A DNA stretch of 64,000 nucleotides from an uncultured Planctomycetaceae bacterium (GCA_963813715.1 CAWFAK010000017.1:288001-352000), one strand, 5' to 3'. Shown: positions 1 to 64,000, counted from the stretch's first letter. A program made the numbers and translations. Notes: a model not told the origin generated them from the sequence alone.

Positions 1-1072
1 TCAAACTGCCGGCGACGACACGGCCGTGATCCTCTACACCAGCGGCACGACGGGCAAACCGAAAGGCGCCGAGTTGACACACCTGGGCTTGTACTACAAC
101 GCCCAGCTCGTGGCCGAACGCAACTTCGGCCGCTGGCCCGATCGGATTGTCATCCTGCAGCCGGGCGACGTCGGGCTGGCATCGCTCCCGCTGTACCACG
201 CATTCGGCCAAACGAACATCCAAAACGCCCTGCTCTTTGCCGGCGGCGCCGTTTCGTACCAATTGCGGTTCTGTCCGAGAGATGCGGCCGCGCGGATCGC
301 TCGCGACCGCGTCACGTTCTTCGCCGGCGTCCCCACGATGTTCATCGCTTTGCTCAACGATCCGGATGTCTCCCCCGAGCAGCTGGCATCACTCAAGTAT
401 TGCCTTTCGGGTGGCGCCGCCCTGCCCGTCGAAGTGAAGCAACAATTCACCCAGCGTTTCGGCCTGGCCGTACAGGAAGGCTACGGGCTCACCGAGACCT
501 CGCCCTTGGCCTGTATCCAACAAATCGACGAAGCCGCCAAGGCGGGCGCCATCGGCAAACCGGCCTTCGGCGTCGAAATGAAAATTTTCGACGAGCATGA
601 CCGCGAATTGCCCCGCGGCGAGCGCGGCGAAATCGTCATCCGCGGCCACAACATTATGAAAGGCTATTTCAAACGCCCCGAGGCGACGGCGGCGGCCCTC
701 CGCAGTGGCTGGTTTCATTCGGGCGACATCGGCTACGTGGACGAGGACGGCGACTTCGTCATCGTCGATCGCAAAAAGGATCTGATCATCCGCGGCGGCT
801 ACAACGTCTATCCGCGCGAAGTCGAAGAGGCGCTCTACGCGCATCCCGCCGTCGCGGAAGCCGCCGTCATCGGCGTCCCCGACGCGCGGCTGGGCGAAGA
901 GGTCAAGGCGGTCATTGCGTTTCGGCCGGGCATGTCGGCCACGGCCGAGCAAATCGTGCAACATTGCAAAACGTTGGTCGCAGCCTATAAGTATCCGCGA
1001 ATTGTCACAATCTTGGACGCGCTCCCCAAAGGTCCCACCGGCAAGATCCTCAAGCGAGCCCTCCGCGAATAA
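1..1072 (+). CDS. Long-chain fatty acid/acyl-CoA ligase (AMP-binding family), 5'-truncated by the window edge
   Basis: YTSGTTGKPKG AMP-binding loop, EGYGLTET, SGDIG, DRKKDLIIRGGYNVYPREVEE, C-terminal LPKGPTGKILK. Confidence 0.95.
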   Translation, partial: QTAGDDTAVILYTSGTTGKPKGAELTHLGLYYNAQLVAERNFGRWPDRIVILQPGDVGLASLPLYHAFGQTNIQNALLFAGGAVSYQLRFCPRDAAARIARDRVTFFAGVPTMFIALLNDPDVSPEQLASLKYCLSGGAALPVEVKQQFTQRFGLAVQEGYGLTETSPLACIQQIDEAAKAGAIGKPAFGVEMKIFDEHDRELPRGERGEIVIRGHNIMKGYFKRPEATAAALRSGWFHSGDIGYVDEDGDFVIVDRKKDLIIRGGYNVYPREVEEALYAHPAVAEAAVIGVPDARLGEEVKAVIAFRPGMSATAEQIVQHCKTLVAAYKYPRIVTILDALPKGPTGKILKRALRE

Positions 1073-1075
1073 CCG

Positions 1076-1891
1076 TTATCCCGTGGCGCGCGGCATCGCG
1101 TTCGACTCGGCGGCGACCGTCGGTCGTTCGGCGCAGACCGCATCAGGCGCGTAAGTCACGCCGCCCAATTCCGCGAGACGCCGCATCAAGAGGTCGGTGA
1201 CCTCCCGCAGCAGCGTCCGCGTGCGCTTGCAATCGTAGTAAGCCGAAAGATCGATCGGGTCGCCGTAGATCACCGACACGCGGCTGCGGGTGTAAAACGG
1301 GGCGACCATGTCGTCGCCGCCCCTCGGCGAGTCGCGCAGATAGACGGGAAAGACCGGCACTTGCGCATGCAGCGCCAGCCAGGCGATGCCCGTGTCCCCT
1401 TCGCGCAGGGCCGTTCCGTCGTTGATGCCGCCTTCCGGAAAGACGCCGATCAGATCGCCCTGGCGCAGCCGCTCGAGCGCCGCGCGCGCGGGTCCCATGT
1501 CTTTGCCCTCGCGGTTGACGGCGATGCACTGCATGGCGCGGCCGATCCAAGTCAGTCCGGGGATCTCGTAGTACTCGCGAGCCATCAGGAACCCGATCAC
1601 CCGGCACCGGCGGGCTCCCGATTGCTCGCCCAGATGGTTGTTCATCCAGATGAGGAGCGGATCGACGGGGCTGCGATGGTTGGCCAGGACCAAGCCGCCC
1701 CCTTTGGCCGGAAACGGACAGCGCCGGTTGGCCCGCCAGTGGAACATGAACGGCACGTAAAGCCGCTCCAGCCCCCACAGGAACCATGTGCTGGGCTCGA
1801 AGTTCGAGCGGCGAAACCGCCAGACGCCGATCCCGACGCCGATGGCCAGATAAATCAAAAGGACCAGCTTTGCGGAACTGTCCGGCGTCAT
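1076..1891 (-). CDS. PlsC-type lysophospholipid acyltransferase
   Basis: NHRSPVD (NHxSxxD) and FPEG motifs; N-terminal TM helix. Confidence 0.9.
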   Translation of the reverse strand: MTPDSSAKLVLLIYLAIGVGIGVWRFRRSNFEPSTWFLWGLERLYVPFMFHWRANRRCPFPAKGGGLVLANHRSPVDPLLIWMNNHLGEQSGARRCRVIGFLMAREYYEIPGLTWIGRAMQCIAVNREGKDMGPARAALERLRQGDLIGVFPEGGINDGTALREGDTGIAWLALHAQVPVFPVYLRDSPRGGDDMVAPFYTRSRVSVIYGDPIDLSAYYDCKRTRTLLREVTDLLMRRLAELGGVTYAPDAVCAERPTVAAESNAMPRATG

Positions 1892-2186
1892 TTTGCACCG
1901 AAGATTCCGAACGTAATGTCGAATGACAAGAGAAAGGCCCGTGACACTGCCAGTTTAGCGCGGAAGCCACAAATCGGGCAACGGCGTTTTCGCGACCCGC
2001 GCTGCCACTCATCCGGTGCCCTCCGCCCGAGCGAAGCGCACAGCCGGCGCAAATGTCACGCCCGGCGGTGACCCGGGTTCGGCACCTTTGTTGTGCCGCG
2101 GATTTCTTCGCCATGTTGCCGAAACGCATCCTAGGTTTGGGGTAGCCAGAGGTTTTCTGCCCGCTGGACCCCGAAGGAGTGTGGCC

Positions 2187-2696
2187 ATGCAAGTGATGGT
2201 CGAAGACGTCATGACGCGTTGCCCGGTGGCCGTTTCATCGCAAGCCACCATCGACGAAGTCCTCAATACCCTGGTTGCCGAAGGATTGGCGTGCGTCTAT
2301 GTCACGAATCCCGAGAATCGCCTGGCGGGCATCTTGACCGATTACGACGTGCTCAAACACCAGGTTCTGGGCGGCGACCGGAAGGCGACGGCCGAGACCC
2401 TGATGACCCGCAGCGTGCCGACCGTTCATCCCAACGAGAGCGCGGTCGCGCTGTGCCCCAAGTTCCGCGACGGATCGTTCGCCCGGATGGCCGTGGTCGA
2501 TGACGAGGGCCATTTGATCGGCAACTTGAGCCGTCGCGAGCTGATGCGGATGATGCTGGCCATGGAGCAGGTCGAGCCGCAGGACGCCGCACCGTCCGCG
2601 TCGACGTCCGCCGCTTCCGCCCGGAACGACTCGACCCGCCTCGTTCCCGCGCCGCGTGGCGTCCAGCTGGCGCGTAAGTCGCTCGCGACCGTTTAG
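2187..2696 (+). CDS. CBS domain pair protein
   Basis: VEDVMT...AGILTDYDV and ETLMTRSV...VVDDEGHLIGNLSRRE CBS repeats; ATG 2187 preceded by AAGGAG. Confidence 0.85.
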   Translation: MQVMVEDVMTRCPVAVSSQATIDEVLNTLVAEGLACVYVTNPENRLAGILTDYDVLKHQVLGGDRKATAETLMTRSVPTVHPNESAVALCPKFRDGSFARMAVVDDEGHLIGNLSRRELMRMMLAMEQVEPQDAAPSASTSAASARNDSTRLVPAPRGVQLARKSLATV

Positions 2697-2876
2697 AGCG
2701 AACAAACGCTCCGGCGTGCGAGTTTGGCAGCGTCTGACGGGCCCCAAAGCCCGCTGATCGCGCCACCCGAAATCACCGCTATCGAGCGGCCTGCGAGCGT
2801 TTGACGGCGCTTCCCCGCGGGGATACGATCGCGCTCGCTTCGGGAACTCGATTTTCCCCGGAAGGATCGACCGCTC

Positions 2877-4479
2877 ATGGCTTCCCCCTCGCCCGCGTCG
2901 ACTCGCAAGCGGGCCCTGATCAGCGTCAGCGATAAAACGGGCCTGGCCGCGTTCGCCCAGGGGCTCGTGCAGCTCGGTTTCGAGATCGTGTCGACCGGCG
3001 GCACGCGGCGTTTCCTCGAAGAAAATCGCATCCCCGTCGTCGACATTTCGGCCTACACGGGCTTTCCGGAAATCATGGAGGGGCGGGTCAAAACGCTGCA
3101 TCCCAAGGTCCACGGCGCGATCCTCGGACGTCCAACCGAACCCGGCGACGCGGCAGCGATTCGCGAGCACGGCATCATTCCCTTCCAGGTCGTCGTCTGT
3201 AACCTCTATCCGTTCGAGAAAACGGTCGCCCAGAGCGAACGTCACGTTCGACGAGGCCATCGAGCAGATCGACGTCGGCGGGCCGAGCATGGTCCGGGCT
3301 GCGGCGAAGAACCATGCCCACGTGGCGGTTGTCACCGATCCGCGGCAATACTCGCGCGTGCTCGAGGCGTTGCGCGGCGGCAGCCTGTCGTCCGAGTTGC
3401 GACGCGAGCTGGCTTGGACGGCCTTCGAACGAACCGCCGCCTACGATCGGGCAATCGCCAACTGGATGAGCACGCAGGTCACCGGGGGCGAATCCAACGC
3501 CAAATTCCCCGAACGACTGACGGTGGAGCTCGTCCGCAATGCTGTGTTGCGCTACGGCGAAAATCCACACCAAACGGCTGCTTTTTACCGCGCCTCCGAC
3601 GCCGGGCCGTCCACGCTGGCACGGGCCGAGATCCTGCACGGCAAGGAACTCTCGTACAACAACCTGCTCGACCTCGACGCGGCCCTCGCCATCGTCCGCG
3701 AGTTCGACCAACCGGCCGTCGTGATCATCAAGCACAACAATCCGTGCGGCTGCGGAGTCGGCGATACGCTGGCCGCCGCCTTCACCAAGGCGTACGAAGG
3801 CGATCCGGTGAGCGCCTTTGGGTCGATCGTGGGGGTCAATCGCCCGCTCGATTTGGCCACGGTCGAGCAGATGTGCGAGCCGGACCGCTTCGTCGAGGCC
3901 GTCATCGCTCCCGACTACGAAGCCGACGCCTACAAAGCACTGACGACGCAGCCCAAGTGGGCCAAGAGCGTGCGTCTGCTCAAATGCCCCGCGCTGGGCG
4001 AATCGCGGGCCGCCACGCTCGAGGTCCGCTCGATCTCCGGCGGGGCGCTCGTGCAGGACCGCGACGAAACCGATCGCACAGGCCGCGGCGAAACGGAGTG
4101 GAACGTCGCCACGCAGATTGCACCGTCGGCCGAGCAATTGGCCGATCTCAAGTTCGCCTGGATCGTCGCCAAACATGTCAAATCGAACGCGATCGTGCTG
4201 GCCCGCGACGGAGCAGTCGTCGGCGTCGGCGCCGGACAAATGAGCCGGGTCGATTCCGTCCGCCTGGCGGCTGAAAAGGCGGAAAAGCGCAGCCGCGGCG
4301 CGGTCATGGCGTCCGATGCCTTTTTCCCTTTCCGTGACGGCATCGACGTCGCTGCCCGCTTCGGCATTGCGGCCGTGATTCAGCCCGGCGGCTCGCGTAA
4401 CGACGCCCAAGTCATTGCTGCCTGCACCGAGCACGGCATGCCGATGATCTTCACTGGTCGCCGGCACTTTCGGCACTAA
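2877..4479 (+). CDS. purH: Bifunctional AICAR transformylase/IMP cyclohydrolase (frameshift near 3240, probably sequencing error)
   Basis: [28 protein letters not shown] in first frame; [56 protein letters not shown] in second frame. Confidence 0.97.
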
Positions 4480-4841
4480 CATCCTTCGCGGCACGCTCCG
4501 CGTCGGCTTGTCCTTGATGAAAGCAGGTCGCCCTTTCGGTGCGCAAAATGCCCGTGCAGCGGCCGGCGTGGCTCGCATCCGACTCCCGCCCCCGCCCCTC
4601 TCGGACCAGTCGCTCTCGATTTTCCGGCCGTGCTGATGCGTCCGGTTTTGAAGGTTTTCCCGTTGGCGCCTCGCCGAACTGCCGCCTCGAGATTTTCTGG
4701 GTGCCGACGGGTCCATTCGGGGAAACCCTGCGCTTGAGGCAAAATGGCGAGCTATTGTCTGAGTGTGACTTCAACCCGATCGACCCGCAGCAACGACCAC
4801 GCCCGTTTTGGCCTTTAACCGCCCTTTCGGACCCTCCGCCG

Positions 4842-5225
4842 ATGCTTGCAACCCAATCTCAGCCGACCTTTGTCGATTTCCTGACGAATCGCCTGGCACT
4901 TGCCGAGCATGACCTGCCGGTCCCCGGTGAGTGGGCCGACGCCGGCAACACCATCGGCATGCTCGCCCTGCGGATGAACCTGCTCTCCGTCGAGCAGATC
5001 GACCACATCCTCGAAATGCAGGAGCGGGAAGGAAACATCCGACGGTTCGGCGAACTGGCCGAGTCGCTCGGACTCCTGAGCCATTCGCAGGTCGCCCGGC
5101 TCCTGGCCGTGCAAACGCTCAACCGCGAGCTGGAATTGGGCGAGCGGCTGGTGATGGAAGGCCGCCTGGAAATCGGCGACCTGGTCAAGCACTTGAGCCA
5201 ATTCATTAACGGCAAGAACGCCTAA
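4842..5225 (+). CDS. Small protein made of MshEN/GspE-N-like 24-residue repeats
   Basis: RFGELAESLGLLSHSQVARLLAVQ fits RLGxxLxxxGLxxxxxLxxxLxxQ; two further degenerate copies flank it; start uncertain. Confidence 0.6.
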   Translation: MLATQSQPTFVDFLTNRLALAEHDLPVPGEWADAGNTIGMLALRMNLLSVEQIDHILEMQEREGNIRRFGELAESLGLLSHSQVARLLAVQTLNRELELGERLVMEGRLEIGDLVKHLSQFINGKNA

Positions 5226-5271
5226 GCTGCCGTTCGATTCGAAAATTATCGCGGCCGCGCGAAGCCTGGCT

Positions 5272-6126
5272 TCACGCGGCTTTCGCGTTTGAGGACCGGT
5301 CGAGGCGATCGTCGCTCGCCAGGTCCTGGATCCACTCGCTGCACAAGAGCCGCGCGACTTTGTGCTCGGTCTGCTTCTGCTTCCGAGCGTGCCGCAGCCG
5401 TTTCTCTGGCGCGATGGCCGCCGTCCCGTGGGCGACGTGGAACACGCTCTGCGCCATCTCCCTCACGGAAAAGACGGGCGTTTGATAGCCGGCATCCCAG
5501 AGCTGCCGAGAGATGGAATAGCCGCCGCCCGTGTAGCCGTTAATGCCGCGAAACGTCAGCCCGTGTTCGCGAACGACGCGGCTGCGATACATCGCGCAGT
5601 AATCGCGAGGATAGTTTTGGACCTGCCACTTCACCGCCTTGCCCAGCCCGACCCACGACCGGGCTTTCGCCCCCGCGAACCCCACGACCCGCTTTTGCCA
5701 GGCGTAGAACGGATTCTCCAGATCGAGCTTCCACGAGCCGCTCGCCGCGTTGCTGCGGGCTGCGATCGATTTCCCGCAATCAGCGGGTCGAGCCAGCCGT
5801 CTCGCCGCACGAACACGTCCGAGTGCATCGTGACGTAGTACTCGCCCGTCGCTTCCGACCAGGCCGCGGTCCCACGCCGTGAAAACGTTTTCGGGCCAGT
5901 TCGTGTGCACTTCCTGCGGCCGCTCGATCAGACGAATCCAGTCGAGCGAACGCAGATAGCCGAGGCTGGCGTCCCGCGAGCCGTTGTCGACGACGATCAC
6001 TTCGAGCGCGTACTTCTGCGAGTGCCGGCGGATCGAGCGGAGGCACAGCTTGATGAACAGCTCGGCCTGCCAGTGCGGAATGCAGATCGTCACGGTCGGA
6101 GCAGACGCGGAGCGACCGGAAGTCAT
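5272..6126 (-). CDS. Glycosyltransferase family 2 (internal compensating frameshifts near 5760-5860)
   Basis: VTICIPHW, EVIVVDNGSRDAS; MHSDVFV (DxD-like) segment lies in an alternative frame; start overlaps the upstream stop (ATGA). Confidence 0.8.
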   Translation of the reverse strand: MTSGRSASAPTVTICIPHWQAELFIKLCLRSIRRHSQKYALEVIVVDNGSRDASLGYLRSLDWIRLIERPQEVHTNWPENVFTAWDRGLVGSDGRVLRHDALGRVRAARRLARPADCGKSIAARSNAASGSWKLDLENPFYAWQKRVVGFAGAKARSWVGLGKAVKWQVQNYPRDYCAMYRSRVVREHGLTFRGINGYTGGGYSISRQLWDAGYQTPVFSVREMAQSVFHVAHGTAAIAPEKRLRHARKQKQTEHKVARLLCSEWIQDLASDDRLDRSSNAKAA

Positions 6127-6716
6127 CGGAGGATTTCCAGGGGACGAGCGGCCAGCTTGTCGTGATGCTCGTCGGAGAATTTCTGCAGGTTCTTGCCGAA
6201 GGCGTGCACGTGCACGTTGTCTTTCGTATGGCCGAACCAAGGCTGCGTGTTGAGCGAATCCTCGGCCGTCTTGTGCCGGTAAATCACGTCGTACGCGGTC
6301 AGCAGCATCGCCGTGCGGGTGACGCCGTGCTGGCAGTGCACCAGCATCGGATAGTTGTTCGGATCGGCCAGAATGTCGAGGTGCTGCTGCCACGCCTGCG
6401 GATCGAAATCAACCGAGTTCGGCAGCGGCACCGCGTGCAAGATCGCCCCGGCCGAGGCCACGGCCTTTCGCTCACCTTCCCACAACTCGGGCGTCATCTC
6501 GTCCGGATTACACAGATTCACGACGGAGCGAATCTGGTACGTCTCGATGAGCTGGCCCAACGCGTCTGGGCCGAGAAACGCCGAGCGATAAACCATCCCC
6601 GGATCGTGGACGGCGAAGTGCTTGAAGCGATGCGTCTGGTGATAAATCCAACCGCCCGAAGCGGCGGCCGCGGCGATCACCACCACCACGAACGCGATCT
6701 GTCGACTGCGAGTCAT
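6123..6716 (-). CDS. Tyrosine/dual-specificity phosphatase family protein with N-terminal membrane anchor
   Basis: VHCQHGVTRT (HCxxGxxR) P-loop; VYRSA and IRSVVNL motifs. Confidence 0.9.
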   Translation of the reverse strand: MTRSRQIAFVVVVIAAAAASGGWIYHQTHRFKHFAVHDPGMVYRSAFLGPDALGQLIETYQIRSVVNLCNPDEMTPELWEGERKAVASAGAILHAVPLPNSVDFDPQAWQQHLDILADPNNYPMLVHCQHGVTRTAMLLTAYDVIYRHKTAEDSLNTQPWFGHTKDNVHVHAFGKNLQKFSDEHHDKLAARPLEILR

Positions 6717-7039
6717 TCGCCAAGTCCCAGTTGCACTGTTCCGCTGAGCAAGCGCCTCAGGCGCCCCGGAAGGCGGCGAAATCTAGTGCAACCAGTCAAT
6801 CCGGTCAACGGCAGGCAGGGGCACGCCCCTGCACCCGGTGCGGCCTGCGCTTCGCGGGCCGCGGTTGGCCGGGGACCGATTGAATGCCGGGCTCGCTTGG
6901 CGTTTGGCAGTCTAACAAGGGGGTGGTGGGAGCTTGTCCGCCAAGTGGGGCCTGGCGGATTCGACTTGACGGAGCCTCGGGGTCGATTGGCCGATGTGTC
7001 CCGATTTGAATCAATCCCGTCCCGTCAATCCGGTCCCGC

Positions 7040-7150
7040 TTTCAATTCAATCCCGTCCCAATTCAGCTTTCTCTGTAACTCCTGATTGAAGTTGGCTTTC
7101 GAGATTGGCCCGACTTTCGAGTCCCAGTCCGGCGTTCAGTCCCGTCCCCA
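7040..7150. repeat. Approx. 110-bp direct repeat, copy 1 (GTCCC-rich; motif-rich zone spans about 6998-7230)
   Basis: tttcaattcaatcccgtcccaattcagct.tctc.gtaactcctga...tttcgagtccca...agtcccgtccc is repeated at 7582-7691. Confidence 0.85.
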
Positions 7151-7284
7151 TCTTTCAGTCCGAGTCCCAATGTTCGTGTCCCAGTCCCCGACGTTGGAGT
7201 CCCGTCCCGATTTCGATTCAATCCGGTCCCATTCGCCGCGGCCCTCTTTGGTCGAGGCCGGGAATTGGCAGGTAAGGTTCGGCA

Positions 7285-7530
7285 TCAGTCGGTCATCCGA
7301 TGCCAGAGCGCGAGATACCAGCCCACGAACGCATTAGTCTTTGTTGACCTGTCGCAGAAAAAACGAAGTGGGCTGTACGTCACTCGCAGTGCCGCTTGGA
7401 GCCGCGGGTAGTCACCGCATCGCCGATAAATGCAATCCAACGGACCGACCGCGAGCGGATACATCGCAATCACGAGCGCGAGTCCCAACCCAAACCACGC
7501 CCGCGACCGTTTGCTCGGCTCATCGCTCAT
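7285..7530 (-). CDS. Small hypothetical membrane protein (81 aa)
   Basis: MSDEPSKRSRAW, a hydrophobic helix with YPLAVGP, then YSPL...WYLALW; lies between the two repeat copies. Confidence 0.6.
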   Translation of the reverse strand: MSDEPSKRSRAWFGLGLALVIAMYPLAVGPLDCIYRRCGDYPRLQAALRVTYSPLRFFCDRSTKTNAFVGWYLALWHRMTD

Positions 7531-7581
7531 GCCGACATCCCAGCGGGGACAATTTCCAACTCGAGCCGCCCGAGTCCCAAT

Positions 7582-7691
7582 TTTCAATTCAATCCCGTCC
7601 CAATTCAGCTATCTCCGTAACTCCTGAGCGAACGCGGCATTGGAGTGTTCCCGAGTTTCGAGTCCCAATACTGCATTCGAGTCCCGTCCCA
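7582..7691. repeat. Approx. 110-bp direct repeat, copy 2
   Basis: Aligns with 7040-7150; the first 46 nt differ at 2 positions. Confidence 0.85.
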
Positions 7692-8065
7692 CTATTAGCG
7701 TCCCGTTGGTGAAGTCCCGTCCCAATCTCGGACGCTCAACCGGCCATTCTGTTCGCCGTCAGGGTTGGACAGAGTCTGGACAGCACGAGCTGGACGGACG
7801 CCGAATTCTCCGCACACGGCACTCGGAGCGACTTCCGAGTGCGCACCAAGATCCATTGTGCACGAACCGGCTTTGCCAGCCAGATCAGTTTTCCAACCGC
7901 GTAGAAACAACTTCCGAAAGTCCAACCGTGGTCGTGGGGAACGTCTTGGTCTCCCCAATTCGGTAATGTCTGTCGAAAATCCAAGTGATATGCCGCCTCG
8001 GCCGGCGCCTGTTGGTTGGCAATCACCACGAAACAGGAGTCAGCCGATGGCCATGATGATCGCGG

Positions 8066-8347
8066 TTGAGCGCCACGAGAGTGTCCGATTCCGAGGTTCC
8101 CTCGACGACCCCCGCCCCGAGTACCTGGCACATGATTGGCGGAACTTTGTTGGGCGGCGTGGGGGTCGGTTCGGTGGCCGTCATCGATGCTTTGCTGCTG
8201 GACCTGGCCCGCAGTCCGGCTCGGTTCTCGATCGTCGCGGAGCTGCGGCGCTCCGTTGCGTCGCCCGTCCTGGCGTACTTCGTGGTGATCGGCTCGTTAC
8301 TGGGCTCGCTTTTCGGCTTAGCTTATCGGCAGTCTGTCGAGTCTTAG
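8066..8347 (+). CDS. Small hypothetical membrane protein (2 TM)
   Basis: Two hydrophobic segments (HMIGGTLLGGVGVGSVAVIDALLL; VLAYFVVIGSLLGSLFGLAY). Confidence 0.45.
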   Translation: MSATRVSDSEVPSTTPAPSTWHMIGGTLLGGVGVGSVAVIDALLLDLARSPARFSIVAELRRSVASPVLAYFVVIGSLLGSLFGLAYRQSVES

Positions 8348-8369
8348 CGTGACGGCTAGCGTCGGGTTT

Positions 8370-8469
8370 CCGTAGGGCAAGCTGCCAGCTTGCCCGCCGA
8401 GCACGACTCCCGCGATGCCACGGCCCATTGAAAGCAAAGTTATGGACAAGCTGGCAGCTTGTCCTACGG
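8370..8469. repeat. GTAG-type REP doublet (REPIN)
   Basis: GTAGGGCAAGCTGCCAGCTTGCCC ... GGACAAGCTGGCAGCTTGTCCTAC inverted pair; each arm is itself palindromic. Confidence 0.9.
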
Positions 8470-9466
8470 CCTCGCGAACTCGTTGGTTGATTCATTCCCG
8501 GCAAGCGGCGGGTGCGAGGCAGCCGAATCTTCGCCTTTCTCGCCGGCGTCAAGCGGCTCGAGCGACTTCTGCCAAAAGCCAGCCTCTGCCTTCAGGTCGT
8601 GCTCTTTGGCGAATTCGACAAGTGACTTGTAGCGCTTGATCGGGTCGGCGTGGCACGCCCACCAGACCTTTTGCACGCACTCGGGGCACAGCCACATCGG
8701 CACAGGTCCGCTTCGTCCAATGAGTTCGATCCGTTCATCGTGCACTCGTAGGCGGTGCAGTGCTGGATGCCCAGCATGTGCCCCGTCTCGTGGACGGCGA
8801 CGAGAAAAGTGCGACGGTAAACCAGCCCGCTCATTTGCGGATTTTCCAGATTGCCGTAGCGGGCGATTGACCAGACGCCGACGCGGTCCGAGAGACTCGC
8901 TTGGCCGAAAACGAAATTCCAGCCCTCGCCGGGCCACAGGTCGGACGTCGTCAATCCGAGCACCGCCACGGCATCCTTTGGCCGTCGCGGTTTGAGCACC
9001 TGGTCGAGCACGTAGCTTGTGAGAATCTGTTCGCGAATGCCTTCGATGCGACGCGCTTTTGGCGGAATGACGTCGAGGCTGCAGCGGCGCAGAACCTTGG
9101 TGCGCAGTTGTAGTAGCGCCGGCAGGTCGGCCGTGGCTTTCGTCAATCGGCACGGTTCCGCCGGCGTGAATTCGCCGATCGGTTGCACGTAGATCGTCGT
9201 ACGACGCTGCGTGGGGCGGTTCGGATTCGATCGCCGATATTCGTCGGCCGTCTGTCCGTTCTCATGATGATTCGCCAGCCAATCCTGCGGGCCTGGTGCG
9301 GTCTTGGTCCGATGCAGCGGGACCAGTTTTTCCGCGGCGATCCGAATGCGTTCGGCATCTGCTCGAACATTGCCGCGGCGTCGGTCGAGAGTCCGTGGCC
9401 GCTGATCAGCCCGAGGCAACAGGCTCCCGCCCAGAAGCAGACCCGTCTGCGCATGATCGTCGTCAT
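8464..9466 (-). CDS. Archaemetzincin-like zinc metallopeptidase (M54), secreted; several frameshifts
   Basis: HETGHMLGIQHCTAYECTMNGSNSLDEAD then LCPECVQK; DLWPGEGWNFVFGQASL; signal-like N-terminus in another frame. Confidence 0.85.
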
Positions 9467-9536
9467 GGGGTTGCCCTGCCCTTGCCTCAAGCCTCACTTG
9501 ATCGCGATCCGTCCTTTGAATGCTACGCGAAACCCC

Positions 9537-9633
9537 GTAGGCAAGCTGCCAGCTTGCCCCCTGATCTCCAGTTCCCTAGTCCAAAGGTATCTGAAACCCG
9601 AGACGGGAGGGGCAAGCTGGCAGTTTGCCCTAC
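9537..9633. repeat. GTAG-type REP doublet (REPIN), same family as 8370-8469
   Basis: GTAGGCAAGCTGCCAGCTTGCCCC ... GGGGCAAGCTGGCAGTTTGCCCTAC. Confidence 0.9.
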
Positions 9634-9819
9634 AGGCGGACACCGAACCCGCAAGGACCCTGGTAAGACTTCCGCGCACCGGCGCGGGGGTTTGAAGCAA
9701 AGCCGGGTCGCCCACTGTCGCGTTTTATCGGCCCCTCTTTTGGATACTCCGAGACACCTGATTTGTTCACGCCTTTTTTCCCCGAAAGCATCGCGCATGA
9801 CGGTTTTTGTGCACTCAGC

Positions 9820-10470
9820 TCAGGGCGTCGGCGAGTCCTCAGGTTCGTTCGGTGCGGTGGACTTGGGCGTTGGTTCGCTCGCGGTTTTCGCGATGGGGTG
9901 AAAGATCGTAAACCGACCGCACTCCAGGTCGAGCAGTCGAATTTGATCGCCGGAGACGGCCTTTCGGCCGTTGGCTCCCTGGTGATAAATGTTGAGCACC
10001 CTCCCGCCCGCGAGGACTTGAGCGACGATGGCGGTGTGGTGCCGCGCGGTCATGGTATAGGTGCTCCCGTCGTCGAGCGAACCGGTCAAAGTTGTGCGGG
10101 TGAATTGGATGATGTCGCCCGGGCGGACGTCTTTGACGTCGCCCTTCGTCTTGAATTCGGTGCCGACACGCTCCAACACGAAGACCAGCTCGCCCCAGTT
10201 GAAATCGTCCGACCGTCCCTGAGGCGAATCGGGCTTGGCGGCATGCGGGCCGTGCAGCCTTGCCCCGGCCGACTGCAATGCCGCACCGACAAACGTCGTG
10301 CAGGAGCCATTGCCCACCCGCTTGCCCTGCTGCTGCTTGCAGTATTCGAGGATGCGATCCGCCACTGCCGGCGGATCATCGGCTCGACAAGCCGCAAAAC
10401 CGCACGTGGCCGCAAGAATCACGGCCAAAAAGAAAGCGCGTCCAACCGTGCGACACCTTGGCGGCATCAC
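9820..10470 (-). CDS. Secreted protein with putative papain-like (CHAP/NlpC-P60-like) Cys-His fold
   Basis: Signal peptide; GKRVGNGSCTTFV, VRPGDIIQF, HHTAIV, IYHQ. Confidence 0.6.
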   Translation of the reverse strand: MMPPRCRTVGRAFFLAVILAATCGFAACRADDPPAVADRILEYCKQQQGKRVGNGSCTTFVGAALQSAGARLHGPHAAKPDSPQGRSDDFNWGELVFVLERVGTEFKTKGDVKDVRPGDIIQFTRTTLTGSLDDGSTYTMTARHHTAIVAQVLAGGRVLNIYHQGANGRKAVSGDQIRLLDLECGRFTIFHPIAKTASEPTPKSTAPNEPEDSPTP

Positions 10471-10590
10471 TTTCTCCGTGAGTTGAACCTTCGCCTCAGT
10501 CTACCTGGCCGCGCACGTCGCGGACAATCAATCATTGGGCAGCGACGAGGAGCGATGCGATCGCGGAGTCCGCGCGAAGCTGTGTCCCGT

Positions 10591-11841
10591 TCAGCGATGC
10601 ACCGTTGCGGCGAAGTTCGTCCACAGCGTGCCGAGCGGCGCATGGGCGTAGTCTTCGAACAGTTCTTCGGTATAGGCTCCGATCGCCAGTCGCACGTTGA
10701 GCTTTTCGATGACGTGCGGGCCGTGCGTCCGTTCGACCCAGTCGAGAAACGCGGCGGCCGTTCCGTACCCGTCTCGATACGTTTTCTTGCGGTCGATCTT
10801 GAACGGTTTTTCCGGCTCAAACTCGAAGTAGCGGACATAATCGGCGACCCCTTCGCCGATCCAGAAATCGTCACGCCCTTCGATTCCGGGTAGTTCTGCA
10901 CGACGTGCGTCAGTTCGTGAATCACCATGCCGATGTCTTCGGGATGTTTTTTCACCCAATTGGCGCTAATGGTAATTTCCCCCTGTTGCGCGAACGTGTA
11001 GGCCACCGTCTTGATGGGGTCCTTGAAATGGATCGTGATCGTCCGCGCGGGAGGATGGCCGACGGGGTAGAGAATGTCGTAGATGATTGCGTACCACTCT
11101 TCGCAGAGCTGTTTGGCTCCGGCCGCCCACCGCGCTGCCTCGTGCAGCTCGTGGAGATCGAGGACGATTTTCGGGACCACCGGTTTGCGGTCCGCCGCCC
11201 AGTGGCCCGCGTAGAGCCGCGTGAGGTCGGCGAAACGCTTCGGCACCGTTTTGTTCCCCGCCGCGAATTTTGAGCGAATCCGAGGAGAGGCGGACAGTGT
11301 AATCGCGCTTGGCGTCCTTGAGTTCGACGTACTCACTCGTGCGGCCTGTTTCGCGGAACACATTGATGCCGTCGAAATTGCGCTCGACCCAGACCGCGGC
11401 CTCGGATGATGCGCCTGTGCCGCCAGGCTCTTTGTTTTGCGCCCGGAACGTGCCGGCCGGCGACTGCCAATCGAGCCGCGTGTCGGGATCAGTCCATGAG
11501 CCCTCTGACACCCGCGCAAACTTGGGGAGTCTTTTCACGCCCCCCTTCCCGCCGCGGAGGAGCACTTTGTGCGGATAGAGCCGCACGGTGTAGTGCCGCA
11601 CCGGGTCGAGCAGCTCGACGAAGATGGGGTTACGCGCGACTTCGACAAACGTGTGGCTTGTCTTGCGAGACTGTTCGACCCAGGTGAGCGAACGCCGGAT
11701 CGACCCGTTGCCGTACTCCCAGCACTGGCGATCGGCGGTTTGGGCAGGGGCGGCGGCACCCATCTCGCTGAGCACGATGAGCGCGGCCAGTGCGATCGCG
11801 ATCCGAACTAAAGGGGACGGCCGGTTGTATCGTGTCGACAT
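10591..11841 (-). CDS. Basic secretory protein (BSP)-family metallopeptidase with two N-terminal repeat modules; frameshifts near 11245 and 10880
   Basis: Signal peptide; ITISANW...DIGMVIHELTHVVQNY (HExxH); WIGEGVADYVRY; GYGTAAAFLDWV. Confidence 0.8.
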
Positions 11842-12060
11842 GCCCGAGGCGGCTCAATCGCTGGCTGGAGCGTACGAATATCCTATCCTCAACCGGGCCA
11901 CGGGGCGCTTGCGGCTCTTTCACAAAGAGGCAGACTTCACTGCCTTCGAGCAAATCCTGGGCGAGGCGCGCGCGAGTGCCGCTACGAATCCTGGCCTACG
12001 TGGTGATGAGCAACCACTGGCACTTTGTTGTTTTACCTCGCCAGAATCAGGGTGAAGCAA
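11840..12060 (+). mobile_element. Truncated, frameshifted IS200-like/REP-associated tyrosine transposase (RAYT) remnant
   Basis: MP...YPILNRATGRLRLFHKEADFTAFEQILGEARA / RVPLRILAYVVMSNHWHFVVLPR: N-terminus and HUH motif of Y1 transposases; catalytic Tyr region absent. Confidence 0.8.
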
Positions 12061-12291
12061 TCGAACCCGATCGCGACTGGCCGAATGATGGCAGTTGGGG
12101 CAAGGCCTAGGGGGGTCTCATCCAAATCACGTACTGATCGCCGCGGTCGTTTTCACGAAGTCGCACCGACAACAGGCGACCTTGCTGCTTCGCCGCCTCG
12201 CGCAGCCGCGGTGTCGACGTCAATCCCCAGCTCTGTCGTGTTGGCATTCAGGGCACGCTGACTCGAAACTTTTGCCCATGGCACCAACGAC

Positions 12292-13184
12292 TCAACCACA
12301 ATCGCGCAGCGGCCCTCGAAGCAGGGGATCGGTCACCGCCATGATCGTCAATCTCTTTTGACTGATCGACGAAGATTTTGAATCACCAACCCAAACTGCG
12401 CTCGGCTGCAATCTGATTTCGGGGCGGAAATGCCAGGCCACCGGGATTTGCAGTAGCGGCCCGTCCGCTTTTTCCTGGCTTATTCTAACCACATCGAGCG
12501 TGGCACGGTTGGCGGCTTGGCTCCTGATCGTTCCTTTGACCGTCTCCTCCGATGGGCCGGAAACCACGGAGGTAATTTGGATCTCATTCGACTTTGAGGT
12601 CACGCGTACAGGTTGACGATGTTTACGAAATTTGACGACGACGCTGAAGTCAGCGACGCCGTCGTGATCCAGCTCGCCACTAACTGTTGCAGGATCGGAC
12701 CAAACGACGGGATCAACTTTGCCGTGAATCTGGACCTCCCAGACTCGGCCCGGCAGATCGGGCGATGTGAGTTTGACATTCTTCGCAAGCTCGGCGGGCG
12801 TGCTTGGCACCGTCACCACGAATGTGAGCGACACTTTGTCGTGCGGCAGAAGAACGGAATCGCTGAGCTGTGCCGCGACGCAACCGCAACTGGCGGTCGG
12901 CCTGTTCATCCGAACGCTCTGGTCGGAATTGTTGAGAACCGCGACCTCGACCGTCCGTTTCTCGCCGGCGTTCAGCTCACCTAAGTCAACTGTTGCCGGG
13001 TTCAAAGCAAGGGAGACCTTGCCGGAAGAGAGCGGAACCACCGGGGATGATTCTCCGGTGCCCACGCCCCCCAGGTCACGGCGTAAAGCCGGGCGCCACC
13101 CACGACGACGACTGCTGCAATCAGCCCAAGCAGAAGCCGATCGCCCCTCAGGTATCGGGCGACTTCCAATAAGCGCTGCTTCAT
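12292..13184 (-). CDS. DUF1573 domain-containing membrane-anchored protein (frameshift near 13070; the 3' end may extend toward about 12110)
   Basis: N-terminal TM (MKQRLL...LLLGLIAAVVVVGG) in one frame; VDLGEL...LNNSDQSVRMNRPTASCGCVAAQLSDSVLLP Ig-like DUF1573 signature in another. Confidence 0.75.
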
Positions 13185-13198
13185 CGCGCAGCTCGTCT

Positions 13199-14125
13199 TC
13201 AGAAATAGTAAACCGTGACATCGCGACGACGACGCGTCGTTGAGATGCTCGCCAATTGAATCGGCTGCCATTTCTTGGCCGTATCATTGTACCGGAAGCG
13301 AACAAAATACGGCTCCGCAGCCTCGTAGTGCTCGGCATCAAGCTTGATGATCAACTCCACGTCCGCAATCAACACTGACCGCCCATTCCGCAGTGCCGCC
13401 TCGAGATCCCCTGTTTCCGCCACGAAGCTTGGAGCGAACGTCTGAATTGCCAGAAAAACGTTGTACAAGTCGTGGACGGGCGACGAAGGATCGGTCTTGG
13501 AAGGGAGATTCAGGACCTTCTCCATCGCGACTCCACGAGCATCCCAAATCTGCCGACAGCACTGACTGGGAATGAGGGACTGCCAGTGGGTCGGTCCGGC
13601 ACTATTGGCTTTGGATTCACGCGCAAAGACTTCCCTGTCTGACAGCGCGCTCACGTCCTTCTGACCCAATCTGCCCAGGAATTGTTCGTCTGCCTTGCGT
13701 CGCTTCGGATCCAGCCTGTTCCCGCGCTCCTGCATATAACCAAAAACCGCGTCAGCGGTGCCCTCCGAATACGCGTTCAGAAATCCCGTGATCGCCGTTT
13801 CCAGGTCTCGTATTTGCTCGGGCGCCAAGTCGCTCAAGGAAACGGCGGCTGATGGGATGGGGCAAGCCAAGCAATTATGCGCTGGGATGTCGCGTACGGC
13901 TCCCGCCACGTCTCTCGACGCGAGAGGGACCGCTACACTCGAGTTCCATTCCGCGAGGAGCCCAGCCAGCCGACGCTGTCGCTGGGAATCACTCTCGATG
14001 ATGGCAGGATCGACTGACTGTGCTGCCGAGGCGTGACGATCCCTCCAGGCCCGTAGAATCACCCACTCGCCCGCGCCGAGTGCGGCCAGCAGAACAACGA
14101 TGGCGACCGTACGGAACCGTTTCAC
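13199..14125 (-). CDS. Hypothetical protein with N-terminal membrane anchor/signal
   Basis: Long ORF; probable GTG start (VKRFRTVAIVVLLAALGAGEWVIL); stop is 15 nt from the next start. Confidence 0.7.
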   Translation of the reverse strand: MKRFRTVAIVVLLAALGAGEWVILRAWRDRHASAAQSVDPAIIESDSQRQRRLAGLLAEWNSSVAVPLASRDVAGAVRDIPAHNCLACPIPSAAVSLSDLAPEQIRDLETAITGFLNAYSEGTADAVFGYMQERGNRLDPKRRKADEQFLGRLGQKDVSALSDREVFARESKANSAGPTHWQSLIPSQCCRQIWDARGVAMEKVLNLPSKTDPSSPVHDLYNVFLAIQTFAPSFVAETGDLEAALRNGRSVLIADVELIIKLDAEHYEAAEPYFVRFRYNDTAKKWQPIQLASISTTRRRRDVTVYYF

Positions 14126-14463
14126 GAGGTCCGCCTTGATTCGCGTTCGGCACCGCCCGTGATGGCTCGGCCACCCTAGGCAGCTGCTGATTTCCCGGCT
14201 GTCGCAATATCGTTGGGACCGCCAGCCCGAAGTCGACAACCTCGCAAGGTCAAAAAATGACCCAGTGAGATCCGACCCGGCGCCAGTCAAACTGTTTCGG
14301 CGCACCGTCCGCTAGTTCGCAGAAGTGATGCCCTGCCAACCGCTACCATGTGCCCGTCAACTAATGTGCACGGCCGAGCGGTCAGAGAACCACAAGATGG
14401 GATTGAGCTGCGATATTTCGGACGCAAACAAGCCAATCGGCCAGTGCCACGCAGTCGCCCTAG

Positions 14464-14790
14464 TTATCGGTCAACGACAATAAAGCACTGGTAACAATAA
14501 ACATCGTCCCCGTAGTCATCGGGATCGTAGTAGCAGCATGAGCACTGATAAGGGCAGCCGTAGCACACGTAGATGTAACCGTTATTGGTGCACGTACAGC
14601 AGGCAAAATTGCCGCAAGTCTCGTAGGTGCAACCACAGGGACCGGCCGGCACGCCAAGTCCGCACGTCGAGCGCACAGACGCCGGGCTCGCCCCGCCCGA
14701 CAGAGCCAACTTGGGGATAACAAAGGCGAACACAAACAAAGCAACGGCTGCACAAGCGATGTTAGACCGTGTGAGATACTTTTTTAGCAC
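14464..14790 (-). CDS. Secreted cysteine-rich miniprotein (108 aa; 14 Cys in the predicted mature part)
   Basis: GGAGG RBS before GTG 14790; KKY+hydrophobic signal peptide; mature CGLGVPAGPCGCTYETCGNFACCTCTNNGYIYVCYGCPYQCSCCYYDPDDYGDDVYCYQCF. Confidence 0.8.
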   Translation of the reverse strand: MLKKYLTRSNIACAAVALFVFAFVIPKLALSGGASPASVRSTCGLGVPAGPCGCTYETCGNFACCTCTNNGYIYVCYGCPYQCSCCYYDPDDYGDDVYCYQCFIVVDR

Positions 14791-15127
14791 GGCAAGTTCC
14801 TCCAAAAGAGCTATGAACTTGAATTGTGCGACCAACAAGTCGCGACTTTTGTGCTTTTACTATCTCAACAACTATCGCCTCAAATCAGCAGGGATCGACG
14901 GGCTTCACCGCTGTCCCAAGCGCGTCCCATAGCTAGCGCGCATGATTAGACCAACTGGCCATCCGTGCGTCAACGATGTCGAATGTAAGCTGCAGGCAGC
15001 ATGTGACAGACGGCCAACCGCACCTCGCCTTTATTGCGCGCTACTCCGTTCCCTTTGCTTCGCGCAAATGCCGGCGGCCCGGCGAATTGCCGGGCCTCGG
15101 TTGACTCGGGTTCGAACCCCCGGCTGC

Positions 15128-17242
<2,115 letters not shown>

Positions 17243-17561
17243 CGATCTCCCCTTCGTCTGCGTACAGATTGTCCGTCAACGCGCGATACGAACGAATCTG
17301 GCTGCCTGCGAGACTGGCACAGGAATGGTCCGATTCCCGGCCCGCCCAGACTTAGACTCTGATCCCCAGCATCCATCCGAGCGAAATAAGAAATAAGGCG
17401 GCAGCCAACGTCCTCGTCGGCCATTCTACTACCGATTTGCCGACCCAACCAGATCCAAGATTGCCGGGACCGGCCACGGTACACTGCGCGAGATTTAACC
17501 CGGCGGGCAAGCCGTTTGCCCCTTGGCGGCTCGAGGACCCGGTTTCCCGATCGACCGGCGC

Positions 17562-17594
17562 AAAAAAGAGAGACCGGCAATTGCCGGCCTCTCT
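17562..17594 (-). terminator. Rho-independent terminator downstream of 17680-18318
   Basis: Minus strand AGAGAGGCCGGCAATTGCCGGTCTCTCTTTTTT: GC stem plus U tract. Confidence 0.7.
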
Positions 17595-17679
17595 CGGAAG
17601 CGTTGACCTGCTGAATTCCGCCTCGCCTTCGCGAGAAGAACTGTTTCAGGCCCGCTTGAGGGCCACCCTGCTCCGTTTG

Positions 17680-18318
17680 CTAGTGACTCGATCCGTTGAG
17701 CGACGAGGTCGCGTCGTACACCGGCTTCTCGCCCGCGATCATCCGCGTGGCCGAGGTCGTCCGGGTCCGGGCTGTTGGGACGCCGATCACCTCGTCCGTA
17801 CCGGGGACCGTCAGAGGAGTCGTGTTCGGGATGGTGTTAGCCGTGGGCACCGGGCGACCGGCTCCCCACACCACCTCAGCACCGACCGAATCGGCCGTGT
17901 GATACAGGTATCCGCCATGACCGTAGTATTCCGGCGGATGCAGAGCGCGGAACATCGGCTCATCCATGGCGTAGCGGGCCTTGGCCAGCTCCGTGCGGTG
18001 CTCGTCCATCCAGAATTGCGTCGAGCCGTTGAACTGGCGACGGAACCGTCCAAACTCGACGGCCGCGTCGCGAATTTGCTGCTGCTGAATCTCGGCGGCG
18101 GTCAGGTCATCGGGCACGCCGTAGAGACGATAGGGACCCTCGAGCCCCAGGAGCGGTTCGCGCGAGTGACGCGTACTGTAATTATCCGCGGGAGCGGCAG
18201 TCGGACCGCCGTACATTCCGTAATCGACACTGGGTCGAGGCCGCGCACTGACCGGAGTCTGAGCGAACGCCGAAGTTCCCAAAGCACAGACACACGCGGC
18301 CATAATGAGCTTTTTCAT
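17680..18318 (-). CDS. Hypothetical secreted protein
   Basis: GGAGG RBS; classical signal peptide MKKLIMAACVCALGTSAFA; downstream terminator. Confidence 0.75.
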   Translation of the reverse strand: MKKLIMAACVCALGTSAFAQTPVSARPRPSVDYGMYGGPTAAPADNYSTRHSREPLLGLEGPYRLYGVPDDLTAAEIQQQQIRDAAVEFGRFRRQFNGSTQFWMDEHRTELAKARYAMDEPMFRALHPPEYYGHGGYLYHTADSVGAEVVWGAGRPVPTANTIPNTTPLTVPGTDEVIGVPTARTRTTSATRMIAGEKPVYDATSSLNGSSH

Positions 18319-18666
18319 AACACGCCTCCTCTGTTATCTGCTCCCGGCCGCCTTGCTGCCGCCGGTTTTTTAGGCCCACCCTTTATTGTTTCACGCTTTC
18401 GTTTTCACTGCTTCGTTTTTCACCTCGTCGGTTGACGTGGCTGAAAGAGGGAATTGCAAATCCCGCGCCCGCGGACCAAAACAAGCGGCAAAAGTGTGAC
18501 CGCTGGCGGACGATTTGTCGTACACACGAGGAGGCTCGCCGCCGCGGTGAAGAGCGCGCGGGGAAGGCGCGAGCGCCAGAAGTGACATCGTGAGCGGGAG
18601 AACAGCGAAGCGCGCCGGAAGCCTATCGTCACGCCTGAGCGCCTTCGGTCTCAAATTCGGCGGCGC

Positions 18667-20944
18667 TTACGGGCTCTCGTTCTTCGCTTCCTTCGCTTCT
18701 TCTTTCTCCGTCCCCTTCACGGGGACAAAGGTCTCGACCTCGATCATCAGCACCTGGATCGTCAGGTCGCCGATCTTGGTCTTCTTGGCATCGGGCTCGG
18801 TCGAGGGCTGCCGGGTGACGATGACATCGAGCGAGCGCGTGCGCTGAGTCGCCAGATCGTGCTGCACGACATCGACCCACTTTTCTTCGCCAATGTCGTG
18901 CGTCGAGGCGTGTATTTGGGTCCGCGTCCCCTTGGCCATCGCGGAGTGATAGAAGTTGGCCGTACGGCTGATCTCGTCGGTGCCTTCCAGCTGGATGTAA
19001 TGCACGACGAGCGGCTCGCTGACGGCGGCCGTCAGGTTCGACGGCAGAATCCTCGGGCCAGCGCAGGTGAAACTCCTTGATGATGTGCTCGCCGGGCCGC
19101 AACACGAACGGAACGGGGACGGCCGGAGTCGGTGCGGAACTGCCGCTTTTGCCCTTCTCGTGCCCCTGCCCACTGGCGTCAGCCGTGCGCGACGATTTTT
19201 TCGCGGCCGCATCGTCGGCTTTTCCCGCTTTGGTGGTGCCCGACTTCTTGTCAGCCTTCTTGTCGGCCTTCTTATCAGCGGCCGCATCCTTTTTGTTGTC
19301 GGCGTCTTTGTCGTCTTTGGCGTCGGCCGCAGCGTCGTCGCCCGCCGCCTGCGCCACGGCCGCCAGGCGCTCGTCCCAGTGCGTGACGAAGCGCTCGATC
19401 GTGTCTCGCCACTCGTACTGCATATCGGTCTGACGCTGCTTCTCGGCCGCCTCTTCGGCCTTCTTCTCGGCGGCCGCGCTGTGGTGACCACTGGGCGGCG
19501 TGCTCGGCGTATGGTGCCGCGTCTTGGGGCGATCTCTGTAGACGACCGACTTCATCGCGATGAGAGCCCCCGGATCGAGCCACTCCGGACCGACGAGGTA
19601 CATCGTGCCCGGCATAGCGGCCGCATTTGTGCCGCCGGCCCCGCCGCGCATTCCGGCCCCGCCCATGCCACCGCGACCCATTCCGCCACCCATGCCTCCG
19701 GGCCGCATGCCGCCTCCGCCCATTCCACCATAAGGCGCGCCCCCTCCGCCCTGGGGGGCGCCGGCTCCCGCGGCCACGTGTGAGGCGGGGTTATCGGGCT
19801 TGCCTAGTTCATGTGGAGCTTTTTGCAGCAGGTAGGTCCGCAATTGTTCGCGGGCCGATTTGAGAGGAATCGAGCCGACGGCAGTGAGGACTTGTTCGGT
19901 ATTGCTGCCGGGCCGGGCGAGCTCCGCCCCCAGCGCCTCGATGAACGCGCTTTGCCACAGATCACGAGCGACGAGGGCCGGATCGGCGGGGGTCGCGTTG
20001 AGCAACTTTTCCGTGAATTCCAGAATCAGCGCGACGGGATTGTTGAGCGCCTCCGCCGCGACCGCTCGCGCCGGAGCGCCGGCCGTTGCCGGGCCACCGG
20101 GAGGCGCGACGGTGGTTTGCCCCTGGAGGGCCGCGATGGGATTAGAACCCGGCGGGCCACCGCCCGCGACCTTCGCCAGCTCGGCCATGAGGGCGGCGGC
20201 CGCTGCCTGCGGGTTCGGCGCCGGCGCCTCTGGTGTGAGCCGCAGCGCGGACTTCAGGGCGGTCGCGTTCTGCTCGAGCACCTGTTTTTGCAAATCGAAG
20301 CGGAGCACGTCGGGCAGCGCGTGGCTCCGCATCAGCACGACTTGCGCGGCGAAGCTCGCCGGGCTTGGCTTGATCAGCGCCGTTTCGATCGCGCTGCGAA
20401 TGTCGGGTGTCACCTGGTCGTGCACTTTGGCGACCTTGGCTCGGAGGTCCGGCGAACCGACGCGAGCGATCACGCGGACCGCATCGATCCGCACAGCCGC
20501 GCCGGAATAGTCCTTGCCTGCACGCAGCGTTTCGTCGGGCGTCGAAATCAGCTTCACCAGAAAGGCGTCTGCGGCGGGCGACTGCCGCAGCGTCAGCGCG
20601 ACGAGGGCCATCTCCGCAGCCTGCTGATTGTGTCCGCCGAAGGCGATTTTTCCCTCGACGATCGATTCCAATGTCTTGAGGGCGGCGTCGCTTTGGTTGC
20701 CGGCCAATGCGTAAACGACTGAGAAGACGGCCTGCGTCTTGGTCAGCGGCGGCCCCGGCGGCTTGGCCTCGGCCACGGGAGCGTCGGCAGGAGCCCCTTT
20801 GTCTTTGTCCCTCTTGCGCATGCGCGTCATCTGCGCGGAGACGGGGCCCGCCACCCACAAGGCCAACAGCGCCGCGGTGAACGCCGAGAGAGCACAACGA
20901 TGTCCCAGCCCGCCGTCCCGCAGATTCCGCCAGCCAAAGCGCAT
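18667..20944 (-). CDS. Large hypothetical secreted protein with Gly/Met-rich and Lys/Asp-rich linkers (frameshift near 19055)
   Basis: Signal-like N-terminus; long helical region; protein-like sequence continues in frame 18667-19491 after EFHLRWP. Confidence 0.7.
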
Positions 20945-21398
20945 GTCGCGTCCTCTGTTGTCTACTTTCGAGTCGTTCACTTCGCTGATGTCGCGATTCC
21001 GGGCGCCGTCGTCTCGTTGTCAGTCGGCTCGGTTGTCAATTGGCGACTTGTCCGTTGCTTCGCCGCGGCGGCCCGTCCGTCGGTTTGATGACGGACGGCA
21101 GCGGTTTTTCTGCCGCCTCACAAAACGTGCGTATCAGGAATGCCGATTGCGCGAGCGATCGAGCGGCCCCTCGATCGGCTTCGACGGTCAACCCGTTGCA
21201 GTCCGCAAGGTGCCCGCGATTTTCCACTTCTTCGCATTCTGGCTGCCGAAAATCTGCGGCACAACCGTGAATATCAGGAATACTTGCTGAGCCTGCCAGA
21301 TGGTACGAATTTCACCGTTCGCCCGCCGCGCCGCGCGTTGGCCGCTCCGCGGGCCGTTTACCTAACTTTTCGCGTTCCCCATGCGAGAGCAAAATCCC

Positions 21399-21572
21399 AT
21401 GCAGACCCGCCCCCTGCCCGATATCAGCGTCGATTTCATGACCTGGCTCAACACGGAGCTGCGTAAGCGGATCGACGCGGACGACGATTCCGAAACTCGC
21501 GGCCTGGTCAATCGCCTCAAGAACTACTTCGGCCGCCCCGTTCCCGTCGAAACGGTGGGGTCCGAGTTCTAG
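21399..21572 (+). CDS. Small hypothetical protein
   Basis: 57-aa ORF with host-like codon usage (MQTRPLPDISVDFMTWLNTELRKRID...). Confidence 0.5.
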   Translation: MQTRPLPDISVDFMTWLNTELRKRIDADDDSETRGLVNRLKNYFGRPVPVETVGSEF

Positions 21573-21898
21573 GCGGACGTCCGTTCACGGGTGCAAATCA
21601 CTGCCCGCTGAACGTTTCGCGGTCACCCTGCGGATCTTGGACAGCATCAAGTTCAGGACTCATCACGACCGGGACGAGGAGCGCAATGCCCTCGCCCCGG
21701 TTTGCGTGTTTTGCGGCCTCGCCTTATTCGCCGTTGCCGGATTCTGTTGCCGGCGCCCTGCCCCGCGCTCGCCGATGCGGCTGCCCCGGCTTACCTTCCT
21801 CGTCAGCGGCGGGGCAATCGCGCATCATGGCTGGTTCGGTTCGAGCGAATTGAAGGCGTCGCTCGGCAAGTTTCCGGACGCCGAGTTGTAAGCCCAGA

Positions 21899-22753
21899 GT
21901 GATGAGCGAACGGCACCTGACGATCGACGGCGTGCGAATTCCGCGTTTTCTGTACGGGACGGCGTGGAAGGAAGACGAGACCGAGCGTCTGACCCGCCTG
22001 GCCCTTGAGTGCGGTTTTCGCGGCGTCGACACGGCCAACCAGCGCAAGCACTACCACGAGGCGGGCGTCGGCCGTGCCATCGCAACCGCGATCGCCGGTG
22101 GCCAGCTCGCGCGTGACGATTTGTTCCTGCAGACCAAGTTCACGTTTCGCCGCGGCCAGGATCACCGGCTGCCCTACGATCCGCAGGTGCCCGTTGCCGA
22201 GCAGGTTATGCAATCGTGCGCCAGCTCGCTCGAACATCTGGGCGTCGAGGCCGTTGATTCGTACGTGTTGCACGGCCCGACGCTGCGTGCCGGACTCGTC
22301 GTCGCCGATTGGGAAGCGTGGCGGGCGATGGAGTCGCTCCACGCGAGCGGCCGAGTCCGATTGCTGGGCGTGAGCAATGTGAGCCTCGAACAGCTCGAGA
22401 GCCTGGCTCGCGGCGCCCGGGTGCCGCCGCGGTTCGTGCAGAACCGCTGTTACGCGAGCCAGGGTTGGGACCATGACGTGCGGCAGTTCTGTCGTGCGCA
22501 CGAGATCGTCTACCAGGGCTTCTCGTTGCTGACTGCCAACCGCGACGTGCTCACCCATCCCGAGATCGTGCGAATCGCCCAGCAACACGGCCGCACTGTC
22601 AGCCAGATCGTATTCCGCTTCGCGCTCGACGTCGGCATGTTGCCCGTCACCGGCACGACGAGCGCCCAGCACATGCGGGCAGATCTCGACATCTTCGACT
22701 TTGAGCTAACGTCCGACGAAGTCGCGATGATCGAAGATTTGGCGACGGCGTGA
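21899..22753 (+). CDS. Aldo/keto reductase
   Basis: YGTAWK, GFRGVDTA..Y, LFLQTKF, DSYVLHGP, LGVSN, VQNRCY. Confidence 0.92.
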   Translation: MMSERHLTIDGVRIPRFLYGTAWKEDETERLTRLALECGFRGVDTANQRKHYHEAGVGRAIATAIAGGQLARDDLFLQTKFTFRRGQDHRLPYDPQVPVAEQVMQSCASSLEHLGVEAVDSYVLHGPTLRAGLVVADWEAWRAMESLHASGRVRLLGVSNVSLEQLESLARGARVPPRFVQNRCYASQGWDHDVRQFCRAHEIVYQGFSLLTANRDVLTHPEIVRIAQQHGRTVSQIVFRFALDVGMLPVTGTTSAQHMRADLDIFDFELTSDEVAMIEDLATA

Positions 22754-22770
22754 CGGCGGTCGCGGCGACG

Positions 22771-23487
22771 CTAGCAGCGCATCGTCTTCCGCTTTTTGCC
22801 GAGCTTTCCGGAGCTCTCGGCTTTCGCGATCGCAGTGGTTGCCAGCGGTACCTGGCACGCGGTCTCGCCCATATCGACAGTGACCGCGCCGATCTTTTGG
22901 GCCGTTTTCTTCGCCTGCGCGGCGAGTGGCTTCACGTGGGTGCCGACGGCGATTACGAAATTGTTCATCGCGTGGCGGACGCGGTTTTTCGCCGTGTGGA
23001 TTTCCTTGGCGGCCACCGCCAATCGCTCGGCGATTTCATCGAGGTCCAGGTCTTCGTCGTCCGTCGTCGCGACGATCCCCGAGTAGGTGCACCAGCCACC
23101 GGCGGCAACCGACTCGTCTTTGGACTTCATCCATTTGAGCGCCAGCGAGCGGGCCGTCGGATGCTCGGCCGCCAGCCAGGGAACCGTGTATTCGGCCACC
23201 ATTGGCAGCCCCTTGGCGGCTTTGGCCCACGCGTCGAGCTGCGGCTGGCTCAGTTGGGTTCCGTCCGCCACCAGGCCGGCCAGGTACATGGCGTCCATGG
23301 TTCCCGTGTCGTACAGCTCGCAGGCGAGCCGTTGTTCGCCTTTGATCTTTTTCGCGATGTCCTTTAGGTGGGCGACGCTCACTCCCAAGACGCGATCGGC
23401 CGCGGTGCCGTGGCGCACATAAATTCGGCGGGTGCTTTCGCTCCCTTTCGCCTTCAACTCGGCCATCACCGATTGAACACTCGCCAT
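22771..23487 (-). CDS. DNA alkylation repair protein (AlkD-like HEAT-repeat family)
   Basis: VMAELKAKGSE...HG...LGVSVAHLKDIAKKIK...LYDTG..DAMYLAG; RVRHAMNNFVIAVG; VDMGETACQVP. Confidence 0.8.
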   Translation of the reverse strand: MASVQSVMAELKAKGSESTRRIYVRHGTAADRVLGVSVAHLKDIAKKIKGEQRLACELYDTGTMDAMYLAGLVADGTQLSQPQLDAWAKAAKGLPMVAEYTVPWLAAEHPTARSLALKWMKSKDESVAAGGWCTYSGIVATTDDEDLDLDEIAERLAVAAKEIHTAKNRVRHAMNNFVIAVGTHVKPLAAQAKKTAQKIGAVTVDMGETACQVPLATTAIAKAESSGKLGKKRKTMRC

Positions 23488-23510
23488 GAGTTCCTCGCTC
23501 TTGCTGGCGG

Positions 23511-24912
23511 CTATCGCGGTTCGGCCGCCATGAACAGGCCATGCTTGGGGCGGAGCGTCACCCGGGCTTCGGGGACCACCGGCCGGCCGGGGATGAGGTT
23601 GAGCGACCAGCCGGACGTGACAGTCGCCAGGATCAGGACCGACTCGATGAGCGCGAAGTGGTTGCCGATGCAGATCCGCGGACCGGCCCCGAAGGGGAAG
23701 TAAGCGTACGGGTGCCGGCCTTCGGATCGTTCGGGCAGGAATCGGTCCGGGTCGAAACCTTCCGGGTTGTCCCAGAACGAGCGGTGGCGGTGCGTGACGA
23801 ATTGCGACAAGAGCACGGGCGCGCCGGCGGGAATGGTCACGTCGCCGATTTGGTCGTCCGCCGCCGTCATGCGGGCGAGCCCCCACACCGGCGGGTAGAG
23901 CCGCATGGATTCCTGGATGACTTGCTTGGCGTAAGGCAGCTTGGGCAGATCCTCGGCCGTGGCTGAGCGGCCCGCGAGCACGCCGTCGACCTCGCGCTGC
24001 AAGCCGCGTGCGCACCTCGACGTGCTGGGAGAGCAGATAAAAGGTCCAGGTGAGCGCCTTGGCCGTCGTTTCATGGCCGGCGAGGAAGAAGGTCATCACC
24101 TCGTCGCGGAGCTGCTTGTCCGACATCTGCGAGCCGTCTTCATCGCGGGCCGCCATCAGCATCGTCAGCAGGTCTTCGCGCGCGGCTGGCTGTGTTCGAT
24201 GCTGATCGATGATCTTCTGCACGGCTTTGTCGAGCCGTTGGATGGCCCGTTCGTAGCGACGGTTGCTGGCGACCGGCAGGCGCTCCCGAAAGTTCCAGGG
24301 CGAATGGATGCGGCGGCTGATTTCGTCGATGACGAGCGTGAGTGCCGCGCCGACGTCGCTGGCCTCGCCCGTCACGTCGGTGCCCAACAGCGTCTCGCCG
24401 ACGATCCGCATCGTCAGCCGCATCATTTCGTCGGCGACGTCGATCGGTTCGCCCGTTCGCGAGGCCGATTCCCACGAGTCGGCCATCTCCTGCGTGGCCG
24501 TCACCATCGGAGCGGCGAAACCGGCAAGCTTCGGCGCGGTGAACGCCGGTTGCAGCAAGCGCCGCTGCCGCAGCCAGAAATCGCCTTCGCTGGTGATCAG
24601 GCCGTTGCCGACAACGTGGCGCAGTTTTTTGAAGCCGCGCGACTGCTTGGTGTAGTTGTCGCGATGCTTGACGAAGACGTGATACACATGGTCCGGATGA
24701 AACAGCGCGAAGGCGGTGCGCGGACCCAGCTTCAAGCGGACGATGTCGCCGTATTCGGCGTGCGCGCGAAGCAGGAACTGCGCCGCGTCGCGCATCATTT
24801 CGCCGGCATGCCCGATGAGAAAATTGCCCGGAGGCGTGGGGGCCTCGCGGGTTGCAACGGCAGTTCGCGGCGGCATGCGGCCGGCCACGGCGGTCATCCA
24901 AAGCGGCGACAT
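23511..24912 (-). CDS. Cytochrome P450 (frameshift near 24010)
   Basis: FFLAGHETTA I-helix, ESMRLYPP (ExxR), FDPDRF, YFPFGAGPRICIG heme-Cys motif. Confidence 0.93.
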
Positions 24913-25041
24913 GGTTGGGTCCCCTGCATTCCGTTCCCAGAATCAACCCAGCGAACGGAGACGATTGTATCACCGAGCGAGCGACCGCAGGACCAAGGTG
25001 CGAGTCCGCGTCAGGTTTATTCAGCCAAGTCCGCGTCGCGT

Positions 25042-26119
25042 TTATTCGAACGGCACGCCGGTCCGCCGAGAAACTTCCCGCAGATCGTCGACGACCGGAC
25101 CCGAGGAGCGGAATTCCCTCGACGCGATTCACGGCTTCGGCCAGTCGCTCGGGGTCGCCGGGAATCAGCGGGCCGTCGGTGCCGGGGGCCGGCTTTGTCG
25201 CGCGGAACGTGCGGATCCAGTCGTCGACCTGCCGTTTGAATTCGGTCGGGTCGATGAAGGCGGCGACGGACAGGGCGCCGAAGAAGTGGCCGATCCCCTT
25301 TCCCACCTCGCGCTCCTGCAGCACCTTGAGCATGATGAACGGCGGCGTGAACGGACCCCAGTTGGCCCCCGACAGCGGCCCGCACAACAAATCGACCATC
25401 GCCGACAGGCAATAGCCCTTATGGCCGCCGCGGTCCTTGTCGGAGCCCATCGGCAGGAGCGCCCCGCCGTTATAAACGTCCTGCGGATCGACGGTGCCGC
25501 GGCCCGTCGCGTCGACGGCCCAGCCGGAGGGAATCGTCTCCTTGCGTCGGACCGCGTTTTCGACCTTGCCGAAGGCGGCGGACGTCGTCGCCATGTCGAT
25601 CACGATGGGGGGTTCTTCGAGGGCTGGGAACGCGACGGCGATCGGATTGGTGCCCAGCCGCCGCTGCGCCCCCCACAACGGTGCCACAATGCTGGTGGTG
25701 TTGGTCATCGCGAAGCCGATCAGGTCGCGCTTGAGCGCCTCGAGCGGGTAATAACCCGCAATGCCGAAGTGATTCGTGTTGCAGACGGCGACCCAGCCGG
25801 CGCCGACCTTCTCCGCCTTTTCCATCGCCAGCTCGTTGGCCCGCATCGAGACCGTCATGCCCAAGCCAGCGTCGCCGTCGACGGTGGCCGCGGCGGGCGA
25901 GTCGCGGACGATGCGAATATTCGGACGCGGATTGACGCGGCCCGATTCGATCAAGTCGACGTAGCTTTTCATCCGCGCGACGCCGTGCGTGTCGATGCCG
26001 CGGAGGTCGGCCACGATCAGGATGTCGGCGGCCTGGTCGGCGTCGGTTCGCGAGATGCCGAACGATTCGAACACGCGTCGGCAGAATTCGTGCAGGCGTT
26101 CCGGGGCGAAGCGATTCAT
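25042..26119 (-). CDS. Ldh_2 (malate/L-lactate dehydrogenase type 2, ComC/AllD-like) oxidoreductase; frameshift near the 3' end
   Basis: DLRGIDTHG, NTNHFGIAGYY, LGTNPIA, DMATT, GGHKGY, LIPGDPE. Confidence 0.9.
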
Positions 26120-26162
26120 CAAGGTTCCGATTGTTTTGTGTCGTCTGCTCTGTGAGTGTTTT

Positions 26163-26627
26163 CTACTTGGTGTCGTCGACGAGGAGATAAAAAACGTCGG
26201 TTCGCAACTGCGACTCGTCTTCGGTCCAATGACCGTAAATCTCCCAATTTGGTCCGGCCAAGGTCCGCTGGTTATCGGCCGCCCATTGGACGAGCGCCCG
26301 ATGGGTTTCACCCAACCGATGATAGGCTCCGAAATGCGTGGCCGTCACGATCGAGCCGCCGGGCGTCGCGGAGCAGATCAGATCGGCCGTGCTGGCAAAC
26401 GGGGCGGTGACCTCCTGCCCTACTTCCAGGTTGATCACACCGCTGACGTCGGCATCCAAGTAGACGGCCACGTTGCGTCCCCCTTTGAGACCGAGCTGCT
26501 TCACGAGGTTCCACGAGGTGCCGCAGGCCTCCGGCACGACATTCTTCAGCTCATCGAGCCGGGCCTGGCGGCGGACGATGGCAATCGGTTGCGGTTGGAC
26601 GCGACGCGTCTCGATGGGGGCGGTCAT
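26163..26627 (-). CDS. GyrI-like small-molecule-binding protein
   Basis: ATHFGAYHRLGETH...W...LAGPNWEIYGHW...LRTDVFY GyrI/effector-binding pattern. Confidence 0.8.
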   Translation of the reverse strand: MTAPIETRRVQPQPIAIVRRQARLDELKNVVPEACGTSWNLVKQLGLKGGRNVAVYLDADVSGVINLEVGQEVTAPFASTADLICSATPGGSIVTATHFGAYHRLGETHRALVQWAADNQRTLAGPNWEIYGHWTEDESQLRTDVFYLLVDDTK

Positions 26628-27018
26628 GGCGGCGGTCCTTCGTTGTGAGCTCGACTTACAGGTGCCGTCTAATGGTGTCAGTCGACTCGACGCCCGGTTA
26701 TTCGTCAAGGCGACACGAACGGGCGGCGGGTTGCGGGTCTAGTCTCCTGAACGTCTGATCCGGGGCGCTTGCCGTCGTTCGGCTTCCCGCGAAGGCCGGC
26801 CCACTTCCCTGGAAGCCCGCCGACTGACTAAGATCGAATCACCGATCCACAATCGAGTGATCGGTTGCAAAGCAACCTGATACCAGGAGTTTTGCCGGCG
26901 TTTCCCCGCTCTTGCCAATGTCGCGCAAGTTGGTGATTGCTGCCTGCCGGATCGTTCACACCAGCCGATTGACCTGCCTTCAATTGATCCTGCCTTCATT
27001 GGAAAGAAGTGGGTGCTG

Positions 27019-28337
27019 ATGTCTGCCGCCGTTGTCTCTCACCGCGCTCTGGCTGTCACGCTGTTCCTGTCGATCATTCCGGCCGCGCATCCGGCGTCGG
27101 CGAATGACTGGCCCAGCTTCCGCGGGGCCGACCGCTCCGCCGTCTCGAAAGAGACGGGCCTGATGGCGAAGTGGCCCAGCGACGGGCCGCCGCTGGTCTG
27201 GCACGTGCAGGGCGCGGGCCGCGGCTATGCGAGCCTGGCGATTGCCGGCGATCGCATTTTCACGCTGGGCGACGGCCCCTCGAGCGAAAAGGACAAAAAC
27301 GAATACGCCATCTGCTTCGATCGCCAGACCGGCAAGCGGCTCTGGAGCAAGATGACCGGTAAGCCCTGGACTTCCGGGCAGCCGAGTTGGCAAAGCTCGC
27401 GAAGCACGCCGACTGTCGACGGCGACGTGGTCTACTTCCTCACCCCCTACGGCCAGTTGATTTGTTTCGACACGGCCGACGGCCAGGAGCGCTGGCAAAA
27501 GGGATGAAGGAGGATTTTGAAGGTCGCAAAGGGGATAGCTGGGGCTACAGCGAATCGGTGCTGATCGACGGCGATCGCCTGATCTGCACCCCCGGCGGAT
27601 CGCGGGAGACGATGGTCGCGCTCGACAAGAAAACCGGCTCCCTCATTTGGAAGTCGAGCCGGCCCGGCGACCGCGGGGCGGCCCACTCCTGCGTCATGAT
27701 TTCCGACGTCGGCGGGACGAAGGTCTACGTGCAAGACACGGCCAGCGGGCCGATCGGAGTGCGGGCCTCGGACGGCAAGCTCTTGTGGTCGCACGCGATC
27801 GACCAGACGCCGGCCGTCATTCCCACGCCCATCATCAAGGGCGATTTGGCCTACTTCTCCATCGGTTACAAACGAGGCGGCATCCTCTTCCAGCAGGTGC
27901 CGACCGCCGACGGGGGCGTCGAGGTCAAGGAGATTTACGGACTCAATCCGAAGATGGCCAACAAGCACGGCGGCGTAGTGCTCCTCGGCAACTACGTTTA
28001 CGGCGACACCGAAGACTCGGGCATTCCGTTTTGTGCCGAGCTGATGACGGGCAAGATCATGTGGAAGAAGCGCGGCTCCGGCCGGGGCTCGGCCGCGATG
28101 GCCGCCGCCGACGGCCACCTCTACATTCACTTTGCCGACGGCACAATGGTCCTGGCCAAGGCCTCGCCGAAGAAATACGCCGAGGTCGGCTCATTCAAAG
28201 TGCCCGGCAGCGGCGAACGGCCGAGCTGGTCGCACCCGGTGATCCTGGACGGCAAGCTCTACCTGCGCGAGCAGGACCACATCCTCTGCTACGACGTCCG
28301 CGCGAAAGGCCCAGGCTCCCCGCTCGCTCATCGCTGA
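27019..28337 (+). CDS. PQQ-binding-like beta-propeller (BamB-like) secreted protein; frameshift near 27503
   Basis: Signal; DWPSFRG, STPTV, WGYSESVLIDGD, WSHPVILDGKLYLR repeats. Confidence 0.85.
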
Positions 28338-28387
28338 ACCGGATCGCTGAGATCGCGGCGACTGACGGGCGCGTCACAACTCGCGTT

Positions 28388-28414
28388 AGCGGGGCAAGCT
28401 GCCAGCTTGCCCGC
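28388..28414. repeat. Single REP arm (same family as 8370 and 9537) between convergent genes
   Basis: GCGGGGCAAGCTGCCAGCTTGCCCGC. Confidence 0.75.
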
Positions 28415-28419
28415 CGATG

Positions 28420-29154
28420 TCAGCGATCAGATTCCGGCGGCGGATCGCCCGGACCGCGCTCGCGCCGGTTGTCGCTCTGCGGACCGTCCGGCCGTCTGCC
28501 GTTCGCATCCGGGCCACCACCCGGCCCGCGTCGACCGCGACGACCCGGCGGGCCAACGCGTTGCCGCATCTCTTTGAGCTGCTGCTTCTGCGCGTCGGTT
28601 AGCAGTTTGTCGAGCTTTTCGTCGACTTCCTTCTGGAGCGCGGCGATTTGGTCCCTCTGCTCGGGAGTGAAATGCAGTTCGTCCTGCAGGAAGTTCGGCA
28701 GGATTTGCCCTGGTCTCGGTGGTCCGCCGAAACCGGGGCCGCGGGGCCCACCCGGACCCCCGGGGCCGCCAGGGAATCCGAATCCCCGTCGGCCGCCGTT
28801 CGAGTCGTCTTCCGCGAGCAGCCGCGTGGCGAGGGCCGTCAACTCGTCTTTGGTGACCACGCCGTCTTTGTTGGCGTCGGCCCGATCGAACGTCCGCAGC
28901 AAGCGTTCGTCGGTAATTTCGTCGCGCGTCAGTTTGCCGTCTTTGTTCTTATCGAAGGCCATCAAGCGCGCCACGAAGGCATCGACCGCGGCCGGATCGG
29001 GTTTGCCCTTGGGGGCTGCGGGAGGACCATCTTCGGGCCGGCCCGGCCGGTCCGGCGGTCCTTGAGCGAAGGACACCGAGGGCAACACGGCGCCACCAAT
29101 TGCCAATGCCAGAATGGCAATGGTGCGACGGAAAACGTGATCGAGCGAGTCCAT
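28420..29154 (-). CDS. Secreted EF-hand protein with Gly/Pro/Arg-rich tails
   Basis: DKNKDGKLTRDE and DANKDGVVTKDE EF-hand loops; signal peptide. Confidence 0.85.
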   Translation of the reverse strand: MDSLDHVFRRTIAILALAIGGAVLPSVSFAQGPPDRPGRPEDGPPAAPKGKPDPAAVDAFVARLMAFDKNKDGKLTRDEITDERLLRTFDRADANKDGVVTKDELTALATRLLAEDDSNGGRRGFGFPGGPGGPGGPRGPGFGGPPRPGQILPNFLQDELHFTPEQRDQIAALQKEVDEKLDKLLTDAQKQQLKEMRQRVGPPGRRGRRGPGGGPDANGRRPDGPQSDNRRERGPGDPPPESDR

Positions 29155-29310
29155 GGAAGCGTCCTCTGAAGAAACCATCGGGGCGGACGAGCCGCGATTC
29201 CCAACGAGAGTAACGGTCAGTTGCCCGGATCCTCCACGCCGCTTTTTCAGGGAGCCGCGAAATTCACTGGCGAACCTGAAGTGCGGCTGATGCTGCTGGC
29301 TTCCATCAGC

Positions 29311-30177
29311 TTAGATCCCGCCGCCGGCGTCTGGCGGCAGGCGATGGTCCATCGTCAGGGCCGGATCGTCCTCGCACGGCTTGCCGACCACCTTGGCCGG
29401 CACGCCGGCGACCGTGCAGTGCGGTTTCACCGAGGTCAAAACGACGCTGCCGGCTCCGATTTTGGCCCCAGTCCCGATCTCGACGTTCCCCAGGATCTTG
29501 GCCCCGGTGCCGATCAGCACGCCGGCCCGCACCTTGGGGTGCCGGTCGCCGGTTTCCTTGCCGGTCCCGCCGAGGGTGACGTCGTGCAGCATCGAGACGT
29601 CGTTTTCCACGACGGCCGTTTCGCCGATTACCACGCCCGTGCCGTGATCGATCAGGATCCCCTGCCCGATGCGGGCGGCCGGATGGATATCGACGGCAAA
29701 GACTTGCGAGACGCGATTCTGCAGGAAGAGTGCCAGCGAGCGGCGGTCACGCGTCCACAGCCAGTGCGCCACCCGGTACGACTGCAGCGCCTGAAAGCCC
29801 TTGAAGTACAGGAACGGATGCGAGTACGAGGTGGAGGCCGGATCGCGCTCGCGCACGGCCCGCAGGTCGGCCCGAATGGCCTCGCTGATCTGCGGCGACG
29901 CAGCGAACGCCTCGTCGATCACTTCGCGGATCAGCATCTCGGAGAGGCTTGGACCGCCAAGCTTGCCTGCCAGGTGAAAGCTGAGCGCGTCTTCGAGCGT
30001 GTCGTGCTTGAGGATCGTCGCGTAGAGGAAGCTGGCGAGGATTGATTCACGATCGACTTCGCGAGCCACCTCTTCACGGATCGCCTGCCAGACCGGATCG
30101 TCGGCGAGCTGCGCGGGCGGCCGGCGTTTGGCGCGCTTACTCGGAGAATGTTCGCTGGCGACTGGTCCCATATCCAT
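29311..30177 (-). CDS. cysE: Serine O-acetyltransferase
   Basis: ERDPA, KGFQALQSYRVAH, VDIHPAARIG, IDHGTGVVIGETA, VTLGGTGKETGDRHPK. Confidence 0.95.
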   Translation of the reverse strand: MDMGPVASEHSPSKRAKRRPPAQLADDPVWQAIREEVAREVDRESILASFLYATILKHDTLEDALSFHLAGKLGGPSLSEMLIREVIDEAFAASPQISEAIRADLRAVRERDPASTSYSHPFLYFKGFQALQSYRVAHWLWTRDRRSLALFLQNRVSQVFAVDIHPAARIGQGILIDHGTGVVIGETAVVENDVSMLHDVTLGGTGKETGDRHPKVRAGVLIGTGAKILGNVEIGTGAKIGAGSVVLTSVKPHCTVAGVPAKVVGKPCEDDPALTMDHRLPPDAGGGI

Positions 30178-30323
30178 GTCTGGCCTCAACCCGGCTGACC
30201 TCAAGCGGAAACTGCGTGGAGCTTGCCGATTGAATCATAGCAGCACGCGAGAGAAACACGAGTTGGCGGGCCGGGGCGCACGGTGGACGCCGGATCTGCA
30301 TCAGATCTGCTGAAAAGGAAAAA

Positions 30324-30353
30324 GCACCCGCCAGCTGACGCAGGCGGCTCGCC
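30324..30353. repeat. GGCGAG-type REP arm
   Basis: Minus strand GGCGAGCCGCCTGCGTCAGCTGGCGGGTG hairpin; related arm at 32380-32407. Confidence 0.55.
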
Positions 30354-30369
30354 GGGTGAGCGCGCGGCC

Positions 30370-32312
30370 TTACGGCATGACCAGCAGGGTCACGCTCGAG
30401 GGCCGGTCGTGGGTGTGGTAGACCCGCTCGGTCGCCTTTTGGTAGTCGCTGGCCGGGGCGTTGTAGATGTCGACGAATTTTTGCGGGTTGCGGTCGATCA
30501 GCGGGAACCAGCTCGATTGCACCTGGACCATGATCCGGTGGCCGGTGCGGAACGTGTGGCAGACGTCCTGCATGTTGAATTTGATCGAGGCCGGCTGGCC
30601 CGGCTCGAACGGCTCCGGCTTCTCGAAGCTCTTGCGGAACTTGCCGCGAAAGACGTCGCCCCGCACCAGTTGCTGATAGCCGCCCATGCGGATGTCGGTC
30701 GGGATTGGGCGTCGGGATCGGGGTAGTCGTTCGGGTAGACGTCGATCAGTTTGACGACCCAGTCGGAATCGGTGCCCGTCGTGGAAACCGTCAGGTCGAC
30801 CTTGATCGGTCCGGCGATGGTGACGTCGCCGTCGAGCACGCCGGTCTCATAGACCAGCACGTCGGGCCGACGCGAGGCGAACCGCTGGTCGGCCGTCATG
30901 TACTCCTGCGTCATCCGCGTGGTGGTCGTCTCCTGGTAGTTGACGGGCCGTGCCGGATCGCTCAGGTATTCGTCGGCCTCGTTGGGGCTGGCCTGCGACG
31001 GTGCGTCGGTCGACAGCTTGCCGCCGGCGCGACAGGAAATACGCGTGGGCTTGGGCCTGCCGGGGCGGCCAGTTTTCGTATTTCCGCCAGAGGTTGGTGC
31101 CTGTCTCGAAGACCCAGGCCTTGGGATGCTCGTAGTTGCTTGCCCCTTTGAGGAAATGCTCGAAGAACGGGAACTCGATTTTCTCCCGGTAGAACTCGAG
31201 CGTCGACGCGTTGAATTGCACGTCGCCCAGCTTCGACCCGTCGCCGCGCGACCAGCCGCCGTGCACCCACGGGCCCCATCACGATGCGATTATCGGTCGC
31301 GGGCGAGTTCTTGAGTACCTTGCGATAGACCTCGAGTGCCCCAAACAGGTTCTCGGCGTCGTACCAGCCGCCGACCGTCATCACGGCCGGCTTGATGTTC
31401 TTGATGTGGGCGCGAATGTTCCGCGCCTTCCACCAGTCGTCGTAGTTGCTGTGCTGGCAGACTTCCTTAAGGAAGGCGGTTTCGCCTTTGAAGTAGCGAT
31501 CGCTGGCCTTGCTCAAGGGGCCGAAGTGCAAGAACAGGTCGTAGCCGTCCGGCGTTTCGTACTGGAAGGTCGTGTCGAACTTCTTGATCGGCTGGGGTCG
31601 CGGTCGATCGAAGAACGGCAGGAAGTTGAGCATGTGGGCGATCTGCAGCGCCCCGTTGTGATGCCAGTCGTCGCCGATGAACCAGTCGGTGACCGGCGCC
31701 TGCGGCGAGGCGGCCACCAGCGCCGGGGTGTGCGTCGATCATGCCCGTCACGGTGTAGAAGCCGGGGTACGAGATGCCCCACTGCCCGACCTTGCCGTTG
31801 TGATTCGGGACGTGCTTGATGATCCAGTCGATCGTGTCGTAGGTGTCGCTCGACTCGTCGATGTCGGTCGGCTTCTTTTTGTCGGCGATGTACGGCCGCA
31901 TGTTGACGTACTCGCCCTCGGACATCATGCGTCCGCGGACGTCCTGCAGCACGAAGATGTAGCCCGACTTCTCGAAGAGCGGCGAGGGGCCGAGCCGATC
32001 GCGATACTCGTCCCCGTAAGGGCCGACGCTGTACGGCGTCCGGTTGAGCATGATCGGGTATTTTTGGTTCTGGTCCTTGGGGACGTAGACCTCCGTGAAG
32101 AGCCGTTTCCCGTCGCGCATGGGGATGCGGTATTCGTACTTCGTGTACTTGGCCTTGATCTCGGCCAGATGTTTATCGTCGATAGGCCGCTGGCGCTGGG
32201 CCCAAGCGGGCGCCGCGGCATTGGCGACGACCAGTAGCGCGACGATCAGGCGGGCGGCTGGACAGGTTTTCGGTGTGCGGCGACGAGAGACGACTTCACG
32301 AAGAGGCAGCAT
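30370..32312 (-). CDS. CocE/NonD family hydrolase (alpha-amino acid ester hydrolase-like), copy A; several frameshifts
   Basis: IPMRDGKRL, RTPY, QDVRGR, GISYPGFY nucleophile motif, DDWHHNGA, GGWYDAE, HGGW, QSSWFPLIDRNPQ. Confidence 0.92.
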
Positions 32313-32379
32313 GGGGTCGATTCTCCAGAGGTTGAGCGTCCAGCATATCGCACAGGCCGGGTCAGTTGGCGCCAAAATG

Positions 32380-32407
32380 GGCGAGCGGCGGGTGTCAGCC
32401 CGCCGGT
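32380..32407. repeat. GGCGAG-type REP arm between the two CocE genes
   Basis: GGCGAGCGGCGGGTGTCAGCCCGCCGGT hairpin. Confidence 0.55.
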
Positions 32408-32452
32408 TCGTCTTTCCGCGAACCAGCGACAAGTTTGCTCGGCCCCGCCCCG

Positions 32453-34444
32453 TCAACGCGAAACCGTCCCGGTTCCGCTCAGCGACGGCATCACCATCAG
32501 CGTCACCCGCGACGCACGATCGTGCGAGCGATAGACGCGTTCGGTCGCCTTGTGGTACGTGCTCGGGTCGGCGCTGATAGATGTCGACGAAGCTCTGCGG
32601 GTTGCGATCGATCAGCGGAAACCAGCTCGACTGCACCTGCACCATGATCCGGTGGCCGGTGCGAAACGTGTGGCAGATGTCCTGCATCTTGAACTTGATC
32701 TCGGCCGGCTTGCCGGGCTCGAAGGCCTCCGGCTTTTCGAAGCTGTTGCGGTATTTGCCGCGGAAAGCGTCTCCGCGAACCAGTTGCTCGTAGCCGCCCA
32801 TGTGGGTGCCGGAGGGGTTCACCTTGGGATCGGGCGCGTTGTTCGGATAGACGTCGACCAGCTTGACGACCCAGTCCGAGTCGGTCCCCGACGTCGAGAC
32901 GTTGATGTCGACGTTAACTGGCCCCACGACGGAAACGTCCTGCGCCAGCGGCTCGGTCTCGTAATCCAGCACGTCGGGTCGTCGCGAGGCAAACCGCTGA
33001 TCGGCCGTCATGTACTCGCGGGTCATCCCGGTTCCAATCATTTCCAAGAAAGGCACCGGGTGCGACGGGTCGCTGACATATTCGTCGGACTCGTCGGCAC
33101 TCTTCTCGGTCGGCGCCGTCGTCGATAGGCCGCCGTTCGGCGCCGAAATAGTAGGAGCGCGCCTCCGCCTGCCGGTGGCGGCCAAGTCTCGAACTTGTGC
33201 CAGGTATTGCCGCCGGTCTCGAAGATCCAAGTCTTGGCCTCCTCGAATTTGCCCGTGTGCTTGAGATGGTGCTCGAAGAAGGGAAACTCGATTTTCGACT
33301 GGTAGTATTCGGCCGTCGGCGTGTTGAACGTGACGTCGCCCAAGCGCGAGCCTTCGCCGCGATACCAGCCGCCGTGCACCCACGGACCCATCACCAGATG
33401 GCTGTCGGTCGAGGGGCTGTTCTTGGCGAGGTTGCGATAAACCTCGAGTGCGCCGAACAGGTTTTCCGCGTCGTACCAGCCACCGACGGTGAGCACGGCC
33501 GGCTTGATGTGCTTGAGGTGCGGCCGCAGGTTCCGCGCCTTCCACCACTCGTCGTAATTGGCGTGCTGACAGACTTCTTTGAGGAACGCCGTTTCGCCCT
33601 TGAAGTAGCGATCGCTAGCCTTGCTGAGCGGTCCCATGTGCAGGAAGAAGTTGTAGCCGTCGGGAGTGCCAAAATCGAACTTCGCGCCATATTCCTTCAC
33701 CGGCTTGGGGCGCGGCCGGTCGAACCAGGGCAGGAAGCTGATCATGTGGGCGATTTGCAGCGCTCCGTTGTGGTGCCAGTCGTCTCCCATGAACCAATCG
33801 GTGACCGGAGCCTGCGGCGACGCGGCCACCAGGGCTGGATGAGCGTCGATCATGCCGGCTGCCGTGTAAAAGCCCGGATACGAAATGCCCCACATGCCGA
33901 CGCGGCCGTTGTTGTTTGGCACGTGCTTGATCAGCCAGTCGATCGTGTCGTAGGTGTCGCTTGATTCGTCGATGTCGGTCGAGCCGTTCTTGTTTTCGAT
34001 GTAGGGACGCATGTTGACGAACGTCCCCTCCGACATGAACCGCCCGCGCACGTCCTGTTCGACGAAGATGTAGCCCGACCTTTCGAACAGCTCCGACGGT
34101 CCGATGTGGCCGTTGTACTGGTCGGTCCCGTATGGCCGGCAGCTGTAGGGAGTCCGCGTGAGCAGGATCGGATACTTCTGGCTGCGAGCCTTGGGGATGT
34201 AGATCGCGGTGAAGAGCTTCACCCCGTCGCGCATCGGGATTTGATACTCGAACTTCGTGTAGTGCGACTTGACGTTGTATGCCGGCTTGTCGCTCGTGGT
34301 CCGTTTTTCGGTGGTGGTCTTCCGACGCTGGGCCCAGGCGGGCGTCGCGACGGTGGCGACGAGCGAGAGAACCAGGGCAAAGACCGAGGCGATGTGACGA
34401 ACGTTTTCTGGCAGGCGGGGCAGATTCAGGCGGGCGGACGGCAT
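32453..34444 (-). CDS. CocE/NonD family hydrolase, copy B; frameshifts near 33160 and 32575
   Basis: Same motifs as copy A (GISYPGFY, DDWHHNGA, GPWVHGGW, DQRFASRRPDV); signal peptide ending PAWA-Q. Confidence 0.92.
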
Positions 34445-34715
34445 CGGGCGAGGGTCTCCGGCGAGGGATCCAAACGGGGGTAAACCCAGCATAAAAAGCG
34501 GCGGTTCGATTGTCGTTGGTCGCCAATCGCTTTTTTTGCGGCTGATGGGGCAAACGATCGAGCTCTATCCCGATTTGTCGCGAAAAGCCGGGAATGACTC
34601 ACGGAGCCTTAATGGATGGGCGGGAAACTGGTGTTGCGGTTTCACCGCTTACCGGCAAAATACGTCGCCTTTCCCGAATGGAACCGGCCGCGGCACCCCG
34701 AATCACGGACGATTC

Positions 34716-36230
34716 ATGAGCACCAACACGCTTTCTCGCCCGACTGTCGGCCGGCTTCGCGCCGAGTTGGAGCGCGGGTTGTCGTCGGTCAACCAACGAC
34801 CGCGCTTGTGGCTGGGGTTGTTGGTGCTGCTCTTGATCGCCCAGGTTCGTCCCTGGTGGATTCCGCAACCCGACAGCCGCTGCTACTTGTCGATGGCCCG
34901 CAGCCTGGCCGAACAGGGACAAATGCTGAACCTTGGGCGTGAACATCTCTGGTACTTCCCGGGCTATCCGCTGTTGTTGACCCCGCTGTATTGGGTGAGC
35001 GAGCAGCCGGACTGGCTGATTTCGGCTTTTCAGTGGGTGGCGGCCGCCCTGTTGATGGTCGGCGTTTACCAGTGGGCCCGCCGGATCGTGCCGCAATGGG
35101 CCGTTTGGATCGCCGCCGTAAGCGCGGTGAACTCGGGCGTCTGGTTTCACGCGGCCCGCGTGCTGAGCGAAGTTCCCTTTATGTGCGCGCTCGTCTGGTC
35201 GGCCAACGCGGGGATCGCCGCGTACCGCAGCCGGACGTTATCGCGGACGATTGTGCTCACCATCGTGGCCGCACTGTTGGTGGCGGTGACGGCCATCATT
35301 CGGCCGGCGGGACTGATGCTGGCCGTCGGCTTTGGGCTGAGCCTCGGCTGGCAAGCGTTGCGCCAGAGGAAGACGTGCCAGCGGACGACGTGGCTGCGGG
35401 CGGTCGCGATCACGCTGGCGCTGGGAGTGCCGGCTTCAATCGGCGTCGTCACCTTCATGAAGATCGAGCAGTCGACCGCGACCGAGGAGTCGGCTCGCAC
35501 TTACTTGAGCAACTTCGGCGATTCGGCCCGCAGTCCGCTCGCCTCGTATCTCGAGGGCCTGCGGCTGGCGATTCGCGACAGCGGACGCGTCGTGATCCCC
35601 GGCATGTTCAAGGCCTACAACGAGACCGGCTGGCTCGACCCCAATCTCCTCATTTATGTGCCGGCCTGCCTGGTGCTGACGTGGGCCTGGTGGCGGCTGA
35701 CGCGGGAGACGGCCGATCCCCTGCTGCTCGGCGTTCCCTTTTACGTGCTGTTGCACGTCGTCTATCCGTACGAGGCCGGTGCGAGGTTTTTCGTGCCGCT
35801 GTTGCCGATCTTCTTGGCCAGCCTGGCGTTTTTGATCAAGCCGGGTGAGCGGCGGCGCGTGTTTGCGGTGGCTGCGTTTTGCGCGGCCCACATGTTGATC
35901 GCCGTGGTCTATTGGCTGGCCATCGACGCGCCCCGCGCTGCGGCCGAGGCCCGCCGCGGAGAGGAAATCGCCACGATCAGCCAACGGATCAAGGCCGACA
36001 ACCGTCACGTGGCGGCCGTCGATCTCGATGGCAATGACCTGCTGATGCTCGAATTGCAGCTCGACCGCCAGGTGCCACTGCGCGAGAAGACCTACATGGC
36101 CAACGACGAGTGGCTGGTGTCCGACCGGCGGCTCCAACCGGCGGGCCCCTATCACTTGTCGGCGACGACCGATTCGTTCGCGCTGTCACGCCGCGCCGTC
36201 GGCGGGCAGAACGCGCCGCTGGCGCAGTAG
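34716..36230 (+). CDS. Polytopic membrane protein, GT-C (ArnT/PMT-like) glycosyltransferase
   Basis: PDSRCYLSMARSL, PGYPLLL, VLSEVPF, IRPAG, ARFFVPLLP; about 11 TM segments. Confidence 0.7.
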   Translation: MSTNTLSRPTVGRLRAELERGLSSVNQRPRLWLGLLVLLLIAQVRPWWIPQPDSRCYLSMARSLAEQGQMLNLGREHLWYFPGYPLLLTPLYWVSEQPDWLISAFQWVAAALLMVGVYQWARRIVPQWAVWIAAVSAVNSGVWFHAARVLSEVPFMCALVWSANAGIAAYRSRTLSRTIVLTIVAALLVAVTAIIRPAGLMLAVGFGLSLGWQALRQRKTCQRTTWLRAVAITLALGVPASIGVVTFMKIEQSTATEESARTYLSNFGDSARSPLASYLEGLRLAIRDSGRVVIPGMFKAYNETGWLDPNLLIYVPACLVLTWAWWRLTRETADPLLLGVPFYVLLHVVYPYEAGARFFVPLLPIFLASLAFLIKPGERRRVFAVAAFCAAHMLIAVVYWLAIDAPRAAAEARRGEEIATISQRIKADNRHVAAVDLDGNDLLMLELQLDRQVPLREKTYMANDEWLVSDRRLQPAGPYHLSATTDSFALSRRAVGGQNAPLAQ

Positions 36231-36284
36231 TCGTCGGTGTCCGTGTCATGCGGACGCGCGATGCCGGCTGTGGCAGTCCGGCCG

Positions 36285-38972
36285 TTATTCCGTGACTTCG
36301 GCGGGGATCACCGGGTGGGCCGCCAGGAAGACCGGGCAGTGCGCGTGGGTCAGCACGTAATTCATTTCGGAGCCGCACAGCCGGCCCCTTTCCAGCGGGC
36401 GTTCCTGCGGCAGCGGCAAGAACGATTAACTCGTAGTGCCCGTCCTTCGCCAGACGCACCACGTCCTGTCCATAGGCGGCACCGAACGAGTCGACTTTGA
36501 TCTCGCGGCCGAGCGTGCGGGCTCGTTCCAGGTCGCGTTGCAACACGCCGTTGGTCGACGCGTTCGATTCTTCCTGCGGCGGGATGGCCGCCACGTCGAG
36601 GACGACCTTGCGATCGAGCATCGTCAGCACCCAAAGGAAGAGGTCGCTGCTGACGGGCGTGGCGTCGTGAATCAGGAGGACTTTGTCGACACCCACCCCG
36701 GCCGCGCGCAAGTCGGCAACCGATCGTGCGTGCCGCTCGCCGAACTTGGGAATGCGATTCCCGCCTTCGACGTCAAAATAAACGTCCCGGTTGCGGCTCA
36801 AGACCCGTACCGTCAGCCCGGGCGGCCGGCCGTCGTGCAGACTGATCCAATAGAACGAGATCTGGTCGAGCTGCTCCTCGGCCGTGAACTTGTTCGACGC
36901 GCCGACTACCACTTCCTGGGCCTGGATCTCCTTGGCCACCCGCAAAATGGCGTGCAGCGGGCTGTTGGTCGGCACGATCAGCGGACGGACCTTTTTGCCC
37001 ACTTTTTCTGCCCGCTCGACAACCGCGGTCATCAGCTGCTGATCGTAGGTATCCAGGTCGAGTCGGCCGGTGCCCGTCTCCCCGCCGGGAACCGTCATTT
37101 TCGCCGTCATCACCACGACGTCGGTCGTGTTGGGGTCGCTCTCGGCCAGCGCCTTCTCCAGCATGAACAAGTTGTGCGGCGAGCGGATGGCCACCAGCTT
37201 CCGATATGGCTTGGTCAGCCCAAAGCTCTCCTGTTTGATTTCGGGTAGCACCTGCTGGTTGAACTGCTCGAGATGCACGTGCTTGGTGCCGCGGCGTTTC
37301 TCGTTCACCGCCTCGGTCACGACGAAGATCGTGAGGAACACCGCGCTGAAGGCGGCCCCGCTGATCGTGGCGACTTCCTTCGTCAGCAGGTTGGCGATCG
37401 CAGACGCCAACACGACCACCGAGATGATGCCGAGCCCGATCGGCAGCTCGTACTTGCCGAACTGAATGTTGAAGGGCACCTTGAATTCGCGCGGCGTATG
37501 GTCCTTGAAGCGCAGCACCACCATCGACAGCGTCTTGAACGTGAAGCTCCAAACGACGCCAAAGGCATACGCTTCGCCCAGCAGAATGAAGTCGCCCCGG
37601 CTGGCAACGATCGTAAACAGCTGCAAGCCGACGATCAGCCACAGGATCCGCGAACTCGTGCCGTATCGCACGTGCGGCTTGAGAAACCAGTCGGGCAGCA
37701 CGCCGTCTTCGGCCACGCGGTTGAGCACACCGTTGGAGCCGATGATCGAGGTGTTGACCGCTCCCGACAGGATCAAGAAGCCGACGACCACCACGAAAGC
37801 GTTGAGCAACAGCTTGAGCGGCACCGGTCCCACCATATGCATCGCCAGGCCGCCGATAAAGTTGTCGTAATATTGGCCCATCCGCTCGCCTTCGGGGATC
37901 AGGATCACGGCCAGAAAGCTGACCGAGCCCGTGAGCAGTACGCTGTAGACAAAGACGATAAAGGCCGCCTTTTTGAAATTCTTGAGCTTGGGGGATTCGA
38001 CCTCCCGATAGACCTGCGCAAGCGTCTCCTCGCCGCTCATCGCCAGGATCGAATGCCCGAAGGCGATCACGACTCCCGCCAAGCCGATCAAAGTCAGCCA
38101 GGCGGCCGAGCCGGAGTTCCGCAGGGGCTCGGCAATCGAGGGGAAGCGCCCAGGAAGCCCAGTGGATCTTCCTGGCGGCCGGTCACGGGGTTCATCTTGG
38201 GAACCCGCTCGCCCGTGTCGGTGACGGTGAATTTGGGATTGAGGTCGGGGTGCCAGCTCGGCACCTTGTTGGCTGCCCCGTTCGTCGCCAGCGTCACTCC
38301 GCTCCAAGCCAGGATCACCAAACCCATGATGGTGGTGGCGATCATGATCTTGAGCGCCTTGTCGCTCGATTCATGGATCCCCAGCATGTTCTGGCGGAAA
38401 AAATAGAGGGTGATCACGCAGGCGATCGCGACGGCCCCCCAGCCTTTGATGTCGTGTTGCAGCCCGACCGGGATGGGGACGTGCAGGTAGATGGTGAGCG
38501 CGTCGATCCCCAGCCCGCAGATGTACTGCCCCGCCGAGACGCCGCTAATGGGCCCGGTGAGAATGTAGTCGAAGAGGAGCGCGGAGACGGAGAGCTTGGC
38601 GACGAAGCCCCCCATCGCCTCCTTGACGACGCGATAAACGCCGCCGCGCACAAACAACGCGCTGGACTCGATATAGACGGAGCGCATCGCGTAACTGAAC
38701 AGCAGTACCCCCAAGATGAACCATGGGGCCGCTGGTCCGATGGCGCTCTCGACGATCGCCCCGATGTAGTAGGCCGTGCTCGCCAGGTCGCAGAGTACGA
38801 CCGCCGCCGTCCGCCAGTACGAAATGAACGTAAACGTCACGCTGCTGATGACGATGACTTGGGCAGCGCGGATGGCCTTGGCGGTGGTGGTCGAAAGCCC
38901 GGCCGAAGGAGCACCATTGGGAGTAGACAATGAGGGGGAAGACGAGGCCGGACCGGTCGTTTCGTTCGACAC
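36285..38972 (-). CDS. APC-family permease with C-terminal USP-like domains; frameshifts near 38140 and 36390
   Basis: DLASTAYY, GGVYRVVKE, LAMSGEET, LGEAYAFG; soluble C-terminus ILRVAKEIQAQEVVVGAS and NYVLTHAHCPVFL. Confidence 0.85.
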
Positions 38973-39371
38973 GAGAAGTTGGCGCCCTCTTTACTGGTGC
39001 GATGGCGGCCGCCGATTCGCGGTTGCAAAATGCCTGTGCGGCATCCGGCGGGTTGGCGATTTGCCCGGCAGGCCGCGGGCGGAATAGTCGCCCGCAATTG
39101 GCAAACGGGCAATTCTCCCGAAAATGAGCGGATGTCGTCAAGGAGGAGGCCTTTGGTCCGGTTTCGCGGGATGCGGGCAAAAGTCCCGGAACTCACGGAG
39201 GTCGCCGCGTGTTCTTATTCTCAACCGGCCACTCTGGTTGGACTGTGCCTGCGCGACGTCCTTGCTTGTTCGCCCGCTCCGACCATTAAATAATCACAAA
39301 CCCGCCCCGTCCGGCGGGATCGGCCTTTCGAGATCGGACGATCTCCGTTCAACGGCCTGGACTTGCGATTC

Positions 39372-40761
39372 ATGGCTCACGCTGGACGCGACCTTGGACC
39401 TCCGGCGCTTTCTCGCAGCCTGAATCTGCCGCAGGCCATTTCGCTGAACATCGCCAATATGGTCGGTGTCGGGCCGTTCATCACCATTCCCCTGATGTTG
39501 GCGGCCATGCCGGGGCCGCAGGTCATTTGGGCCTGGGTGGTGGGCGGATTGCTGGTATTGTGCGACGGCCTGGTCTGGAGCGAGTTGGGGGCCGCGCTGC
39601 CTGGCAGCGGCGGGTCGTACCACTTTCTCAAAGAGATTTACGGGCGACTCGACCCGACCTGGGGACGGCTGATCCCGTTCCTCTTCGTCTGGCAGTTCCT
39701 GTTTAGCGGCACGTGCGAGACGGCCTCCGCCTACATCGGGGGGCTCAAATATCTCGAGTATGCGATTCCCGGGCTCGAGGAGACGCTCGCTCGCTGGCAC
39801 GTTCCCGGCGGCACGCACACGCTGGCGGCCGCCCTCAGTGTCGCGGTGACGATCCTCTTGTGCCGCAACATTCGCGTGCTCGGCCAACTGAGCGTGTTTT
39901 TCTGCGCGGGGATCCTCGGGGCCCTGCTCCTGGTGATCGTTTCCGGCCTGCCCGATCTCGACTGGCGCCTGTTGCACGTCCCAGCCGGCACCTACGACGT
40001 GCAAAACGCTCCCCACTTTGCTTGGGGATTGGGGGCGGCGATGACGATCGCCATCTACAACTATTTCGGCTACTACAACATCTGCTTCCTCGGAGACGAG
40101 GTTAAAGACCCCGGCAAGACGATTCCGCGGGCCGTCATCAGCTCCGTTTGGATGATCGGGATCCTCTATATCCTGATGACCGTCGCCATTATCGGCGTGA
40201 TCCCTTGGCGGGAGGCGGCCGAGTCCGAGGCGGTCGCCGCCAACTTGGTGTCCCTGGTTTTCGGCCCGCATTTGGCGACCGCGTTTGCCTGGCTAGTGGT
40301 GTGGACGGCGCTGGCCGGGCGTGTTTGCCATGTCGCTGGGCTATTCGCGGATTCCGTTCGCGGCCGCCCGCAACGGCGACTTCTTTCGGGTCTTCGGCAC
40401 ACTGCACGCCGGCGGCTTTCCGGTGATCTCGATCATCTGCCTGGGAGCACTGACGACGGCCGTTTGCTATCTGCAGCTTGGCGATGTGGTCGATGCGGCC
40501 GTCGCCGTCCGCATCCTGGTGCAGTTTGTCGGCCAGATTGTGGGGCTGCATATTCTCCGTACGACGCGACCCGACGCCCGCTTGCCCTTCCGCATGCGGC
40601 TTTACCCGATTCCCAGCTTCATCGCTTTAGTTGGCTGGCTGTTTGTGCTGGCAACGCAAAAGCCGTTGGTCCTGGCGATTACGGTCGGAGTCACGCTGGC
40701 CGGCGTGCCGGCGTTCTGGGTTTGGAAAGTGGTGGAGAGACGCCGCATCGCCGTGCCCTAA
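39372..40761 (+). CDS. APC-family amino acid permease; frameshift near 40320
   Basis: NMVGVGPF, WSELGAALPGSGGSYHFL, YFGYYNICFLGDEVKDPGKTIPRA, YSRIPFAAA. Confidence 0.9.
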
Positions 40762-40825
40762 AGCCGGGACGCAAACCGGAGGGGCCGAGCGCACCCGCAC
40801 AGCAAACCGAACCGGGAGAAGAATC

Positions 40826-41547
40826 ATGGACCGCGTGCAACAATTGGCCGATCTGCTGCAGTCGATGACGGCCGTCGACCTCGCGCCGCGGTTGGAGCGG
40901 GGCATGCCGAGATATCCGGCCCACCCGCACCTGATCATCGACCCGACCGTCACGCACGAGCGTCATGGCTATTACTGCCAGTCACTGTCGATGCCCGAAC
41001 ACATCGGTTGCCACGTCAACGCGCCGGCACACACGGTCCCCAAACTGATGGATTCAACCGTCGATACTCTGCCCGTCGATCAACTTGTTGGTCCGGCCGT
41101 CGTCTACGACTTCTCCCAGCGCGACCTGCAGCCAGGCCAGACGCTGACGGCCGACGACTTTCTGGAGTACGAGCGCGATCACGGCGTGCAGGCGGGAGCG
41201 GGCGACATGCCGCTGGTCTGCTTCGGCTGGCACCGCCGGCACTGGAGTTCACCCGCTTTCTACGAGCGCAACCAGCCCGGGAATGGACGAAAAAGTGACG
41301 GTGCTGTTCGCCGAGCGGCAAAGTCCGCGCAGTGGGAGCCGACACGATCGCCTGCGAGATTCCGTTCGTCAAAGGCGTGGCGGGCGACGCGCCCGGCCAC
41401 CGCAAGCATTGGCTGCCCAACGGCATCTTGATCGTGGAGTGCCTGGCCCAACTCGAAAAGCTGCCGTCGCGCGTGTTCCTGGTCGCCGCGCCGCTGCCGA
41501 TTGAAAACGGCTCGGGCTCGCCGCTAAGGCCGATCGCGTATTTCTGA
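40826..41547 (+). CDS. Cyclase family (kynurenine formamidase-like) metal hydrolase; frameshifts near 41280-41315
   Basis: EHIGCHVNAPAH (HxGTHxDAPxH variant), GADT, HWLPNGILIVECL, PLPIENGSGSPLRPIA. Confidence 0.85.
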
Positions 41548-41587
41548 CCAAGCCCCGAAGGCACAAAGAAAGACGCAGAAATTGGCT

Positions 41588-42094
41588 GACTCGACTGGTC
41601 GACGATTACCGAGCCAAGTCCGGGTGACCGGGGTGGAGCTGTCAGCTCGCTCCCAGGTCCGCAACGCCGGTCTCCCTGTTCAATGAGAGTGTCCGGACCG
41701 GATTCAGACTTCGTCCTAAACCGCATCTGCTGCAGCTCTTAACACCGGTCTAAATCCGAATTGTGAAGATTAGACCGGACCGGACTCGACTGGTCGCGAC
41801 TCGAGTCATTCGGTCGAGCCGTCAGGCTCGCCCCCGGGTCCGCGATCGCCGGTCTCCTTGTTCAAATGAAAGTGTCCGGACCGGATTCAGACTTCGTCAT
41901 AAACCGCGTCTGCTGCAGCTCTTAACCCCGGTCTAAATCCGAATTGTGAAGATTAGACCGGACCGGACCTGACTCGGCGTTTTGTGCTTATAGTCGAGCC
42001 CAGCACCGTCTGGCTGGGGTCGAGCCAGCAGATTCGCCCCCAGGGTCCGCGACCGCCGGTCCTCGTTGTTCAAATGAGAGTGTCCGGACCGGAC
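41588..42094. repeat. Tandem non-coding repeat array: two full units plus one partial, spaced 183 and 208 bp
   Basis: 41688-41785 vs 41871-41968 match at 95/98 nt; third partial copy ends at agtgtccggaccggac (42079-42094); internal hairpin CCGGTCTAAATC-N11-GATTAGACCGG. Confidence 0.95.
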
Positions 42095-42107
42095 CCGTCG
42101 TCATCCG

Positions 42108-42161
42108 ATCACTGAATGGCCACCCATCACCGAACGGCCGCCGATCGCCGAATGCCCGCTG
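42108..42161. repeat. 3 x 18-bp degenerate tandem repeat
   Basis: atcactgaatggccaccc / atcaccgaacggccgccg / atcgccgaatgcccgctg. Confidence 0.6.
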
Positions 42162-42772
42162 TCAGGCGTCCACGAAATCCCGTCGGTGCCCATTCAACGG
42201 CCTTGCGGCGATTTCATCCCCGGCGCGCAAGCCGATCTCGGCCGTCACGACGGGCCAAACTCCATTCTGCCACAAATTGCCAACCAACCAAGATCGGTTT
42301 TCTACGCTCAGGTTTCGCGGTTACTCGGCGGGAATGCAGACGGGAGATTTGCCTTGGGTGCCATGGTTGAGCTTGCTCAACCGTGCTCTTAACCGTTCAG
42401 CAACCGGCACATTCGTTGGTCATCCCAGAAAAGCCGGGCAGGCATGGCGGCACAATTTGCCGGCCTAAGAATGGAGTTGGCAGAAAGGGCTGTCGAGAGT
42501 ACAACTTCTGCCCACGCCGCTCAGGATCTATAAAGACCGGCAGCTTCCGCACTTCCCGCCGCAACTCTCCCCGCTCCGTTTCCTTCACTCCGGCTCGGCG
42601 AAAGCCGCAGTCCAGACTCGTCTTTCGAGCCAATCGGCCTCCGTAACACGCCGGCTCCGCAGCCGTCACGGACAGACCTCGCCTACCCACGCCTGACATT
42701 CCGTAATCCGCTTGTCGTCAGTCACCAAGTGGCCGCGCCCGAATTGCGCGGCAGATGCGAAACTGAAACTGC

Positions 42773-44545
42773 GTGCTGAAATCCCAGCAAAACCTGACGC
42801 AGAGCCGATGGGCGTGTCGCTCGATCCTGGGCGTCTGCTTTTGTGTGCTGGGTTTTTGTGGAACTGCGTCGCCGAGCGCGGCCGACCCCGCTCCCCCGGC
42901 CGCGAACGGTTCGTCCACCGCAAGCTCTTCAGCAAACGGTGAAGCCAGAGCGTCGGCGCCGCTGGTCAGCATAACGGGGACGATCGCCGGCGATTCGGCT
43001 TTCAATCAAGCGCCCTTTGCGAACGAAGAGCCTCCGAGCATTGTTGCCAGTTTTGCGCCTGCCCCCGGCACCACACCGCCGCCCGCCAATGAAGTTCCGC
43101 CAAGCCCGGACGCCAATCCTTCGGCCGCAAGTAACCTCGCGACGGACTCAGCGTCCGGAGCAACGGACAAGGACAAGAAGACGGACGATGACAAGCTTGG
43201 CGACAAAGACAAAAAAGATGAATGGAACCTGCTGCCCAAGGGTTGGAACTTCCACGCTCAGACCACCATCATCGACGACTTCCAACCCGGATTCGGTGCC
43301 CTGTACTCCGGTCCCAACAGCCTGGGCACGGCCCGCGATCGCGAAGGGACGATTACCGCCGACCTTTTTCTCGGCGCGCCGTTATGGCAGGGCGCCGAGT
43401 TTCACGCGGATTTTCTTCTATGGCAGGGCTTCGGCCTGAGTAACAGCTTTGGCCTCGAGGCCTTTCCCAACGCGGACGCGTACAAAGCCGGCAGCGCGAG
43501 TCCCAGATTCATGTTTTCACACTTCTTTGTTCGCCAAACGATCGGCCTGGGCGGAGAACAGGAGGACGTGCCCGACGGCCAATTCACGCTGCCCGGCAAG
43601 CGGGACGTTTCGCGCCTGACGATCACCGCTGGCAAGCTCAACATGGCGGAGCTTTTCGACCAGAACACCTACAACCATGACCCGCACACACAGTTCATGA
43701 GCTGGGCGAGCACCATGCTCACCTGGGATTATCCCGCCGACACCATCGGTTACACGACGGGACTTGCCTTGGAGTTGAATCAGCCAAACTGGGCCGTGCG
43801 CTATGGATGGTTTCAATTGCCCAGCATTCCGAATGGCTTCACCGCCGACGACCGGATCTTCATGTATCCCGTCGAGCCCGGGGAGGTCACCTCCGACGGA
43901 AACTTTTGGAAAGAGTGGGGCATGATCACGGAAGTCGAGCGCCGTTGGCGCATCGACGATCATCCCGGCGCCATCCGGCTGCAGGCCTGGGTCGACCACG
44001 GTCTCCTCGCCAGCTACAACGCGGCGACCACGCTTCTCGTCGCCTCGCCTCCGCCGGCGAATACTCCTCCAGGAGCGGAAATCACCATCCCCGGGGCCGC
44101 CTTCAGTTACCGTTCCAAGTACGGCTTTGGGGTGAATTGGGAACAGGAAATTGCGAAGAACGTCGGCACGTTCGGTCGGGTGGGCTGGCAAGACGGCGAA
44201 ACTGCGGCGGCGGCGTTCGACGACGTCGACTGGACGGTACAGCTTGGTGTGAGCGTCAAAGGCGCCACATGGCACCGTCCCAACGACACCTTCGGTCTGC
44301 TCGGGAATTTGGCCGGTGCTTCGTCAGACCAGCAAGCCTTCCTGAAGGTGGGCGGCACGGGCATTCTGAACGGCGACGGCAACCTGACCTACGCGTGCGA
44401 GAAGTCTTTGGAAACGTATTATGACTTTTACATCGCGGCGGGCTGTCGCCTGGCGTTTGATTACCAGTTCTTCGCCGATCCGGCGTTCAACAGTGACCGC
44501 GGCCCCGTCAGCGTCTTCGGGGCACGACTTCACTGGGAGTACTAG
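42773..44545 (+). CDS. OprB-family (carbohydrate-selective/MnoP-like) porin with low-complexity N-terminal extension
   Basis: WNFHAQTT, YSGPNSL, GLEAFPN, WDYPADTIGYT, GILNGDGNL, ETYY, C-terminal beta-signal FGARLHWEY. Confidence 0.85.
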   Translation: MLKSQQNLTQSRWACRSILGVCFCVLGFCGTASPSAADPAPPAANGSSTASSSANGEARASAPLVSITGTIAGDSAFNQAPFANEEPPSIVASFAPAPGTTPPPANEVPPSPDANPSAASNLATDSASGATDKDKKTDDDKLGDKDKKDEWNLLPKGWNFHAQTTIIDDFQPGFGALYSGPNSLGTARDREGTITADLFLGAPLWQGAEFHADFLLWQGFGLSNSFGLEAFPNADAYKAGSASPRFMFSHFFVRQTIGLGGEQEDVPDGQFTLPGKRDVSRLTITAGKLNMAELFDQNTYNHDPHTQFMSWASTMLTWDYPADTIGYTTGLALELNQPNWAVRYGWFQLPSIPNGFTADDRIFMYPVEPGEVTSDGNFWKEWGMITEVERRWRIDDHPGAIRLQAWVDHGLLASYNAATTLLVASPPPANTPPGAEITIPGAAFSYRSKYGFGVNWEQEIAKNVGTFGRVGWQDGETAAAAFDDVDWTVQLGVSVKGATWHRPNDTFGLLGNLAGASSDQQAFLKVGGTGILNGDGNLTYACEKSLETYYDFYIAAGCRLAFDYQFFADPAFNSDRGPVSVFGARLHWEY

Positions 44546-44781
44546 TCCGAGTCAAGGCTCCTAAACCGCCGCAGCTGTGATCGGCAGCGCGGCCGAATTC
44601 CTCTCGACGCATTTTTGCGGCCGCGATATCATCCGGCCCCTTCCAGTCTCACCGCCAAATTTCTCAGCGTCCAATTTCCCACCATCGAATTTCTCACCTT
44701 CGACTTCTCTTCGCTTTCACGCTTGAATCCGGGCCTGTTCCACTCGCCGCCTCGCCTTTCCTTCGCCTTCCAACTTCCCGT

Positions 44782-45897
44782 TTGAAGATTCCGGATGAAG
44801 CTCCACTTCGCCAAGCGCCCTGCGCCGACGAGTCCTGGCGCGCGCGCCAGGGATGGATTGCGGCTGCCTGTGTCGCCGTGTTGGTCGGCGCATTGAGCGT
44901 CGTCGGCTGCGCCGATCCGCTCTTTCACCTGCACACTTTCGGCGACATCAGCGTTAATGCGGCAATTGCTCCCAATCCGAAACAAACGCCCGTCTTCGCC
45001 TCGCTGCTGCCGCACCGGCCCCACTTCCCCAGCGCCTGCCGCGTAGCCGTCATCGACGTTGACGGCGTGCTGCTCGATTCCGACGCGACGGGAATCGGCT
45101 CGCTGGGAGAAAATCCGGTTGCCCTCTTTCGCGAGCGGCTCGATGCCATCGAGCACGATCACTGCGTGCGGGCCGTCGTGTTGCGAATTCATTCGCCTGG
45201 CGGCAGCGTGACGGCGACCGACATCATGTGGCGCGACCTGCAGGCCTTCAAAGCTCGCACCTGTTTGCCCGTCGTCGCCTGCCTGATGGATGTGGCGGCC
45301 GGCGGCGGCTATTACCTGGCCACCGGTGCCGACTGCATCATCGCCCACCCCACGACGGTCACCGGGGCCATCGGCTGCATTCTCAACGTTTACAACCTGC
45401 AGGACATGATGGCCCAGTTCAACGTCGTCGGCATCCCGATCAAGTCGGGCAAGAACGTCGACCTGGGCACGCCGATCAAAGCGCTCGATGCCGCCAGCAA
45501 GAAGCTGCTGCAGGGCATGGCCGACGAATTCCACCAGCGATTCGAGAACATCGTGATGAGCCGGCGGCCGCAGGTCGATCCGCAAAACGGCGCCACGTTC
45601 GACGGCCGGGTGTTCACCGCCAGCCAGGCGCTCGCGGTGCGGCTGATCGACCAGATCGGTTACTTCGACGACGCGGTGCAACTGGCCAACGGCATGGCCC
45701 ATCTCAACTATTCGGAAGTCGTCTTCTACCATCGCAAGGGGGATCCGGCCTACTCGGCCTACTCGTCGACCCCCAACGTGCCGCTGCAGGACAAGCTGCT
45801 GGCGCTCAATATTCCGGGACTGGAACGGACGCGGATGCCGGCGTTCCTCTATCTGTGGGACATCGAGCCGTCGCTGGACCGCATCAACGGTAAATAA
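44782..45897 (+). CDS. sppA: Signal peptide peptidase SppA (S49), probable lipoprotein; start uncertain
   Basis: LRIHSPGGSV, AAGGGYYLA (Gly where the usual catalytic Ser of ASGGY lies), TGAIG, IKSG, DGRVFTA, LIDQIG. Confidence 0.8.
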   Translation: MKIPDEAPLRQAPCADESWRARQGWIAAACVAVLVGALSVVGCADPLFHLHTFGDISVNAAIAPNPKQTPVFASLLPHRPHFPSACRVAVIDVDGVLLDSDATGIGSLGENPVALFRERLDAIEHDHCVRAVVLRIHSPGGSVTATDIMWRDLQAFKARTCLPVVACLMDVAAGGGYYLATGADCIIAHPTTVTGAIGCILNVYNLQDMMAQFNVVGIPIKSGKNVDLGTPIKALDAASKKLLQGMADEFHQRFENIVMSRRPQVDPQNGATFDGRVFTASQALAVRLIDQIGYFDDAVQLANGMAHLNYSEVVFYHRKGDPAYSAYSSTPNVPLQDKLLALNIPGLERTRMPAFLYLWDIEPSLDRINGK

Positions 45898-46053
45898 GCG
45901 TCCGGTTTCGGGTACGCGCGCCGGCAAGAATTCGCTACAGTGGGGCTCGCGCCGGACGGAATCCGGGCGCCGCAGAGAGGGAAGGGAGTCCACTGCGTTG
46001 GCGGCACGGCAGCCCCATCGTTTGCGGCTCCGTTACTCAGGGGAGCATTCGAC

Positions 46054-46944
46054 ATGGGAAAGCTTTGGGCCGTCTCTTTTCTCTTTATCGTCACGCTCGT
46101 CCCGTCGCAGATCTGTCGCGGCGGCAACCCGGTATATGACGAGTTGTTGCGTGGCGGCGTGCCGATCAGCGTTCGCGAAATTGTCCGCCTGCCCGCCCCC
46201 ACGCTCACCGACGGCATGACCGCCGCACAACAGCAGCAAGCGATCGAAGCGATCGCCGACGGCCGCGCGTGGGAGGATCTCACGCGTCGCTCGGTCAATG
46301 CTCCGTTCGTCTTCAAGATCAGCAAGGACGAAATCGATTCGAGCCGATTGGGTCGGCGCGTCGATTTGTGGTTTGTCGCCTATGGCAACATGTCGACGCT
46401 CGAAAACAATGAATGGCTCGAGCGACAGTTCAAGACCACCGGCAACGAGACCGATCCGGACAACGGCGCCGTGGCCAAGGTCGTTCCGGAGAGTGAGCTG
46501 CTTCGTCACGGGCTCAAGGGCCCGCAGAGTGCGGACGATTCGCAGTTTGTTTTCGCCGAGCTGACGCTGTTGGATCGCGTGCGAGTCTCCGTGACGACGC
46601 GCGGCTCGAAGCAAGTAACGCGCGACTCGGTCATTTCCGCGTCACTGCTCGATCCGCGTTTCGCAGCGGACTCCGCCTACGCGAACCGCTGGAAACCGGT
46701 GCTTCGCGATGACAACACGGGCCGCAGATACCTGGGCAAGCCCGAGCCATACTTCGGCTACGGCAGCTACGCCAAGGCGACGCGGCTGCTCGGTCCGTCG
46801 GGCGCGATCCTGATCGAATACCACGCGGCTTTCGCTGAGCCGGAAGGCTGGTTCAACGGCAACAACTATTTGTGCTCGAAGCTGCCGATCCTCGCCCAAA
46901 TGATCGTCCGTCAGCTGCGTCGCGAGCTGGTTAAGAGCCACTGA
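46054..46944 (+). CDS. Hypothetical secreted protein
   Basis: GGAG RBS; signal peptide; long ORF with host-like codon usage. Confidence 0.75.
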   Translation: MGKLWAVSFLFIVTLVPSQICRGGNPVYDELLRGGVPISVREIVRLPAPTLTDGMTAAQQQQAIEAIADGRAWEDLTRRSVNAPFVFKISKDEIDSSRLGRRVDLWFVAYGNMSTLENNEWLERQFKTTGNETDPDNGAVAKVVPESELLRHGLKGPQSADDSQFVFAELTLLDRVRVSVTTRGSKQVTRDSVISASLLDPRFAADSAYANRWKPVLRDDNTGRRYLGKPEPYFGYGSYAKATRLLGPSGAILIEYHAAFAEPEGWFNGNNYLCSKLPILAQMIVRQLRRELVKSH

Positions 46945-46974
46945 CCTCAGGTTACGACCGCGCAGGTCTTTTCT

Positions 46975-47042
46975 TGTAGGGCAGGCTCTGCCTGCCGCTC
47001 GCTACGTCTCGAACACGGACGGCAGGCAGAGCGTGCCCTACA
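46975..47042. repeat. GTAG-type REP doublet, second palindrome family
   Basis: TGTAGGGCAGGCTCTGCCTGCCG ... CGGCAGGCAGAGCGTGCCCTACA. Confidence 0.85.
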
Positions 47043-47150
47043 CGTCCGCGGGATCGCCTCCAAAGTTTCGCCAATGCCTGCGCTGTTGACTCGCTCTCAT
47101 GCGGCGCTTATCACAGACGGCGCCGCGTGCCTTCTTTGCGAGATCCCGCG

Positions 47151-47642
47151 ATGGGCGAAGTTGAACTCCGCGTGAATGGAGTCAGGCACCACGTCCCGGC
47201 CGAGCCCGAGCGAATGCTCCTCGGAGTGCTCCGCGACGAATTGGGGCTGACCGGCAGCAAGTATGGCTGCGGCGAGGGACAATGCGGCGCGTGCACGGTC
47301 GTGCTGGACGGCCGGGCCGTGCGATCGTGCCGCATGGCGCTCTCCGACTGTGCCGAAAAGCCGATCACCACGATCGAAGGGCTCGCGCACGACGGCAAGT
47401 TGCATCCGCTGCAGCAGGCCTTTCTCGATGCCGGGGCGCTGCAGTGCGGCTACTGCATGTCGGGCATGATCATGAACGGCTATGCCCTGCTCTCCAGGCA
47501 CAGCGCACCCACGCGGCAGCAGACTGTGCAGGCAATGGAGGGCAACATTTGTCGCTGCGGCACGTATCAACGCATCCTCGCGGCCATCGACCAGGCGGCT
47601 GAAACGCAGAGAGCGGGCGCGGCGAAGAGGGCCGAGCGATGA
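47151..47642 (+). CDS. [2Fe-2S] small subunit of a xanthine-oxidase-family molybdoenzyme (IorA/CoxS-like)
   Basis: KYGCGEGQCGACTV, RSC, QCGYCMSG, GNICRCGTY. Confidence 0.95.
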   Translation: MGEVELRVNGVRHHVPAEPERMLLGVLRDELGLTGSKYGCGEGQCGACTVVLDGRAVRSCRMALSDCAEKPITTIEGLAHDGKLHPLQQAFLDAGALQCGYCMSGMIMNGYALLSRHSAPTRQQTVQAMEGNICRCGTYQRILAAIDQAAETQRAGAAKRAER

Positions 47643-49888
47643 CCCGCGTGGCCAAAAACTCGCGCCTGTTGACCGCGAGCCAACGCGACGTCCACATCGA
47701 TCTGCCGGCGCTGGATGAGCCGGAGCGATACGAGCTGCGCGAAGAGCCCAAGTATCGCTTCGAGGCAGACCGGCGCGATTTCTTGAAGACGCTCGGCGGA
47801 GGCATTGTGATCTGCCTGGTGACGCGAGTCGCTTGCGCCCAGCGCCCTGGTCGGCGCGGCGGCGGAGGTCGAGGCGGTCGCGGAGGGAACGTGCCGCAGT
47901 CGATCGGTGCCTGGCTCCACTTGAACGAAGCGGGCGAGGTCACCGTCTGCACCGGAAAAGTCGAGATCGGGCAGAATATCCGCACGTCGCTCACGCAGGC
48001 GGTCGCCGAAGAGCTACGCCTGCCGACGAACCGCATTCGCCTGATCATGGCCGATACGGACCTGGTTCCGTATGACTTTGGCACCGCCGGCAGCATGACC
48101 ACGCGCATGATGTCACCACAGCTCCGACGCGTGGCGGCCACCGTGAGAGAGCTGCTCCTCGACCTGGCGGCCAAGGAATTGTCGGTCGATCGCGGCACGC
48201 TGTCGGTCGTCGACGGCACCGTCTCGCACGCAGCCTCGCACCGGTCGCTGACGTTCGGCGAGTTGGCCAAAAAGGGCCAGTTGACCAAAACGATCAGCGA
48301 CGATGCACCGTTGACGCCGGCGAGCCGCTGGCAGGTCGCGGGCACGTCGGTCGCCAAGGTCGACGGCGCAGCGTTCGTCACCGGTCGGCACGAATACGCG
48401 TCCGATGTGCGGCGACCGGGCATGCTGTTCGGCAAGGTGCTCCGGCCCGAGTCGCTGCACGCGAAACTGGTTTCGGTCGATTTCGCGAAGGCGCAGGCCC
48501 TGCCCGGCGTCACCGTGGTGCATGACGGCGATTTCGTCGGCGTGGCGGCGCCCTCCTTGCCTGGCGCGGAGCAAGCCCTCGCGGCCATTACCGCAAAGTG
48601 GAAGGCCGAGACCGTTGTTTCCGACGCCCAGCTGTTCGAGGACCTGAAGAAATCCGAAGGTGGGGGAACCGGGTCGGGCTTCGGCGGCCGATCGAATTAC
48701 TCGCGCGGCAAGATCGAACAGGGGCTGAAGGCGGCCGACCATCGCGTCCAGGCGACCTATACGATTTCGTACATCGCGCACGTGCCGCTCGAGCCGCGGG
48801 CGGCGGTCGCCGAGTGGTCGGGTGAAAAACTCACGGTCTGGACGGGAACGCAGATGCCGTTTCGCGTGCGGAGCGAACTGGCGCGTGCTTTCTCGGTTGC
48901 GGACGAAAGCGTGCGAGTGATCGTCCCCGATATGGGTTCCGGATACGGCGGCAAGCACACGGGTGAATCAGCCCTCGAAGCGGCCCGCCTTGCCAAGGCA
49001 GCCGGCAAACCGGTGAAACTGAATTGGACTCGCCAGGAAGAGTTCACCTGGGCCTATTTCCGGCCGGCCGGCGTCATCGAAGTTTCGGCCGGCGTGAAAA
49101 AGGACGGCACGATCACCGCCTGGGAGTTTCATAACTACAACTCGGGCGGCTCGGCCATTCGTCCCCTTTACGAGATCGCGCATCAGCGGGTTGCCTATCA
49201 CCCCAGCGATGCCCCCTTGCGGCAGGGCTCCTATCGGGCGCTGGCAGCGACGGCCAACCACTTCGCCCGCGAATGCCACATCGACGACTTGGCCCACGCG
49301 GCAGGCATCGATCCGCTGGCGCTCCGGCTGAAGAACCTGAAGGACGAGCGGCAGCGGGCCGTCCTCGAAGCGGCCGCCCAGAAGTTCGGCTGGGGACCCC
49401 AGAACAAGCCGTCGGCGGAACGCGGCTTCGGCCTGGCCTGCGGTTCCGAGAAGGGAAGCTATGTCGCCACGTGTGCCGAGGTGTCGATCAATCCCCAAAA
49501 CGGCAAGGTCCACGTCGAGCGGGCGGTGACGGCGTTTGAGTGCGGGGCGATCATCAATCCCGAAAACTTGCGGAACCAGTGCGAGGGCGCGTTGATGATG
49601 GGCCTGGGCGGCGCGCTCTTCGAGGCGATCCGTTTCGACGAGGACAAGATCCGGAACCCGAAGCTCTCGCTCTACCGCGTTCCCCGATTTGCCGATCTGC
49701 CGACAATCGAGATCGTGCTCGTCGATCGCAAGGATCTCCCCTCCGTCGGCGCCGGCGAAACTCCGATCGTCGCCATCGCCCCAGCCATCGGCAACGCCAT
49801 CTTCCAAGCCACGGGGAAACGACTGACTTCGATGCCGATGGCGCCGCGGGCTGCCGAGTTAGTTGGCCGTCGCTCTCGGTCGCATTGA
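47639..49888 (+). CDS. Molybdopterin-binding large subunit (IorB-like), Tat-like motif
   Basis: RRDFLK, KVEIGQNIRTSL, GTAGSMTT, HVPLEP, GSGYGGK, GAIINP, GAGE..I...APAIGNAIF. Confidence 0.92.
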   Translation: MTRVAKNSRLLTASQRDVHIDLPALDEPERYELREEPKYRFEADRRDFLKTLGGGIVICLVTRVACAQRPGRRGGGGRGGRGGNVPQSIGAWLHLNEAGEVTVCTGKVEIGQNIRTSLTQAVAEELRLPTNRIRLIMADTDLVPYDFGTAGSMTTRMMSPQLRRVAATVRELLLDLAAKELSVDRGTLSVVDGTVSHAASHRSLTFGELAKKGQLTKTISDDAPLTPASRWQVAGTSVAKVDGAAFVTGRHEYASDVRRPGMLFGKVLRPESLHAKLVSVDFAKAQALPGVTVVHDGDFVGVAAPSLPGAEQALAAITAKWKAETVVSDAQLFEDLKKSEGGGTGSGFGGRSNYSRGKIEQGLKAADHRVQATYTISYIAHVPLEPRAAVAEWSGEKLTVWTGTQMPFRVRSELARAFSVADESVRVIVPDMGSGYGGKHTGESALEAARLAKAAGKPVKLNWTRQEEFTWAYFRPAGVIEVSAGVKKDGTITAWEFHNYNSGGSAIRPLYEIAHQRVAYHPSDAPLRQGSYRALAATANHFARECHIDDLAHAAGIDPLALRLKNLKDERQRAVLEAAAQKFGWGPQNKPSAERGFGLACGSEKGSYVATCAEVSINPQNGKVHVERAVTAFECGAIINPENLRNQCEGALMMGLGGALFEAIRFDEDKIRNPKLSLYRVPRFADLPTIEIVLVDRKDLPSVGAGETPIVAIAPAIGNAIFQATGKRLTSMPMAPRAAELVGRRSRSH

Positions 49889-50023
49889 TTCTGTCGGGTT
49901 GCCATCTGTCAGGTTGCCAAACGGGCACAAAGCCCACGAAGGACGCGTTGACTTGCACGGGCGAGACTCCTTCGCGACCTTGTGACGCTGACGATCTCTC
50001 CTAGGCGCTAAGAAGGAAGCAAA

Positions 50024-51443
50024 ATGCCCCTGCATCGCGTGCGGAAGTCCGGTCGGCGTCAGCACACGGATTCGGACGACATCTATACCGCGGCCGTTCT
50101 CGGCGCGTCCTTGCCGCGAGACCGGTTCCCCAAGCAGGAGGCTCCGGGCGACCAGATTTACGCTGCGCTTCACGACGAATTGCTCCTCGACGGCAACTCC
50201 CGGCAGAACCTGGCGACGTTCTGCCAGACGTGGGTCGAGCCCGAAATTCGCAAGCTGATGGACGACTGCATCGACAAAAACATGATCGACAAGGAGGAGT
50301 ATCCGCAGACAGCCGAGATCGAATCGCGCTGCGTGCACATGCTGGCCGACTTGTGGAATGCTCCCGATTTCGAGACCACGATCGGCTGCTCGACGACCGG
50401 GTCGAGCGAAGCGGCCATGCTCGGCGGCCTGGCCCTCAAGTGGAAGTGGCGCGAAGGCGCCACCGCGCCGGCAAGCCGGCCGATCGCCCGAATTTGATCT
50501 CCGGCCCGGTGCAGATCTGCTGGCACAAATTCGCCCGCTATTTCGACGTCGAGCTGCGGGAAGTTCCCGTCGAGCGCGGCCGTCTGCTCCTCTCGCCGGA
50601 CGAAGTCGTCAAGCGCTGCGACGAAAATACGATCGGCGTGGTGCCGACGCTCGGTCTCACCTTCACACTGCAATACGAACCCGTGCAGCAAATCTCCGCC
50701 GCGCTCGATGCCCTGCAGCAGCGCAGGGATTGGACATTCCAATTCACGTCGATGCGGCCAGCGGCGGGTTCTTAGCCCCGTTTGTCGAGCCCAAGCTGGT
50801 CTGGGATTTCCGGCTGCCGCGGGTCAAATCGATCAACTCGTCGGGACACAAGTACGGACTGGCTCCGCTCGGCTGCGGCTGGATCATTTGGCGGGAGGAG
50901 GCCGACCTGCCCAAGGACCTGGTGTTCGACGTGAATTATCTCGGCGGCCACCTGCCGACGTTCGCCCTCAACTTTTCACGGCCCGGGGGGCAGATCGTCT
51001 GCCAGTACTACAACTTCCTTCGCCTTGGCCGCGAGGGGTACCGCAAGATTCAGCAGGCCTGCTATGACACGTCGGCCTGGCTGGGGACGGAGATCGCGAA
51101 GCTCGGGCCGTTCGAGCCGATCTACACCGGCCACGGCGGTATCCCCGGCGTGACCTGGACGCAAAAACCGGATCCCAACGCACCCTATACGCTCTACGAC
51201 CTGGCGGACCGGCTGCGGACGCGGGGCTGGCAAGTGCCGGCGTATGCGATGCCGGCCAATTGTGAAGACTTGGTTGTGCAGCGAATTCTGGTGCGGCATG
51301 GCTTCAGCCGCGACATGGCCGGTTTGCTCCTCGACGATCTGTCGCGAGCGATGAAATACTTCGAGGCCCATCCGGTTTCGCGACCACTCACCGCGGCGGA
51401 ATCGACGGGATTCAACCACTCGGGCGTGCGGCCGAAGGCCTAA
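50024..51443 (+). CDS. gadB: Glutamate decarboxylase (PLP-dependent); frameshifts near 50460 and 50725
   Basis: [73 protein letters not shown]. Confidence 0.93.
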
Positions 51444-51471
51444 GAGATTTGAGCTGCCAAGCGATACCCGA

Positions 51472-51900
51472 ATGAAGCTGGGAACGGTGACCAAATCCGA
51501 TATCACAGCCATTGGTGAAATCCCGCGCTCAGTGGTTCGCATCTTATGGGCCGACGACTTCTACGATGTCCCATTGCGAGGAATCGCCGACGTCCGCGGT
51601 AGCCGCTATCTGTATGACGTCGTTGATCGCAGCATGCTCGGCACGGAAGAAGACGAGTCGCTCATCTACTGGCTAATCGCTCTCAGCCCTGAGCAGTTGC
51701 AGGAGGAGGAAGGGTGGCACGACCTCTTCTGCCGCAAAATGGCAACACATTTTGATTTTACGGGGCGACCGGCGCCATCCACGGAAGACGTGTCCCTCGA
51801 CGACTTCTACGAGCCGTACCGCCTTCGGGCTCAGCCGGATTACGCTAGCAACGAAGTGATAGGCTGGTTTCGATTATCAGAAGCGACCGCGCCCGATCGC
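51472..51900 (+). CDS. Hypothetical protein (about 140 aa) reading in frame into the downstream hydratase; end uncertain
   Basis: ILWADDFYDVPLRG...LSPEQLQEEEGWHDLF...FYEPY...NEVIGWF; lower GC than neighbours. Confidence 0.55.
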
Positions 51901-51981
51901 GCGCTGGAGCGGACGACGGGGACACTTAGGCTTTCTGGGGTTGATCCCTCGCCCCTGGGTGCTGCTGAGGAAAAGAAACGA

Positions 51982-52812
51982 ATGAGCGACGTCGTTGTCG
52001 AATCCTCACCGGGATCTCTGGTCGTTGTCTCGACGCACAAAGTCGACGGCGGCGCGATCCTTGAGATCGTCATCAATCGCCCCGAGGTGCATAACGCGGT
52101 CAACGGCACGGCCGCCAAGTTGCTGCTCGAAGCGTGGCGCCGATTTCGGGACGACGATTCGCTCACCGTGGCCATCCTCCGTGGCGCGGGGGAAAAAGCA
52201 TTTTGCTCGGGGGCCGATTTGTCGGGGCTCGACGCGCTGGCTGACCTCGGCGCGTTGCGCGACGAGATTGCGAAATTCGTCAGCGAGGGAACGGGCCCGA
52301 TGGGGGGCTCGCGCATCGTGCAGTCCAAACCCGTGATCACCGTTACGCAAGGTTTCACTTACGCGGGCGGACTGGAGCTGTTTTGCCACGGCCACATTCG
52401 GCTGGCGGAGCCGCGGGCGACCTTTTCGGTCGCGTGCCGCCGGTGGGGAGTGCCGCTGGTCGACGGCGGCACCGTCTACTTGCCCCGGCTGATTGGCTGG
52501 GGGGCCGCGTTACCGTTGATCATCACGGGGCAGCGGATTTCGGCCGAGCGGGCTTTTCAAGTTGGCTTGGTCTGGGAACTCGTGCCGCAAGGTGACGGCG
52601 TGGAACGCGCATTTTCGATGGCCCGCCAGATTTGCCAGCAACCGCGCGACGCGATGCTGGCCGATCTGCAGTCGGCGCTCGCCGGATGGCACCAGCCGCT
52701 CGGCGCGGCCTTACGTCTGGAGGCCAGTAACCTGCATCCCGTGATGAACAGCGAGAGCACGCGGCGTGGCGTCGAGGCGTTTCGCCAAGGCCAGCGGTTC
52801 TGGTTCACGTGA
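51982..52812 (+). CDS. Enoyl-CoA hydratase/isomerase family protein
   Basis: INRPEVHNAV, AFCSGADL, KPVI, AGGLEL, WGVPLVDGGT, ITGQRISAERA. Confidence 0.9.
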   Translation: MSDVVVESSPGSLVVVSTHKVDGGAILEIVINRPEVHNAVNGTAAKLLLEAWRRFRDDDSLTVAILRGAGEKAFCSGADLSGLDALADLGALRDEIAKFVSEGTGPMGGSRIVQSKPVITVTQGFTYAGGLELFCHGHIRLAEPRATFSVACRRWGVPLVDGGTVYLPRLIGWGAALPLIITGQRISAERAFQVGLVWELVPQGDGVERAFSMARQICQQPRDAMLADLQSALAGWHQPLGAALRLEASNLHPVMNSESTRRGVEAFRQGQRFWFT

Positions 52813-52873
52813 GCGGTCACCACCAGTCGCTCGTCCCGTGATTCCGGACGATTTGGCACATCACTCCCCGCGA

Positions 52874-53368
52874 TCACCGCGACAGCAGCCAATTGACGAC
52901 GAGCGCGATGACGAATCCCCAGAGCAGAAATTCGGCCACTCGCGGCCCCTCCCATCGCGACGTGCGACCGGTCAGCCGCCATGTCCGGTAGGGAATCTGG
53001 AAGGCGATTGCCGCGAGCACGAGCCAGCCGAGTCGATGCGTGGTCCACGATTTGGTCAGTCGCCCGTGCAGTAGATGAGTCACGCTCCGCGTCATGCCGC
53101 AGCCGGGACATGAGACGCCGAATAGTCGACGCGACGGGCAAACGACCGGAAACGTGATCGCCGGAGCCGACGCCATGCCAATCGCTCCCTCTGACCCGAC
53201 GTCGACAATCGCTCCGCCGGCGACAAACAGACACGCACCGACGAGCACGATCCAGTGCCAGCGCGTCTCGGCGGGCGCGGTCGCCGTGGTCGGACCGAGC
53301 GAGTCGGCGTCTGGCCGGTCGGTCGCGAAGGGATCGTTCGTCGGATGGCCCGTTGGATCTGCCTGCAT
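52874..53368 (-). CDS. DUF2752-like membrane protein
   Basis: CPSRRLFGVSCPGCGMTRS motif with flanking TM helices. Confidence 0.8.
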   Translation of the reverse strand: MQADPTGHPTNDPFATDRPDADSLGPTTATAPAETRWHWIVLVGACLFVAGGAIVDVGSEGAIGMASAPAITFPVVCPSRRLFGVSCPGCGMTRSVTHLLHGRLTKSWTTHRLGWLVLAAIAFQIPYRTWRLTGRTSRWEGPRVAEFLLWGFVIALVVNWLLSR

Positions 53369-53472
53369 AACTCCAGTATTCTGAGTCGTCGCCCTGGGCC
53401 GGGCAACTCCCGGATTCAAATGAGCAACAGTGACACGGCTTGTGAGTCGGACGGAGAGCGCAAAGCGGATTC

Positions 53473-54293
53473 ATGCGTTACGAGTTGAAGCCACTCGGCG
53501 TCGGCGGCATCCTCGACCAGACGGTTCGGATCGTCAAAGACCGCTTCGGCCTGTTTCTGGCGATCGTCTTCTGCGTGCGTATTCCGGCAACCGCTGTCCT
53601 GCAATACCTCTCCGCCACGAACCTGCTAGAAATGCCTCGGACGCCGACCGACGCCCAAATGAACGAGTTCTTCGTGCACATGGGTCGGTTTTACCTTTAC
53701 GTCTTGCTGCCGGCAGCGCTGATCGACTTGTTGGTCGTCTCGCCGCTGACTAACGGCGCCCTGATCTTTGCCACGTCACGGATTTACCTCGGCGAAGCGC
53801 CGACGTTCTGGGACGCGGTGCGGGCGGCGCTCGGCGCTACTTCGCGTTCGTGTGGACGTCGATCCTGTTTGCCGTGCTCCTTCTGTGCGGCTTTGCCTGC
53901 TGCTTCCTGCCGGGAATTCTGGTCCTGCTTCGCTATTCGCTGTGTACGACGGCCACGGTCCTGGAACGGGTGTCGGGCACGCGGGCCCTCAGCCGCGGCA
54001 GCGACTTGATGAAAGGTGCCGGAAACTCGAACTACTTGAAGCTGTTGCTGTTGTACCTTGTGATGGTGATGATTCAGGCGGGGATCAACGGCGGCGCCTA
54101 TTTCATCCCGCAGCTGCACGTGCAAGTTTTGGCCATCGCGATCCTGGGATCGATCACCTACACGTTTGCCGTGGTCGCGCTCGTGATCTTCTATTACTCC
54201 TGCCGGTGCAGTAACGAAGGATTCGATCTTTTGCATTTGGCGCGGATCGTGGCGGAAACGCCGGCCGAACAGCCGGTCCTGTCGCAGGGATGA
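53473..54293 (+). CDS. Polytopic membrane protein heading the MoxR operon; frameshift near 53835
   Basis: LKPLGVGGILD, several TM helices, VLER...ALSRGSDLMKG, YYSCRCSNEGFDL. Confidence 0.75.
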
Positions 54294-54297
54294 ACGC

Positions 54298-54996
54298 ATG
54301 ACAATCCCCGGCAGCCTGGTCCTCGCGGCGACGCCCGCGTCACCCAGCGGACCGCTTCCCGATGCGCAAATCGTGCGGCAGACCGCCCGCGAAGTGCTGG
54401 CCCGCCCGGAATACCGCCTCGATGCTGCGCCCGATTTCAGCGACGCGATCGCCGCGTTTTGGGACCTGGTCCGTCGGGTGCTCGACCTGCTGCATTCCCT
54501 GTTCGATCGCCTGTACGACATGTCCCCGCTGCTAGCCTATGGTCTCACTCTGGCCCTGGTCATTTCGCTCGTACTTTTGGTCGGCCACATGTCGTGGACC
54601 GTGATGACGGTCGTTCGCGGGGACCGGCGGAGCCTCGATTTGCTGGCAGAGGCCACGCGCCGCAAAGTCGATCCGGCCCAACTCGCGCACGAGGCCGACG
54701 ATGCCGGGGCGCGCGGCAATTACATCCTGGGCGTGCGGCTGCTCTATCGGGCATGCCTGGCGCGGCTTGAGCAAGCGGAAGAAAAGCCTTTTCGGCCGGG
54801 GGCGACCAATCGCGAACATCTCAATCGATATCGGTCGACGCCTCTTTACGACGCGCTGAACCGCCTGGTTTCGATGATCGATCTGAAGTGGTACGGGGAC
54901 GAGCCGTGCCTGGCGAGCGATTTTGCCGAATGCCGCGACGCGTACGAGCGCATCTCGTCGCTCTCGCGGGGGAGAGCGCATGCTCACCACGCGTAA
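54298..54996 (+). CDS. DUF4129 domain protein
   Basis: GVRLLYRACLARL...TNREHL...WYG; operon context. Confidence 0.8.
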   Translation: MTIPGSLVLAATPASPSGPLPDAQIVRQTAREVLARPEYRLDAAPDFSDAIAAFWDLVRRVLDLLHSLFDRLYDMSPLLAYGLTLALVISLVLLVGHMSWTVMTVVRGDRRSLDLLAEATRRKVDPAQLAHEADDAGARGNYILGVRLLYRACLARLEQAEEKPFRPGATNREHLNRYRSTPLYDALNRLVSMIDLKWYGDEPCLASDFAECRDAYERISSLSRGRAHAHHA

Positions 54997-56368
54997 CGTC
55001 GTAACCCTGGTGATCGCCGTGAGTGTGATCTCGCTGGTCAGTGCGTGCGTGTCGCTCATCGGATCGCCGACGAGTGGCGTCACCGGTCGGGACAGTTTCG
55101 GCACGCACGCCTACGGATATCGAGGGCTCTTCGAGACGTTGGAAGCCTTGCACGTTCCCGTCGAGCGCGAGCTCGTGCCACCCGACGGCCGCGCTCGGCG
55201 GGAGCTGACGTTGGCGATTTTCGAGCCTGACCCGGTGATCGTGACAAGCGAACCGGCTTACTTACACCGGGTGGCCGCCTGGGTCGAAGAGGGCGGCACC
55301 GTGGTGGTCGCCCCGTCCGTCACCAAGCCGGAACGAATGACCTGGCCGCTGCAGGACTGGCCGCCGAAAAGTCCGTTGGAGGAGCTTTCGCTCTCGCAGA
55401 TCGACACGGACGTGTTTCACTCACGCGACGAAGTGCTCACCGAAGACGACGACGATGCGGACGAATCGCCGCGAAAATCGAAGAAGGCGGAGTCGGCGAA
55501 AACTCGGCGTTCGGCCCGGCAGGTCGCGGACCAGGCGCTCGATCTGGCCGTTGGACAGGCACCGGACGTTCCCGTCTCGTTCGTCAAGGCGACCGTCGAT
55601 GGCGACCTGGCGACCCAGTTTCCCCGCGGTCTCGAGTTGGCGGTGCCGGCCAAGGGGCTCCACGTGATCACCGAACTGGGTCGAATCAAAGGCAGCCACG
55701 TGCGAGCAGTTTTGGAGCCGGGGGGCGAGCCGCAGATTCTGGCCGCCCTCTATCCGCACGACCGCGGTTCGATCGCCGTGGTGGCCGACGCGCGTCTCGC
55801 GCAAAACTCGCTCGTGTGGCGCGGCGACAATGCGGTGTTGATGGCCCATCTGCTGGTCGACCCGCGGCACCCTGTGATCTTCGACGAGTTTTATCACGGT
55901 CGCACCGTTCGTTCGAATCCGCTGTGGCTGTCCACACGCTTTCCCTACAACGCGCTCGCGCTCACGACGCTGGGTGTCACGCTGCTCGTCGGCTGGCGGG
56001 CCGCCCGAGCCTTGGGTCCGCCCATCCCGCGGCGCGTTCCCTCGCGACGAACGCTGGCCGAGTATATTGAGGCGATGGCGCGACTGCTCAATCGTTCGCG
56101 GCGTCCGGTTCCCTATTTGCTCAACGAGTTGCGCCAGGGACTGCTGTGGCGGGTGAGACGCGAGCTGAATCAACCTCCCGGACTCCAAGATACGGACAAG
56201 CTGCTGCAGGTGCTGTGCCGCCGCGATCCGCTCATGGCCGACCAGCTCAAAGACGCCCTGCAGGCCATCGATCAAAGTCTCCGATCGCCGTCCCTCGATT
56301 CGACCACGATAAAGGCAACTCTGGCAAAGGTTTCGCGCTGTGCCGCTGTCCCTCGACGAACTGTTTAA
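54980..56368 (+). CDS. DUF4350 domain protein
   Basis: GYRGLFETL, WVEEGGTVVV, DNAVL, FDEFYHG, EYIEAMARL; operon context. Confidence 0.75.
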   Translation: MLTTRNVVTLVIAVSVISLVSACVSLIGSPTSGVTGRDSFGTHAYGYRGLFETLEALHVPVERELVPPDGRARRELTLAIFEPDPVIVTSEPAYLHRVAAWVEEGGTVVVAPSVTKPERMTWPLQDWPPKSPLEELSLSQIDTDVFHSRDEVLTEDDDDADESPRKSKKAESAKTRRSARQVADQALDLAVGQAPDVPVSFVKATVDGDLATQFPRGLELAVPAKGLHVITELGRIKGSHVRAVLEPGGEPQILAALYPHDRGSIAVVADARLAQNSLVWRGDNAVLMAHLLVDPRHPVIFDEFYHGRTVRSNPLWLSTRFPYNALALTTLGVTLLVGWRAARALGPPIPRRVPSRRTLAEYIEAMARLLNRSRRPVPYLLNELRQGLLWRVRRELNQPPGLQDTDKLLQVLCRRDPLMADQLKDALQAIDQSLRSPSLDSTTIKATLAKVSRCAAVPRRTV

Positions 56369-57293
56369 ATCGGCCCGCACCGCCATCGAGGCGGTCGTCT
56401 TCGGGCAGGACGACGCCGTGGAATTCGGCCTGGCCGCGCTCTTCAGCAGCGGCCACGTCCTCTTGGAGGGACCGCCGGGCACTGCCAAGACGCTGCTTGT
56501 GCGGTCGATCGCCGCGACGTTGCGGCTCGACTATCGCCGGATCCAAATGACTCCCGACTTATTGCCCGGCGACATCACCGGCTCCTCGATCTACCGCGAG
56601 AACACGGGCTCGTTCGAGTTCGTGCGGGGCCCAATCTTTACCAACTTCCTGCTGGCCGACGAAGTCAACCGCGCGTCGGCCCGCACGCAATCGGCCATGC
56701 TCGAGGCGATGCAGGAGCTGGCGGTCACGCACGACGGCGTCACGCACCCGCTGCCGAGCCCATTCGTGACTTTTGCCACGCAAAACCCGGTCGAGCAGGA
56801 AGGCACGTACCCGCTCCCGCTGGCCCAGCTGGATCGCTTCATGTTCAAGGTGCAGGTCGGCTATCCCAGCCCGCAGGCCGAGGAGCGCGTGCTCCGCGAG
56901 CACCACGCGACGGGCGCGGTCACCGGGCCGCAGGCGCTGGGCATTACGCCGGTCGTCGAAGGGGACGATATCAACCGGGCGCGGGAAATCATTCGGCAGA
57001 CTCATGTGCGCGAGGAAGTGATCGGCTATGTGCGGCGCTTGGTCGAGGCCACGCGACGGGACGATTCGCTGACCGTCGGCGCGAGTCCGCGGGCGGGGCT
57101 CATGCTCTTGATGGGGGCGAAAAGCCTGGCGCGGTTTGCCGGCCGCGACTTTGTCACTCCCGACGACATCAAGCGGGCCTTCCTGCCCGTGTTGCGACAC
57201 CGCATGGTCCTCAGCCCGCATTCGGAGCTGGAGGGGACCAAGAGTGACGACGTCCTCGCGCAGATTCTCGATACGGTCGAAGTGCCGCGATGA
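56340..57293 (+). CDS. MoxR-family AAA+ ATPase
   Basis: GHVLLEGPPGTAKT, RIQMTPDLLPGDITG, LADEVNR, ATQNPVEQEGTYPLP.AQLDRF, GASPR. Confidence 0.95.
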   Translation: MPLSLDELFKSARTAIEAVVFGQDDAVEFGLAALFSSGHVLLEGPPGTAKTLLVRSIAATLRLDYRRIQMTPDLLPGDITGSSIYRENTGSFEFVRGPIFTNFLLADEVNRASARTQSAMLEAMQELAVTHDGVTHPLPSPFVTFATQNPVEQEGTYPLPLAQLDRFMFKVQVGYPSPQAEERVLREHHATGAVTGPQALGITPVVEGDDINRAREIIRQTHVREEVIGYVRRLVEATRRDDSLTVGASPRAGLMLLMGAKSLARFAGRDFVTPDDIKRAFLPVLRHRMVLSPHSELEGTKSDDVLAQILDTVEVPR

Positions 57294-58616
57294 AGGTTCG
57301 GCCGGGCCCCGTGCTGATCGGACTGGCGATTTCGGCCGTCGTGTTTGCCGGGGCGGCGTTCTATTCGCCGGTGGCCGCGAAGGCGATTCCCGCTCGTCTG
57401 CGTCGCGGCGGTCGTGCTGGCCGTCTACGACGGCCTGTGGCTGAATCGCCATCGCGGCGATTTGTCCGTCACGCAGGTCGTGCCGCCGGTTGCCGGCCGC
57501 GATGCGCCGTTCGAGGTCGCGCTTCGCGTTCGCTGCGTGGGGGTGTCGCGGGTGCGGGGACTGCTCCGCACGGTCGTGCCGACGGAAGCGGAGCCGCGGA
57601 TTTGGATCTCCGATTTTCGCCACGAGGGGATCAGTGAAACTCGCGAATTTCGCGCTCGGTTTCGCATCGCCACGCGCGGCCAGTTCGAGTTCGGGCCACC
57701 GTCGGTTGCGCTCAGTGGCCCGTGCCGCGCGCTCGAGGCGCTGTGGGACGTCGGCAACACGAATCGCGTGAAGGTCTATCCCGAAGGGCTCGTGGCCGAG
57801 GACGACCTGTCGCAGAATCTGGCGGCCGAAATTCAGATTCTGGATCGCCGCTCGCGATCGAAACGGCGGAGCGTGGGGACCGAGTTCGAGTCGATCAGCG
57901 AGTTTCGCGCCGGCGACGACCCGCGACGCATCGACTGGCGGGCCACCGCGCGGACGCGGCGGCTTGTCGTGCGGCGGTTTCAAGTCGAGCAGCATCAAGA
58001 CATCTTTGTGCTCATCGATTGCGGCCGGCTGATGGGAAGCGCGGCGGGCCGCGGCACGAAGCTCGATTGTGCCGTCGATTCCGCGCTCTACCTGGCTCGC
58101 GTGGCTCTGTCCAACGGCGACCGCTGTGGGCTGGCCCTCTTCGACAGCACGGTGACTGCCTTTCTGCCGCCCCGCTCGGGACTGGGCGCGCTGCCGACGA
58201 TCGTCGAATGCGTCTACAACGCGCAGACTCGCTGGCAGGAGACCGACTTTGCTCCGCTCTTCGCGCACTTACAGGCCCGCCATCAGAAGCGGGCCGTGCT
58301 CATCATTCTGTCGGACGTCGCCGACCAGGAAACGAGCAAGCGGGCCCGCGTGGCGATCTCGAATCTGGCGTCCCGGCACGTTGTGATCTTCGCAGCCCTG
58401 CAAACGCCCCTGCTCTTTGCCCAAACGCGGGCGCCGATCGGTAATCGGTTGGACGCCGCGCGACAAGTCGTTGCCTACCGGCTGTTGCGCGAGCGCGAGG
58501 AAACTCTGCACACTCTGCGCCGCGGCAGCATCAACGTCCTCGACGTCGAACCGTCGGAGCTGACGCTGCCGTTGATCAACCGCTATCTCGAAGTGCGGTC
58601 GCGCAACGTGGTATAG
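57290..58616 (+). CDS. DUF58 (vWA-like) protein; frameshift near 57390
   Basis: GTEFESISEFRAGDDPRRIDWRATAR, IDCGRLM, GDRCGL, ILSDV. Confidence 0.9.
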
Positions 58617-58640
58617 CGGGGCGACGCGCATTTCGGCGCG

Positions 58641-58726
58641 TCGGGTGGCACTGGCGGCTTGTCCGCCAGTGTCTTCTCGGTGCCTGCGGAAATACCACTG
58701 GCGGACAAGCCGCCAGTGCCACCCGA
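58641..58726. repeat. GGTGG-type REP doublet (perfect 31-bp inverted repeat) between convergent genes
   Basis: TCGGGTGGCACTGGCGGCTTGTCCGCCAGTG (58641-58671) and its exact reverse complement (58696-58726). Confidence 0.9.
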
Positions 58727-58742
58727 GAATAAATCTCGTACG

Positions 58743-59426
58743 TCACGCGCCGCGGAAGCGGTAGCCGATGCCGCGGACCGTTTCGACGTTTTGCGCTCGC
58801 TTGTGCAGCTTTTGTCGCAACGAGCGGATGTGCACGTCGATCGTGCGAGCCAGCGCATTGGCGTCCTCGCCGCGGCAGTTGTCCAAGAGTTCATTCCGCG
58901 TGAACGGGCGCCCCGGTTGCCGCGCCAGCACCCAGAGGATGCGGAACTCCGTCGGCGTCAGGCCGACTTCCGAGCCGTCGACTTTCACCAGGTGGTTGAC
59001 GCGGTCGATCTCGATGCCCGATGCCGAAATTCGCTCATTGGCCGAGCCAGGCGCGTGCGTCCGCCGCAACAGGGCCTTGATCCGGTGAATCAGCGGCTTG
59101 AGCTTGAAGGGCTTGGTGACGTAGTCGTCGGCCCCCATGTTGAAGCCGACGATCTCGTCGACCTCTTCGCTTTTGGCGGTGAGCATCACGATGCGGATGC
59201 CCTGGGTCTTCGGGTCGCTGCGCAGCTCGCGGCAGACCTGCAGACCGTCGACGACCGGCAGCATCAAATCGAGGATCACGAGGTCGGGAAGGATCGAGCG
59301 AGCGCGCGCGAGTCCGTCGCGTCCGTCGGAGGCGGCGAAAACCTCGAAGCCCTCTTTGGTCAAGTTATAGGTCAGGACTTCGACGATCGTCCGCTCATCC
59401 TCGATGAGCAGGATCTTCTGCTTCAT
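58743..59426 (-). CDS. phoB: OmpR/PhoB-family response regulator, PhoB-like
   Basis: ILLIEDE, DLVILDLMLP, MLTAK, GADDYVTKPF, LTPTEF, RTIDVHIRSLRQKL, TVRGIGY; adjacent to a PhoR-like kinase. Confidence 0.8.
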   Translation of the reverse strand: MKQKILLIEDERTIVEVLTYNLTKEGFEVFAASDGRDGLARARSILPDLVILDLMLPVVDGLQVCRELRSDPKTQGIRIVMLTAKSEEVDEIVGFNMGADDYVTKPFKLKPLIHRIKALLRRTHAPGSANERISASGIEIDRVNHLVKVDGSEVGLTPTEFRILWVLARQPGRPFTRNELLDNCRGEDANALARTIDVHIRSLRQKLHKRAQNVETVRGIGYRFRGA

Positions 59427-59445
59427 ACGCCCAGACCCTAACGGG

Positions 59446-59489
59446 ACCATGTCAAGTTTCCGGGTGGGTTGGGTAAAGTTTCCGTGAAG
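59446..59489 (-). promoter_or_regulatory. Putative Pho-box-like 11-bp direct repeats upstream of the regulator
   Basis: Minus strand: cttcacggaaa / ctttacccaac / ccacccggaaa / cttgacatggt. Confidence 0.55.
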
Positions 59490-59713
59490 CATGAGTTGGA
59501 ATTTAATTTGTCGCACGTAGTAGGTTGTTTGCGAATCCTAGCTCACCCACTCCTGTACCGCCACGAGGGGTGCTTCCCACCCAGCCCTGCGTCCGCTGGA
59601 ATCGGCGCGGCGTCGGTCGGGACCGCGGCGCAACTCGGCTTTCCGCAAAGATTTCCGGGAGCAAACTTTTTCACCGGTCGCAAGTTCCCGCTTGGGACCG
59701 ACGTAATGAGGAA

Positions 59714-61125
59714 TCACGCCGACAACGGCAGTCGCACTGTGAACGTTGTGCCGCTCCCCGGTTCGCTTGCGATGCCGATGGTGCCGTCGAATTCCTGAAC
59801 CAAGTGTTTGACGATGGAGAGGCCGAGGCCCGTGCCGCCAACGTCGCGGGAGCGGGCGCGGTCGACACGGTAGAACCGCTCGAAAATTCGCGACTGATGT
59901 TCAGGCCCAATCCCTGGACCGTTGTCTTGTACGTCGATTTGCGCCATGCCGTCGTCAATCCGCCAACGGACGCTGATCGTGCCGCCGTCCTGCGTGTATT
60001 TCACCGCGTTGTCGATCAGGTTGCCGAGGATCGTGTGCAGTCCTTCCTCGTCGGCCATCACGTTGACGTCGGCGGCGGGGGCCTGCGTCACCAGACGCTG
60101 CGACTTGGATTCGGCGACTGCCAGGTGTGCGTCGATGCACTCGCGAACGACGGGCGAGACCTCGACCGCGCGGACGTCAAATACGTTTTCGCCTGATTCG
60201 ATCTGCGCCAGCCGTAACAGGTCCTGAATCAGCGCGTGCAGCCGGTTGGCTTGTTCGCCGATCCGCTCGACGAATTTCGTGCGATGCTCGGGCTCCTCGA
60301 GGGCTCCGTCGAGCAGCGTTTCGGCGTAGGCTTGGATCGCGGTCAGGGGCGTTTTCAGTTCGTGCGACACGTTGGAGACGAATTCGCGGCGGATATTTTC
60401 CAGGCGGCGCAGCTCGGTGACGTTATGGAAGACGAGCACCACGCCCGAGGTCGGGTTGCCCGGCAGCCGTGACGCGAGGACGGCGACGACGGCGTGCTTG
60501 CGGGGCAGGTCGATCTCGAGGCTGGTGGCTTCGCCGCCGGCGAGAACGGTGCGGATCACTTCGTTGATCCGCGCGTGTCGAATGACTTCAAAGAGGGGAC
60601 GGCCGACCGGTGTGCTGGCCTGCATGTCGAGCAGGTTGCGCGCGGCCCGGTTGGCGAACAGGATTCGCTGGTTCTCGTCGACGGCGACGACCCCTTCGAC
60701 CATGCTGCCCAGCACGGTCTCCAAGCCGCTCGGTGCTTTCCTGCAGTTGGCGGCTCTTGCGCTGCAGCTCTTCGATCCGCGTTTCGAGTTGGCGGTTCAT
60801 CGAGTCGATGGCCGACTCGAGATTGCGGGCCGTTCCGCGGGAGGCCGGCGGTGCGGACCAGAGCGGTTCCCCCAACTCGCGGGCGGCGGCCGATTCGGTG
60901 ATTCCCGCCAGCCGGACCGCGGCCCGGTGCAGCACGCCCCACGTTAAAAAGAGCCCCAGCGTGGCGACCATCAACACCGCCGCCCAGACGGCGGTCCCGC
61001 CCGTCGCGCACACTGGCGGCTGGGTCGGCCCCCAGTTGCGGCAGGCCGCCGAAGAACCAGGCTGCGGCCGCTGCCAGCAGCAGGTATCCGAGGGCGGCAG
61101 TCCAGAAAAAGCGGGACGAAAACAT
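59714..61125 (-). CDS. phoR: PhoR-like sensor histidine kinase (TM, HAMP, PAS, HisKA, HATPase); frameshifts near 61010 and 60725
   Basis: MVEGVVAVD PAS; REFVSNVSHELKTPLT; NLIDNAVKY; RIFERFYRVDRARSRDVGGTGLGLSIVKH. Confidence 0.85.
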
Positions 61126-61284
61126 CGCGTTAGCGTGGGGTTTTCAGCAGTGACAGCACACGAGCCGAGTGCGCCGAACGGGGCGGGAACTCGAATTGCC
61201 GTCTTTTTCGGGATTGACTACGATCCGCCGCCATTTTGACGCACCGCGCGCGACCGTTCAAATCGAGCGTCCAAGGAGGGAGCC

Positions 61285-62079
61285 GTGCGACCACCGGAAC
61301 GCTACAACTTCGTCACGCAAACGCGTTACGGCACGCTCGTTTATAACAAGAACGATCATGCGTGTCGGCCGGTCGTTGGAGTTGTACGGCGAATACTGCG
61401 AACGGGCAATCGTCGTCTTCGACCAGATCCTGACGGCAGGCCAGGTTGTGATCGACGTCGGTGCCAACATCGGCACGCATACGCTGTTCTTCGCCAAGAA
61501 AGTCGGGCCGGCGGGCTGCGTGCTGGCCTTCGAGCCGCGGCGGCTCGCTGTTCCAGACACTTTGCGGCAACATGGCGATCAACAGCATCACCAACGTCCA
61601 CTGCTGGAATGCGGCCGTCGGCGATCGTCGGGGCGAGATCTGCGTGTCGCGGGTCGACCACGAACGGCCGATCGATTTCTCCAGCCTCGAAGTTGGCGGC
61701 AACGACGGCGACCGGGTGCCCGTGATCGAGCTGGACGGGATGAACCTGCCCCGCTGCAACCTGCTGCGGATTGCGTCTACCGGGAATGGAATGCGCGGTG
61801 CTCGACGGGGCGGTCTCGCTGCTCAAGCGGGCCAAGCCCATCGTCCACATTACGAGCCAACTCGACGCGGCCCGCGAGGCGCGATTGCTCGAGCGACTAA
61901 CGGAGCTGGGCTACGCCGCCTATTGGCACGCGGCCGATCTCTTCAATCCGCTCAACCACGCCGGCAACGGGGAGAACGTGTTCGGCACTCAGGCCGATCG
62001 TTGCCTGTTGTGCGTCGACATGGCGGTCGAGCGGCACCTCACAGGCTTCACCAAGGCCACCGGCGCCGAGGCGGCTTAA
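61285..62079 (+). CDS. FkbM-family methyltransferase; several frameshifts
   Basis: VGRSLELYGEYCE, VIDVGANIGTHT, AFEP, LFQTLCGN, FNPLNHAGN. Confidence 0.8.
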
Positions 62080-62311
62080 GCGATCGGTTGGGCCCCCGGT
62101 GGCATGTCGGAATCTTGCGCGCCCGCTACACTAGCGCGTAGGGCCGGTTGTGCCTGCCGCTCCGCTCGCGCCCGTCCCGGTTGTTCAACGGGTGGCATTG
62201 GCGGCCGTTTGCGAGCGTTTTGAGCCGCGGATTGGTCCGGACGCCATAAAGACGGCAGGCGCAGCCTGCCCTGGTGGCCATCGACCGGATTCCTTCCCAC
62301 GCAGGTGCCCG

Positions 62312-63111
62312 TTGGATTGCACATCAGCGGAGTTCACATCCGCCGACGTCGAGCGGATCCGTTCCGCCGGACTGGTCGGCGAGCTCGAAGTGCACTCCGA
62401 GATTGGCTCGACCAACAACCGCGCGGCGGAGCGCGCTGCGGATGCGGCACTTCCCTGCCCTTGCCTGATTCTGGCCGCGCGGCAAACGGCCGGTCGGGGC
62501 GCGGGAGCAACGTTTGGTGGTCCGGGCCGGGAGCGCTCACGTTTTCGGTCGTGCTCGAGCCGCGGCGCGTTGGGCTGCCGATCGAGAGCTATCCGCAAGT
62601 CGCGCTGGCCGCCGGCCTGGCGGTTTGCGAAGTGATCCAACAATCGTTGCCACAGGCCGTCGTCGGCTTGAAGTGGCCCAACGACGTCTTCTTGTCGGGC
62701 AAGAAAGTCAGCGGCATTCTGCTGGAGTCACCGCAAAGCAGCTCGGCACGCCTGATCGCAGGAATTGGACTGAACGTCAACAACTCGTTGGCTGCCGCGC
62801 CGGCGGAGTTGCGGCGCACGGCCGTCTCGATGATCGACGTCGCCGGCGCACGTTTGGATCGCACCGGGGTGCTCATCTTGCTGCTGGAGCGCCTCGACGT
62901 GTGGCTCCGCGCCCTGGCGCTCAACGGTCCCGGAGTCTTCGAACGCTGGCGGCCTTACTGCGTGCTGACGGGCAAGCACGTCAGCCTGCGCGCCGGCACG
63001 CGCGACGTCGAGGGGCTGTGCCGGGGAATCGACGACGGCGGACGCCTGCTCATCGCGACGTCGCAAGGGACCGAAGCGCACCGCAGCGGCACGGTCCTGT
63101 CGTTCGAGTGA
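62312..63111 (+). CDS. birA: Biotin-[acetyl-CoA carboxylase] ligase; frameshift near 62500, start approximate
   Basis: IGSTN, QTAGRG/RG..WWS, LKWPNDV, KKVSGILLE, GIGLNVN, GIDDGGRL. Confidence 0.92.
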
Positions 63112-63119
63112 CCGCCCGA

Positions 63120-64000
63120 CTACTTCGACGAGCCGCTCGACAGGAAGCGGAACAGGCCCTTGCCCTTCTTGGGCTCGTCGGGACTGTCGCCCCCCACGTT
63201 CTTGTCGATGCTCAGCGCCAGTTGCTGGATCGATTTTGTCAGTTTCGATTTCGGCGCCTGAGTGATCAGCGGCACGCCGTTGTTCCGCGATTCGACCATG
63301 GCCGCGTATTCGTTGGGAATCTGCCAGAAGATTTCGCGGCCGATCGTTTCGACGGCCTTGGTGAGACTGATCTGCGTCTCTTCGAGCCCCAGCCGATTGA
63401 CGACGACTCTGATCTTATCGCTGATCCCTTCCTGGCGGTCGAAGAACTGCAGCAGCCGGACCACGTTCCGCAGGCCGGGCAGATCGAGCTGCGCGACCAG
63501 GAGCACCGCGTCGGAGGCCCTCATCGCGGCCAGCTCGAGCGGGCTGTAGGCCTTGGCAAGGTCGATGATCAAATGCGTGAACGTGGCCTTGAGCAGCGTG
63601 ATCACGCGTCGCAGCTCTTCGGGATTGATCGGCGTTGCTTCCTCGAGGTGGATCGGACGCGGCAGCAGGAACGCGCCGCATTCGTGCTTGGTCAGCGACC
63701 GCTTGAGTAGCGCGTAGTCGAGCCGCGTGATATTTTCGGCGACGTCCTGAATTGTGTAGTCCGGAATGATGTCGAGCCAGACGTCGGCATCGCCCAGCGA
63801 CAGATCGAGGTCAATGACGGCGACGCTGTTGGCCGGATTCTGCGCAAGCACGCAGGCGAGGTTTACCGCCAGCGAGGTGCAGCCCACGCCGCCGGCCGCG
63901 CCTGCGATCGTGTAGATCTGGCTGGAGCGGACCTCGGTTTCGCCTTCGCGGAGGCCGTGAATCTGTTGAATGCGGTGCAGCGCGGCCAGAAAGTCTTCGA
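63120..64000 (-). CDS. CpaE/TadZ-like pilus assembly MinD-type ATPase (5' end outside the window)
   Basis: GAAGGVGCTSLAVNLA, IDLDLSLGD, RLDYALL, IIDL, LPGLRN, NNGVPL. Confidence 0.8.
   Translation of the reverse strand, partial: EDFLAALHRIQQIHGLREGETEVRSSQIYTIAGAAGGVGCTSLAVNLACVLAQNPANSVAVIDLDLSLGDADVWLDIIPDYTIQDVAENITRLDYALLKRSLTKHECGAFLLPRPIHLEEATPINPEELRRVITLLKATFTHLIIDLAKAYSPLELAAMRASDAVLLVAQLDLPGLRNVVRLLQFFDRQEGISDKIRVVVNRLGLEETQISLTKAVETIGREIFWQIPNEYAAMVESRNNGVPLITQAPKSKLTKSIQQLALSIDKNVGGDSPDEPKKGKGLFRFLSSGSSK

Follow-up and report, generated by a model that had tools for sequence, protein, structure and literature searches.

Two repeat clusters of an uncultured Planctomycetaceae bacterium as members of a putative mosaic repeat family of the BOX/NIME type

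The stretch of DNA analysed here (the window, 64,000 nucleotides, on contig C17 of the genome) holds two repeat clusters, at 7.0-7.7 kb and at 41.7-42.0 kb, which carry different flavours of a short motif, GTCCC in the first and GGACC in the second. We hold with moderate confidence that both belong to one modular non-coding repeat family, which is confined to a single genus among the genomes searched and likely has no dedicated function in the cell. In each unit, a doubled pentamer motif would precede a conserved core of 19 bases, and after the core would come a hairpin, or a cluster of motifs, of matching flavour. Rather than a recombinase site, the family is probably a form of BOX/NIME-type repeat DNA, either selfish or structural. 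The features of the two clusters are collected in Table 1.

Table 1. Features of the two repeat clusters, in window coordinates
Feature	Position	Strand	Details
GTCCC-type motif run	7011-7060	+	Ends in the first 10-mer TCCCGTCCCA (7051-7060) of unit A1; read directly
14-nt tandem	7011-7038		TRF
Unit A1, GTCCC flavour	7051-7149	+	10-mer 7051-7060, core 7061-7079 (ATTCAGCTTTCTCTGTAAC), interior, 10-mer again 7140-7149 (9/10)
Oriented GTCCC/GTCCCGTCCC motif array	7109-7231	+	Repeat spacings 37, 20, 21 nt
Gene, 81-aa small membrane protein (MSDEPSKRSR..YPLAVGP..)	7285-7530	-	ORF between A1 and A2, antisense to the units
Unit A2, GTCCC flavour	7593-7691	+	10-mer 7593-7602, core 7603-7621, 10-mer again 7682-7691 (10/10)
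Unit B1, GGACC flavour	41651-41821	+	Hairpin modules, GAAAGTG-like lead, 10-mer TCCGGACCGG 41692-41701, core 41702-41720, hairpin CCGGTCTAA/TTAGACCGG 41745-41778, motif again 41774-41783; nhmmer E = 2.8e-44
Unit B2, GGACC flavour	41832-42011	+	10-mer 41875-41884, core 41885-41903, hairpin 41928-41961; nhmmer E = 4.9e-53
Terminal cut-off unit	42043-42093	+	Breaks off after the 10-mer TCCGGACCGG, at the expected start of the core; nhmmer match, model positions 7-57
Conserved non-coding tail after arrays	42094-42420	+	Array-end alignment; 700-nt matches between loci

The first-pass annotation had described four copies of a fixed-spacing pattern in the two clusters, TCCSGWCCSR-ATTCAG-N9-TAA-N19-TTV. 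This pattern was indeed found to have exactly four matches in the window, at 7051, 7593, 41692 and 41875, all on the plus strand, with the TAA at 7076, 7618, 41717 and 41900 as claimed, and it matches none of 100 shuffles. The module said to follow each copy, ARTCCSAAT-N10-AGWCCSGWCCS, is present in three of the four, but the copy at 7051 lacks it. TAA and N19-TT do not hold as features of the family, since a third GTCCC-type copy (C17:26927-27033) reads ATTTAG...CAA and several units of other species also have CAA. That the pentamer is exchanged while the spacing is kept is true of the flavour, which is matched within units, but not of the spacing: the repeat of the first 10-mer lies at +89 in each of the three GTCCC copies (9-10 letters of 10 identical) and at +82 in the GGACC copies.

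The proposed common architecture likewise applies to the 5' doubled motif and the core, but not to the whole unit. Within each cluster the copies are true repeats, with 7040-7103 and 7582-7645 being 86% alike, and 41682-41796 and 41865-41979 being 93% alike over 115 nt. Between the clusters, local alignment of whole units yields z values of -0.5 to -1.1 relative to 500 dinucleotide shuffles, 34-36 of 102 letters are identical in the register of the first-pass annotation, and an nhmmer model of the GGACC family leaves the 7.0-7.7 kb region unmatched at E <= 10.

One must also ask whether two unrelated repeat families merely look alike by chance, the pattern having been drawn post hoc. The null results for the alignment and the nhmmer model would fit this, as would the failure of TAA, N19-TT and N10 in other copies and the frequent use of AATTCA as a linker in GTCCC arrays (before TCCCGTCCC 11 times, after it 5 times). 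We nevertheless consider it very unlikely, on account of the core. The part common to both clusters is the doubled pentamer motif followed by the 19 bases ATTCAG-STTTCK-YCN-YAAM, and a weight matrix for these, built from the 24 GGACC units only, gave 47 matches above the threshold of 12 bits when 15 million positions of the genome were scanned. Apart from the 24 family members themselves there are 23 matches, and the four that stand directly after TCC[CA]GTCCCA are all four units of GTCCC flavour, namely C17:540349 with 26.9 bits (the best non-family match), 7061 with 16.2, 7603 with 15.5 and C17:26945 with 13.9. In addition, among the genomes of the genus (G000 to G011), G003, G006 and G009 have the core behind GTCCC-type motifs, while G000, G002 and G007 have it behind GGACC-type ones, and GAAAGTGTCC upstream of it is common to both flavours. 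The G002 ortholog of A2 reads CTTCAGGTTTCGACTTAAC, 16/19 identical to a GGACC unit, and at four loci GTCCC arrays enclose a sister type of the GGACC unit. The matrix and the cores of other species refute a chance likeness of the 5' module, while for the rest of the unit the chance reading stands. Judged from the sequences, the 5' ends of the clusters are truly related, and the idea of a diversified family with a short motif varying in a kept frame is borne out by the single core behind both motif types across species.

We now turn to the arrangement of the units. Full GGACC units number 24 in the genome; they are spread over 11 loci and mostly stand in tandem, about 180-210 nt apart. In every array the units all lie on one strand, head to tail, between genes, and usually no gene separates neighbouring units. 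The order is polar: at nine array ends, one to three full units are followed by a cut-off unit and then by the tail. This tail of about 330 nt is common to seven of the nine ends, those at C12 and C7:791909 sharing only its central part. In the window it holds a variable 18-nt tandem repeat (42105-42159, TRF) and an 80-nt piece (42329-42409) of which G003 and G009 have multiple copies (90% matches). The unrelated spacers of a CRISPR array were not seen, the stretches between 10-mers being mutually homologous. In the GTCCC cluster, the motif array after A1 also ends as the start of a cut-off unit, TTTCGATTCAATCCGGTCCCA (7211-7231), which stops where the core would begin, and 7200-7231 is 88% like 7029-7060. 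Further motifs follow A2, to about 7727. The interior of A2 (7603-7660) is identical to G002 at 40/58 positions, compared to 91-98% for the stretches from 6900 to 7602, and 7661-7735 at 62/76.

The junction between 10-mer and core is a recurrent breakpoint, where all nine array ends stop. An inverted-repeat element directly follows it in four cut-off units, and in two units (C5:657876 and one in G010) a gene-start module takes the place of the 10-mer. The units likely multiply through unequal recombination between their own direct repeats and also spread from locus to locus by copying, in the way proposed for BOX, NIME and BIME. Direct repeats flanking a segment would favour tandem amplification, which could explain the incomplete last unit of the arrays, broken off at the 10-mer. 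In the tree of units, which has the shape of a star, 2 of 21 inner branches are supported, so that local duplication and dispersal are not told apart by it.

Each unit has one flavour both upstream and downstream. The two sides match in all 24 GGACC units, in the four GTCCC units and in 8 of the 12 units of other species (those with a GTCCC- or GGACC-type upstream motif). A probable reason is that the arms of the hairpin must pair and that local duplication copies the adjacent motif. The hairpin is conserved, with a perfect stem of 6-10 bp and a loop of 14-31 nt in 29 of 30 GGACC units, and two G007 units show compensatory stem changes, CTCGGGTCC/GGACCCGAG and CGGTCC/GGACCG versus CCGGTCT/AGACCGG. 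One GTCCC unit has a stem, GGACGGGAC/GTCCCGTCC, and units A1-A3 have no hairpin. The compensatory changes point rather to a single-strand structure than to protein binding.

One reading of this structure is that the unit is, or lies within, a structured RNA, either a small RNA or a leader acting in cis on the adjacent small genes, in which the second of the three motif copies would be able to pair with either the first or the third and could so act as a switch. Besides the hairpin and its changes between species, this is in line with the conservation of the core across the genus, with a minus-strand RNA fold of one unit at -39 kcal/mol, and with variants from AGACTT to AGGTTT, which would retain G-U pairing with GGGTCT on the plus strand. 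We consider it unlikely, because Rfam 15 gives no window match at the gathering score and none at E <= 1 in either cluster region, the search for sigma-70-like promoters associated with units found none, and the single terminator-like site is weak and below the number in shuffles. Moreover, the consensus fold of the 24 units retains only one invariant hairpin, A1-A3 have none, and units are gained and lost between close relatives and not bound to one gene. Contigs from RNA libraries span the region, but such contigs show neither transcript ends nor strand and speak neither for nor against transcription.

Another option considered was that the units are clusters of docking sites for candidate flavour-specific DNA-binding proteins (a transposase, a recombinase or a nucleoid protein), which is the idea of the first-pass annotation in general form. 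One protein would then have three sites in the unit, namely the doubled motif ahead of the core, the inverted copy of this motif, and the direct copy that comes after the core, and the element lineages would have co-evolved with different proteins. The matched flavours and the repeated breakpoint would suit such binding, as would the perfect palindrome GTCCGGAC, read from the sequence. Four of the eight Y1 transposase (Y1_Tnp) matches in the genome lie within 2.5 kb of a TCCCGTCCC site, compared to a 12% baseline, and several of the 18 IS110-family matches adjoin repeats. We regard this option as possible but doubtful. The units have no candidate protein gene as a constant neighbour, they show no association with tyrosine recombinases, and the Y1 genes have the motif on one side only, 0.6-2.4 kb away. 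The spacing of the motif has no single period either, with peaks at 5, 14, 19 and 24 nt, those at 38 and 57 nt stemming from a 19-nt satellite, and pairing explains the compensatory changes of the hairpin more simply.

In favour of the main reading, the repeats are non-coding and oriented. Across the genome, 344 of 363 GTCCCGTCCC sites fall outside crude gene calls, against a baseline of 25%, and none of 94 multi-site TCCCGTCCC clusters has mixed strands. The motif also occurs as minisatellites, of 19 nt repeated about 15 times and of 15 nt repeated about 12 times.

The 10-mer is a landing site of transposons. At two G000 loci, an element with terminal inverted repeats stands exactly at the boundary between TCCGGACCGG and ATTCAG, and metagenome contigs have perfect 29-base inverted ends at the same point. 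IS110-family copies lie in a neighbouring hairpin repeat, flanked by GGGACGGGAC.

Units and arrays flank islets of small membrane-protein genes, which lie between units or arrays in four islets and are antisense to the units in all four. Starts of divergently oriented small genes adjoin units at five G000 arrays and one G010 locus, and the units may thus have a regulatory role. The 81-aa protein gene in the window has at least 15 paralogous places in the genome and 237 of its 246 letters conserved in G002. Its product has no match in Pfam or NCBIfam, and in the ESM Atlas it falls in clusters of 104-146 hypothetical proteins, with Planctomycetota as the commonest phylum.

The islets could suggest that the units are attachment or arm-type sites of an integron- or integrase-like site-specific recombination that captures small-gene cassettes, particularly as the islet content differs between G000 and G002 and breakpoints recur at one junction. 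This is highly improbable. For the integron integrase (TIGR02249), none of eight matches passes the cut-off (best 78 bits versus 265, in a genome 82.6% complete). Tyrosine recombinases (PF00589, Phage_integrase) have 11 matches in the genome, none on the window contig and, from a comparison of coordinates, none closer than 3.8 kb to any array or motif cluster, which does not agree with the earlier proposal of integrase arm-type repeats around a dyad core. On reading, the units showed no RYYYAAC...GTTRRRY pair enclosing a long imperfect palindrome, most adjacent units have no intervening gene, and at two loci the small genes are carried within an element with its own inverted ends. It is quite unlikely, in our view, that the units are working sites of an undescribed cassette-handling system in which a putative flavour-specific protein, or a single-strand fold, reads the thrice-present motif. 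Cutting and joining at the junction of the 10-mer and ATTCAG would in that case produce the polar arrays and move small membrane-protein islets in and out, and would do so without an integron integrase or tyrosine recombinase.

Among the genomes searched, the family is restricted to the genus. With at most three mismatches, the core is found in 10 of the 12 genomes of the genus (controls 0-1), the matches being 7 in G000, 4 in G002, 8 in G003, 3 in G004, 3 in G005, 9 in G006, 7 in G007, 6 in G009, 3 in G010, 1 in G011 and none in G001 and G008. Outside the genus there are 20 matches against 13 for the control in 79 genomes, which is near background. GGACC unit DNA is present in 3 of 41 genomes. 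Close relatives differ by gain and loss: the array of the window is absent from the orthologous site in G002, G003, G007 and G009, and array-bearing blocks of 1.8 kb and 2.9 kb in G000 stand opposite 123 and 185 bp in G002.

It is important to point out what speaks against selfish or structural repeat DNA. Species of the genus whose genes show a DNA identity of only about 70-90% keep the 19-base core, at few copies per genome, and this looks like constraint and not drift. Also counted against the main reading were the star tree, the possible regulatory role of units beside small genes, the search for a transposase that moves the units, which found none, and the two clean filled/empty sites (G000 versus G002), where no target duplication was seen; the latter also disagrees with arm-type repeats.

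Among known systems, integron attC sites are non-coding repeats of about 60-140 nt that lie in variable arrays between small genes poor in promoters, with one site per cassette in the orientation of its gene; there are also clusters of attC sites that lack an integrase. As with attC, repeated non-coding elements here separate small genes and breakpoints recur at a fixed junction. In contrast, the present genome has no integron integrase above cut-off, R''/R' core sites are missing from the units, most of the units are not separated by genes, and the genes are antisense to the units.

REP, BIME and REPIN repeats with RAYT transposases (PMC3733652; see also PMC2817692 and PMC3116915) are similarly abundant intergenic hairpin repeats, lineage-restricted and targets of insertion sequences, and Y1 transposase genes are present in our genome as well. 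The REP palindrome has an unpaired GTAG or CGTC tag at one end, as stated in the excerpt of PMC3733652. REPs are imperfect palindromes of 20-40 bp, whereas the present units measure 70-200 nt, with a hairpin loop of 14-31 nt and no tag at the foot, which has CTTAAC(C/T) before and ACCGG after it; a CGTC occurs within the core, about 30 nt away. BIME copies alternate in orientation, unlike the head-to-tail units, and no Y1 gene here is flanked by the motif on both sides as for RAYTs.

In the neisserial intergenic mosaic elements (NIME), dRS3 repeats flank RS modules of 50-200 nt. The likeness, by description and not by sequence, lies in the intergenic arrays with a short repeat at each module junction that is also a landing or recombination site. 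NIME modules are diverse, whereas those of one array here are mutual copies. NIME is named in the excerpted parts of PMC3049150 and PMC3733652, the latter giving dRS3 as a CGTC-tagged palindrome, while the junction motif here is a direct doubled pentamer.

Finally, the BOX elements belong to a different host phylum and are likened to the present family by architecture, not by sequence. The boxB module is about 45 nt long, compared to units of 180-210 nt here. The available excerpts of PMC3049150 present BOX, in S. pneumoniae and S. suis, as boxA-(boxB)n-boxC composites that vary in length and are interpreted as parasitic, with terminal inverted repeats and target duplications. Common to both are the modular, non-coding and intergenic character, fixed end modules with a tandem middle of variable number, strain-level gain and loss of modules, predicted folding, clustering with other repeats, and the placing by related species of one middle module between different end modules (PMC3049150, same excerpts). 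Unlike BOX and MITEs, the present units have no target duplication at the two sites, and their sole inverted likeness (11/13 letters) comes from the near-palindromic motif itself. A coordinated change of the short motif at three places, as seen in the units here, is not described for BOX in these excerpts of PMC3049150. The family is thus best regarded as an undescribed, genus-restricted variant of BOX/NIME/BIME-like mosaic repeats, set beside BOX and NIME by description and probably without a dedicated function in the cell.

The first-pass annotation held that two distant repeat clusters, A and B, share one architecture of fixed spacing. Its 5' pattern, a 10-mer made of a doubled pentamer and followed at set distances by ATTCAG, TAA and TT, does occur exactly four times in the window (at 7051, 7593, 41692 and 41875) and in none of 100 shuffled sequences, with the TAA positions as described. 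The downstream module with a ten-base spacer, ascribed to every copy, is present at three places and missing at the copy at 7051. The TAA cannot be regarded as fixed, since a third copy of the cluster A type (A3, C17:26927-27033, on the contig of the window) reads ATTTAG...CAA. Nor is the spacing kept, the 10-mer returning at +89 in A1–A3 (A1 and A2 being the units of cluster A), at +82 in the B units and at +81 in a fourth GTCCC-flavour unit. Both clusters have in common the doubled pentamer motif and ATTCAG-STTTCK-YCN-YAAM, and the remainder of the unit is not shared.

Inside each cluster the repeats are true ones, 86% alike over 64 nt in A and 93% over 115 nt in B. Between the clusters, no whole-unit relation could be detected. 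Local alignments do worse than the average of 500 dinucleotide shuffles (z = -0.5 to -1.1), the identity is 34-36/102 in the register of the first-pass annotation, and an nhmmer model of the cluster B family gave 100 rows at E <= 10 with cluster A in none of them. We have also built a weight matrix from the 19 bases after the 10-mer, using 24 cluster-B-type units only, and scanned the genome with it on both strands. There are 47 places above 12 bits, 24 of which are the family itself, and among the 23 remaining places the highest score belongs to the fourth GTCCC unit (C17:540349, 26.9 bits), with AATCCAGTCCCA directly before it. A1, A2 and A3 score 16.2, 15.5 and 13.9 bits, each preceded by AATCCCGTCCCA, and the A2 ortholog in G002, another genome of the genus, reads CTTCAGGTTTCGACTTAAC and agrees with a cluster-B-type unit at 16/19 positions. 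AATTCA is a common linker adjoining TCCCGTCCC. Since the whole-unit comparisons are null while the matrix cross-recovers the GTCCC units, the architecture is real for the 5' module only; this end is common to both clusters beyond chance.

The source genome, G000, is assembled to 7.49 Mb in 18 contigs with 63% G+C; the window is its C17:288001-352000, and both clusters lie within long intergenic gaps (see table). A 307-codon ORF without family match (window 6162-7085, plus strand) extends into the first cluster; a conserved gene on the minus strand overlaps it, and it is probably spurious, of the kind typical of high-G+C DNA.

The GGACC-flavour family, to which cluster B belongs, comprises 24 full units; these occupy 11 loci, mostly as tandem pairs or triplets with units ~180-210 nt apart. 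The best-kept ~100 nt consist of TCCGGACCGG, the core, ~17 less-kept nt, CTTAAC, a hairpin of the form CCGGTCT(AA)...(TT)AGACCGG, and ACCGG, and the hairpin modules that flank this stretch are conserved far less. The arrays have a polarity: nine of their ends close with an incomplete unit that breaks off at the 10-mer, and after it comes a conserved tail, ~330 nt long at 7/9 and represented only by its central part at the other 2. The whole composite recurs, as matches of ~700 nt between array loci show. Apparent skips in the table of contig joints resemble paralogous loci whose tails are shorter. The tail in the window contains an 18-nt tandem repeat (42105-42159, CCGATCACCGAATGGCCG, 3.1 copies), the length of which varies between the tails of different loci. 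Another piece of it (42329-42409, 80 nt) has many copies at ~90% identity in G009 and G003 of the same genus, and as some of these are at contig ends, this suggests a high-copy repeat or an element end older than the GGACC units.

In the GTCCC flavour, GTCCCGTCCC has 363 sites in G000, where ~50 are expected as estimated from base composition and a reversed-pattern control gives 12. Outside gene calls lie 344/363 of the sites, against a baseline of 25%; this figure is approximate, since the codon-usage caller used (75% coverage) overlooks genuine genes, the cyclase among them. A first gene caller and a 'no long ORF' baseline were discarded as too crude. The 549 sites of TCCCGTCCC form 211 clusters, and mixed strands occur in 0/94 of the clusters with two or more sites; the orientation relative to the neighboring genes shows only a slight excess between convergent ones (32, 22, 26 and 13 for the four arrangements). 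No single period was found when the motif spacing was tested for helical phasing. The array of A1 ends like the B arrays, with the truncated start of a unit, which breaks off at the point where a core would follow. A sister type of the GGACC unit, in which a 12-bp hairpin with a variable loop replaces part of the core, sits within GTCCC arrays at four loci, and both flavours thus belong to one mosaic. Two adjoining minisatellites on the motif were seen at C17:898300-899500, AGTCCCGTCCCGGTGTCCC (19 nt x ~15) and GATCCCGTCCCAACC (15 nt x ~12), the satellites spanning 898.6-899.3 kb. Judged from its base sequence, the G-rich strand of the GTCCC arrays may form G-quadruplexes.

A perfect stem of 6-10 bp is located at the same place in 29/30 GGACC units. 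The stems of two units in G007, a further genome of the genus, are CTCGGGTCC/GGACCCGAG and CGGTCC/GGACCG vs CCGGTCT/AGACCGG; the changes are two-sided and the pairs preserved, that is, compensatory. The fourth GTCCC unit has the stem GGACGGGAC/GTCCCGTCC, and no stem of this kind was found in A1-A3. The motif occurs three times per unit, direct, inverted and direct, which is why the flavour changes in step, and we infer that the three copies would allow two alternative pairings.

B-unit DNA was found in 3/41 related genomes (35 matches in G000, 10 in G002 and 2 weak ones in G007). GTCCCGTCCC is enriched in 7/12 genomes of the genus (363, 277, 557, 460, 440, 129 and 98 sites, with controls of 8-22); the remaining 5 show no enrichment, and neither do 29 genomes from other genera. 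The rich genomes are G000, G002, G003, G006, G007, G009 and G010, the poor ones G001, G004, G005, G008 and G011. The 19-base core, at <=3 mismatches, is present in 10/12 genomes of the genus with 1-9 copies each (controls 0-1), and in 79 genomes from outside the genus its frequency is close to background (20 matches vs 13 control matches). Its context varies by lineage: it follows GAAAGTGTCCCGTCCCAGGGAGTCCC(A/G) in G003 and G009, other GTCCC motifs in G006, and GAAAGTGTCCGGACC(T/C)G in G007, G002 and G000, while in G010 a gene start directly abuts it. G004 and G005 have a single orthologous unit within the tuf-secE-nusG-rplK cluster, in the spacer between secE and nusG. We considered this spacer as an ancestral site and rejected it: G000 has no unit there, and since searches of other genomes did not show the unit part of the spacer at this position, the unit counts as one copy among others.

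Turnover of the units is seen between relatives. The array of the window has no counterpart at the orthologous site in G002, G003, G007 and G009; by match coordinates the spacers are ~265 nt in G003 (where the spacer was read), ~334 nt in G007 and ~117 nt in G009. At this site G002 has an ORF that by eye resembles an FtsX/MacB-type ABC permease (C5:73600-75200, L018/L013). At the two loci compared as filled and empty sites, G000 has blocks of 1.8 and 2.9 kb that carry arrays where G002 has 123 and 185 bp, and neither block shows a target duplication at its edges; a locus on C12, having no usable G002 ortholog, was left out. Cluster A itself is retained in G002, with 91-98% identity over 6900-7602, 62/76 at 7661-7735 and only 40/58 in the A2 interior. 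We propose that units would spread by recombination between their own direct repeats and also by copying between loci; a tree of the 24 units did not separate local duplication from dispersal.

Several genes of a family of ~80-aa membrane proteins are found in islets with units at their borders, and they always run antisense to the units. The proteins have one transmembrane helix, the N-terminus MSDEPK(K/R)RSR and the motif YPLSxGP (pattern MSDEPK.RSR..YPLS.GP), and are encoded at >=15 places in G000, often in tandem. The family has no match in Pfam or NCBIfam, and in the ESM Atlas it falls in clusters of 104-146 hypothetical proteins, most commonly from Planctomycetota. An element with the inverted ends GTA(G/A)TGGGG...CCCCATTAC sits exactly between duplicated TCCGGACCGG copies at two G000 loci. 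In metagenome contigs the inverted ends at the same 10-mer/core junction, GTAATGGG...CCCATTAC, match perfectly over 29 bases, and loose ends of the element are seen at window 41692 and 41884. Eight IS110-family copies, ~95% alike, have each inserted into a neighboring hairpin repeat, splitting its loop between CCCTCACCCCGGCCC and GGGCGAGGG; GGGACGGGAC motifs flank this repeat. Between two unit-bearing stretches, an IS110-family transposase is split over two frames (C7:435643-436722, L030 844-1923), one ORF matching DEDD_Tnp_IS110 and the other Transposase_20. Y1 transposase genes are weakly enriched in the vicinity of the motif (4/8 within 2.5 kb vs a baseline of 12%), with motifs on one side only.

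Coordinates of the clusters, units and associated elements
Feature	Genome	Coordinates	Strand	Remarks
Cluster A	G000	window 7.0-7.7 kb		between family-2 glycosyltransferase and M54-like peptidase, around 81-codon ORF
Cluster B	G000	window 41.7-42.0 kb		between cyclase-family gene and OprB-type porin gene
~80-aa membrane-protein gene	G000	window 7285-7530	-	ORF between A1 and A2
~80-aa membrane-protein genes	G000	C5:557843-558079, C5:558365-558616, C5:559287-559544, C7:437132-437349, C8:492998-493541, C15:100569-109014, C5:1499119-1503092
Inverted-end element	G000	C7:437079-437868, C8:490762-493661		non-autonomous, carries small genes
IS110-family copies	G000	C17:776022, C8:68506, C16:392791, C16:500932, C16:502828, C5:1086914, C5:1120156, C5:1206966
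secE-nusG unit	G005	C2:250150-250220 (L061 1490-1560)		ortholog in G004

In view of the conserved core and the recurring junction, the units may, less probably, be protein-binding sites or RNA. The first-pass annotation had named a recombinase as one example of a binding protein; comparison of coordinates placed no tyrosine recombinase on the contig of the window or <3.8 kb from any array or motif cluster, and no integron integrase exceeded the cut-off. The suggested check in Rfam matched the repeats to no family. A sigma-70 promoter scan of both regions gave 0 hits, a scan for intrinsic terminators gave a single weak candidate, on the minus strand, where shuffles gave more, and no fitting ECF-type -35/-10 boxes were found by eye. 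Contigs of two metatranscriptome runs (X4 and X13) cover units and flanks at a low depth like that of DNA runs, and from such contigs, with DNA possibly in the libraries, strand, ends and level are not readable. A small peptide was another option considered, the frame (ATG AAA) GTG TCC GGA to the TAA in CTTAAC being open in the units read; it was rejected by eye because third codon positions are not where the units vary, and because the two flavours differ by 10 nt in how far GTG lies from the core.

Planctomycete genomes contain much unexplained intergenic DNA, of which this family is a clear, countable case. Its noteworthy features are the genus-wide 19-base core, the motif whose three occurrences in a unit change together, and the hairpin with compensatory changes. 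One and the same junction is the array end, the transposon insertion point and the joining point of gene-start modules, and if it were an enzyme's site, it would amount to a novel mechanism by which small genes are shuffled. If the repeats are only selfish DNA, they still mark variable spots of genomes and can aid assembly, strain typing and annotation, since long false ORFs run through them.

The family is best placed as a genus-restricted variant among modular mosaic repeats (BOX, NIME, BIME); a literature search found no description of these particular repeats. They differ from REP/BIME in having neither the tag nor the alternating orientation, the defining features of that class (PMC3733652). 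Unlike MITEs, which are defined by a target duplication, they show none at the two sites compared. In NIME, a short repeat stands at each module junction, and the same is true of every junction here. They also resemble BOX (PMC3049150), in which the end modules are fixed and the middle module is repeated in tandem a variable number of times, an arrangement that is found here too.
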